NCBI GenBank assembly: GCA_044892505.1
Contig: CM097883.1
Coordinates: 392,212,001-392,276,000, forward strand
DNA: 64,000 nt
Direction: 5' to 3'
From: Schmidtea nova
Taxonomy: Eukaryota
The position numbers and the translations under genes are program-made. Position 1 is the stretch's first letter; each line of letters starts with the position of its first letter. Below the pieces are notes generated by a model. It ran no database searches. It saw nothing but the letters and a program-made list of their open reading frames with translations, and was not told where the DNA came from. Of the stretch, positions 1 to 64,000 are shown one piece after another.

Positions 1-799
1 AACATGATTCAGGCTTGAGTTTTAAAATTAAAAATTAAATGCCTACTTAGACTGTTGAAGTAATATATTTGGAATTATGAAAATGACAGATACTTTAAGA
101 ATCAAATCTCTAAGAGTCTCTAAAATTAAAATTGATCAAAAAGATACGTTATATTAATTCAGTGTATTCCAAAATAGAAATATTCTATTAGACTCAATTT
201 ATAACTGAAATTTAATTTCACGATCTAATAATCAAAAAAAAATTTGGTCGAAATATCAAGAAAATTTACACTCATGAGATTGCAAGACCATTTTTAATAA
301 GAGCTCAATGCGTCCTAGATTTATTCATGTTTTAATTCAACAGTGCGTTGGTCTCATTGACGTAAGAGTAGTGTGTGTGTGTGTGTTTTTGAAAGATAAT
401 CTTTGTATAACATGCATAAAATGAAAAGAAATGTTAAAAAATGTTAATACTCATAAGGATGTTAAAAACTTAAATGAAATTAAAATAATAAATTTTATAA
501 GTAAAATAAATAAGTTCATTTATTAACAATTAAATTATCGAATTATTAAATGACTTGATTGTAAATTTCATTTTTAAGAATGATTGAAATTTTAAAATAT
601 AAAATATTTATCGTTTGTTTGCGCATGAATATTTCCTATTTAATTGTTAAATCATGCTTGCTTTAATATCCTAAAAAATAATAACATAATTGTTGAAACA
701 AGATATTAGTTGATTAAATAATATTGATTTTTGCAGTAGAATAAATTTTTGAATATTATCATAGACGTTAGGAATTTGACAAATAAGGAATCAGACAAA

Positions 800-1270
800 T
801 AATGATGAATTTGATGAATAGTTTTATCAATGTACCGGAAAAATTCGAATTTGAAGTCGATTTCGAAGATTTTATCAAAGACAGAAAGATTTTTCGAGTT
901 AATGTCGATAACGGAGGAATTCATAGGAAAATTTATAAAAGCTTTTAGATGAATTAAAGCAATTTTGAAGTATTAAGTCACCTCAGCGAGAAATAAAGTT
1001 ATTTGGATCGACTGAGACAAGCTTTCAAAAAGCCAATGAATTTGATGGATGACTTATGTTAAGTTCTAGAATGTCGACAGAAATTAGATTCCGCAGATAA
1101 TTTATGCAACAAATAGAAAAATTGTCAAAAAGAATTCTGAAACATTGAATAAATGAAGAAGAGATACAAAGATTTCTCATATTTAATACAGTGGAAGACC
1201 AAGATTTAAAAAAACGATCTATGTCACCAACTTCTAAACATGTGCACAAAGATATTTTTATAAAATTTCA
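800..1270 (+). pseudogene. Degenerate gag-like ORF remnant (LTR retrotransposon)
   Basis: Interrupted + frames MMNLMNSFINVPEKFEFEVDFEDFIKDRK... and MQQIEKLSKRILKH*INEEEIQRFLIF... loosely resemble a gypsy gag N-terminus; many stops. Confidence 0.3.
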
Positions 1271-1433
1271 TCCGTAATTTTCTATTCATACATACGAAAA
1301 AAATCTTTCAACAATAAAAAACCTTAATCGTGTTTTCTGTATTATAAAAAGCATGATGCAAGCAGTTAGAAAATTTTAATTTTATATATTTGATTCTTTT
1401 TCTCTCAGCTGGTGATATATATATAAGAATATA

Positions 1434-1768
1434 CAGTAATCCCTCTCATAACACGGTAGATTCGTTCCGCATTATAAGAAAACACATAGGAGTACTCCTG
1501 TATAACGCGCCCATAGGACCTCATATAACGAGCTACGTATAAAAGACCTACACAAGTTTTATAAAATAAGTTCATTTAATAACAATAAAATTGACATAAT
1601 GTACAAAGATATTACATACATGCGAAATCAATTATGAACTGTACAAATTATTATGTATCAATTTATTGTGCACAAAAATCCCCACGTTATATTTGGGATA
1701 AACGTCGTGTTTTTACGAGGGATATGAAATCGTGTTATAGTAGTACCGTGTTATATGAAAGATTACTG
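1434..1768. mobile_element. pogo/Tigger-like MITE
   Basis: Imperfect 24-bp TIRs: CAGTAATCCCTCTCATAACACGGT (left, preceded by TA) and the reverse complement of ACCGTGTTATATGAAAGATTACTG (right). Confidence 0.6.
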
Positions 1769-1920
1769 GTCACGCCCGCTTCATAAAATATTTAAAAACT
1801 AATTAAAATAAAGATTAAATAATTAACAGCGGGGCTTGATTGGTGTGAGAGATTGTGGGGCGAGCCTGGAAGCCTGAAGCCGTTAGACGGTTTTATTGAA
1901 ATCTATATAAATCTAATATG
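1767..1920 (+). ncRNA. Spliced-leader cassette copy 1: conserved upstream block + SL exon (1879-1920), no SL intron
   Basis: 1879-1920 GCCGTTAGACGGTTTTATTGAAATCTATATAAATCTAATATG is 42 nt, ends in ATG and differs at 3 positions from the planarian SL as recalled (GCCGTTAGACGGTCTTATCGAAATCTATATAAATCTTATATG). It is followed by CTTAA, not a GT donor. Confidence 0.8.
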
Positions 1921-2343
1921 CTTAAATGATTAGATGTAAATTGCTTTCAGGATGTTGCAATCTTTTATCAAGAAAAGGCTTATATACCGAAAGGTGATTT
2001 CTCATGAATCGTCGTGAAACTCTTATGTTGTTATACCGGGAATAAACGAAATTTTCCATGATTATAGAAAATAATTCTTAAAAATTGTGTGAAAATTGTT
2101 TGCGATTTTTGAATTAGTTTCACAGTCTTTGTGTAAAGTGTTTCTTACTTTTCAGTAACTACATTGTAAATATGATGGTTATTTGCAAATTTTTTAATAA
2201 TAATTTGTGTTTGAGATTCATCATTGAATATGATGTTTGTTCCAGATGGAGTTGATTGGAAAATCTCAGTGAACTTCAATTAAATATGAATAAGACTAAC
2301 GACAGTTATGTTACTGAAACCATGACAGCTTCTGATTCTCTAT

Positions 2344-2920
2344 TTGCCGAATATCAATTTTAATCTAGGTCCTATAGATGACGTTTTAGCTATTGAACTT
2401 GTCACTTCTATGGATCTTTCAAAGAAATATGAATATAAAGTAACTGGATTCCAGGTTAGTGATACAAAACGAATTTATTTACTAAAGATTCTCGATTTTC
2501 AAGATGTTTCGTATCAGTATCGTTCGGAAATACAGCTCTGTAAGGACACTGTCAATGCCATTTGGAATAATAAGATTCCAATGATTTTAAGCCAAGACTA
2601 TCAAAAAAGAATACAAAGGCATTCAACAACAGAACATGGAACGATTGGGGAATTATCTTGCTACAAATTTGTTAAATATCATATCAGAATCTAGATTACA
2701 AGAAAAACAATCAATGCTAATTTCCCACAAACGAATCACTGAGTTGCGTCGAAAGATGTTTCGGATGCTTTCGAAAATCTTTTCCGAATTGAAATTCTCA
2801 TCGAAATTTAATTTGCGGGCAGCCACAATCGAATTGGAAAATTATTTTATTAATAATATAAATCACAAATTAATTATTAATAAATTAATAACCGATTATT
2901 TTCAAATTCAAATTCACTGA
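2344..2920 (+). pseudogene. Frameshifted coding-like segment of unknown family (two overlapping ORFs)
   Basis: ORFs 2344-2694 and 2636-2920 have protein-like composition; possible acceptor TTTGTTCCAG near 2226. No recognisable domain. Confidence 0.35.
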
Positions 2921-4917
2921 TACGGGACTGTATTTGCTGGAAATTCCGGTACATTGGTATATTAATTCGGTGTATTTTAGTATTGTCGGGGGAATCTCTA
3001 ATCGTATCGTTCGAAAGTCAATTTTTTTCACAATGATATTGGTATCGGGTAAACATTGTATGCACGTAAGTAAAATGTCGTCAATATTTGCCCCTAAGCA
3101 CAAAATAATGAAACCGACAAGGTGATATTCAGTTGGCCAATTCGGGTGAATGCTGGTGAAATTTACTGACGGTCTGTCGCCTCCGAATATTTGTACTGGG
3201 GTCGTTGCCTCGCCGTTGATCCCAATGGAACAGAATATGAATACGTCATAGCCTGGTTTTGAAGTAAAAACAACAAGATAGCCCAGTGCGTATTCTGTTA
3301 TGGTATTATTGTAATTGCTCATGATGGAGCGTGGGAAAGCAATTGGGTTAGCATACATGAGTGTGGGGTTCACATCGTCCTGCCTTCCATAATGTTCTGG
3401 AATACAGGCAACCATATCATTTTCGAAAAAATCATACGTTTCAACTTGTGTTTGTTCCGATTTGACTTTTGTCACAAATCTACCTGTTTTCAAATTAAAA
3501 TTGCAAAAAATAAACAATTTTTAACTTCCAATTACGATTTTTATTTTGTTCAAAATTAGAAATTGATTTCCAACTTGATAGGAATAATTGCCCAGATAGC
3601 ATATTATACCCAGGCCAGCACCCGTTATCGTTATATTTTCCGGAATATATAATACATTTGGATTGGAATTGCTTAAGAAATAAAATATTATTAATAATTA
3701 ACAAAATGTAAAGTTATTGTTTCTAGACGCAATTAAATGCAAGTCTTCTTACGTAATCATTTATTTAAATAAAAACGACGATTTCAAATTTCACAAGTTT
3801 GTCGCTGAATATCTAAACAACTGAGGCATTTTTAATTCTAATATTAATGAGAATTCCTTACAATTGTCATAAAGGTACTCAAAATAAAGTTTGTAATTAG
3901 AACCAGCTCATATTTAGGGACTTCGGTATTTTTCTCGAAGTCCCGTGCTTTCATAGTTCTAGCAATTATTGGTACATATCATAAATACCGCTAAAATGTG
4001 AGTACCCGTAACAATCGTCAAGAATTAAAAAATAACCCCCGTAAAAAACACACGGATACATAGTCTGAGCTGTGCCTGGCCATATATTTGAAACATTTTA
4101 TGCCTAACTCAGGGTTGTTACAAGGGTAAATTTGTAAAAGTAACATAGAGAGTGTATATCCCAATGTATATGTTACAGTTAAAGCATCAACTTAGTTAAT
4201 GTAAACACCAACTAGCTAAAGTATACTTTAACTAAACTAATCAGAGAAATTATACACAAATAAATTTATGAATACTTCCATTCATTAACTAGTGAGTATA
4301 TACACCCACTGATTCGCATTAGTGATAGTATTAGTTGATAATTCGAACCTCAACATTTTAAAGACTTGTGCTAGTTGTGTCTACTGCAAATAGAAATCTT
4401 GCGAAATTTACGAAAAATATTATTAAAAAAACATTAATTTATTAATGATAGTTTCTCGTATTTCAGTGGTTTATTTATTATCCACTGTCATAAATGATAG
4501 ATATTTTTTGTTTTTATTTTAATTTAAAAGAAAATACAGACTTATAGCCTAGTTGTTTCATAGTTTTCTAAAATAATATATCTATTTTCGTAAAAAACGA
4601 TTTTCATGATATTTTTATCCGAGAAACTATCATTAATAAATTAATGTTTTTTTAATAATATTTTTCGTAAATTTCGCAAGATTTCTATTTGCAGTAGACA
4701 CAACTAGCACAAGTCTTTAAAATGTTGAGGTTCGAATTATCAACTAATACTATCACTAATGCGAATCAGTGGGTGTATACACTCACTAGTTAATGAATGC
4801 ATTGACTAGATACAGTATGTATCATTTGAAATAATGTATACTTTTACTAAAACAACAATTGAAAGCATGCATCAGCTAGTTAGTGTATACCCTCACTGCA
4901 ATTTATGCTTTGACTGT

Positions 4918-4993
<76 letters not shown>

Positions 4994-7900
4994 ACGGTAA
5001 ATGTATACACATTTACCTGTATATACATTTACCTGGTAATGTACATTTACCGTAACATTAAGAATTATGATAATAACACCAGCTCCAGTAGGTTCCGTTG
5101 AAAGCAAATTTTCTAAATTAAAATTCAATAAAAATACTTTAATATAAAGTTTGGAACAAGAAAGGTCAAAAAGAGTAACTACGTCATCAAGAGAACATAA
5201 AGTATCAAAAGAAATTAATTTTGATGATGTGATTAAGCAATTAGTTGCAAAACAAGTTTTCGGTAATAACTAGAGATACAAAAATATTATGTATCTTATG
5301 TGTTTTAAAAAATTAAAAATATAATTAGAAATACAAAAGAAATGTATGTTTTATTATATTACAGAAATAAATTTGATTAAATAATTAATAAAACTATATT
5401 CATGCATGATTTCTTCCTTTTTTCGGGAGCCACGCACAAACTATTTTTCAGAAGCCCTGANNNNNNNNNNNNNNNNNNNNNNNNNNNNNNNNNNNNNNNN
5501 NNNNNNNNNNNNNNNNNNNNNNNNNNNNNNNNNNNNNNNNNNNNNNNNNNNNNNNNNNNNNNNNNNNNNNNNNNNNNNNNNNNNNNNNNNNNNNNNNNNN
5601 NNNNNNNNNNNNNNNNNNNNNNNNNNNAACTTGGACAAACTTGTTCAAATCTGAAAGTTTTCAATTTTTAGTCTTTCGGTCTGATTTCTTTTTTATTAGA
5701 TTCTTCAACATGTTTTTTTGTGTTTTGTCTTTAAGTTGTCAATAAAATGTTTATTTTTGAATTATAGAATAAAATCGCAACGTGCAACAAATATCCTGGG
5801 TTTGACATTCGGGTTCAATCATTCCTTAGATTATTGGACTTCGACATCAAAGCTTTCATTTGGCCTAACAACCTTGCTTCCTGACGGCGTTTTTGACGAG
5901 CCCTGGCCACTTTGCTCGGCTTATATTTCTTTAGGGGAAGAGGAACTAAGTTTACTGGATTCTTATAATTGTTAAATTCTCGTTTGCTTCATTTAATGGA
6001 GAAAAATTTTGTTAAAAATACAACTTTGGTGAAATATTTTCTCATCTATCATTTGTTTCAACGGGTTTTCGATTCTTCCTTGACGGCCACGCGCTGGGCA
6101 GACTACAACACTAAACATAAGCCGGAAAGGGAGAAATAGTGATCGGGCACAGGGAGCACAGGTAAGGGCAGGGAGGAAGAGGGTAGGCTAGTAAGTAAGT
6201 AAGGTATTAGTGCAATAGTCTTACTCAACTAGGTAAGTAATCTTAATCTTAGTAGGGTACCTAACACACAACAGAGAAATAAGACAATCTAGAAGAGCAC
6301 ACAGCACGAAGAAAAAATTTTCGGCTTTAATGATTTTGATTAATACAAAAAACGTAGATTAAAATTAAATAGATACATATATTTGGAGTATTCTTCCGTC
6401 TTTAATTCTAAAAGATGTTATTTTATAAAATTAATAAAGATTTTAAAAAGTTTATTATCCTTTATCAACTTAGATTATTACCTTTTATAATTTCATAAAA
6501 AATAAATCTTTACTAAGTTTCACTTACAATGGATTTCCTAATATATTGCCAAAGTCGTCCAAGCGTAGAAGAGCAATATATGTTTTAGGAATTGAATAGG
6601 AGTCCACAATGGCTGCAGAGTTATTTCCACTTGTCGTGCAGGTAATCATTTCGCCAGCATCATACGTATTGGGGGGTATTCTAGGCAAACCGTTGGTATA
6701 ACAAAAGGTATTGGACGTTATTTTATCTGCAAGTTAAAAATATTTGGCAATGAAGTATTAAGGCATCTATTACCTGCAACGTACATGTCGATGAATTTAG
6801 ATTTCGACCCTTGACGCTGGCATTCTCCGTGTATTTTGGTTCCGACCCCAGCAGTATTTGGAGTGATAATTTTAATTATTAAAACATTGTTTAAATTTTC
6901 TACTAAATCTGCGCCAGAACTAACGGCCCATTGTGGAGTTATCTCCTTGCAATTGGAAACGCAAGTTATATTTTGAGTTGGGTATACAAGATGTGTTTGT
7001 GATACCTTGCTACCTCTGAGGGATTCAACGCCCATAATTTGCAGCTGAGGAACATCTGTAGAAATTATAAAATATTCACAATTTTTAATTTTAATCCCAA
7101 TTTAGTTTTATGTTACAAAATATCAAGTTTTGTTTGTTGTACTCTGATTCTTTGAATACTAAAAACTTAAATTATAATACAATTCTCCGAAACTATAGAT
7201 CAAATTTTTGTTATATTGATACACGATATTTCGGCACAGCCTTTATCAAGAAATGAACACTTGATAAAGTATGTGCCAAAATATCATGTAATTAACAACC
7301 AAATAAAATTTGATTTATAGTCTTACAAAAATTAATATGAAAATTATTGAATTAAAAATGAGACCAAAGATGAAAACAAAAAATAATTATGATTTCACTT
7401 TCAATAATAAAGTCAATTGTCAAATGAGATTTCGAATTCTTCATAGTTTTATTACATCTTTTAGTACTGGGTATTTGTATTGTCAAGAAAACATATTTAA
7501 CCGGACTTACTAAAGATAAAGGGTCTAAAGGGCACATTCTAACCTTCATGTTTTTTAAAAGGAATAGATAATATATTGTTGCCCCCTAATAAAAAGGTAG
7601 ATTTTTAAGATTATTCGGTTAAATTTATAGATGGAAATCGCGGATAGGACACCTTAATTGATGTCAATTAACCTAAATCTGTTTACAACGTGTATTATTA
7701 AATATTATTTAAATAAAATATTTAAATTGAATATAAAATACTCTTTAAATATACTGTTGCATGTGGACAAATGGAATTTATCTATTAACCATAATCCGTC
7801 CCTCGGGTTTGTTTCTACCCAAAAAAGAATCTTTTTATGGAATTTTTGTNNNNNNNNNNNNNNNNNNNNNNNNNNNNNNNNNNNNNNNNNNNNNNNNNNN

Positions 7901-8525
7901 NNNNNNNNNNNNNNNNNNNNNNNNNNNNNNNNNNNNNNNNNNNNNNNNNNNNNNNNNNNNNNNNNNNNNNNNNNNNNNNNNNNNNNNNNNNNNNNNNNNN
8001 NNNNNNNNNNNNNNNNNNNNNNNNNNNNNNNNNNNNNNNNNNNNNNNNNNNNNNNNNNNNNNNNNNNNNNNNAAAATATAAAATATATTTTTTAATATAA
8101 ATTCATATTTGGGTCTTTTTTGACCCAGGGGACTTTTGTGTTATTTACTTTGAGGTACAAATGAAGGTTTAAAAAATAAAAAAAATTACCTTCATTTGCA
8201 AATTCCATTTGAGCATCGGAACACTGGACTACATAAACTTCATCATCGGCAAGATTCGCATATGTACTGAATTGTATAGATTTCGTTTCCGGACATGCAT
8301 AACTTGGTCTTTTGTCTATCCATCCATTAAAGGATAAGCATTTGGTCAGTATATATGCTGATGAAGTCGTAGACTTGGCAATTTGTATGATAAATGAATT
8401 AATTGGAGAACTTTCGTGATACACACAGTGAGTATACGTTTCACCAGGTTTCAATGAGAATTTTGGAACAGCGCACGTTCCGTCAAGGCAAAGTTTGATA
8501 TCATAAACACTTGTTACCAAACGAT
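2885..8525 (-). CDS. Multi-exon gene encoding about 5 divergent Ig-like (Cys-pair) repeats; 5' exon(s) not located
   Basis: Exons 8525-8190, 7055-6774, 6726-6528, 3671-3526 and 3483-2885 join with GT..AG introns in compatible phases (1,1,2,1). They give an uninterrupted 1562-nt frame (about 520 aa) ending KIIGY*. Confidence 0.75.
4171..4921. mobile_element. Foldback element with TGTTAC...GTAACA ends and 180-bp inverted arms
   Basis: Arms 4279-4458 and 4620-4799 are reverse complements (1 mismatch seen). Outer ends are TGTTACAGTTAAAGCAT / ATGCTTTGACTGTAACA; the element abuts (TA)n. Confidence 0.8.
4921..4990. repeat. (TA)n microsatellite
   Basis: Perfect dinucleotide run. Other (TA)n runs at about 17990-18044, 46325-46376 and 53392-53448. 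Confidence 0.98.
4990..5057. mobile_element. 68-bp micro-element with perfect 16-bp TIRs
   Basis: TGTTACGGTAAATGTA ... TACATTTACCGTAACA; interior made of ACATTTACC repeats. Confidence 0.7.
5079..5270 (+). mobile_element. hAT transposase C-terminal dimerisation-domain remnant
   Basis: Translates PAPVGSVESKFSKLK...SLEQER...EINFDDVIKQL, matching the hAT ERSFS/QERL/FDDVI pattern. Confidence 0.7.
5461..5627. other. Assembly gap (N-run); other gaps at about 7850-8072, 16882-17043, 20260-20541, 62543-62670
   Basis: Runs of n in the sequence. Confidence 0.99.
7219..7290. ncRNA. Inverted (divergent) pair of U3-A8 variant minimal hammerhead-like motifs
   Basis: Minus 7250-7219: C-TTGATAA-A-GGC-tgt-GCC-GAAA-TAT-C-GTGTAT. 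Plus 7256-7290 is a decayed copy: ACAC-TTGATAA-A-GTATGTGCC-AAAA-TAT-C-ATGTA. Confidence 0.55.
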
Positions 8526-10081
8526 CTAGAATAATTGATGAGAAGATTTTAGATAAAAGATATTTTTTTATAAATTTATTTGATTTAAGTGACAAATTAC
8601 AAAAAGTATTTATTGAACACTAAAACTCATTTTGACTGGTTAAATATTTTAAACGGGTCCATGCTATTTAAAGAAAGCACATTTAAAGGATAAATAAAAA
8701 TTTAATTATTAACATTATCGTCTCTGTTTTTATATGAATCCATATATATATATATGACAGAATTAATCATTAATCTATTTTGTTGGGCTTTAGTTTTAGG
8801 TATAGAATTTCCCAGGTAGTTCTACTGTCAAAATTAAAATTAAATTATTTCTGTAAAAATTTGCGTTTATGTTTTCAACATGACTATTTGCATGACTACG
8901 CAAAGTTGAATATTAAATCCAGATCAGATAGAAATTAATGTCTTATTTCAAACAGTTCATTATGTATTTTGGGCTTATCACGCATTGGAACTTGTCAATT
9001 AAATTCAGAAGCACAAAACAAATTCATAAAATTTTTTCAGTAAAATTAATAATGAAAAACTAAACTGGTTTTCATTTGTTATTTTTGGGCTGATAGAAGT
9101 GGAATTTTTGATTGTTTTAATGCGTTGAAAATGCAAACGCACTTCAATAAGTAAATTCAAAATCCAAGAAAACACTAAATCACACAAAATAAAAGCAGTA
9201 CAAGAAAATCAGTACAAGAAAATCAGTAAACATGATTAATTAAATTATCAGAATTTGAAAGATCACAAGCACTTCAGAGTAGGCATGCAAATCGTATTTT
9301 ATAAGTCTTTCAGGATAGAGAAAATGATAAAAAAGAAATATCTCAAAAGAGAGCATATAATTTGATTGTAAGTTGAATTTACATATGAAGGGCCGCATGA
9401 AATCGGATGAGGAAAGATAATTGCTATTATAAAAATATAAAAGGCATGATCAAGAATAAAAAATATTACCAAAATGAAGAGAATAACTAATTAAAGTTAT
9501 AGTAAAAAAGCCATTGAAATATCGTTAAAATAACAGAGATATGACTCAAAACATATTTAGAATAAATTGAAAAGTTTTAAGCTATCAATTAACTCGCGCA
9601 AAACGGCATTATGATGAATATGCACGTAATTTCAGTGAATTAATTAAAAATTAACTTTATCGAGAGAAAACTATATTATTCATTTTAGTGAGTAAGTATA
9701 CACAATAAACTCTAACATTTTCTTATTAATTAACATTGTGAACAGAAAACGTGACCATAGCATTTTAAAACAGTATCAATACGACACTGAAAATCATTAA
9801 ATCAACTCTTCATTTGTCGGCCAACTTATTTTCATTTTGTATTTTCAGATCGCTGTGCTAATTTTTAATTTAATTTTTATTGCTATTCAGGAAACAATAG
9901 TTATGAATTTTGAATTGTTTAGTTATAATTTTAAAACTTCATTTGTGTGCAATAAATATTCTAATTTATTCGTAGTTTTTGTTTATTTTGTTTAATCATA
10001 TTAATTATTTTATGCTCTAGCTTAGATGGTTTCCCTATTTTAGAAGTGGTAAATTGAACATAAATAAGATTGAATCTTTTT

Positions 10082-10127
10082 TGGTGTCAGAAGTGGGATT
10101 TGAACTCACGCCTTCGTTCGGAGATCT
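10082..10127 (-). tRNA. tRNA-Leu 3'-half fragment including CCA (extended primer-binding site; not a tRNA gene)
   Basis: TGGTGTCAGAAGTGGGATTTGAACTCACGCCTTCGTTCGGAGATCT is the reverse complement of a class-II tRNA-Leu variable arm + T-arm + acceptor 3' strand + CCA. Confidence 0.75.
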
Positions 10128-10135
10128 AAATCTCC

Positions 10136-11640
10136 ATGGTCTTCACCTTTACATCTAGTCCCAAAAAAGACGGTGCTTTTCGTCCTTGCGGGGACTATCG
10201 AAATCTTAACACTATTCCCGTACATTATTCGTACAGCACGCCATTATTCGGTGATATTCTTCACCATTTGACAGGTGCCAAAATCTTTTCCGCAATCGAT
10301 CTTGTTAAAGCATATCACCAAATTCTTTTGAGGGAGTCTGACATCGAGAAAACAGCCATATTGACTCCAATCGGCCTGTTTGAATACGTCTGCATGACAT
10401 TTGGTCTTCGCAACTCTGCACAGACATTTCAAAGGTACATTGACGAAGTTTTGATGGATTTGCCTTTTGCAATTCCATACATAGACGACATTCTCATAAG
10501 GTCTATTGACATAGTGACACATAAACTACATTTAAATATGACCTTAAAGACACTAAATAAAAATAAACTTAAAATCAACACCGAAAAATGCATTTTCTTT
10601 CAACAAGAAGTTCGTTTCTTAGGTCAATTAATTTCCGAAACTGCAATTTGACCTCCTCTAGATAGACTTGAGACAATTTCCAATTTCCCACTAACGAAAA
10701 CCGTATCTCAATTAAGGATATTACTTGGAACAATTAATTATTGTCATCGTTTCATCTCAAGGGTCTCCGACATCTTATCACCTTTATCTGGTTTAGTTTC
10801 TAAACTAAAAAAATCTCTTGTTGCTTTACAATCATTCGAAAACGCGAAACAAACTCTTTCTAGCATTCAAAGCCTCGACTTTCCTAAAAAAAGATTTGCT
10901 TTTGAATTTAACTACTGACCTTCTAACGTAGCTATTGGCGCAGTTTTACATCAAATAAATAACAAAGTTTCGGAACCATTAGAGTTCTTTTCCAAAGAAT
11001 TATCCTCTACCCAACAGAAATATTCCGCTTTAGATTGAGAACTTCTTGGTATTTTTCTCTCGGTCTAGCACTTCAAACACTTGCTTGAATGTCGATCTTT
11101 TACAATTTTCACTGATCACAAACCTTTAACTTATTTTTTTAAAATGAAAGACCCATCTCCTCGACATAAGAAACAAATCAGTTATATCTCCGAATTTTTT
11201 GGCGAGACATGCCACATTACGGGCAAAGAAAACGTCATTACTAATTGTTTTTCACATAGCACTAATGCTGTTTTTCATGATCCAATGTTTTCATTAAACG
11301 ATCTTAGTGAAAATCAATCTTTAGCTAAAGATATAGCTTCAATAGGCGACAACCACGAAATCGTTGATGGAATTCACTTTGATTCATCTTTATCAGGTGT
11401 TTTGCGGCCAATTTTACACGATTCATTACGCAAAATAGGTTTCCATTCGGTACACGATTTACATCACCCAGGTTCTTCTGCCACTTTTAATCTTTTGCAT
11501 TCGTAAGTTATTTGGCCAGCCATGAGACATGATGTGAAACTTTGGGTAAGTTAGTGTATTTGCTGTCAACAGCACATGATAACTAGACACACCAAACCAC
11601 CTATTATAAATTATCCAACTGGGAATGGGTTTGATGAGTG
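10136..11640 (+). mobile_element. Ty3/gypsy pol remnant (RT, RNase H, integrase zinc-binding start), gag/protease deleted
   Basis: KKDGAFRPCGDYRNLN, IDLVKAYHQI, MTFGLRNSAQTFQR, YIDDILI (RT); TDHKPL (RNase H); HDLHHPG and a CxxC-like remnant (integrase). Stops and frameshifts. Confidence 0.95.
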
Positions 11641-12424
11641 TGTGTGTTCGCAAAAAAAGGGGGTACCTCCCGGGTCTGCAGCGGTTTTGATTGACTGCAC
11701 ACACGATATAGCGTCATTTTATTTGTTGTGTAATCTACACTTCCTCCTATTCTCAACAATTTAAAATTTTTATTAATTTAAACAATGAACTTTTGTAAAA
11801 AAATGGAAGCCCTAGCATGTACGATAACACAATTCTCTGAAATACTAGTTTTCAAATATTTGAAAATTTAAACAAAATTTTTATTTATAAACACTCCCTT
11901 ACTCTCCCTCTGCATGATAAGACATAAATCTACTTTAAGAACACATCTACTAATATTCTCGCCAAAATATTTGAAAATTAAAACAAAAAATGTTTTGAGA
12001 CTCCCTCCTCCCCCCTATCAATGACATTTTCAAATTTTGTCTAAGTCCGTTGAAAAAATAACTTTTTCAAAATTTTTCGAAGTCAGAACAAAGACTCCCC
12101 GGCCTAAGGTTTCAAATGAAGGTTTTATGAAAAAAATTCTAATGAAAAGATTCTGCTGCTTTTCAAACTTATCTTTATATGTAGTAGGTATGTATATTTT
12201 TTCTATATAATTTAATTTGTTATTATAAGAATCCTTAATTGTTGCCTGTCTGGCCCTTAATTTATGACCTTCGATGTAATTTAATAGTGTTAATTTTATA
12301 TTAAATATGTAATATTAATTTTGATTAAAGTTTGCTTATTTGATAATTATTCTTTAATATTTTTTCAGAACTAAATTATAAGTAATAAAAGGTAAAACTT
12401 TGTGATACCCAGTGCAAAACCCCA

Positions 12425-12466
12425 ATAGCAGACTAGTTTCGAGCTTTTGGCTCTCATCAGTGCTAT
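12425..12466 (-). ncRNA. Minimal type I hammerhead ribozyme (Penelope-like/retrozyme type)
   Basis: Minus strand: ATAGCA-CTGATGA-GAGC-caaaa-GCTC-GAA-ACTAGT-C-TGCTAT. Canonical core, 6-bp stem I, 4-bp stem II, palindromic stem III, GUC cleavage triplet. Confidence 0.85.
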
Positions 12467-14572
12467 GCAGGAGAAGCGAAAATTTTTCTTCGCGCCAGAA
12501 AAGTATAAAACAAAGTCAAAGCAACTTTTTTAAATTATAAGTAATTAAAATATAAAATTATCTTAATCAAATTAAAATAAAACACTACTCAATTCGAAAT
12601 TAACATTTCAAGGTCAAGCTGATTGATGAAAAACGGCTCAGTTATTTAAACAATCCATTCAAGGTAAAAATGCGTTTTATCTGGCAAGCATAAATTTAGA
12701 TAAATTTTCATAGAAATCGATAATTTACGATTATAATTTCCTTGTTTTTAATATATAAAAATAAAATTATGAATAATATTAAATCAGTCGGACCTCTTTT
12801 TACTTAAAATTTTACTTAAAATGACATTTGAGAAACCTATTTAAAAATATATTTAACAGTCCTTATTTTGGGTTATTAGCGTATTTATCCATGAATTTAG
12901 TTCCCGTCGGCATAAATGAAATTCTCCTAAGTATAAACAAATAAAAATCTTACTGAAATCATAATTAATTGAGCAAGCAGAATTGGCATTTTGAATCTGA
13001 TAAAAAATTCCAATAAAAACTAAATTAATAAACATTTTTCTATAAAAGATTTGGTCAATAATTCTATAAAAGTAATCAATTTACTTTATTTATATTCTGA
13101 AAGAATAGTTATTTATTTCAATGCAGAGGTGGCCAGTGGTTTGGTATGATCCTTTGGTGGCTTACAGTTACCTAACTATATGTATAATAATGATTCCCCA
13201 CTCCCTACTGTAAACCATGTCCATAAATATAATTTCGTTTATTCTGAATAATTTTGATTATTTTTTATTGGGATTATGGAATAGGCAGTCTAAGACAATT
13301 TATTTAATTTTTGAAAAAATAATAAAAGAATTAATAATTATGAAAAGGATTTCTGGCAAAAAAATTAAGTATATATGTGTGTGTGTGTAACTTTAAAACC
13401 AGAAAAAAATGTTTTTCCAAAATTAAGGCCCTAGACGAATTTTCCAAAAGTCGTGACATATCTAGATCGTTTTTTCAAACTGGAAAATGTTAGTATGCCA
13501 ATTTTCAGGAAAAATTATAGTGCCGTTTTTGAGAAAAAATTTACAGATACATAAATAAATATACATATGTACAATTATTGTTCGTTTAGACTTTAAACTT
13601 TTATGTTTTTATTGATTTTCACAAAGTTTTGTGCTTTTTATTTTATTTCGTGCTTGTTTAAACACAACCGCAACAATAGTGACGGGTTATGACAGAATAT
13701 GCAATACTTAGTAGACCCATAAAACAAATGAAATTCAAGAAATCTACTGTAATTGTATTAATTTTAAATAAATTCTTTTTTTCTACTGTATAGCGTTCCT
13801 CAGTTTAAATTCTTGAGGTTTAGTAAAATTTTTAAAGGTATTAAATTTAATTAATTAAAAAATACGAAATTGCTTTTTAAAACAATCCAGTTGCCGACAT
13901 AATTGCTCGGATTAGAGAGGAAATTACTGTTGGAAATTATGGATATTACACTGCAATATAAGCTGTAACTAATAAAAGTTAGAAAAGTAACTATATACAA
14001 AAATTTAAAGGAATCCAAGAAGTGAAAGGTTATTCAACAGACAAGACTTGTCTCACTATTGGATGCCTTACCATGCCCACATTTTTGTCCAGCCCTGATC
14101 CCTTGCATTTATATTTTCATAAATAAACAAATGGCTATCAGATGTAAATTAAAAATTCATTCTTCTCTTTTCAAAACTTTAAATGAGCAGTTTTTTTAAC
14201 ATTCGACTAATCGTATCATATTGAGGTCGAAATAATTGTCTTTAGACAAATACCAAGTTATTCCCAGGTGACATTGGGACAAGACGGCGAACTGAATACA
14301 AAAAGACCTATGGGATATAAAAAATCTACATGAAACAAAAAAAGTCTCAGTGTTTCGTAATTGAAAAATTAGGTTTTGTAAAATGATTTTACACTTCAAC
14401 GCCATCACAAGTTTTGAAGTCTTTAAATAAGAATTTAAGTTTCCCATAAGACTTTGTGATTTAAATTAAAATTTTTGTTTCATTGTCATGTTAAGCTAAA
14501 GAACTTAAATCACACTTCCTCTTCTTAGTTACGAAACTTTATTGATATTTAAGCCATTAAACGTAAGTCAGA

Positions 14573-15222
14573 CATAGGCGTAGCTAGGTAGGTAGAGAAA
14601 CATACTGGCACGGCGCAGTTGTAGGGGGTCAGAATATGATTCTATATATTCATGTTTGACTTAAATTTTTATAAAGTTCGCCTTAGATGTCAGAAAGAAA
14701 CAACTATAATTTTCCTTTCTTGTTGATAGCAACAGCCTTGTTCATGGAGTGACAACAGAAAATGCTCTTATGCTCACTCAGATCCGATGATATGTGGCCT
14801 AGCTGCATGCGGGGACCTCCCTAGTTATGCTATTAATATAAGTCAATCTAATCTGTCCCTGGCTTAAGCATGATCAAGTTCATCTCTGTGATCTTACACT
14901 TCTCAGTATAGAGAATGAAACAGTTGAAAAAATATACTTTGATGATATTATTGACAAATTTGCGGGCATGAAAGCGAGAAAAATCAATTTAGTATAATGA
15001 ATTTTTGGAATGGGCGCATGAGGCGGCGGTTGATAACGCCTAACCGTTGATAACATTTTGTTGTGGTTGTACTAGTTAAAATTTATTTTTCTTCAAATTA
15101 TCTTTCTATGGTGATAGTTCTATTATGTCATATTGAGTATTGACTACTGTTCCCCGATATTTCAGTGACACGGGGCGCTAAAATATTATATCAGGGCGCT
15201 AAATACTGTGACTACACCTCTG
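14573..15222 (+). mobile_element. Internally deleted hAT element
   Basis: TIRs CATAGGCGTAG / CTACACCTCTG; possible decayed 8-bp TSD AAGTCAGA/AAACCAGT. Carries DLTLLSIENE...FDDIIDKFAGMKARK (hAT C-terminus). Confidence 0.8.
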
Positions 15223-15535
15223 AAACCAGTGACTCAGTATCTAAAATTAAAAAATAGTTTTATAAAAAAAATATTAAATAAATTTTAAATGTTTATTTGT
15301 ATTTATATGTGTATGCATCAGCAATTACCCGCTTGTAATTATTGGGAAATTAATTACTCAATCAAATTTTGGGTTTAAATTAAAACTAACCGAAATTAAT
15401 TTTGATTAAAAATTACTTGCATATTTTAAAATAAATTTCACATAATTAAAACAAAACACAATTTTTATAAATATATTTTTTTATAAATGGAAGCAATCAA
15501 AATGACTAGAATAAGGATGCAATAATAAAAACAAA

Positions 15536-16420
15536 TTATTCCCTATGAACCGTAATTGGTGTTTTTGTGGTTGACGTTAACTTGTAAGGGGCTTCAATTA
15601 GGATTATTCCATTGTCAATTAAAGTTGCTTTGAGATTATCAGGATCAACATTTGAAGGCAAGTCATGCTCGTCATTGAATTCTTTCATGTTACTGTAACC
15701 ATTTGGTCCGGATTCTTCATGCTTTGCTGAAATGATTACTCGATATCCCTTGGTTTTGACATTCAAATCTTCCGCTCTAAAAATTGGATCTATGGCGATT
15801 TCTTCAACGTAGTTCTTTGATTTGTCAGTAATTAGAATTGGGGATCTCATTGAACTGCGTAGACTGCTTGAAGAACAATCAAAAGGACTTAAAGATCCGT
15901 TTAGTGTCCGGTGTCCCATTCCACTAGTGCTAAATGATGACGAATAAACCGGGGATGAGATTTGTGGGGATATAATATTGAAATTGGTTTGTTGAGGAGA
16001 TTGTCTTTGAATGGTAATCGGTCGACGAATTGGCGGATAAAGATTTGAATAGGTCTGTGGGAGAATTGGTATTCTTATTTCCAACAAACCGTTGTCAGTA
16101 TAAACGGATCGCATTTCTTTCTTCAAGTCAATGTTACTTGGCAAACTTACTTCCTTTTTGAATTCTTTATATTCCGATTCTTCGGTGTTTCCATGAACGC
16201 CTTTTTTCGAACCAGATTTCGATTGTTTTGCTTCGATAATCAGCATATTTCCTTGCTGTTCGATCCGGATATCCGAGGAAGAGAATCCATCAACATCCAC
16301 AGTGAAAATATAATCGACATCTCCATTGGTCGACTTTTCATATCTCGGTTGAATAGATCTTTCAAAACTGTAGCTTGGGGTCAATGAAGAGAACTTCTCA
16401 AATTCCATACTTCGATTCAT
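15536..16420 (-). CDS. Small heat-shock protein with two tandem alpha-crystallin domains (flatworm p40/major-egg-antigen-like), 294 aa, intronless
   Basis: Domain 1: DVDGFSSSDIRIEQQGNMLIIEAK...EFKKEVSLPSNID...GLLEIRIP. Domain 2: FRAEDLNVK...IISAKHEE...EFNDEHDLPSNVD...GIILIEAP. Confidence 0.92.
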   Translation of the reverse strand: MNRSMEFEKFSSLTPSYSFERSIQPRYEKSTNGDVDYIFTVDVDGFSSSDIRIEQQGNMLIIEAKQSKSGSKKGVHGNTEESEYKEFKKEVSLPSNIDLKKEMRSVYTDNGLLEIRIPILPQTYSNLYPPIRRPITIQRQSPQQTNFNIISPQISSPVYSSSFSTSGMGHRTLNGSLSPFDCSSSSLRSSMRSPILITDKSKNYVEEIAIDPIFRAEDLNVKTKGYRVIISAKHEESGPNGYSNMKEFNDEHDLPSNVDPDNLKATLIDNGIILIEAPYKLTSTTKTPITVHRE

Positions 16421-17985
16421 TTTAGTTCTTTAGTCGGTTTAATGAATTTCTTAATCACGGTCCCAAAATATATAGTAAATCGGTTTCACATTTACAATTT
16501 CAACTATTCAAAGCGTGCTGAAGATTTGTGATGTAAAACTTTGGCACACTTCATTCCAAATTTACTAAAATAAATATCATTTTCAGTTTTGTAAAAATGA
16601 AATAACGATAATTTATAAATTATGCGCATTCAAAGTTGACATTCATTACGTAACCGGCCTGATTCATTAGCACTTTGAAGAATGAATAAAATGTGCACAT
16701 AACCTGGTCTTTCACTTTGCACGCACATTTATCAGCATCGACATTTTTGGGAGAATTCTGATTTTTCATTTGTTAGATAATCGTTAGAAAAAGAGATTTG
16801 TAAACAATTTTTTAGAAGTTACTTTTTTAAAATCAAACAAGTCGAAACAACAATAAAAATATATAATAATAGAAATAGATGNNNNNNNNNNNNNNNNNNN
16901 NNNNNNNNNNNNNNNNNNNNNNNNNNNNNNNNNNNNNNNNNNNNNNNNNNNNNNNNNNNNNNNNNNNNNNNNNNNNNNNNNNNNNNNNNNNNNNNNNNNN
17001 NNNNNNNNNNNNNNNNNNNNNNNNNNNNNNNNNNNNNNNNNNNATTACAACATTACCAAGCAATAATTCAAAAATTAACGAAATTAAAAAATAGACAATG
17101 CATTTTTGAATTTTTTACCAGTGATTTATTTAACTTTATTTCAACCAATTTTGTGTTATTTTGTGCTCAATAAATATGTTTATTGTTAATATTGTTCTTG
17201 TTTTCATATTTATACATAATACATATGAATTATAATTTTACCTTCCCTAATTATATGCGAGCCGATTGTTACCGATTTACTAGCACAGGACATGGGAGAG
17301 AACATTTTATTAAAACTACATAACATACTGTTAAAATTATTATTTTTTGCAGTTCATAAAAGTATATTTTCAATGTTATTAAATTCCATATGAAGATCAA
17401 ACAGAGAAAGACAATTTTATTTATTTTATTTTATATTTTTATATTTTATTTATTATTTTATTTAATATTTGACGACTGGTATGAAAACTAATATTATTTA
17501 TACTAAGCTTTACTAAACAGATTTAGATATTACATTAATACGAAAACATTGCAGTCAATACCAAAAGAGTTATTAAAGGTACCTCTCTTGTCTTGCTTTA
17601 CAATCTGAAAATCTTTTATTATATCATTTTCATTCAACTTATCAATGAGTTTTATGGATATCGTTGCAAATGTTGTTGATGTTTCTTGAGACATAGCTGA
17701 CCTTAAATAGCTTTCAATTTTGAAAAAAATTCTTTCCCCGAAGCTACAGATGCGTGTAATGTTAGATAAATGCATATACCGATGATAACATTTGGAAACG
17801 AAGAAATTTAATTATTTTGGAGGATATAGTTCAATACCGTGAATTTATCCATTTCACCTTTTATGAAAGGCTTCAGGATTTTAAATTTGATTAATTGAAG
17901 TTAAAGTAATAATATGTTTAAATTTAATAAATTAAATACCTGACGAATGAGCGATAACAAAATATAACTAAAATTATAAAAAATT

Positions 17986-18046
<61 letters not shown>

Positions 18047-18114
18047 GTATTTCATTGAAATGTCTCACCTAAAATAATTAGCAAGCTTATACTATAGAAA
18101 AATACAAACCTACC

Positions 18115-18263
18115 TGGTCGCGCCGCTTATTAAAATATTTTTAAAATTAATTAAATAATAATTAAAATAATTAATTGGGTGCCTGATCGCTGTGAGAGAT
18201 TGTGGAGCGAGCCTGGAAGCCGTAAAAACGGACTTATCGAAATCTATATATAAATCTTATATG
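18115..18263 (+). ncRNA. Spliced-leader cassette copy 2 (SL-like exon 18219-18263), no SL intron
   Basis: GCCGTAAAAACGGACTTATCGAAATCTATATATAAATCTTATATG preceded by the same upstream block as copy 1; followed by ATGAAATG..., not GT. Confidence 0.75.
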
Positions 18264-18477
18264 ATGAAATGTCATCTTTGCTTAATAATTTACCAAACAA
18301 TAATCATCATTGCACTGGACTGCCTTCAAAAACTCATTGCCTATGATCACATTCACCATCCAGTAATTCCTGCAATATCGACATCAATCACACTAACAAT
18401 TTCAATGATGCTCTCCAGGTGAAAAAAGAAGAGTACCTCAGCAAGTCAGAAATCTCAATGAGAAATATGATTGCATC

Positions 18478-19060
18478 ACGTCTGTGTGCGCGACAGTGAT
18501 GTTTTAGTGTTGATGGTGATTTATTTCTTGGCGTGCGCACACAGACGCGTGGTGGAATTTCTCGTCGAATTGAAATGGGTCTGTTTTGGAATTGTGAATC
18601 GATTGGAAAATATCATTTTGTTCGGCTGAACTTTTTAATTGGAATTTATTTGGGGTTTTTGAATTAAAAACTAGAGTCTTCAGATTGTTTATCTGATTTG
18701 AATTGATTATTTTTTGGCGGGACTTTGGAATTTAAGAATTAACTTAGGAATTTTGTTTATTCAGATTAATTTGCATTTATTTGGCAGAATTTAACTTTGA
18801 ATTGAATTGCTGATTGTGATTTTGAATTGGGAAAACTTTTAATTAAATTAGGTTGTTTAACTGCGGAATTTATTGTGAATTTTTCTAGAATTGGGTTTTG
18901 TTTAGCTGGTATTGGATTTAATTTCAGGAATGGGTTGTTTCGGTTTCAATGATGTTTTGAAGTGATGAAATATATTTCGAATTGAATTTATTAGAATCTG
19001 ATTGCATTTGTGGATAACTAGGTTTTAAATGAATTAATTGGATTTTGTTTCGTTTTCATT
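18478..19060 (+). repeat. GCGTCTGTGTGCGC-motif repeat family with G/T-rich, C-poor tract, copy A
   Basis: Motif at 18479 and inverted at about 18535, followed by a TTTTGGAATTG-rich tract like those at 36680-37290 (-) and 62836-63220 (+). Confidence 0.6.
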
Positions 19061-19105
19061 TGGGAATTAATAAATGTCTTCGAATTCAATTGCTTTTGAT
19101 CGTAG

Positions 19106-19305
19106 TATGACAATTTTTCACCCGAAGGCAGATTATTTCTTGCCGAATATGCGTCTAAAGTGATTGCGTTAGATGGATTACTTTCTGTGGATGTTCGAGA
19201 TAATGATTGTGGCGTAGTTGCTTCACAAAGATAAGTTCCAGGTAAAATGAACAAACAGAGTTCAGCTACAAGATTATTTAACATTAATGAAAGTACCGGT
19301 TGCGT
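19106..19305 (+). pseudogene. Cadherin-repeat gene fragment
   Basis: YDNFSP...LSVDVRDNDCG...R*...LFNINESTGCV shows the cadherin DNxP, VxxxDxDxG and FxIxxxTG motifs, with one stop. Preceded by AG. Confidence 0.55.
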
Positions 19306-19902
19306 TAGGACCGGAATGATTCCTGATTGCGGATCGCAAGTATGCCGTGCACAAATGGAAGCTGCACGATTTAAATTCGAAATGTCCGGTGACATGACTT
19401 GTCGATGTATTGCCGAAATTAATCAATCTTACACTCAATCAGCTTCAATGATCGCATTGTTATATGATGAGGAGAGCAATCGGAGCTGGACGCGGCGAAC
19501 CATGAGGAAAAGCTATGAGGAAAAGAAGCTTCGTAAAAATAAAGAATGGTCGGAAAGCAATCGGAGCTGGACGCGCCGAACCACTACCTGTACCTTATTC
19601 ATTGATGTTTTACTCAATCGTATCATTTATTATGTCGATGAAAAAGAGATAGAAAAAAATAATCACACAAACACAAAACATAGAAAAAACAGATGTAAAC
19701 TTTCAAATGCGTTAATTGTTTCATTCTATAGTCTCACACAAAATTTTAATCATCAGAAAAATTGAAAATTAAAAATGGCCGATAATTTTTTTTAATAAAT
19801 TTGAGGAATCTACCTTGAGTGTTCGTGAAAATGATGAAATATCATTGTAAGAAATATAATTTAAGTTATAATAAATTTTTATTTTCACAGAATTTAAGAA
19901 AA

Positions 19903-19950
19903 TATAGCCGTTTTCTTAACCCAATTGAAAATGTATTTAGCAAAATCAAA
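19903..19950 (+). mobile_element. IS630/Tc1-family transposase motif remnant
   Basis: YSRFLNPIENVFSKIK resembles the YSP(D/F)LNPIE motif. Confidence 0.7.
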
Positions 19951-21359
19951 TTCAGTTTACGGAAGACTATCTCACGATCAAATGGCTTCTCCGCCATTTC
20001 TTTCCGAGACAAATTTTGTTTGGTGAAAAATGTTCTTTGACTATAAAGATTTAAAATTTTTTTTCATACATGTTAGCCGATTTTTTTCCAAATGATTTCA
20101 AAAAATTGAAATCTTTCGAGATTAATGTATTTAATGAATAAATTTTAGTTTAAAATGAATTTTTACTCACCTTTGGTGTAAATAATTCCAAAAAATCATA
20201 AATATTTCAGACGAGTACTTAGAAATTAAAGAAATCAAATACATTCTGCAGTATAAATANNNNNNNNNNNNNNNNNNNNNNNNNNNNNNNNNNNNNNNNN
20301 NNNNNNNNNNNNNNNNNNNNNNNNNNNNNNNNNNNNNNNNNNNNNNNNNNNNNNNNNNNNNNNNNNNNNNNNNNNNNNNNNNNNNNNNNNNNNNNNNNNN
20401 NNNNNNNNNNNNNNNNNNNNNNNNNNNNNNNNNNNNNNNNNNNNNNNNNNNNNNNNNNNNNNNNNNNNNNNNNNNNNNNNNNNNNNNNNNNNNNNNNNNN
20501 NNNNNNNNNNNNNNNNNNNNNNNNNNNNNNNNNNNNNNNNNATATAATAGTGCATTTTGGTATTAAAAATAGTACAACTTGTGATGAATTTGTAGTGCAA
20601 CATTAAATACATCCCGAAATTAAATAAAATTAAAATTATTGAAAATAGACAACCTTTTAAAGCTTTTATTGTGATCTCATATCATTATGTGATAAAAATA
20701 AAAACCTTAAAAGTTATCCTGATAAATAAAATTACCTCAAAGTCATTTTTAAAATAGCCAATGCCAAAAGTTGGATGAATAATAATGAATAATTATAACC
20801 CTGGACATGTCACACTCATGAGCATTTTAGGTGAGAAACGTCAATGAAAACCGCTGTATATAAAAAATGGTATACAAAATTAAATAACCTGAAGATAAAT
20901 GCAGAAGGATAGTCTACAGAAACAATCCAGTAACAAGAAAATAAACTATAGGCGGATCCAATCAATAACTTGATTTTTTTTCTTTACGAGAAATTTATAG
21001 AGGACTAAAAAAGGCGACAACCAAGCAATAGTTGTAAATAATTAGAAATTTTCTAGTGACTTAGACTGAAATTACAATTAGCTAACTTGAAATCGTTTAT
21101 AAAACAACCAAAAACCCGCATATTGTTGGGTGTTTGTTATTGCAAATAAATGAAAGTAGTCAGATCAACAATTTATAAATTTAGTACAACCCACCAATTG
21201 GAAATCGGACATTATTGTCTCCGGTACAGACACGAAAGAAGTCAAAGTTAGAATCAAAGGCAATTGTAAAAATAAATAAAAAGAATATTTTGGGAGAAAA
21301 CCAAAATAAATGTATTATTGTAATTGAATCAGGTTAATTATTATTTTATTGCGCGATAC

Positions 21360-21392
21360 ACACTTGATAAAGGCTGTGTCGAAATATTGTGT
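21360..21392 (+). ncRNA. U3-A8 variant minimal hammerhead-like motif
   Basis: ACAC-TTGATAA-A-GGC-tgt-GTC-GAA-ATAT-T-GTGT. Stem I ACAC/GTGT is intact; downstream flank is homologous to the reverse complement of about 7190-7220. Confidence 0.6.
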
Positions 21393-21566
21393 ACTTATTT
21401 AAACAAATTTTGATCTATAGTCTTACCACTATGGGAATTATTGATATTAATATTAAAAAAAGATCAAAGGTGAAACAAAAAGATACTTATGATAATAAAT
21501 AAATAAATAATAATAAATCCAAAAAGTAAAACAAAACACAATTTAAAAGTTACGCCAAAAAAATCT

Positions 21567-22248
21567 AAAAATTTCCAAACATCTAAACAAAACACACTTC
21601 AAAAATGCCGCTAAAAAGATGCGTGATATTTCATACAGATCCAGACAGAACATAGCTACTTACTGTGATTGTTAGGGATTCTTATTTTTTTCTTTTGATC
21701 TTTATTCTATACTCGTGTAATTTTTCAAAAGTCATGGGTGAAACGCCACATACCTTGGAAAAGGCTGACCGTATTTTCTGTACTCGAGTCTTAGAACATT
21801 TTCAATTGATGATTATGGACTTCATCTACAATTATACTGTTGTTTATAAATATTTTTATAAAACATTAGTAAAATATTTGTAAAATATTCTCTAAAATAT
21901 TCTTTAAAATATTCTTTAAAAAAAATTTTAAAAAAGGAATATGATTTTTTAAGATTAATTTATTTAAATTAAAAAAATAATTTAATTCGTTTGAAAATCA
22001 ATTTATTTGATTTATATTGGAATGGCTGAATGAATAGCATCTGATGATGAGAATGAAGTTCTCGAAATATATTGTGTTTCAGAATATATATATTTCGATT
22101 GGCGTTTTTAATAAATAAAATATTTAGTTTATTTTTAATAAAAAATTTCCAAACATTTAAACAAAACACACTTCAAAAATCTGATCAAAAACATGTTAAC
22201 TCATACGGATCCAGACCGGATATAGCCTCCTACTTGGGGAATTAGGAT
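21567..22248 (+). mobile_element. Penelope-like remnant: ~110-bp direct repeats enclosing a GIY-YIG-like fragment and a hammerhead-like motif
   Basis: Repeats start at 21567 and 22141 (AAAAATTTCCAAACAT(C/T)TAAACAAAACACACTTCAAAAAT...). ORF ...YSCNFSKVMGETPHTL...RVLEH is a weak GIY-YIG match. HHR-like motif at 22032-22080. Confidence 0.45.
22032..22080 (+). ncRNA. Hammerhead-like motif with an extra U after A9
   Basis: GAATAGCAT-CTGATGA-T-GAGAA-tgaag-TTCTC-GAA-ATATAT-T-GTGTTTC. 5-bp stem II, palindromic stem III, weak bulged stem I. Confidence 0.5.
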
Positions 22249-23028
22249 AAATACCTAATATCGAGAGCAGGGAACTAGTTAGAGAAATATATGCGGAGTG
22301 CTGCCAAATTTGTTGGAAGATAGATGTAGACGAAAGGATAATGGGTGTTTGATGTAAAACAAGGGGTGTAAGTGTGAAGTAGTATTAGGAAACGTAATTG
22401 AAAAATAAGAATCAACCATGATCGAATGTACCTTAGAAAGAGAAAGTGATTATACGCGTAAGACCTTCTATTGGCAGCAGGAACCCGAAATAGAAAATGC
22501 AATGAGGAGTAGTTTTGGTAATAAATCTCACCTGATCATTGAATTCTCGCACTATAGTGTACATCACTAACATATTTACTAACGAGTAACTATGGGTTTA
22601 TAGGGGGTTGGGGGGGGGGGGGGGTAAAGTAGAACATTTATGAAGGAGTATGGGTTATGGTAACCCGAGTGACAATAAATTTTAACAACAAAAAAATATT
22701 CTAAACAGCTTGGTAAATGTAATTTCAGGGGTCTATAGAATGTGGGACATGAATAAACCTAATTATAATTTCCTGTGTATTTTTGTTAGAAATTACGGGT
22801 AGGTTCCGGCACAAATTTGCAAAAAACAACAAAAACATAAATTTTGCAAGTTTTACCTGAAAAAATGAACATATCCCTGTTCAAAATTATTGAATTCTTA
22901 ATTCATCAAAGGAAATTTCAATTCATAAATTGGAAATAAAAGTGAAATATTACTCAAAAGCTTTGAAAGATCCATTGGTGTTAATGCATAAACATCCGTT
23001 TATGCATTAACACCAATATATAATATTA

Positions 23029-24101
23029 TGTTTGAGGAAAGAATGACCAATAAATAAGATTCTTTTGGAAAGTAAATTGAAAGTTTATGTAATACAGCCA
23101 TAAATGCGAAAGAAGAATGCAGTGAGAAATTCTGATAAGAAGCTCACCTGTTGATCGGTTCTCGTACCAATATGTTGGGTTATTAATGCGAAGTCGGTAA
23201 TTTCTGACTCCTGTGTTCTCTTTCAATCACGAAAATAAATGAAACCCAACACAATAACTTTATATTATTTTTCCAATGAACAATAACACTTTTATCACGA
23301 ATGTTACTAATGCTCTGCACTCTTCCGCGTGAGGGTAGAACACCCAATAGGATATCTCCCTCTCTGACACGCAAGAAGATTTAAATTCAATTTCTACCTT
23401 TGGTTTTCTGTACACGCTTCCTCCTAATGGCTTCTAGTTGTTTGACAAGTTCTGTTTATGCTTGAAATTTATCTTCGACCACTTTGGCGATATCGGCAAT
23501 TTGCTCTCCGTTTATATACTACTTTCTGTTGTCATCCTGTCGGCTTAATTGGATAATTAAGGATAATAATTTAATTGAAATAATTAAATTTGTTTGACCG
23601 CCGCCTAATTGAGTTTCGCCGCTAATGGTTTTTCGGCTCTTCCCGGGGCATTCAATTTATTAAATGATTTTGTTGATGCCCCGGGTTTCCCACATCGCTC
23701 GGGTTTCCCTTTATTTGACCGCCGCCTTATTGAGTTTCGCCGCTAATGGTTTTTCGGCTCTTCCCGGGGCATTTAATTTATTTCGATAATTAAATGATTT
23801 TGTTGATGCCCCGGGTTTCCCACATCGCTCGGATTTCCCATTAGACGATTAATTATTTTTAATTAATTTGTATTTTCTTAATTTATCTTTCTGGGGACCT
23901 TTTTATTTTTATATACCCATATTCGAATTCGTCTCGTCAATTGCCTTCCTCCCATACCAGTTTCCCCCGCTCAATCTTTATTTTGATTTTTTATAAATTT
24001 TAATTAATGTTTGCACATTAATTATTATTTTCCCAATTTTAGTATTTTTTTGATTTGTGCTATTAAATATTTATTTTCTGTAAATTTTGACAACCTCAAC
24101 A
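23029..24101 (-). mobile_element. Solo LTR (family 2) with an internal 121-bp tandem duplication
   Basis: Ends TGTTTGAGG...CCTCAACA; minus-strand TATA near 23515. Shares motifs (CATCGCTCGGGTTT, CTGGGGACC, CCAGTTTCCCC) with 59958-60736. Confidence 0.65.
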
Positions 24102-25522
24102 AATATGTAGTTACAAGAAGGTAACTATAGGTATTGGAATGAGATCGTTGTCAGAAATAAAGAAAGTATGAGTTCATTCTGACGTAGCCAAAGAAACAAT
24201 AAATTTAACATAATGTTTTATTAAACCTAAAATAAGTGTTTTCAAAATAAATTGTCAGAGAAATGAAATATCAGCTCATATATAATACTTACATAAAGTC
24301 TGGCAATCTAAAACAGCTTACTAGTATGATTCAGTTCTTCACTGCTTCCATTTTTAAAATATTTAAATAATTTGAAAAAATATAACTACTTTTTATTGAT
24401 GTGTGCAAACTTGCTGATGAAGTTGCTAGTAAATACAAAAATTTGTAAATTGTAAATTTATGTTTGTCAATGAATGTCTACAGTCATAAACGCTCCAGTT
24501 TATTAACAAATTTTTAGCAGTTTACATCGACAAAAAATTCTTTTGTTTGGAAAATTCTTTTTAATTTTAATGTTTGAAAATTATGAAGAAAATTGTAGCT
24601 TAGTGTAAATAATTGTGACAATTTCAATTTTGTGAGTTTTAAAATCAGAAAGAATAATTTTAAAAATATTTTTACTTGGCATTTTACATGGTTATTTAAA
24701 TTAAATGGATTGAGAAAAACTATATTTACCTGTGGTTATTCGTGGAATTAAAAATTAATTAATTTAACGCTTTGTATTTAGAAAGGTAATCACTGGTCAA
24801 CTGGTTGAAAAACTTAATGTAAAATTTTGTCAAAAAATGTATATACGAGTATGAATTATTCGTTTTACTGTTTCCTTTTTTCAACTGAAAATAAATTTTA
24901 AATTTTTCATTATGTTAAAATATATCTATAATTATTGCGTTGATAGAAGGAAACGTAAAAATAATATTCGAGTTCAAAGCGTTAAATTAATAAATGTATT
25001 GCAGCCAATTAAAATAAAATTTGAATTGTTGTATTCGTTTAATTAAGGAAAAAGCAGATAAAATTTAAACTGTTTTTAATATCAGACTTATGAATTTTGA
25101 AATTGTCTTTATAAAGTAAAAATTACTACGTAATGGTTGAAATTTATTTTTAATATATTTAATTTTTCTCAACTGACAATTATTATTTCTGTAATTACAT
25201 TAAATAGTGGGCTAATAAATTTTTGAAAAACATTATTTAAGAAACTTCAGAATAAATTATTGTTCAATATTCTGATTTCAACAAAACTCTGTATTGAACT
25301 ACCTTGAAATTTGCTTTTTAATGTTTAAATAAATTAAAATTAATCAAATTAGTCTCATTAATAATTCATATTGATTGATTAAATTAAATTGCGTCATTTT
25401 AAGTTCATAAAAACATTAAAAAATAAAGCACCATTAATTTATTATTTAACAATAATTATCATTTATGAAATAAAAGCAAAGCACAATATCACTATAAAAA
25501 TTTCTAGGAGTTCTTAAAACTC

Positions 25523-25853
25523 TTATGAACCACATTTGAAAATTTGAACAGCAGTGTTTCCACCGCAAACTAAATGACAGTATTTCGATTCTTCATAGGT
25601 GACGAATCTAGAATTTAAAGATTTATGAGTATCTATTCTCAATAGAAATTTAATAATAAACTTACGTCGTGAATTGTTTTCCAATTACTACGTGCCAATA
25701 TTGCTCAAATCTCGTATCTAACTCTTTCTTAATGTTTTCAGCTCGTTCTTTTGCTGACTCACAATCTTCAAAGACTTGCTTGACGATTTCCTTAATCTCG
25801 TGAGTTAACTCACTGTCCATTTTCGTTTCTTTAACTTCAATACCTTTGCTCAT
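25523..25853 (-). CDS. Dynein light chain (LC8/DYNLL family), divergent, 90 aa, 2 exons
   Basis: Exon 1 25853-25666, GTAAG..AG intron 25665-25608 (58 nt), exon 2 25607-25523. Protein ...NIKKELDTRFEQYWHVVIGKQFTTFVTYEESKYCHLVCGGNTAVQIFKCGS*. Confidence 0.9.
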
Positions 25854-27329
25854 CTTTAATTCACAGAATTGTAATAAAAATAATAATAATAGAAAATATC
25901 TGAATCAATGGTTTTATATTTCTCATTTGACGATGTGCTTGAAGCATTAATCTCTATGAATTTATTGACTGCGTGTGTGTATGCACGTGTGTATGCTTTC
26001 ATAGACAATCAGTTCAACTTGGCTCCGTGAGTGGGTGTGTCGTGATTCTGTAAATCGTTGAGATTATTTATTTGTTGTGTTGATTGTGTTCAACAAATAC
26101 AATTTTATTGATCTGGTCGCATAATAATGACTTTGAAAATTTTTTACTTTTTGTTGCTTAGTACACTTTTCATTTGTTAACTGAAAATCATAACAATGAA
26201 ATAAAATTTTATTATTGCTGACATTATGAATAATAATTTCAAATAATTCATTTAAAATTTATTTATTTGCTGCAAATAAGTGTCTAATAATGATTTCTTA
26301 TTAACTACCCCAAAACATTTTTCTAACTTTCTGGGCTATTTAAAATAAAGTTTTTACACCCCTAAAGGTAAAAATTCGAAAAAAAATAAATTATTTTTAT
26401 TGAATGTTTACAATTTTAAAAGGTAGACATTTTAAAATCAATAATTAATTCTGTAGATTGCATGACTGGATTTATTGGAAGGGGATTAGAATTGTTTGGA
26501 TAATCGCCGTACAATCGCACTGGACCTCCTATTTTTGAGGGCCCCGAAATATTAAATAAATTAGAATAACTTCTCCAATAGCAACAAAAATACCAGGAAT
26601 TGAAAGAAAAAAACAAATATGAAAATTCAAATTAATCTAGTTGGCTATGATTTAATTTGAAACAAATATACCTAATAATTCAGTTGTTTTTTTTTGCTTC
26701 GAATTGTTTTCCTCAATTTTTTATAGCGTTTTATTATTGATATTACTATAATTTCAAAGTTATCAACAAAAATACGTTTTATTTTAATTGTTGTGGACAA
26801 ATAGTGAATTTTCGCAAATTATAAAATACGGTATTATTAATAGTTTAAATTTTGTGTGTCTGCCGTTAAAATTATCCACGGTCTACAATATCACAGGAAA
26901 GACTTTCTGGATTAGCAATACTGTCGATTGAAAATTCAACAGTCAGAACAATTGATTACAATGATTTAATAGTCAATTTTTTCAGAAAAAGAGCTAGAAA
27001 AATTGCTTTTTAATTTTTTAAATTAAAATCAAAAAAAATTACTTCAATACAATTTTTAAAAAATTAGTGTCTGCACGTAGCCCCCAAAAGTTACAGCACG
27101 GCACTGATTCGGATAAAAGTATTTATAAATGAAATGCGGAAGGTGATTATAAAAATTTATTTAATGAAGAAAATTCAATTTTTATTACTTTGAAAAGTTT
27201 TTTAATCAATTCGGTCGGGGATGCAGTAATTTAACGAAGTCAGTCCATTCGAAAATTTGCCATATCCCATTATATTGTTTTATTCAAATTCACTTAAAAA
27301 TATATAATTTGCATTGTAATTGTTAAACA

Positions 27330-27820
27330 ATTGTTTACTGCAAGTCGAAATGGTTTCAACGGTGCTCTTAGGTTTTGTGACTTGACTTGCTTATCATTTA
27401 CTTGCTTATTCATTGACTGATGTTTTTGATCTCTTTCTTTTCATGAGGAACACTGCGAAAACTTTTAACTTTTTTCTAGCACTTTCTAAATTAAGTTCTT
27501 TTTCTGACTAATTCATTGAAATTTCTGATTTTGACATAACATAATCCCTTCCCGATCTCACTGTTAACTCCTTAAAGAAATTGATTCTGCAACAGTTCTG
27601 TACTTTGTTTCTTTTCTTCCATTTGATTAGTTTTCAGCTTAAAAGCTTTATTTGTCAAAAATAATAAATATTAAGCAAACACATTAATCGATTCATCGTT
27701 CTTTTAAACTATTTCATAGAACTTTCTAAGCATAATTCGTTTTGTCTCCAACAACTTGTTTGCTTTGTTATTCAATTTTTCCCACTGCTCTTTTATTTGT
27801 TTACTAACATACTACTCTTG
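27330..27820 (-). pseudogene. Decayed retrotransposon gag remnant
   Basis: EQWEKL...V*KNDESINVFA*YL..LTNKAF...LLQNQFL*GVNSEI follows the gag QxxxESIxxF...QFLxG pattern; many stops. Confidence 0.5.
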
Positions 27821-29111
27821 TGATGCTCATTTCTAATATCATGATAATCTCGATGGCGGATCCAGAGGGACGGTAATGGTGATCACCTCCCCATCCGACC
27901 TAGCTTTTATTCTAGATAGTTTCAGTTTGGTAATTTTTTACTGCATTGCATTTAATTTCTCCTGAATTACTTCAATTACTTACTTTTTTGTAATGAAAAA
28001 AACATGTCATAACAATTTTGTTTTAGATTATATTATAGCAATTAAGAAATATAATTCAAAATATTTCTTCATTTAATATATTTCAACATCAAAACTTAAA
28101 TCTAAAATCCATGTGTAATTTCAAAATTCAGAATTTTGACTGAAATTTACATTGAAATTAACTTAAAACTTATATAAACTATAAACATATTTTATTTGTC
28201 TTTGCAAAACTATCTTCGACCAACTGGCAAGAATGCTAAATTCGTCTCTGTTTTTATAGTTTTTTGTTTGTTGGGTTATTGGTGAAATTTAAAAATTACA
28301 ATTCAAATTTCTGACTCCAAATGCGTGTTTTATTAATCAATAGAATAACAATTACAACAGGAATCTTTATTGGTATCACAACTAATTTCACAATTACACT
28401 GGAACACTCAATCAATAATCTGAGACTGTTATACAGTGCTTATTACGACACTTATGTGAAGAATAGCACTATTGTATAATCTCCGTTTAACGATTACCAA
28501 TTACTGATTTAGATTTAATAATGGGTAACCAATTATTTGTTTTCTTTGCTTTGACTTGAAATTCGGCTCAAAAAACTATTATTTGATAAATTTGTTTTAA
28601 TTTACAACAACTATAAACCAAAATGAAACTTATCATCATAATATTATTATTGCGTGTCAAAACCACAGAAGAAGAAGCTTTGACAGCTTGCCAATCGACG
28701 TGCCCATTTTGAAGAGAAGGCAGTACTTGCGCGAATTACAAAGATATATGTGGTAGATTTAACAATGAATGTAATCAATATCGAATGCAACGTGAACAGT
28801 GCCCTTCAAAACACGATTTGTCAAAAAGTCAAATCGAAACAATAATTAAAAATATCTATGAAAGAGTGGTGTCAAAATCAAACAATTATTAAAAAACAGT
28901 ATGAACATCTCAAATGTCAAAATCAAACAACCAAAATCGAAGACCATACTTCAACATTAGTATTACTCAATATCAATTTATTCATCCTAATCATGATTTT
29001 ACTAATAACAACTTCAGCATGGCTTGAGAAAATGTCTAATATTCCTACGACCAAAATTTTTATAAATGTGACCAGCTTTATTAATAAATCTATTTTTTAT
29101 TTCGTCTTTTC

Positions 29112-29176
<65 letters not shown>
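29112..29176. repeat. (AAT)n microsatellite
   Basis: Perfect trinucleotide run. Degenerate AAT-rich tracts also at about 60880-61460, 62330-62820 and 63860-64000; (CT)n at about 31886-31941. Confidence 0.97.
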
Positions 29177-29178
<2 letters not shown>

Positions 29179-29190
29179 GATAATAATAAG

Positions 29191-29790
29191 GGATGATTGA
29201 CGCTTTTACTAAGGAAAAAAGGAATCCGTGCTATTGCTAGAGAATTAGGCCGTGACCATCGTGTTATTCATAATTATTTAAGGACCCTCTTGGATATGGA
29301 ACCAAAAAGAGCTCTGGGCGAAAGAGAAAGCTGTCTGAAAGAGCAGAGTGAGCTGTCGCACTAGAGACTACCAATATAACTAAGAGTTGTAAACGCATTG
29401 CCCATGATCTTGACTTAAATGTGAGAAAGCACTATTTGGTGTTCATTATCACGCAATCCAAATATCAAAAGACAAACTATGAACAGTATTCTACGGCTTT
29501 TTTCCACTTCACAAAGCAACGCAGATGGAATTTGGCCGTAACAACATGAACACTGACTGGACAAAAGTGAGCACTTTTCTCAGATTTTTCTTACCACATA
29601 CATGTATGTTTAAAATGAATTCTTTTTTTTATTTTTGTATTCTAGTTGTTATTTTCTGACGAAAAAAGATTCTATTTGGACCGACCGGATGGTGGATGTT
29701 GTTACTGGCGTGATTTGAGAGGCAAATCACGCTTTATCTCCAAAAGGAACTTTGGCAGTGGATCGGTGAGGGGGGGGGGGTTTCAGCAAA
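29191..29790 (+). mobile_element. Tc3-like transposase, truncated copy with a 79-nt intron (29567-29645)
   Basis: Homologous to 39455-40533. Splicing gives TDWTK|LLFSDEKRFYLDRPDGGCCYWRDLR...KRNFGSGSV. Confidence 0.9.
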
Positions 29791-29989
29791 CAAATATCAT
29801 AGAAATAATTCATAATAGAAATAATTCATGATCCGCAGTTAATGTGATATGAAATTGAGTTTTAGAGCGAGTTTTTAAGTCAGATCTGACTACATGAAGC
29901 ATTTTACAAGTCTCTATTGAAGATTTATTGATTATAAGTCTCAATCTTGGTGATAGTAACAGTAAATAACGAAAATATTGGATATGTAA

Positions 29990-30358
29990 CCGTGATGAAG
30001 GAAATGAACATCGGTGAATTGTCAACTTTATTGTTAAATCTTCAACCTGCGGTGCTCAGTTTGCTCGACCCAGGCTATGCATCCGATAAGTTCGAGCATT
30101 CGTATGTTGATTTATGTTATGTAGGAAAATTATTTTACTTTTTGTCCTTGAATACAATACTGAATTTTAAATAAAATACTATATGATTCGGAACATAATA
30201 TTATTTCGAAAAATCTTGTCCTTGGCCAGGACACCGTTCTCATACGTCCACGTATTGGGAACGAGTAACTTGTGAGGCATTGTTGATTAGATATTTAAAT
30301 CCAAAATTAAATGATCAAGTTGCTCGTTCCACGGATATTTTGAATGTGTTTAAGTAAC
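29990..30358 (+). mobile_element. Penelope-like GIY-YIG endonuclease C-terminal remnant
   Basis: ...TCGAQ...(F)EH... and ERVTCEALLIRYLNPKLNDQV...LNVFK*, the EALxI..P.LN.Q pattern. Confidence 0.65.
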
Positions 30359-30506
30359 TGAATGTTGAATGTTGCGAATTGTGTCTGTAGTATAATTATG
30401 TTTGTTTTTTGTGAACATTTTAATTTTTTTTAATTAGTAAATTTTGTGTTGAATGTTAAAATTTTATCAAATTAAATTTTATTTTTTAAAATAATATGTT
30501 GTTCTA

Positions 30507-31422
30507 TGTAAAATGTTGTTTGTTTTTTAATTAATTTTTAAAATTTTATGTAATAAAATAAAATAAAATAAAATTTTGATATAATATGGAGATGATTAAT
30601 ATTATAAATAATTGGGAAAATTTGGAGGGAAATCGATAGATGATTGAGCTAGCATTTTGGAACTAAAGGAAGAAAACGGAAAGACAAAAAATTTAAAATG
30701 AGTAAAGAGTAACTAAATAAAAGAAATTAATCAATAAAACAGAGAATAGTAACTTATAATTAATAAGTGCAAGAAAAAAACATGGAATTCCTGAATTGGG
30801 AAAAAAAACAAAACAAAACCGGTATCTTGACAGATGTCAAAGATAACATGGGAACTGAAAAAACATGGGGAAATGCCAGGGGAAAAAAGAAAAAAAGTAA
30901 ATTGTCCCGAGCGCCAAATGGCTATGGGCAATACGGAAGGACTGGAGGGAAAAAGTAAATGACCACGAGTGCCGAAGAATGGCAAACTATAAAAAGGGAG
31001 AGACGACTGTTTTAAACAGAAGTTTGCCGAGAAGTTTTGAAAAAGAAAATTTATGAAGTTTTAGGAAAAGTATTTGAAAAACAATTTGTAACAGAAGTTT
31101 TGTGGAGAAATATGCGGAGAAAAATTGATCGACAAAGTCTATTGTAAAATTGATTATTAAAAATTATTGGAAGTTGATTTTTGAAAAATTTGTTGAAAAG
31201 TGTGTAAGCCGAATTTCAAGTCAAAGCGAAGTAAACAAATAGTTGGATACCCATTATTAAATATAAACCAGTAGTTTGTGATCGTTAGAAAGAAATTATA
31301 CACGATTGTAATAAGCACTGTATAATTGTAGCTGTTATTCTATTGATTAATAAAGCACGCCTTTGGAGTCAGAAATTTGATTAGTAATTTTACAACTCCA
31401 CCAACAACCCAATAACCCAACA
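30507..31422 (+). mobile_element. Solo LTR (family 1), A/G-rich
   Basis: Clear homology to about 56190-57110; ends ...AATAACCCAACA; AATAAA near 31350. The 5' boundary is approximate (30507 or 30549). Confidence 0.8.
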
Positions 31423-31882
31423 ATTCAAATTAAAAGTGCGTTTATTGTTTATAATCAGAGATTTTTTTAAATGGAGAAAATACTTGACCACAAGATTTAT
31501 TAGACTACATAAAATATGGTATACAACAAAATAAAAAAAGGAAAATTTTATAATAAAATTTTATAATAAAAGTAACAGGTAATAATATAAGAATTTAACA
31601 AATGAAAAACAAAATACCTGACATGGAACTAACGGGTGAATGATCCGACATTCCATACATACTAAAGAATGTATCATTGCATTTCGATAAATTGAATTCC
31701 ACGATTTATAGCCTTAGTTTCAGCGTCCGGTTACCTCGTTTTTTGTCGATGTCTGTCAAAGTATTATTTCTAGAGATGTCGGTTTTTCAAATGATTCGGA
31801 ACTTTTTATCGTTTTCGAAAACCTATTCTCTAGAAAAATTACAAAAAATATCTGAGTATGTGAACGAAACGTAAAATCTGTG

Positions 31883-31945
<63 letters not shown>

Positions 31946-34900
31946 TTCTTTATCCAAAATAATCCGAAAATTCTGAAAAAATTCATAAATTGTGAATTTT
32001 TCGATTTTATTAAAAATTAATTAATAATTTTAGGTATAATTTTATAAGAATTTTAAATAAATTTATTTTATTATAAAATCTTTATCCTAAACCAAAGTTT
32101 TTGTTCATTTATCAAAATTAATAAATTTAAATTTAAATCATTTTTCGTTAGTATTTTAATATTTATCCTTACAAAAAATCGAAAGATTTGCATAGAAAAC
32201 ATGTAAACTTTTCCTAATTTGATATTAAATTCTGTAATTAGTGTTTTTACGTTATGTTTGTATTTTTTAACGTTTTTACTTGGTACGCTTTTGTTCATTT
32301 TATTTTTTAAAGTATTTAATTTAAATTTTTGATGTGTTTTGTCATTAATTTGTTAACTTGGTGATTCTCATTACAAATTTTAAATTCACTTTTTGCGCGG
32401 TCTTTACATGCTATATTACCGCTTTCATTAAACAATTAATTTGTTGCATTTAGTTTTTGCCCAATACAGCGCTCAGGTTTTGCGACTATACTCTCATTGT
32501 GCTACAATGTCAACGTTGCTTCGTGACGGGTAGCCAGTGGTATTTCAATTGTATATTGTTACTAGTGAAACTCCATGACGTAGTTACACCAACTAGTAAC
32601 TCATTAGATTTACCCAATTCTTTAACACATGAATAAACTACAATTTTTATTGAATTTAGAATGTTGTGTCCATGTGTACCTGAGACTTAGATTTAATTTC
32701 TTGACGATATTCCTGCGACAGGGCTTGATGGTAACTGTGGTATTAGCAACCTACACATTTATGACCTAAACTTCAACAATTTAAGTCAATAATCGACTGG
32801 CAATGTCATTAGACCAGTAAATCCCTCACTTGTCATATTTTGACGAACTTAACGCATAAAATATTTAAGACATAATGGATTAAGAAAATAAAATTTACAT
32901 TATTTATATATACTATCATAAGGTTTTATTTTTTATGCAATGCAATTAATAAATTAGAATGAAAATTTTGATTATACATTTAATTTAATTTCACTTCAAT
33001 AATATTATATAACTCTAAATATTCAACAATGACTTAATAAAATTTATGGAAACTTGTTTTAATTTGAAAATGCTGAATTTTTAATATAATATAACATGGC
33101 CATTTGTTAAATTTACAAAACATCAATGGTTAACACTTAATTAATTTTCATTATAGCAACAAAAACGTAATAAATCTGATATGGTTTTGAATTAAATCTT
33201 TGAGGTTAGTGATTCAATATTTACGTATTATTTCTACCAAAATTTAGAAATTTATTACAATTTAAAGTTTAAATGCAATCGAAATAGACATGATGTATAA
33301 AGACATTCATTTATTTATAAAATCTCCTTATCATTCATTTGATTAACGTTTTGCACTCGGGGAATATTTTCACATTTTCTTCCACCAACTAGATAATTAT
33401 AAATTTATGAAAAATTTAGATTTTCTTTTTAGTTGAATCGAGATAAATATCAAAATGTATAATTTTTATTCATACAAAAAGTCAATCAGAATAAATTTTC
33501 GTATGTGGAACTGGCATTCCAAATGTAAAGCATTCATAAAAATTCTGAATTAATAAATATGAATTTTCAGAATTATTCCTACAACGTTTGTTACCATAGC
33601 CTAAGCCAAGGATTGACAAATAATTAGTCTTAAAGAGAAAAAATATGAGTAGCATAACTAATTAAAATGAGGGTAATAAACATGTTGGAGAAAATAAAAT
33701 TATTTAAAATAACAAATGATAATACTAAATATTAACCGTCTCTAAATTGTCCATTTTCGATCTATTCTTTTCAATTTCAGATATTTTCATTTTTTAAGAC
33801 AATGGATCAAAATTTGTGTATTAATAAAAACACTAGCTGTATTTTTATTTCCAAATTATTGAAGAGCTTCTTGCGTAAGTTGTATTATGAAAATTTGTCA
33901 TTTATTAGTTAATTTGAAATGAAAAACTGCCTAGCACCTAGACTTGATTTAAATTGCCCCTTTAAAATAAAAATTATAAAATAAATCGATATTTTCTTGC
34001 ATTTTTTGCATTTATGTTAGTTAATAAACTTGCTGAATGATTAGCCCTTTGAACCATGAGGGGATCATTGTTCAAGCTAAATCAGGCCAGTTTATCGGTC
34101 TATAGGTTTTAAAGGGTTAAGCATCATAAAATTTTTTTATGATGATACTGATACTTAGAAATTTGATAACTGAGAATTTCATTTTTAAACTAATTTTGGC
34201 ATCGTGCATAAATATACTGTTTCATTGCTTCAAATTATGATAAAAACATATGATGTCAAATATATGGCGCTAAAATATGCATGCAACCATAGTGTCAATA
34301 TCGATAATTTTACTTTAATTACACCTTGTTAACGTAGAACAATATTTACTTCATGAAATTTTTCATAATACGTCTAATTCTTCTATTACACGGTTGATAC
34401 ATTCCAGGAAAACTAAAAAAGATTACTTGTAAAACCAGTTATTGATTCTAATTATTTGAAACCCGTAAAAGGATTCGTCAAAAGTAATAAAAATACTCAA
34501 AAACCAAACTTAATTTTCATGTTTATCATTTTATAAATAAAACAAAAAAATTTCAAATGACGAAATTGGTTATTAGAAAATAATTAAATTAGATAATATC
34601 AAATTCAGAAAATCGAGAATTGATAAAAAGTAACATAAGCTTATTCTCTGTAATTATATATTATCATAATGAAGTTATTGAATTTAACTTGTATTTGAAA
34701 TTTTAAAGAGATTTTTTAATCGTGGTAAATAAAAAAAATAGTGTAAAAACGAAATGGATTTTATTTTTCAAACTTTTAAATCGAAATCACGTAAAAATAT
34801 AGTTAAGTATATTAAAATTTTGGCTGCGTATAGGCATTTCACTCAATTTTTAATTTAATTTATAATAAAATACTCGAGTTTTCTTCCTCAAATAAATTAA

Positions 34901-35088
34901 ACAGAAAATTAAATAATCTCAAAAATAACAAATCTGTTCTTAAATTAATTTTTCATTAAAATTAAAATATATTTTTCTATATTTCTAAACATTTCTGAAG
35001 AATTTTGATTGCTCCATATTATTTTAAACGATATAACAATTTTACTGTAGAACTGCCTGACTGTGTCTAAATTATACAGGAATGGTAA

Positions 35089-35233
35089 TGGTTGCGCCCG
35101 CTTAATAAAATATTTAAAAAATAATTAAATAAAAATTAAATAGTTAAAGGCGGGGCTTGATTGGTGTCAGAAGTTGTGGGGTGAGCCTGGAAGCCGTTAG
35201 ACGGTCTTATCGAAATCCATATAAATCTTATAT
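35089..35233 (+). ncRNA. Spliced-leader cassette copy 3 (SL exon 35193-35233), no SL intron
   Basis: GCCGTTAGACGGTCTTATCGAAATCCATATAAATCTTATAT has 1 mismatch to the recalled SL over 41 nt, with the same upstream block. Confidence 0.85.
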
Positions 35234-35242
35234 TAAATATGT

Positions 35243-35455
35243 GTCTACTTGGTACCTGTAGTTGGCATTGGATATTATCTTTACAAACATCACTTTGGTG
35301 TACCTAAATATGATGAGCAAGACAATTTATCCGAGAAACAATTAGCAGTAAATGCTGTCGGCCCTTATTTATTAACATTGACAGTTTTGTTTGGGTGTAT
35401 AATTTTTGTTTCGCTTTGTAAACATTTGGAGTTGTGTTGGACTGAATTTTCGTGA
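35243..35455 (+). pseudogene. Fragment of a membrane protein immediately downstream of the SL exon
   Basis: VYLVPVVGIGYYLYKHHFGVPKYDEQ...PYLLTLTVLFGCIIFVSLCK contains two hydrophobic segments. Family not recognised. Confidence 0.4.
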
Positions 35456-36183
35456 TTTCGGTTTTGTGACTTCGATTCATTTTTTAAATAATAAATCATT
35501 TGGAATTTACCAACTTTCTCGGTATGGATGTGTGGGAAATCGACAAATTCAACTTAGGGGGATTTGAATCATTTGGTTAGCGCTGCATCTTTGGAATTCC
35601 TTGGTCAATTGGACAGCCAACGGTGGGCTGGTTCAACCAGGTAACTCCACAGTCCTTAAATATGTTTGGCTTCTAATTTAAATTTTGATATCACAATAAC
35701 TCATAACCATTAAAAATTTTTCCATAAATAAATTTTTCCATATTTTTTCAATATAAATCAGAATAGTAATTTCTATAATGTTTTATTGCAAGACTCAACC
35801 AAAAATGATACTTAACGATGTTATTAATTTATTAAAACAATGTTGCCTTTATAAAATCAATAATTAGTGGTTTTAAATTCATTTAAACAAATCTTTCACA
35901 TGGTAATATTTTTGCTTAGATTATTGTTTGCAAAATTATACAGATCACTATTTGTTAGTGCATTGCTTTTTATTATAACGATTTCAAGGAAGGTAGAAGC
36001 AATCTGCTTTAATATAGTGAAATCTATGAATTACTGAGAAAATAGAATAGTGGTCATCTAATTTTCCTCATTCATTAATGTTTATAAATTTTTATCCTTC
36101 ACATTGTTATTTTAAGGAGGCCATTTAATTTGGTCATTTAACACAATTATTTTCAGGTAATTTAAATGCTACAATCCAAAACG

Positions 36184-36215
<32 letters not shown>

Positions 36216-36679
36216 TTAAGTCTTCATTAATAACAAAATTCCAATTTCTTAATTAGTCTCTATTAACCCGTTGCCGCACACTTATTTTTACAAGATCATG
36301 CCTAGAAACACACTTTTTTTAAACTTTTATTTAAGTCGCTATAGGAAATTAAACACAAGTAACATATTTGAAATTGAAAATTATTACATATATCCACAGT
36401 TTTTCTAGGAAAACTCTCGACGGCTATAACCGTAATTTACTTATCAGAACATTTTTCTGTATGTAGAACAAATGACGGCTAAAGCCGTTGCGACAGAGGT
36501 AACTTAAACTTTCTTGATGGATACAAAAATTGTTTTTATAACCAACCGTCAGATTTTAAATCAGTTTTTAAAATGATTTGGCAATTGACTTTGTCAAGAA
36601 TTTGAACGACGGAGCTTTAAGAAACCTATCGCAATTCGCCTTCAAAGAAATATTCATAACCAAATTTGACACAATGTCT

Positions 36680-37290
36680 TCCAGATAAATCCATTTTAAT
36701 AAACTACCAAATTCCAGAATTAAACATCTCAAAATCCTTCATATTTCAAAAATGAATTCAACTTAAAATCACCTCAATAACGAAAGAATCAATTTCGAAA
36801 AATCCCCAATACCAAAAAATCAATTTATTCAGCAAATTTCGAAAATCCAGCAATTCCAATTTCCAAATTGGAACGAATAAACAAAAAAAACCAGAAATCA
36901 AATAATCACAAATTCGAAATTCCCCACAATTCCAATTAAATCTCCAACAAAGAACCAATTAGAGCCCAATTAAAAAATCCCAAAATTTCAATTAAAAATT
37001 GGAATTTTAAAACAACTGATTTCCAGATAAATTCGATAATTAAAAATCAATTTTGCATTTACAATTCCTCCAGGAATACCTTGCGCACACAGACGCTGAC
37101 AAGAAAATTTATATTAAAGAAAATATGCGTACACAGACGCGATAATGATGAAAAGTAGAAAAACGCACACGAGTGACAAATAAGAAACAGCTCTGCGCAT
37201 ATAGACGCGAGAGCTCACCAAAATCACTAAAAGCGCACACGGACGCGAATAAATAGCCAAAGCTTGCTATAAAGTTTGCTATAAGTAAAT
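36680..37290 (-). repeat. GCGTCTGTGTGCGC-motif repeat family, copy B
   Basis: Four GCGCACACAGACGC-like motifs at 37084-37246, an AGCCAAAG..TTGC 5' signature, and a C/A-rich tract on the + strand. Confidence 0.7.
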
Positions 37291-37398
37291 TATTATTTTA
37301 TTCATTATAAAATAGTAGCATATAACTATTTATAACATAATACAAAAGCCAATATTTAATATAATAAAATCCGTAGTTCTTATTTTATAAAATTTCAT

Positions 37399-39090
37399 TC
37401 AGAAATGAAAGGACTCAGAACATCCTGGACATAGTGGTGGTTTTTCCGGGCATGTTTTACACCTATATGACATCTCTTTCCTAATTGTTTTAGCCGAACA
37501 TTGTTTTTAACATTGAAAATAAGTTTTACGCTTAAAATTGATGGGTAGAGGGATCTTTTCCAAGAAATGTTGTCCTGTAGATGCTGTTGATGTAGATTCT
37601 AATGAATTTCTTGTTTGTTTCGGCCGGCCACGCACTGGTGTTAATGTCGCTAATTTTCCCCCAGTATTTGCGGTATTATTTAGTTTGATTAGTGATTGTA
37701 TTAGCAAATCTCTTAAGTGTAAAAATGTTGTTTTGTTATTAAACTGACGATGAATTTCAGACGCGAAAATTCAAGAGATGAAAAACAAGTTTTTTATACC
37801 ACCTTATCGTTTTTCGCGGTGATGAATAGTAAGAAACCGTCACTTTTGTAAATTCCAGACATTTTCAAATTATATTCAGCTATATCATTTGGTTTATTCT
37901 TTTTTCCCATATCTATTGCTGACTTCAATCATTTCCGGATGATGATTGGTTGTTATGGATAGAACTTCCCGTTTATCCCGCCATTTTGAAACATAAATTC
38001 GACCCTGTCTGTGCCAAATATGTTCGCCCTTTTTTAACTTTTTTGAAGTTACTTCAATTACCTTTTCTATTTGAACGAAGCGTGTCGGTTTTGTGTGTTT
38101 TGTATACTAGAAGCTCTTTTGACAATTCGATGTTGTTATAAAAATTATCCACAAGCAAATGATGCCCCTTATGCAATTATTGTTGCATCAATCGTAAAAC
38201 AAGATCATTTGTTTTTGAAGATAACTCTGGATTACTTTGTTTTCCCTGATAAATTTCAATATTTAGGACATATCCATTCGGCGTAGTAAGTTCATACAGT
38301 TTTATGCCATATTTGGCCTTTTTCCCTTTTATATATTGCTGAAAACTCAGACAACCACGAAACAATAAAAAAGATTCGTCTAGTGAAAGTGGTTTCAATG
38401 GTAAAAATGACGCTTGAAAATTGACAAGAATTGGCTTTAGGAGAGCATATATTTTTTCAATTTTTCCGTATTCTCAGTATCACCAATATAATGCCCGTTA
38501 ATGCAGCGTAATAACTCTTCAAAACGGCGTCCAGACGTGGTGTATGCAAATACAGGTGAATAGTAAAGAGGATTATTACTAAACATATGTCGAATGGATG
38601 GAACTTTTTTTTTGAACTTGAAGCAAGCAAATTTAAGTAGCTCTTCTTCATTTGTTTCAACAAAATCAAACTTGGCATTCTTTTTTTTTTAACTACGATT
38701 TTTTTCAAATAAGTTCTTTTCATATTTATTAGAACAACCGACAATTATCTCAATTATATTTTTTGAAAAGAGTTGATCGAAAATATCTTTAGCACTGGAG
38801 TTTATACATACATTCATTGTAATGCCACAGTTACTATCGTTAAATTCAAAATTAATCAATTTCACCTTATTTTCATACCACATATCGTCATCGTTAGTAA
38901 TCCTATCATTATCTTCCATTACTGGTGGGAAAACTGCACCATTCCCACTATCAGTATCATCGTCGCTTTCAGTTTCTTCATCCTCGGAGGATACGATCAC
39001 AAACTTTTCTTCCGACGTAGAGTTGGAATCCAGCTTTCATCACTATTGTCACCAAAATCACTATACGTATCAGAAGTAAGGCTTTGATAT
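37399..39090 (-). mobile_element. piggyBac (PGBD4-like) transposase pseudogene
   Basis: SLDESFLLFRG..FQQYIKGKKAKYGIKLY core, acidic N-terminus, and C-terminal Cys-rich CSAKTIRKEMSYRCKTC..PPLCPGC..FH*. A candidate TTAA-CCC end lies at 36263-36269; no matching second TIR found. Confidence 0.92.
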
Positions 39091-39454
39091 TCATCAATGA
39101 TTCCATTTCAGGGATTAATATATATCCTACCTAAAGCGATCTATTCACACATGCACCAGCAGTATTAATTTCACTAAAAATATGTATACTTAAAATATTT
39201 AATCATACATATACATAAAATATATACTTACAGATCCAATATATAACATAAACTAATCCTAACAGAAACACACTTTTCAACTGACTGTTGAAACTAACTG
39301 ACTTGTTCAAAACAAATCAAAATCAAAAAGTAATATATTTAACAATACAAATTATAACCAATTACGAAAAAAAACAGAATTTTTTTTATCAAAACACCAT
39401 TGTTAATTATTAGGAGAGGGGTCATGACAAACAAATAAAAAAAAGTTATAAATT

Positions 39455-40533
39455 GTGCCTTCAATGGTAGCCCAGGCTGCTTGGATAGCCATTTTCAGCT
39501 CTTCCTGACTCTGAAACTGGCCATTGTCAGCGTATACATGCCTGACGAGGATCCCCCATAAGTTCTCCATGGGGTTTAAGTCTGGACTTCACGCGGGCCA
39601 GTCTAAAATTCCAATATGATGGGCTTCGAGCCATTCATTGGTTTCTCGACTGGTGTGAATAGCCGCATTGTCTTGTTGAAATATGCAGTGAACTCTGCGA
39701 AATCTGTGCAGGAAAGGCAACAAACTGGCTGATAGCACATTTATATATTCTGCGCTATTCATTTTTAAAAAAGCAAACTGCAATGGCGGACATCTGTTTG
39801 CTGAAAACGCCCCCACACCATCACCGATCCACCGCCAAAGTTTCTTTTGGAGAAAAAGTGTTGTTCGCGTCGCAAATCACGCCAGTAACAACATCCACCA
39901 TCCGGTCCGTCCAAATAGAATTTTTTTCCGACAGAAAATATCAACTAAAACACAAAAATAAAAAAGAATTCATTTTAAACATACATGTATGTGGTAAGAA
40001 AAATCTGAGAAAAGTGCTCACTTTTGTCCAGTCAGTGTTCATGTTGTTACGGCCAAATTCCATCCACGCTGCTATGTGATGTGGGAAAAGCCGTGGAATA
40101 CTGTTCATAGTTTGTCTTTCGATATTTGGATTGCGTGATAATGAACGCCAAATAGTACTTTTACTAACATTTAAGTCAAGATCATGGGCAATGCGTTTAC
40201 AACTCTTAGTTGTATTGGCAGCCTCATGTGCGACAGCTCGCTCTGCTCTTTCAGGCAGCTTTCTCTTTCTTTTTCGTTCCATATCCAAGAGAGTCCTTAA
40301 ATAATTATGAATAACACGATGATCACGGTCTAATTCTCTAGCAATCGCACGGATTCCTTTTTTCCTTACTAAAAGCGTCAATCATCCCTTTCTCACGCTC
40401 AGATAGTTGCGTTCCTCAAGGCATTCCAATATTGCAACAAAATTAATTGAATTTGCGTAAAAGAATTGTATCTACAAAAGATAGGAACAAACAAAATGGC
40501 CAAATTAATAAGTGGTGCTATAATTATGAAACA
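39455..40533 (-). mobile_element. Tc3-like (DD34E) transposon, near-complete transposase with a 77-nt intron (40021-39945)
   Basis: HTH region, W-T-K|L-I-F-S, KRNFGGGSVMVWGAFS, FQQDNAAIH, WPA*SPDLNPMENLW. 5' TIR-like AAAGTGTTTCATAATTATAGCACC near 40533. Confidence 0.93.
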
Positions 40534-41046
40534 CTTTAAAAAAGTAAAATATTAAAATATTATTTAATAAAGCAATACTTTTAAACTCTTAATATACTAC
40601 AAATATTGACTCACTATGGCCATTAACATAATAGATATTGATAAAAGTGCAAGTAGTCCTTCATGGTAAATTCCAAAAATTTGGGGTGGTGTTATAAATA
40701 TAAAACGCACTGTACTACTTACGCTATACTACACTATTAAAATAATAAATAAAATAAATAAACACTAATATTGTTACAAATGGATGATGGTTATAAATAT
40801 TGTCAGAGGATAATCACGAATGAGATTTGTCGATTGCATTGATTGAATAGACGTTTGGAATATTGATGGTTTGTGAGGGATGCTCATAAAAGATATTATT
40901 GAGGGTTGAATTGGGATAATTTCGAGGAATATTCGCTGTTGATATTATCGAATGTTTTCTGTTAAGTTTGATCGGATTGAGTCACAATTATTATTATCAA
41001 ATGTTCTTTGCACATATGGGTAAAATGTTCATGATTGAAGTATATA

Positions 41047-41230
41047 CATAGTGCGCCAAAAAATATCGTGCAATAACTAGGAAGCCAATTGAATAGAAAC
41101 ACCAAACTTTTACACAGTAACATTAAATGTATATACATCATTTTTCAACATAAGAGCCATTTCCATTCACACACTTTTGCCAGCGCTGGATCCGTTCAGA
41201 GAATGCATTTTTGAACATATCCGAGGACTG
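41047..41230 (-). mobile_element. mariner transposase 3' end and terminal sequence
   Basis: FKNAFSERIQRWQKCVNGNGSYVEK* is the typical mariner C-terminus; ends at TA. Confidence 0.8.
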
Positions 41231-42526
41231 ATCACACTGAAAACTCTTCATCTCTTCATCTCTTCCCTAAGATCTCTTTGTGATCTTAATCCACCATTTA
41301 AAACTATAAGTCCACAATCATAATTATTTGTCGCATAAAATAATAATAACAGCCAAAATAACTTTTAATCATTACATAGAATTAGAATACACCGGAAAAA
41401 CTCATGATCGATAAAATACCCGTTAGTATTGGATAAGATTCATTGTAAATTGGGTTAATTTTAAAAAAATTGATGCCCAAAAAGTTCGGTTTATGACGCC
41501 GTATTGAGAACCAAATTTTTTGTCAATGATAGTAATTTGCACAATCATAGAGTGAAGTTAAATTGTTGATTAATCTGATAGAGTAAGTTAGGAGAATTGT
41601 GTGGGTGAAGTTCTATATTAACTATACAAGAATGTTCCTAGAGTCTGAGGGGATTTTAGTTCCTGCCATCTGTCCTCAGGACTGATTCTCGCTATTGATT
41701 AGAACCAGACGAGAATTAGTTCGTTTACTGCAATATCGAATCAACTGCAAGGAGAGGGATGCCAAGTATGTCTGATTTTCTTTTATTTCTATTACCTTGC
41801 CACTAAAAAGTTCCGAGAGATGAGAGACAGTGAATTTCATTTGATTTAATTTCGCGATTAGATGTTAGAATTGAACTGAACACTATTTACTGAGTTGATT
41901 TGCGATTCGAGAGGGAAAACCGGATAAAACGTTAATAATAAATAAAACGTTAAAAATGTTGAGCGAAAACTGAATTTTGTTTGAATAATGCGGCAGTACA
42001 GCATGTAGGAGCTCGCACGAAGTAAACTTAAAATATATTTGAGGAAAATACCAAGTAAAACACAGTAATAACAAAAACACATAAATAATTAATTAAAACA
42101 CGTTTAAAAATTAAAATAAACACAAGCGCATTAAATATACAAGTGAAAAACACCACATAAAAATACCAATTATGTGATAAAATAACAAACAAGGAAAAAT
42201 TAACATATTTTTTTGAGGAAATTTTCGATTTTAGCTTAAAAATTCAAAGAAATGAAAATTTAAAAAATTTAAAAAATTTTTGTAAATTAAACAAAATTAG
42301 AAAAACTTTGATTCAAAAATAAATTTTAGATCAAAAAAAAAATTATTTAAAATTTTATTAAAATTTTATGCAAAAATAATAATTCAATTTTGCTTAAAAT
42401 TCTTAAAATTAATTTTGAAATAATCGAAAATTCTTTCTAGAACAATAATATAATTTTCATTATAAATTTTATCGAATTTAAAAATCTAATTTTATGTAGA
42501 AAAATTATTTTATTTTTGAAATTATT

Positions 42527-42557
<31 letters not shown>

Positions 42558-43429
42558 TATATATAAAGTTAAATCTCCCTCATGATATCACGAAATAGTT
42601 ATATTCTCAAATCAATACATCCATATCATTCATTAACACCATTCATATCTAATACCGTACAAAAATTTATTCATCTACCAATACACACATACCACATCTT
42701 TTCACTCAAGCACAATCGCGATCCATACCTATCTTATTTCATCACCCTTCTCGTTAACATCGTCCTTGCAATATAATGCATCCAGAAAATGTATTTAAAA
42801 AAAAATTATTTAATTTTAATTCCAAGCAAGCCAATCGTCTTACACAATGACCTTTTATACATCAATTTAGCCTACCCAGAGAAAGAATTCTCACTGCTTA
42901 TGAAAATTGGGAAAGTTATTCAATAACCTTTCGTACCCGTAACCAACCCTTCGATGAATCCTATCCATGCAAATTCTTTCCCGTAAATCCCCTTAATTCT
43001 AATTTGCAATGAGTATAGATTTTATTTTTTATTTATATGAACTAGAAATTATTCTCAGAAAAATTACGATAATATAAAAATAATTACTATAAAATACTAA
43101 AGCTATATCTATGTTTGGTTTTCGTCAAAATTTTATTATATAAATGAAAAGCATTATTGGAATTCATTATTATTATTTGAGAAATAAAGTCATACTGAAA
43201 AAAATTAATCAGAAAAATTCCAGAGCAAATGTCATAAAAGATAACATCCATAAATCAGTGTCATATATTTTGAAAATCCATGAGAGTGTTCCCACTCGAG
43301 AATGTGGGCTTGACTCTGCAATTTGCAACGATGAAAATATTTTTCCTCTATGATCATCGACACAAAAGATTCACGAGATTTTTCTGCAGCTATTTGAATA
43401 ATTATTCCCTTCACGATAGAATCATAGCG

Positions 43430-44165
43430 AGGAAAAATTGAAAGAAAGTTGGATTTTTCACCATGGTATCACCTGCTGAGTTATGATTCTTTAGCCAACT
43501 TGTTGCATAGGGAACTGCGTTCCAACTTTTCAATGGGCGACCAATTAAATTTAAAGTTATCCAATTTGTTACGATCTGCACTGTTAATATGGTTCTTATA
43601 TCAGCACTGCTAACAGCAATCGTATTAATGATATTTTTGCCTTTTTAATGTTTTCTGCAATTTACTAATTTCCTGATAACCATCACTTATTATATTTTCA
43701 AAATAATTACAGAAATCATTCTTATCGATATAAAAATGAAAAACTTTTTAAAATTCATCAAAATTCTCTTCGGCCTCTAACCACAGAACTACAATATCTT
43801 TTATTTTCCAAGTGGTCGGCTCTAACAAATTGGCTAGCTCATAAATTTTGCTGTTATCAATTTTGTTTTTGTTGTTTTTTTATCCTACTTGAGAGAAATC
43901 AGTCAATCATAATTTCATGTTTTTTATGATGCTGTCAATAAGAGAATCTCAGGAAAGGTTTCCATAAGTTCTCTTTTCGGCGAAGATAATATTTTTGAAT
44001 GCTTTGGTGTTTATAACTTCATCCTTTTTTTCGTAATTTCCGCGACGGTCTTTGAGAATTTGAAAAGTTCATACTGTTCTTCTAATCAGCTGATCTCCTC
44101 TGCAAATATTTATATTTCTTACTTGGAGGGCATTGGATAGTAGAGAGCACTCCTGGAAGATATCA
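43430..44165 (-). mobile_element. hAT transposase remnant (ZNF862/KIAA1586-like)
   Basis: DIFQECSLLSNALQVRN... and INTIAVSSAD...TLNLIGRPLKSWNAVPYATSWLKNH; stops and a deletion. Confidence 0.65.
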
Positions 44166-46318
44166 ATCATTAGAGCTAAACAGGACATACAAATTATTAT
44201 TGATTTATTATTATTAAAAATTGTTTAATTTTTTATTAGATGACAAAATAAAATATAAATTAACACATTGATGACGGTATGCTCTGATAAGCATTTATCT
44301 TTAATTACTAATCCTTATTTTTATTAATAAATGATTTCAGACTGTGCAATTTGAACTACATCTTCCTCTGCTTTAGAGTCGTCAGTTGTCCAATTTTTCA
44401 CCCATTTAAGTAAAAATATTTATATTATATTTTCACTGTAGTGTTTAACTTTTTATATATTACGAATTAATTGAACAATGCACAATAATTTATCTAAAAC
44501 AAAATTTTCTTTGACCACTTGATTTATACCGAATTAGTGTCTCCCGTTTCCAAATATTTGAAATATTGGACGTATTCCGAGTATTTTTCAAGTAAAAATT
44601 CACATTGTAAACATTTAATAATAAAATATATGCAGCACCGACATATGCATATTTCATTGTATTTTTCATCGCACTTATTGTATTGGCATTGCTATTTTGA
44701 TTACTCTTGTATTAAATTTATGTGGGATACTTTCTTTTCTATTGATATTTGTTAACAATAAATTACCAAAAATGTAATCAAAATATAATGCTTTTAATAT
44801 AAATCAATATATGGGTCTATTTTGACTTAAAAGACTTATTTATTTTGGGGGACGAATAAGAAGATTTACTAAAGAAACTAAAATGTAATATCTTTATATA
44901 ACATTTATATTTTTACTAAATATTTAACATATAAATGAAATTTGGTAAATTTTAACTCTCTTAATTTAATTTAACATACCAATATATTTTTTCATTTATC
45001 AATAACAGTTTATGGAGTCGTTTATGAAGTTGTAATAATCACTAGTTCATGTTTCAATTTAATTCAATTTATAATTGTTTAATAGTTTGTTTGTATCATC
45101 AAACAAAAATTTCGAACAAAGTTGGATCTTACTTATACTTTAACGGTTTTATTATCGAAGGTATTTTATATAAAATTCGACAATGTAACTTTATTCAAAA
45201 TAAATTAACATTTATAGCGAAATTTTTTTTATTAAGACTGATTTATTATTGACTTTCTAATTTATTCTATACATTGCTCTATATTTATACGGATAAAATT
45301 AAATTCAGAAAAATGTTAAAAATGTGAATTGATAAAATATATGAATATGTTAACAATAAATGTAAAAACAAATAAAATTCAGTAAGATAATTACTGGTCA
45401 CAAATGTAAAAATAATTATTAGTTTTATATCACTTACCAGATGTAAAATGTAAAAATATAAAAGTTCAGACTTGTAAATAATAACAAAGCTAAAGACTAT
45501 GATTTAACTCACAAGAAAGTTTACTTTGTCTTATCTGCCAAGCGTTGTATTTAGAAAGCATAATTAAAATTAAAAAAAATTATTTTTGAACCTATCTCCT
45601 AATAAATAATGACAATATATAAGTATTAAGAATCAATAGTAATTTTTAATTCGTTGGTAGTCTAAAGCAGCGTTCTCCAACATTTTCCCAACTGTGAACC
45701 GCTGAAAATAGGATAAATATTTTTTTGAATATATTGGTTATTAGCAGCTAAGAAATAATAGTTTATATTTTCTTAGTTAAGCAATTTAATTATCTATCGT
45801 AAACATGAATATTGACAAAATTTTATTGAATACCACATTGACTTGTACTGCGTGCTGCATTTCTTTTAAATTCTGAAATCTGGATATTAAAACAACTGAA
45901 TTAATTTTATTATAATATTTTATACAGTTTATTATAAATATGTTTATTTTAATTTAGTATATATATAATATAATATAAATACACATAAAGCAGAGACATA
46001 TAAAAAATTAAAATATCTGTAATTTAATTAACAAACGGCCTATCTATGAATTAACTATGTACATTAAAAATAAATTTTAAAATCTAAATTTCAACATAAT
46101 TGTTAAAATAAAGCAGTCAAATTTTTATCTATACTGTTCTAGAAAATCAAATTTCAATAATCACTAATTGATTAAATGCTTTCGATAAATTATTTATTAT
46201 CCTTAATCAGAGTGTTTAAGATAACAATATTTTGGAATAAATTATTAGTATCTGTTTAAAATATTATAAAGATAAAGTTTCATACACATAAAACTTGGGA
46301 TCGTTTGCCTGTTACTAG

Positions 46319-46379
<61 letters not shown>

Positions 46380-49300
46380 GTGTAACTATTCGCAAGAACT
46401 TTGTTGAGCGTTTCGATTTTCTAATGAAATTCATCTTACTTTGTTAAATCTGTTTTTTAAAAGAATTTCCTAGTGTTACTTTGATTAGGATCAGATATAA
46501 GCCCAATTTTTAAAATTTTATAACAAAAACACGCTATTTACACAGATTAGTAATATTAATAATATATAACAAAGTCTTTATTACTTTATTTAAGACGTGT
46601 ACAATATACATTAAAAACATAAAAATATGTTTAACATAAACATATTTGTTGAAAATGAAGCAAATCAATTAACATCGTCTTCGCAATTTCGTAGATACAA
46701 AGTAAAAAATTCTTATCAAAGGACAAACTACGAAGTTTATCATATTTTCTGAACAGCGTTGTTAAAGAATTGAGCCATTTTTGAGTCAATTTGTTTGATA
46801 TTAATTTTTAATTCGTTAATATTTTGAAAGATCACTTGCCTGAACAATTCGAAAAACTAACTCAAAATTAGGAAAGACTCGCACTATAAGCATCTTAAAA
46901 TGACATGTTTTGTTTTTCTGAGTAATTACCCTTTAAGTAAATATGAATAAAGCCATTTATTACTTTTATCAATATCTTCAGTGTAAAACTAGATTAAAAA
47001 TGCTAATTTTTTTCAAGTCTGATAAAATTCAAAAGAAATGAAATTTTTTTCAAAATGTAGTCATTCTTTTGCTTATTGTTGCAAATTAATTAATCACTAA
47101 AAGAAATGGTTTTATTTAAGTGTCTCGTAGAGACAGTGATTCGAGTGTATTAACTGCAATTAAAATCAGTTGCTCTCTTCATTTCTTTCCCTCGATGATT
47201 TTTAATTGACACCAGGTAGTTGCTTTTTAGCTCTTGTCTCGTTTTATTAAGTTGATCTCATAGTTCATTGAGATAGTTTAAGATATAAATAATTTTGCAA
47301 ATGTATTTAGGAAGTTTGGTTATTTTGCATTATTGCAGAAATGGCTTTGAAACGAACAAAGCTAGGAAAATTTTTTTGGCATTTCACCTCAAATTTATTC
47401 GAACTTCAACATCCATCTTCTTTTTAACAAAGTTTCACGTGTTCACACAAGAATCTCAGTGCCTAAACTAACCAAATATTTGAGTATTAACAAGTATAAT
47501 GTTTCCAAATGAAATAATCCTTTACTGTCTCGAATTGACAACATGGTCTACATTTTTGTTTAATCGTATCATTGCTATTAAAAACTTAAATTATTTATCG
47601 CCTGTGCTGGCGTATTGAGCATTTTTTCGATGGTCTTAGGCTACACGTTCACTTTCCCTATACACGCACGAGTATTGCAAATCCCTCGCACATACACCCA
47701 CAATAATCCTCATACAATTGTGTTGGAACTATATACTGCGCCAGTGAGTGTTAATGGACAGGTGAGCTACGTTGCCATGACTACTCCCTGCTAATCTACT
47801 CTTACGGGTTCCTTTTGGTCGATAAAAGACAATTTTCACTTTCCATATGTTCTTTCCTTGTTAGCATTTAGAATTTTGTCTACACCCCCCAGTTCTCTTC
47901 CTAACTTACGATAAATTATTTCAACTTCCTATTACCTGAAATCCCAATACAACAATAAAACATAAGATAGATAAGATGTATAAATAATATACATCAATAC
48001 ATTTCACACTTAAACGGTACTATATTTTCCAATAACTCGAACTCCTCTAAACCATTCAGAGTCGATCTGTTTCGTCACTTGTGACTTAAAATTCGCCTTT
48101 TGTTGTCACTTCAGTTTTTGCCGCAGTTTGACACTCAAGCTGTTATTTATTAGACGCCGTGATTTCTACTCTTGGAAGAGACGTTATATTATCCGGAGGA
48201 ATTGTGTTCACTGTCAAAACTATTTTTTAGAGTCTTACTTTCTGGACAATATCTTTTCATATTAGTCGTTGCTGCAGTTCTTTCACGACTGCGAATGGAA
48301 ACTAGGAATCATCTAGTTCCAGGATTTACTTCTTTAGTCTCTATTCGACCTGTTCATTCCAGACAGTCTGTTGCCGTGAAAATCTTATTTCTGTTGATTT
48401 GTGGAGTCATATCTAAATAAGAAAAAACTTAACGACGATTTTAAAGAATTTCTGCCTATCACATTTTCGACGACTGTAATTTCTCGCTCGTCCCATTTAT
48501 TCGTTATAATTTCACACACTAGACAGGTTTGTTGATTGCATTATAGTTTTATAAAACTTCCTCATCTAACATTTCTTTAACGATGAATACTTATTATATC
48601 CAAAACAATAGATCAATAGTCATCATATAGGTTGGTTAGTCTCGATTTTTCGATTATGCGACTCGACGCTCACACCACCCACGCATATTTGCGTCATGTA
48701 AATTTAATACCGAGCTACTTATAATGTACTCCATTATGGACGACTTGATTTATCTGTTTTCTCATGTGTTCCATAAAATGCAGTCAACGATGAGAAAACC
48801 CGAAATCACACCATGTTTTGCAGACGTCTGCTGTAATTAAATTCTAACTAGATTTTACGCAGAGATCATTCGAAATTACTGATTTATTCAACCTATCATA
48901 CTTTCCCTTTAATATTCTTAGATATTCTTATCCTATTGTTTAATTACAATGGTTTGACCTCCGTTCCGCCTCTGCGGTTCGGTGATCCAACCTATCGTGA
49001 TTCTCGTGGTTGGGAAGCCTCTAGAGTCCCTCTTACGAAATTTAAATAAATTGGGTGAGAAGGGAGCATAGTTGAAAACAATAAATCAAAATCTATCAAG
49101 GTTTATTGACAAATTCGATCATTTCTCTAAAGTTTCAAATAGTTGATAACAGTCACACTGGTTGATAATAGATAGTTTAAAGTTGAAAAAATACAGTTAA
49201 AAGTTCTGTAAAGTGTGTTAAAGTTTTAATAACAGAGTAGATGATGATTTAAGTCTTGAGACTGACTTGGCTAGTTCTTTATACACTATTTCCTCGTCTA

Positions 49301-51718
49301 TAGTATTATCTATTTATCTAGTCAATCATGGCTCTATTTTCATTTCTTAATTTTCATTTTTGTTTTAATTGATTTTCTTGATAATCCTAAATTATTTTAA
49401 TATTTCCTTTTTTATTTACTATTATTTGGTTTTAGTTTTTATTCCTTTTAATTGGTTATTTTTACGTTAAATTGATTTAATCATTATTACATTATTTCTA
49501 ATTTATTTAATCATTTCTATTTATCCCTATTTCTCTGTTTTATTTCGTTTCCTATTTTCTATGTGATTTCGTTGCGTGTTTGTGTTTATTTTCTAAATTA
49601 TAGTGTCGGACAAACACCAGAAAGTGATTCAAAAGCTGAAGATAATCATGCCGCCGTACTAATCGTCAAAGAGTGATTAAACTCGTAAATTATATTGTTA
49701 GTAAGTGCTCAAAATTTCATTATCGTTTTCAAACGAATAAAAAAGTAAAGACTATGAAAACTGACAGCCATCTTGGCAACCTTTGATCAATGAGGATGAA
49801 TTTCATTCGCCTAAAATTTTGAAGTAATTTGTTTTGGTACTGACTCAATGTGTCTCTTTGATCAAAATAATCCACAACCCAACAAATAACTGTTTATTTC
49901 TTTATAACAAAATTACACCATCAGTCGACAATGACGCTTTCCAAAATTTGTTAAATTTACAGATGCTTTCGCGAAAGTTACGATTATGTCTCTAATATAA
50001 TGTTCAAATTCATTCGATTATTTCGATAATAACTTATCTTCCGCTTTAAACTGACATGTGCCCTAATTAATCATTAAATTCTAATAAATCGACAGGATTT
50101 TCACAACGATGACTGATTCACTAGAGCTGTTTAATTATCAATTTGTTGATTTAAATTAAATAATAATTCTTTTTTAAAAGCGGTTCCCGATCTCTAAAGA
50201 AACTCTAATTATCTACTACTGAGCCACAATTTGAGAGGTCACTATTACGCCTATCAAAGTCGGCAATAATTGTTTTTCTCACGAGATTATCAATAAATTT
50301 TATATTAATTAATTAATCAGTTTGAATTTTGGTAGTATTGTGACCTGGGGTTCCATCAATTTTTAATTATTATATTCGTCTTTTACTTTTTATTTGCTTC
50401 CAACTCTCTCCAGAAAACATTCAGTTTTATTAATTTTTAATTTTATTTTTTACGAATTTTAAAAGTTAATTATTTTCTTTAAATTAAATAATATGAGCAA
50501 CGAATATTGATCAATCGAATCAATCGATTAACTTTTGCTATTTACATTTAATTTTTTAAATAATAATTCTTTATTTTAATATTCTTTATTTTATTATAAA
50601 GAATAACAGAAAAAGTTACGAGCATTGAATGCTGGGATAAATATTTTTTAAAACACGAAGATAAAAAAGCGATTGTGAAAATTCGAATAATTTACAATTT
50701 AAAGTGAATTATTATCAATTATTTCAACCTAAATTTACTTATTATTATCGAATAATTTCTTTTACTCGCAAAACAAAAAATGAATTTAAATAAATGCATT
50801 GAATAATAGCCAATTGGATCATTCGCATTGATTATTCATTGGTTTTATTCTATCATTGTTCGAACCTTACTCGTCTTTAATTCAATCGACTCATTTGAGA
50901 AATTTGTGGAAATCAACGGTAGTCTTAGTGTTTTGTCCGAAAGAAGATTTCATGCAACTATTATTTTTTTAAATTTTAATAAAATATTATAGAATTATAT
51001 AAAACAGCTTGAAACAATTTTATGGTTCATTTTATTGGAGTAATTGTCGTGTTGTAAATAACCATTAAACTTTATCAATAAAATAAAAATATTTGTAGTT
51101 CCGATTCTACTTCTGAAATAAATAAAATTCTAGAAAAATCAGCACTAAACTTTGCTATAAAAATGACTTAAAATTAATTAATAAACTATAAAAAAATAAT
51201 TCCAAATTTATTAAATATTATGTAATTTACTTTTTGAAAATTTTGGCATATACATTTAAATAATGAAAAATTCAATTTTGCAACAAAGACATCATGATTG
51301 TACCTTATTGATAATGTATGATCCCTTGTTATGAATTTTATTAATCTCAAATTGATGGTGTAAATCAAGGCTTCTTAAACTTTCATTCACGATTTCTTTT
51401 TATTTTGGATATTTTTTCGCGACTCCGGGTATTAGATATAAACATAATAATTTATTAATTGTTATTTATTGCTTATAATTTATTCACTTACTAAACAATA
51501 AACATAGATATAAAAGAAGCTTATGTTTTCTTGTAAAATTATTGAAATAATCACCGTTTGACCAGTTAATCTCCAAAATGAATAATGTTTAGTGCCACAA
51601 AAATATTATCACCATGATTATATGTAAATAAATTAATAAATAAGTAGCAAAAATAAGTAGACAAATTCACAATCACAATCTTACTAAGCAAATTTTTTAA
51701 ATCTTTTACATTTACAAA

Positions 51719-52660
51719 CTAAAAAAATTGCACAATTTTCTCATCGTCTTTCCACAAAAATGGTAAGTAAGGTCTATCTTCCTCCGCAACTCTTTTTTGC
51801 TGATACATTTCTGCGATATCGCTTACTATTGCTACCTTAAACCGTCTGAATCTTAACAAAATTTCGAAAAGATCATTTTGCAATTTCGGTCCTATTTCCA
51901 AAACATCATTTAAACACTTTCCATTACATCTTGCTGCAGCGTCAAATACTATTCGAACTTTCGACGTTTCGTTTTCCTTTCTTACAATGGGAAAAGGAGG
52001 CAATATCCACTTTGTTCCTGCTTCTTCTTGTTTACTTAACCTCCGAATGTAATTTTTACTTTCATGCTCCATCAAAATTCTTTCATATTCCTTCTTCAGG
52101 TCTTTATTTTTATCTAATTTTTGCTTTAAATCTTCTAGACGTTTCATCGCCATCTGTGTATTGTTTGATAAATCTTCTTTTCCAGATTTCCACGGTAAAC
52201 TCAGTTGGTAAAACATTCCCCTTTTAACTATTTTCTCTTCCGTAACTCTAATAATTTCAAGATCTCCTTTGGTCAAGAACACAGGGTTCTCCTTTAAGTC
52301 TTCGATTTCGCAGAACATCTTTACCTGCCCAACTAACTCCTCGTCTTTTGATAAATATGTTTGAACAAAGTTGGTTTGGTGGGTTAATGACAGGCCCAAC
52401 GTATTTCCACCTACACATGTCCAAAGAAGCGGAGTTAATCTAGCGATTGGTTCGTCCATCTTTTCATCCACTTCCTTCAGCGCTCTTTGTAAACCTAAAT
52501 AATCAGCTCCAATAAGAACCTGCACCACTTGTCGTTCGTAAACCATTGGAAACCGTATATCTTTTAGATGTTCCCATTGCCATTTTTCGTTTGCCCAATT
52601 TATTACTCTCATTTCCCCGGTTACACTTTTCACCGCTGCAGTCGTAAACTCTTTCCTCAT
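51719..52660 (-). mobile_element. BEL/Pao pol fragment (protease end to RT start)
   Basis: VLIGADY, PIARLTPLLWTCVG, SKVRIVFDAAARCNGKCLNDVLEIGPKLQNDLFEILLRFR, SDIAEMYQQ. Confidence 0.93.
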
Positions 52661-52764
52661 CTTTTAACCAAACACACTAAAGAAAATTTCATTCCAAAAC
52701 ATCCGTTAATCAAAAGTGAAAATAAAATTCATGTTCTCATTCTATAACCGATAAGTCTATCGTT

Positions 52765-53286
52765 TCAGTTGTCGTCTTTCGCAGCTGGCACAGGAGTCAT
52801 GCTTCCAGACGCCGCTTCCGTCGAGTGCGAACTCCATCGCTTTGGTTGAGTAGAGGCTGGAGCTGAATTGATAACTCTGGACGACATCGTTTCGCCTGCC
52901 CGCACTGGGAACAACTCCAGTTAGGGGAACTACAACTTCGATTGTATTGCTGACACGATGCCCGCGTCAACTCGTAATTTCGCTATTTCGGCATCTCGGT
53001 TTCGGATGGTAACGTTGAGAGCCCTCAGTTGTAGTGCATCTTCCGCCACCTGCTCATGGAGAAGTTTGAGCTGCCTTTTCATCTTCTCGGTGCCGTCCAC
53101 ATTTGTCTACGTGGCTTCGATTTTTCGGCACCGAGAACGAAACTTCTCCATACGTTCGGTCATCGCTTTTAACTCGGTCTAGAATAGCTTCCTTTCCTTC
53201 TCCATGTCCGATAAACGGACGGACGTACTCCGAATACTTTGGTTTGTCTCCTTTAATTGTTTGAGTATTTGTAATTTCGATTCCAT
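52765..53286 (-). pseudogene. Coiled-coil ORF remnant (probably TE ORF1/gag-like)
   Basis: MESKLQILKQLKETNQ...QLRALNVTIRNRDAEIAKLRV..., with in-frame stops. Confidence 0.4.
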
Positions 53287-53388
53287 TATTTTAAATTCAT
53301 AATTACACCATCTCGAGCAAAAGAATCTTCGATCGCTTTTTAAAAACAGCATCATTCCTCAAGCAGACCTGATCGCGATTCAATTCGG

Positions 53389-53451
<63 letters not shown>

Positions 53452-55779
53452 TTAGAAAGAATTAGTAGTCAGGATATTCCACTCCTGTAATCACAACCTA
53501 AGTGGCGCTTATTTCTACTGTTAGCCGAATTTTTAATGAGATATTTAGAATCCAATTTCCACATTACTGAGTTTTTAAAAAAATTTATTTAAAAATGGGT
53601 CTTCTCGAAATAAGTGATTATACCCAGTTTTAATTAAAATTTGTCTATTTTTCCTTTTTTGAAATTTTTTTTCTCCAAATTTTTGCCGAGGCTATAGTAA
53701 CTTTGAAACTATTTAAATTTCGATACTGAACTAAATCATTTTAGGAATTTTTAGAAAACCTCGGTGACCCCTCTTTAACATTAAAATAAGTTATCATTAC
53801 AATTTCTATGTAGAAATTAATATGTAAAAACAATTTTTAGACTTTTTGCTTCTAAATCTAGCTCACAACCGTATTGGTTGCACTATAATATGGTTAACTT
53901 GTACCCATAATATAAGATATTGATAATTTTCTATATTTTGTTGTAGTGGTGAATTTGATTTCATTTGAGTCCGATGAGACGTAGATAGGGGTACTTCACC
54001 AACATAAAATGGATTTTCTCCGCTATCGTTCCCTTGGAATTTCCTAGTGTGACACACATTGGTTCTGTACTATACAGCGCATGCCAAGTGAACAGTTGAG
54101 CGACCTGTGTGGTCACTATTATTTCATTTTGCATGCTCGAGTTCTCGGTCGATAGAAGACTTTATTCAGGTCCTATTTGGTCTAGTTTTTTCTACGGTCT
54201 TTTTCAATTTGATTGTCGATATATTAATCGAAGTCTTTTTATAAAATAAACTAGTTTTAAATTAATACTAAGTCAGAAAAAACATTTATTTCATTAACAT
54301 TACAGGATTAATAGTCTCGAACAACTGCTCTTCGGATAATCTGCTCAACCAACATTTGAATCCCAATCTTTTTGGTGTAAGCCCTTCTTTCTCTGCGACG
54401 TCTAGCCCCCATTTGGTTACGTCTTTTGGTCTTGACACCGGTCTGAGTGGGTTGCGTTGTTTGCACTGCTTGGTCGGCATCTACTGTTCTGGTGGTTATG
54501 GGGGAATCCGTCTGCATTTCTCGGATGACGGGTGTTGAATGAATCCACTTTGCCAAGATAATCGGGCAGATCTACGCTTTCAGGTGTTAGTGCACAAAAT
54601 CCTTTGAAACGGATTCGAAGCACGCTTTTAACTCGCATTTGGTAGCCGCGAGTTCTAGAGACTGTTCCTTTACTATATTCGCTCGATCTTTTGATAGTTC
54701 TGTTTCATACTGGCTGAAGCAAACCAGGTTGGCGACCATCCCTTTCAACCTATAGTTTTCGCATTTGAGTACCCTATACATTCGCCGGTTCTTGGCGGAA
54801 TCATTATAGGTGGTTCCCATACCTGTTGAAATAAATAATATATAAACCTATAGTTATATCCGCTCTCACTGCATGCCATTTAGTCTTACAAATCTCATAT
54901 AACTTGTTAGATCAGAAATTACAACTACACCAACATAGGCGTGTTTACTTCTCAATTCGCTAGTTTGGGTTCAAGACGCCCCACCACCGCTGTTTAAGTC
55001 TTTGCGTGGTTCCACTCGGGCTAGATCTATTACAACAAACCGACGGATCTCGCCGTCGAAAAAAGGTCGCTCTCTAACTTAACTCACATATATTAGAGGC
55101 AATAATAAAATCTAAGAAATTTATTATAATTTGTTAATTAACATGATTAAACGAATCACATGACAATAATGCACATTGCAAATAGATGCGATGTCCTTTA
55201 GCTTTATGATAGGTGAAGGAATCTTAGTAAAAATCTTTGTAATTAATAAGTGGTTTGGTCAGGAACCTCTGGAGAGAATGATCTCGGAGGGCCGGGCCCA
55301 AAACATTCGATGGTTGAAACTGAATATTTCTTTGATGGAAATGCGTGACTTCCTAGCGGAAGTCGAGTACGAGTTAAAGACAAAGGGTCAATCCTTGAAC
55401 ACCAATTCTTGACCATTCTTTATGCATTGTGGGGCTCCCAGTAGGATAAAACGCTTTTGATTGAAGACGTTAATGTTGATAGTATTGAAATGCAGTACTC
55501 ACTTCGGTATTCCGGAGTCATTTTTGATTACGTCATTTTTGATTTCGGGGAATCTTCAATCGTCGGGCTGTGGAGGGGAACAGGCCATTTGGGTCCGCCT
55601 TCTTGCTATATTTCCATCTATTTGTCCCCTTCCCAGACATGGAATGGCGCTCACTCGAAATTCTTGGCGCTTCCCCTCCATATTGAAAATGGTTATTTCT
55701 GGCGACGCTCCCACCGCCACCGTCTCATCTCGGCATCCATTCTGTGGTGATGTTAGTTTGGCGGTCACGCCGGAGTGTA

Positions 55780-57110
55780 TGTAAAATTGTGAAATAAAAT
55801 TATTTTCATTTTGATTATGAAATTTTAATTAATTTGGATATTCAAATATGCAAATTTTCGAATTAATTACAGTTAGCAAGGAGGATTACTAAAGAAATTA
55901 AAGAAAAAACATTAAAAATTATGCATCAAGAAATAAAAAAGAAACCATAAAATGTAAGAATTTGTTAATTGAATAAATATTTTTTAAATGAATTTGGTTT
56001 ATTCAAAATTAATTACTGTTGTCCGGGAATTACTAAATAAATTATTCTAATACAAACTAATATTCAGTAATTTATAATAGTTTGTATGGGAAAACAATGG
56101 AAAATCTGAAAGAGAATGAATTTAAGATTATGTTCAACTGAGAAAAAACTTATGCTGTGAGGATACCTAAATAATAAATAATATTATAAATTATTCGAAT
56201 AACTTGGGGAAAACCCGATTGGTGATTGAACTATCATTCTGGAACTTTGGAAAGAAAACGGAAACTCAAAAAATTGAGAAATGAGAAAAGGGTAACAAAT
56301 TAAAAGAAATTAATCAATTAAAAAGAAAAAGGTCATTATAATTAATAGGTGCAAGAAAACAACATGGAATTCATGAAATGGGAAAACAAAAACAAAACCG
56401 GTATCGTGACAGATGTCAAAGATAACACGGGAACTGAGAAAAACATTGGGGAAATTCCAGGGGAAAAAAAGGAAAAAAGTAAATTGTCCCGAATGCCGAA
56501 CGGCTATGGGCTATACGGGAGCAAAAAGCAAATTGGAAATGCCAGTGGCAGGAATATGAGAAAAAGTAAAGCACCACTAGTGCCGGAGAATGGCAAACTA
56601 TGAAAAGGGAGAGAACAATTTTAGACAGAAGTTGCCGAGAAAAGATTGAAGAGAAAAATTTGTGAGAAGTATTTGTGAAACGATTTTTAACAGACATTTT
56701 GTGTAGTAGTTTGAAAAAATTTTCAGAGAAAAAATTGATCGAAAAAGTTTATTGTGAAATCGATTATTGTAAATTATTGGAAGTTGATTTTAATAAATTT
56801 GTTGTTAAGTGTTTAAGCAGAATTTCAAGTCAAAACAAAGGGAACAAATTGTTGGTTACCCATTAATAAATACACACCAGTAGTTGGTGATCATAGCTAG
56901 AATACTATTCCTCACAATCGTGTTGTAATAAGCAATGTATAATTGCTTCTGATTATTGATTGAATATATCAGTGTAATTGTGAAACCAGCTGTGATATCA
57001 ATAAAGATTCCTGTCGTAATTGTTATTATATTGATAAATAAAGCACGCATTCGGAGTCAGAAGTTTGATATAGTATTTTTAAACTTCACCGGCAACCCAA
57101 TAACTTAACA
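55780..57110 (+). mobile_element. 5' LTR (family 1) of a gypsy element
   Basis: TG...CA ends, homology to 30507-31422, followed 5 nt later by a PBS. Confidence 0.85.
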
Positions 57111-57115
57111 TATTT

Positions 57116-57133
57116 TGGTGAGCCCGACGTGAT
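57116..57133 (+). promoter_or_regulatory. Primer-binding site for tRNA-Trp
   Basis: TGGTGAGCCCGACGTGAT is complementary to ATCACGTCGGGCTCACCA, a tRNA-Trp-type 3' end. Confidence 0.8.
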
Positions 57134-57439
57134 CAAAGTTGGTGAAGAGATTATTTTATAAAAATATTTGTGCCATATTCCGACGTGAAGACATTGTTGA
57201 ATAAAAATCTTTGTACCATATTCCTACGTGATCCAAGTTGGTGGAAAATTATTAAATAAGATTTATTGAAAAAAAGAGTGAAAATAATTTGGAATTAAGG
57301 AAAATTTTTCAAAAAAACTGACAAGGAAAATTATTGATTGTAGTAATAATTTTGAAATTTAGATTTTGTGTAATTTGAGAAACTAATTTATTAAACTGAA
57401 TCCATATAATTTACGAAGCAATGGGAAAGAAAACCCATA

Positions 57440-57770
57440 ATGAATAGTGAAGATTTACTAGTTTCCGTTGACAAAGAAAGATATGATTTTGCCAGTTCTC
57501 AAAGATTACCAATAAAGCAATACAGAGGAGATGCACTTTCATTTTTCGATTTTATAAATGAATATTATATGTATGCTACAGGTTATGGGTAGACAAAGTT
57601 AAAAATTATACAGAAATTTGCGTTATATTTAACTGGAGTTGCTCGTGATGCATGTTGTAAGATTGACAAAAGGAAAATTGGAGATGAGTGTTCGAAATTA
57701 AATGATTCGATGGAAGATAAATTGGTATGCAAAGAAGTTAATCTTGGGATTAATTGTTTTCAGTTTTTCC
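57440..57770 (+). pseudogene. Gypsy gag N-terminal remnant
   Basis: ...YRGDALSFFDFINEYYMYATGYG*TKLKIIQKFALYLTGVAR...; truncated. Confidence 0.7.
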
Positions 57771-58210
57771 ATTTGTAAGGATAGTTTGTTTAGATTTTGT
57801 TTCTCTATAGACTATTTGGTTTCTTCCTCTTTTAAGTTAGTATAGGTTTTATAATTTCTCTCGCTAGTCGTTTCTGTAGTTTTTTCGTTTGTAAGAATAA
57901 TTCAATTTCAAATTCCTTGCAGATATTTCGATTTGTCGTTTGAGTAATTTTAAATTGCTTTTGATATAATATTAGTCTTTCCATATAATATTTAAAAAAT
58001 CTATTTAATTAATTTGTGTTTCTAATTCCTATAGTAATTTTTTCCATTACTATAGGAATTGATTTCTTTATATTTAAATTCCATTTGAATATTTATGTTT
58101 AATATTTTTATGTAACCACAAATATAATGAACACAGTGGGGAAACACACATGGAGGAATCGAAATAATAATAAAATTAGCAACTCAATACAATAAATATT
58201 AAGTAACCGT

Positions 58211-58278
58211 GGGACTTGATTGGTGTGAGAAATTGTGGGGCGAGCCTGGAGGCCTGAAATCTGTGTAAACTTTATATG
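58211..58278 (+). ncRNA. Spliced-leader cassette copy 4, internally deleted
   Basis: GGGACTTGATTGGTGTGAGAAATTGTGGGGCGAGCCTGGAGGCCTGAAATCTGTGTAAACTTTATATG. The 5' half of the SL is lost between two TGAA microhomologies present in copy 1. Confidence 0.6.
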
Positions 58279-58279
58279 C

Positions 58280-59760
58280 TAAAATTGTATATGGCTCACA
58301 GCATAAGGCTCCTTTGTAGATGAACACATCTCTCCATTTAACCTGTCGAGCCCACATCGACTTTGTTTGCCAGGCGCCTAAGAACTCGCAGGGCAATTTC
58401 GTATATCCCATCTCCTCTCCGGTCCGAATGTTCCTGGGCTTGTCGAGGATGATGTATCCGAGACGTCTCAGTGTTTGCATGTCGCTGGGTTTGAGTGTGA
58501 GTACCCCATCTAGACAGGCCCTCCTCATTCAATTATTCGATGAACCAATTTGTCTGGCGAGCTCCGTGGCAATCTTTGATACTCGGCCACTGGGAGCCTC
58601 CCTCGCATCTAATATTACTCGTGGTATAGTCAATTATCTCGAACGGAGCGGTCCATTTAAATTCTCTCTTCCAATGGCGTGCGTGTCTAACGACTTCAGC
58701 TCGTTTTTTATCGGGAACGACTGGAAGTTCTAGAAATTCTTGTCCTGACTGTTGTCTCGTTGACATCTTATTTCGTCGTCTAGTTTTGTTCGGTTTTTCG
58801 GGTGACATACTATAATCAAATAAAGAGATTATTCAAACTCATTACGGCCGTCAGCATACACATGCATTCATTTCCTCATCATTCGTCAATCATTTACCTG
58901 GAGTCATTCATTACCGTCATACCATGCAACCTTCGTCTCCACGTTTCACTGTATTGTCTGTATTACACACTTCAATTCACGTTGTCATCACCACTTCACT
59001 AGTTATCGATTAGTCCGAATCTTCAATGTTCTAATATTTTCATGTAAGCCTCATGATAACCGACACTCAGTCATGCTCAGTTACGCATTGATTGTTGCAT
59101 ATATTTTCAGCTTGATTTTTATCGATGGACACTTTTCTCCGTTATCAAATTCCATGGACGTACATTCAATCGGCGATTCGATCTTTGTTCCTCTCATATC
59201 ATCACTCGAAATTTCACAACCTTCTGCAATCATCTCAGTCATTCATGGGATCATTCAACCTCAGGCATCGGCTTATTCAAATCGGAAAAATCTACTCCAT
59301 TCATTCTGACATCATGCTATATCTTGAACGAATTCTCTTGTCGTCTCATCTTGCTCAGACACTTTTAAACAGTTTGGGAATGTCAAAATTGTTTGTAATC
59401 ATGTTGCTCATGTGCTGTTAGTAATACCAGATTATCAGTGCATGTGGAGATTCTGTAAAAATCGCGTTGTCATATTTGTCGAAATTCTGTATATTCGTCT
59501 TCGAAATGTGTGACATCTACTGGTTACAGACGCTACTGCTGATGGTTCTATATGTAACCCTCTCGACGATGCTCTATGTGCAACTCCTCTTGACGATGCT
59601 CTATGTGCAACTTCTCTTGACGATGCTCTATGTGCAATTCATCTTGACAATGCTCTATGTGCAACTCCTCTCTCGTTCATTTGGCACTACGACGCCGCAT
59701 CAGTCACCACCCTTAAGACGATGCGCTGAGTGGCCCATTAGTCGTCCATTGGGTCCGGAG
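58280..59760 (-). mobile_element. Decayed retroelement internal region (integrase GPY/F-like module and repeat-bearing ORF)
   Basis: KWTAPFEII resembles the gypsy integrase KWxGPF motif; upstream stop-riddled ORF carries ELHIEHRQE repeats. Confidence 0.5.
59565..59672. repeat. 27-bp tandem repeat x4
   Basis: Unit GACGATGCTCTATGTGCAACTCCTCTT starting at 59565, 59592, 59619 and 59646. Confidence 0.95.
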
Positions 59761-59957
59761 ATCTTTGGGACGCGATCTTATTGATTTTGAAAATGAAAAA
59801 CAGGAGGGTTTAAAATTAACAATAACACAATTTCACATAAAGTACCTCCAAAATGGTTTCGATTACAATGATTTCTCACAACAAGATAAACTGGTACTCA
59901 AGGTAAAGATTTTGCCTCAGGTAAAAGTGACATTAACATTCTAAATTTGGTTGCTAC

Positions 59958-60736
59958 TGTTGGGTTATTATTTTGTTAAGATCGGTTTACTGACCTGACT
60001 CCTTGTGCTCTTTAATGATCGAAATCAATGAACCCAACACAGAACAATTTATTCACGATCAACACAAATTACAATTTTTGTTATGTACACTTCTGATCAA
60101 TTTACTCTCTTTTCCGGATTCGGATTTGATTCTTTAGTTAAAGGATAATTTCTCACTTTGTCTTTCTCGAAATCCTCAGGATCCCTCTTTGTTTGTTTTC
60201 AACACTTGTTAATATTTTCGTTTTAACTGTCAACTCTTCGGCCCCGTCCTCTGCTATGCACTGCTTTTTATACCTCTCACAATTAACAATTAAATTTTAT
60301 CAATATCTAAAAGTTATCCAATCTCAGGTTTAATTGTTTTACTAACAAATTATTTTGATTGTCCTCGGGTGGATTTTCCCTAATTGCCCTGTCGGGTCTC
60401 TCCGCGCTCAGGCTTTCCTCATCGCTCGGGTTTCTTCTTGCCTCGGGCTTCCCATTGTCTCGGGCTTTCCATTGAGCGATTAATTAATTTTAATTAGTTT
60501 GTCTTTACTATATAACTTTCTCTGGGGACCCCTTACTAAATTTCTATTATTATTTTTGGGTTCGTCTTTTGATTCAGCATTCAACCATACCCAGTTTCCC
60601 CAATGAATATTAATTTTTAATTTTTAATAAATTTTAATTAATTTTTGCACTTTTATTTATTTTGATATTTCTTTGCTTTTACTATTCTTTCTTGTTACTT
60701 TTGTGATTTTTATACTAACCCAAAAAATACCTCACA
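59958..60736 (-). mobile_element. LTR (family 2)
   Basis: Minus strand starts TGTGAGG and ends AATAACCCAACA; TATAAAA near 60268 and AATAAA near 60048. Homologous to 23029-24101. Confidence 0.6.
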
Positions 60737-61467
60737 CCTTTATTTAAGATTAGTCCTCGAATCTATATTTTGATTTATTATTTTGTTAAAATGGTAGTCT
60801 ACTCAATACCATAAATGTGCATAATTATAATTATTAGTAAAAGTTTGGATTATAAATAAGATGGGAGAGTAATCTCAATACCAACTATAATAGAATACTT
60901 TAATATAATAGTTTTGAATGCTAGTAATTATAGCGACAATAATAATAACTAATAATAGTGAAGGTAATACTAATAACGATATATTTATAATATTAATGAT
61001 GGCCTAATAGTAATACTAATAACAACCAACTATTGATTTTAGTAATAAAATTTTATAACAATGATAATAATCACAACAGCAATAATGCTAATATTAATAA
61101 TAATAATAATGCTTATACTTATAATTACTAATAATAATAATAATACTAATAATAACAATATCAACAACAATAGTAATAATACTGATGATAATAATATGCT
61201 AATAATAATAATAATAATAATAATAATATGCTAATAATAATGATAACAATTTTTTTCTTCCTACTAATAATAAAAAGAATAATAATCATTATCTTTTATA
61301 ATCGATAATATAATAATTATAATAACTATACCTTACTATTACTAATGATAATTGTAATAATTTTTTGATAATAAGAGCAATAATGATTAATTAACAATAA
61401 TAATAATAATATTTATTATAATAATAATAATAATACTTATTATTTTAATAATATTGATAATAATAAT

Positions 61468-61700
61468 TCGGCTTTGCCGATAATTGTTCATTTCAAAATC
61501 GGTCTAGCCGATTTTTGCTTTGAATCGGCTTTGCAGATAATTATTTGTTTACAGAAAATCGGCATTGCCGATTTTTTCTTATTTATTTAAATCGGTATAG
61601 CCGATAATTGATTTTCCTTTTGTGTCGGCATCGGCAATAACAAAAGGGAATTTGTGAACAGTTTTTAGCCAATCACGTGGTAGTTATTCGTGATTGGCTA
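61468..61700. repeat. Array of short AATCGGnnnGCCGAT palindromes plus a CCAAT-containing hairpin
   Basis: Five TCGG(C/T)n(T/A)nGCCGA-type units about 30 bp apart, then TAGCCAATCACG-N11-CGTGATTGGCTA. Confidence 0.75.
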
Positions 61701-62835
61701 CTTCCACCTATGAGAGTGGTTTTTATTTAAAGATTTATAGATTTTCTTTCAACAAATCAGTGCAAAATATTTACTTCTATTAAGATTTTATTTCTTTGGA
61801 ATATTGACAGTGACTCCTTAAACAAATTTTTATTTTATTGCTGTTCAAACACGAGTATAGAAGAATCAAAAAAATTGTTTGCTTTCTTATTTAAATCAAC
61901 GGGGAACATATTTTGGTTAAAGAGGAACGGACAAGGTGATATTTTAATATTGGATAATCGGTCAAATAATTTGCTACTTATTGTTTTCGTTATTCTTATT
62001 ATTTTAGTTAGCGAAAATGTTAATTAATTTTGCAGTTTCGTGAATTTAAATTTTAGCCTATTTAAAATCTACACATTTTTTTTACTAAAACGCCGAGTGA
62101 AATGCTGGTATTTACTGTCAATGACATCCCAATCTTGTCAATTTGTCTCAAATCATGATAGATATCTTACTGCAATTTTGGTTCATAATTAACCATATCC
62201 GAATGGACTCCAAACGAGTGAAACACTAGCAATAAGTCATTATACATATATTTATAAATGCATTATGTTTGACTGATTCGATGATCACATATTCTATATA
62301 GTGTTTGCATTTGTATAAACTTCGTAATCACTAATAACAATATCATGAACAACAACACTAATAATAAAAATTAATAATGATATTCATACTAATGCTTTTA
62401 ATGATGATAATATGTTAATAATAATGACAATAGTACCAATAATAACAAACACAACAATTACTATCCCCACTATTATCATCATAATAATAATACATTATAG
62501 TGATAATTTTATATTGTCATAAATAATTAATTTCCACAATACNNNNNNNNNNNNNNNNNNNNNNNNNNNNNNNNNNNNNNNNNNNNNNNNNNNNNNNNNN
62601 NNNNNNNNNNNNNNNNNNNNNNNNNNNNNNNNNNNNNNNNNNNNNNNNNNNNNNNNNNNNNNNNNNNNNNTAATAATAATAGTAACATCAATAATAATGT
62701 TACCACTAATTATAACAATAATAATACTAATTATAATTTAATAAATAATAATAATATTAATACTACTAATAATAATAGTAAATAATAATGACCATCACTG
62801 CGACAGTAATGCAATAATAATAAATGATATTTGTT

Positions 62836-63220
62836 TCAGCCAAAGTTTGCTTGTTTGCAAACGTTGGCTATTTCTTTGTGCGAGTTTGTGTGCGCATATT
62901 TTCTTCCATTTGGCTATCTGCTCGCGTCTGTGTGCGCGTTTTTTCTCACCTTTATTGTCGTGTGCGTGTTATTTGTAATTAATATCATTATCAGCGTCTG
63001 TGTGCGCATTTTTAGTTTTGGTGCAGGTCTAATTGATTTGGATTATTTTGGAATTGTTTTAATAATCCAATTGGTAATTGGATTATTTTGGATTTTTTTG
63101 AATTGTTTAATTTTAATTTGAGATTTGGTTTTTTAGAAATTAATTAGGTGTTTTAATAATCAAATGGAAAGTGATATGCGAAATTTTAAAATCGAAAAGT
63201 ATTCGAGTTTTAGAATTAAA
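62836..63220 (+). repeat. GCGTCTGTGTGCGC-motif repeat family, copy C
   Basis: 5' hairpin AGCCAA..GTTTGC..GCAAAC.TTGGCT, four motif copies, then a G/T-rich tract. Confidence 0.7.
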
Positions 63221-63258
63221 AAATGTCGGTGTTGTCAAAATATTCCAAATTGAATTCC

Positions 63259-63761
63259 AAAGAGTCGTTTCTACTATTCTGTTTGATGATAAGAATATCT
63301 TTGAGCATTTACGAAGCAGGTTTAGATGGTAGGATTGTCCGATCTATTGTTCAAAGAGATGTTCAAAAGGTTTCGATTCAATTACTGAAATTTCTATTGA
63401 TTGCTCTTCCTGCTACGTTTGTCAATAGTTTTATTAGATTTCTAGAAAAGACATTATCGATTTGCTTCAGAACTAGGCTTGTGGAATATTCTTATGAACT
63501 TTATTTCAAGCATCAAACTTATTTTCGCGTGGAAAACATTGATTATCGAATTAAAAGGGTTGACCAAAGTCTCACAAAAGATTTCTCAGTATTTTCATCA
63601 TCATTAGCTCATTTATATTCTCAATTAACGAAACCGTTTCTGGATCTCTGCTTAATGTCATTTTCATTGTATGAACTTGCTCGAAATTGTGGAACTAGTG
63701 GAAGAATTCCATGTATTGTTGCTTCGGGAGTTGTTATTTCAACTGGAGAATTACTGCGATT
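63259..63761 (+). pseudogene. Peroxisomal ABC transporter ABCD1/2-like transmembrane-domain fragment, truncated at both ends
   Basis: LDGRIVRSIV, LLIALPATFVNSFIRFLE, YFKHQTYFRV, DQSLTKD, LAHLYSQLTKPFLD. Similarity stops at TGELLRF, with no SPKFG continuation and no obvious donor. Confidence 0.85.
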
Positions 63762-64000
63762 TGACGATTGTCCCGAAAATCCTCTCGAAAGTCCATTTGA
63801 ATGTTGTTTATTTAGTTACGGAAAATAATAAAAATTATTATTTGGCCTTTCATGTTCGAATCAGATATTAATAATAATTATAATTATGACACCACCAATA
63901 ATAATTATAATTCATCATAGTGACAATTTAATATTGATAGTGATAATCAATAATTATAACAATAATACTTTTAGTTAATATTAACAATGTTAATACTGAT

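Follow-up and report, generated by a model that had tools for sequence, protein, structure and literature searches.

Introduction

NeSL-1, SLACS, CZAR and CRE are non-LTR retroelements that insert into spliced leader (SL) genes, and the C. elegans BEL element Cer7 may have a leader-like exon, a possible precedent for the arrangement described here. In LTR-mediated retroposition, a retrocopy takes the place of some of the internal reading-frame sequence of an LTR element, with a junction similarity of about 6 bp that can lie at any position; a BEL element borders one of the cases described (Tan et al., 2016; PMC5131818). Among BEL/Pao elements, Sinbad of Schistosoma mansoni has LTRs of 386 bp, with host pieces not mentioned in the available text (PMC554778), and Flow families are reported from a planarian (PMC3118150). 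In dinoflagellates, SL relict retrogenes comprise entire genes in which the relicts of the leader are decaying; an LTR vehicle was proposed for them without direct evidence (PMC5585692). In parasitic flatworms, 597 partial-leader loci at LTR/LINE elements are interpreted as integrated trans-spliced element RNAs (PMC12582326); in Cer1, the RNA of an LTR element can receive a leader, and the genomic-length RNA escapes trans-splicing (PMC3315495).

We analyzed a window, that is, a stretch of 64,000 nucleotides from Schmidtea nova (contig CM097883.1 of GCA_044892505.1), in which an SL exon recurs behind a conserved upstream block. As in Tan et al. (PMC5131818), intron-less partial mRNA pieces are found in an LTR element, with multi-gene mosaics and secondary amplification; unlike the retrocopies in that description, the S. 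nova pieces lie within the LTR, are doubled at both ends of the element, persist in solo LTRs and start at one fixed 42-nt host tag. The element agrees with Belpaoviridae, as Sinbad and Flow are described (PMC554778, PMC3118150), in its TG..CA LTRs, its triple Cys-His gag box, its protease, RT, RNase H and integrase in one frame and its BEL-specific Pfam domains. Unlike those of Sinbad, its LTRs are mosaics of 0.55–3.4 kb that hold the SL exon, and its long frame, which begins within a host piece, crosses the primer site and then HSP90 and ubiquitin pieces before reaching gag. Like the dinoflagellate retrogenes (PMC5585692), the cassettes are genomic mRNA copies that start with the leader; unlike them as described, they hold truncated pieces, and their vehicle can be seen. 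The accounts of the flatworm leader-only loci (PMC12582326) and of Cer1 (PMC3315495) differ from the present case in that neither, in the text available, describes a fixed leader in an LTR or the capture of host mRNA. With NeSL-1, SLACS, CZAR and CRE the element shares a physical junction between a retroelement and the SL exon; however, it is LTR-type, makes integrase-type target duplications and is dispersed. We saw no link to the NeSL/SLACS type: the pol is LTR-type, the copies end in CA with a 5-bp duplication, and they lie outside SL genes.

Results

Cassette copies in the window

A preliminary description of this DNA reported four cassette copies on the + strand, and all four are present at the positions it gave; its coordinates were too short, because copy 2 reaches 19583 and copy 3 reaches 35639. 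Compared pairwise (BLASTN), the four copies match with E 2e-41 to 6e-10 and 76–84% identity. Their features are as follows:

1767..1878, +, copy 1, 5' block of the LTR, starting TGGTC, with an additional 7-nt unit immediately 5' of the leader
1879..1920, +, copy 1, SL exon, with no intron 3' of it
1921..2812, +, copy 1, captured host-like pieces, the first of the commonest class (12/106)
18110..18114, +, copy 2, CTACC, left copy of the target-site duplication
18115..19583, +, copy 2, complete solo LTR of 1,469 bp, TG..CA, with a perfect 5-bp duplication
18219..18263, +, copy 2, variant SL exon, 45 nt with small insertions
18264..18470, +, copy 2, captured pieces in a mosaic
18474..18549, +, copy 2, conserved inverted repeat, a predicted hairpin, found also in LTRs of BEL relatives that have no leader
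18550..19070, +, copy 2, T/G-rich spacer
19071..19583, +, copy 2, second captured piece (broken proteasome alpha subunit, PF00227) and LTR end
19584..19588, +, copy 2, CTACC, right copy of the target-site duplication
35084..35088, +, copy 3, GGTAA, left copy of the target-site duplication
35089..35639, +, copy 3, complete short solo LTR of 551 bp, TG..CA
35089..35192, +, copy 3, block
35193..35234, +, copy 3, leader, its final G appearing as T, followed by the captured piece
35640..35644, +, copy 3, GGTAA, right copy of the target-site duplication
58165..58278, +, copy 4, decayed fragment with block and internally deleted leader (span of similarity)

Perfect 5-bp target duplications thus flank copies 2 and 3, and the 3' end of copy 2 matches the 5' LTR ends that adjoin the primer site in full elements. 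Copy 1 is an older, decayed copy; a candidate 3' end at 3530 (CA with a perfect duplication) was rejected because it is unlike known LTR ends. For copy 4 we looked for LTR ends and found none.

Sequences 3' of the leader differ among the three full window copies, as had been described. The 'LYR-like' label previously attached to copy 1 has no support from Pfam: the piece is 23 aa long and has no match, and a sister copy has just a weak Sec8_N match (E 0.001). The commonest first piece, the class of copy 1, has no homologue at E 0.001 (weak evidence). In copy 2, the initial ~39 nt of the mosaic are common to copies that run on into a RING-finger start, which we take to be TRAF-like; its second piece matches PF00227 with E 5.5e-9. 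The piece in copy 3 has no Pfam match and no homologue at E 0.001 (again weak evidence). Within the window there are no matches to Rfam models, and a tRNA search found none.

The cassette is the start of a BEL/Pao LTR

The ~104-bp block and the 42-nt leader are the start of a BEL/Pao LTR. The TG start is sharp in 30/30 loci with unrelated flanks, a polypurine tract lies immediately 5' of the block in 29 of the 30, and the primer site TGGTAGCAGAG is found 3' of LTR ends; we take the tRNA primer to be the initiator Met tRNA. Both ends of solo units were identified in 21/40 loci, of which 17 have perfect 5-bp duplications, two have duplications with one mismatch and two have duplications shifted by one base. 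Five of 20 primer-anchored regions are complete elements, with LTR pairs of 1.29–1.99 kb that are 2–7 substitutions apart; three additional elements have gag-pol frames of 1,925–2,572 codons and LTR pairs that are 99.1–99.9% identical. Perfect duplications flank 4/5 and 2/3 of the full elements, and the remaining two match over 4 bp. The family has been copied recently.

The single gag-pol frame has the order protease-RT-RNase H-integrase and a triple Cys-His box; one frame compared with Pfam matches DUF1759, RVT_1, Peptidase_A17, Integrase_H2C2 and DUF5641, and its best database matches have the same domains. The RT is 52–62% identical to those of 13 other BEL loci in this genome and at most 57% identical to database proteins. 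The internal host pieces are HSP90 and ubiquitin only, and the leader-linked pieces lie within both LTRs. A first look at the genome gives about 2,000 candidate cassettes, and element copies are dispersed away from SL genes; metagenome contigs searched with the leader pattern gave 0 matches. A DNA transposon or Pack-type unit, considered from 6-bp inverted ends, is excluded by the primer site, the purine tract and the paired LTRs, and a family that is non-autonomous only is excluded by the elements with long gag-pol frames.

The leader is a host SL exon

The preliminary description took the 42-mer for the SL exon, and it is identical to the exon found in SL RNA genes of this genome (L215–L217), where the exon is followed by GTAC, a U-rich Sm-like site and a 3' hairpin (fold z = -4.2). 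A second type of SL RNA gene is represented by L323 and L324. The GT donor, intron and Sm site are present behind the exon in all of these genes; all three are absent behind the leader in 4/4 window copies, in agreement with the preliminary description.

The leader reaches within 3 nt of its full end in 98/106 sampled cassettes and is truncated or missing in the other 8. The second leader type occurs in four copies with three different captures, at the same LTR position as the first; because both host types are present at one position, mRNA is the likely source from which the leader is recopied. The pairwise difference is 9.3% for leaders vs 13% for the block, a small gap of which selection is a possible cause.

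Captured sequences are likely starts of host mRNAs

Behind the leader, the 106 cassettes contain up to 61 sequence classes, an upper bound from a non-random sample. These pieces are likely the starts of host mRNAs, and start codons and N-terminal domains are enriched in them. An ATG lies within the first 15 nt in 29/48 class representatives vs 11.3 in shuffled sequences (maximum 21 in 1000 shuffles); later 15-nt windows of the representatives give 9–19. Over 30 nt the enrichment is weaker (33–36/48, depending on the choice of representatives, with 32/48 in one later window).

One capture is the reverse-transcribed start of a spliced mRNA: in its parent gene (L263) an AG immediately precedes the first captured base, 504/531 positions are identical, and a 44-nt GT-AG intron of the gene is absent from the capture. 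The proposal that the downstream sequences are spliced mRNA starts therefore holds for this capture, which begins exactly at the AG acceptor; parents were found for one of the three captures tried. For a HECTD1/TRIP12-like capture there are 25 matches, and the three least similar, which we inspected, are all cassettes; for the copy 2 capture there is no parent among the candidates examined (40/59 scored).

One capture has been amplified secondarily (22/25 matches at ≥99% identity). LTRs of other BEL elements in this genome, relatives that lack the leader, also hold host pieces, some of which are apparently 5' ends; thus, capture does not depend on the leader.

A probable landing site for mRNA 5' ends

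Each cassette is the initial ~146 bases of a BEL/Pao LTR, and we think it probable that the fixed SL exon serves there as the landing site for swaps of mRNA 5' ends. Leader homology as the joining route was put forward in the preliminary description, and we keep it as the best mechanism; the 5' junction of leader-linked captures is the whole leader. We infer the following steps of packaging, switch, annealing and inheritance. Element RNA and a trans-spliced mRNA would be packaged together; synthesis of the tRNA-primed minus strand would proceed through the 3' part of the LTR before switching to the mRNA at a variable point; when synthesis reaches the 5' end of the mRNA, the new strand would terminate in the leader complement; this complement would anneal to the leader in the 3' LTR, and the block and polypurine tract would be copied. 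The new piece would then be in both LTRs, integrase would insert the copy, and later recombination would leave solo LTRs such as window copies 2 and 3. The leader, which contains a TATA-like stretch, may be the R region of the element (transcription start) or part of U3; the product would be identical either way.

Alternatively, BEL/Pao elements may capture mRNA 5' ends by landing on the few bases, GCC, that are common to the block end and the leader start, so that the leader merely accompanies the capture. The additional 7-nt unit before the leader in 14/89 scorable cassettes is what slippage at that junction would produce, a short LTR start leads into host pieces in leader-less relatives, and the second leader type matches the first over the initial 19 nt only. 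However, a single leader stands at one position in the 98 nearly full-length cassettes, and the resident 42-nt match far exceeds the median of 6 bp given for such switches in the published description (PMC5131818); we regard this explanation as unlikely.

Somewhat less likely again is conversion after insertion, in which the leader would mediate recombination between free cDNAs of trans-spliced mRNAs and an LTR already integrated, with the altered LTR then amplified by ordinary retrotransposition. It is favored by element E102, whose blocks are identical at 112/113 positions while the rest of its two LTRs is unrelated except for a T-rich spacer, and whose target duplication matches at 4/5 positions. 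In E101, the other element with discordant LTRs, the blocks match at 79/87 positions and the common part is otherwise the last 376 bp. Such LTRs are not predicted by the simple landing-site model without a second template or later recombination; two co-packaged RNAs would also yield them. Also against conversion, LTRs are concordant in 8/10 two-LTR elements examined, and at the one 3' junction inspected the capture ends without any long homology that could anchor conversion.

The preliminary description preferred SL-gene/cDNA chimeras, that is, cDNAs recombined into SL RNA genes and thereby placed behind the SL promoter. In its favor, the leader is a genuine exon of SL RNA genes and one capture comes from the start of a spliced mRNA; the proposal is now very improbable. 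The cassettes match SL genes over the exon only, so they are not such chimeras: in five SL genes of two types the upstream DNA has no match to the block, other than short AT-rich ones. Instead, the block comes after a polypurine tract and opens LTRs with target duplications; it is the TE terminus that the preliminary description had named beforehand as evidence against its own reading. Assembly chimeras are extremely unlikely, given that the same junction recurs at many dispersed loci (one capture is present in 22 copies at ≥99% identity) and is shared by the two LTRs of individual elements, whose target duplications match.

Discussion

Our preferred reading, in which the resident leader is the landing site, admits a broader form that we hold at about even confidence on the basis of sequence comparisons. 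The element may have adopted the host leader as its strand-transfer homology (the R region or its equivalent), so that any trans-spliced mRNA could substitute for the 5' end of the element and each round could swap a gene start into the LTR; ~2,000 promoter-linked, exon-shuffled starts would thereby have been scattered and host pieces fed to a Gag fusion. In the literature we found no description of LTRs that capture SL mRNAs through a resident leader.

This reading would connect trans-splicing with LTR reverse transcription, between which no link is known. If the broader form is true, the universal 5' tag on mRNAs is the homology for the first strand transfer, and capture is routine and not a rare accident. 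The element is a visible carrier for leader-tagged retrocopies, which in dinoflagellates have no known carrier, and may explain the many leader-only loci at mobile elements that are discarded in flatworm SL surveys. In S. nova, ~2,000 copies of the leader joined to gene starts would confound the calling of SL acceptors, gene annotation and the interpretation of RNAi or small RNAs; the cassettes would also be a dated record of the trans-spliced mRNAs of the germ line.

The cassettes are the starts of BEL/Pao LTRs

The preliminary description had placed four copies of a cassette (resolved here as a ~104-bp block followed by a 42-nt leader) in the window; all four are where it put them, and two can be delimited as solo LTRs.

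Features of the window
From 1767: copy 1; likeness to another decayed copy reaches 2812, no end accepted
18115-19583: copy 2, solo LTR, perfect target duplication
35089-35639: copy 3, solo LTR, perfect target duplication
From 58165: copy 4, fragment
18474-18549: conserved inverted repeat (predicted hairpin), between the first capture (the host-like piece behind the leader) and a T/G-rich spacer
37081-37141 (+) and near 62939-63009 (-): further arms of the inverted repeat
51722-52663 (-), 10130-11503 (+), 15539-16429 (-), 63220-63825 (+): open frames

The inverted repeat is common to several BEL families, with a predicted hairpin of -31.7 kcal/mol in one locus (L210). The open frames resemble one remnant of a BEL protease region, remnants of Gypsy-type RT/RNase H, and two genes of the small heat-shock and ABC-transporter types.

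Using copy 3 as query, the 1.25-Gb eukaryotic assembly yielded 2,022 first-look candidates (40 scored). The block starts sharply at TG between unrelated flanks in 30/30 fetched loci, bar two with a common upstream purine tract and two with ~0.9 kb of common flank; the purine tract as query gave 405 candidates and lies immediately before the block in 29/30 loci. Many copies have a 3' part in common. It terminates in CA and matches the 5' end over a short inverted stretch, and the flanks are unshared at 30/30 such ends. Both ends are present in 21 of the 40 loci tested, where the duplications are perfect 5-bp (17), have one mismatch (2) or are shifted by one base (2). The block is the start of an LTR. 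Candidate words of GC-box-like and inverted-CCAAT-like type can be read in the block's sequence, and a TATA-like candidate in that of the leader.

Many copies lie within (AAT)n microsatellites (L205, L209, L210, L055, L063, L071), and one copy has a second partial block and leader ~390 bp behind the first (L272:1033-1501). Tandem element arrays occur at G000:C1:610294783-610322181, L143-L145 and G000:C2:434490409-434500920 (G000, this assembly; C1 and C2, contigs), repeating every ~4.4, ~5.9 and ~5.0 kb.

A primer-site query returned 489 candidates; 20 regions were fetched, with both LTRs in 5, the 3' LTR only in 5, the 5' LTR only in 6 and neither in 4. The five complete LTR pairs are 1.29-1.99 kb long with 2-7 substitutions per pair, and flank internal parts of 3.2-3.6 kb with collapsed pol remnants. 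Through a gag query (1,874 candidates, 150 scored), three elements were reached whose frames span 1,925-2,572 codons and whose LTR pairs are 99.1-99.9% identical; two of them have perfect target duplications, the third one of 4 bp. Because a Pfam scan of one long frame finds the BEL/Pao domain set and the LTR pairs are near-identical, the family is assigned, with near certainty, to BEL/Pao and has been copied recently. The long frame (L133:3238-6108 (-); L317-L318) opens in an LTR host piece, crosses the primer site, an HSP90 piece and ubiquitin, and reaches gag; the ubiquitin could be a putative cleavage spacer. Database relatives (proteins P0002, P0003, P0013) likewise combine a host domain, ubiquitin and BEL domains.

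The leader is the spliced-leader exon

The leader agrees with what we take to be the freshwater-planarian spliced leader (SL). In this genome, the same 42 nt head three SL RNA genes (L215-L217), in which GTAC, a U-rich Sm-like site and a 3' hairpin come after the exon (fold z = -4.2); the leader is therefore identified as the SL exon, as first proposed. The same description proposed that the block is SL-gene upstream DNA; this fails, as the cassette aligns to SL genes of both types over the exon only. These genes, located by exact-pattern search, are the three copies above and two of a second type (L323-L324), ~0.4 Mb apart on C2.

A variant leader in four LTR copies with three different captures is the exon of the second gene type. 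Both leader types thus occupy one LTR position, which a lone ancestral leader passed down together with the block could not produce. Among 47 representatives, leaders are on average 5% off the gene sequence and 9.3% apart, while blocks are 13% apart; the gap is suggestive of leader recopying. An extra 7-nt unit precedes the leader in 14/89 scorable junctions, which marks the block/leader junction as a slippage site.

Diverse host-like sequences follow the leader

In 106 cassettes, picked by similarity rather than at random and including LTR pairs of one element and overlapping fetches, the leader is whole in 86, alignable to ≤3 nt from its end in 12, truncated in 5 and absent in 3. The sequences that follow fall into 61 classes, an upper bound because several merge on reading. 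An ATG lies within the first 15 nt in 29/48 class representatives, compared with 11.3 in shuffles. In a Pfam scan of 35 queries (pieces of the window and 29 first pieces from other copies), the matches among the 29 include N-terminal parts of UFL1, LSM14, LEM, TRIP12-like, BRCT0, RING, mS39 and HAP1_N, and also RRM; 20/35 had no Pfam match.

A further capture contains a CNH domain (Vps39-like), and its parent gene was located (L263; 504/531 identical). The sole gap between them is a 44-nt GT-AG intron, and in the parent an AT-rich stretch and then AG immediately precede the first captured base; we infer that L263 is trans-spliced there. The earlier proposal that downstream sequences are mRNA starts at acceptor AGs thus holds for this capture; two other searches, of three made, found no parent.

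A proposed mechanism

In LTR reverse transcription, the first DNA strand copies the RNA at its 5' end and needs homologous sequence at the 3' end. If that strand jumped to a trans-spliced mRNA, it would end in the leader complement and could land on the leader of the 3' LTR. Under such landing, the 5' junction should be fixed and the 3' junction variable, introns should be lost, the paired LTRs should be identical and both types of leader should occur; all five are seen. Leader landing alone does not predict discordant LTR pairs; two more two-LTR elements, E102 (L133-L134) and E101 (L131-L132), have LTRs that differ behind the leader, with near-identical blocks and a 4/5 target duplication in E102. 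The leader itself might derive from one captured mRNA end or from trans-splicing of the element's own RNA. We regard capture through leader homology as probable, and give even chances to the leader being the true strand-transfer region of the element.

Relation to known capture systems

The phenomenon is real, large and recently active. The nearest known system is LTR-mediated retroposition, in which copies replace internal frames via ~6-bp similarity (PMC5131818). Other literature was also compared (PMC12582326, PMC10899757, PMC4558846, PMC11410931, PMC3118150, PMC3315495, bioRxiv 2024.03.13.584568, PMC554778, PMC5585692). A literature search, with most subscription papers outside its reach, found no description of a leader fixed inside an LTR; leader-linked capture in LTRs is apparently undescribed, and the family itself may be present in Repbase or in supplementary repeat libraries.

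Leader-less BEL/Pao families (L219-L245, L294-L306) have the same primer site and LTR pairs 96-100% identical, each in 12/13 loci; they too have host-gene pieces in the LTR, in which their long frames start. The leader-bearing family is a variant of LTR-mediated capture and, since its leader-less relatives also capture, the leader probably speeds up and positions capture in a lineage that is prone to it.
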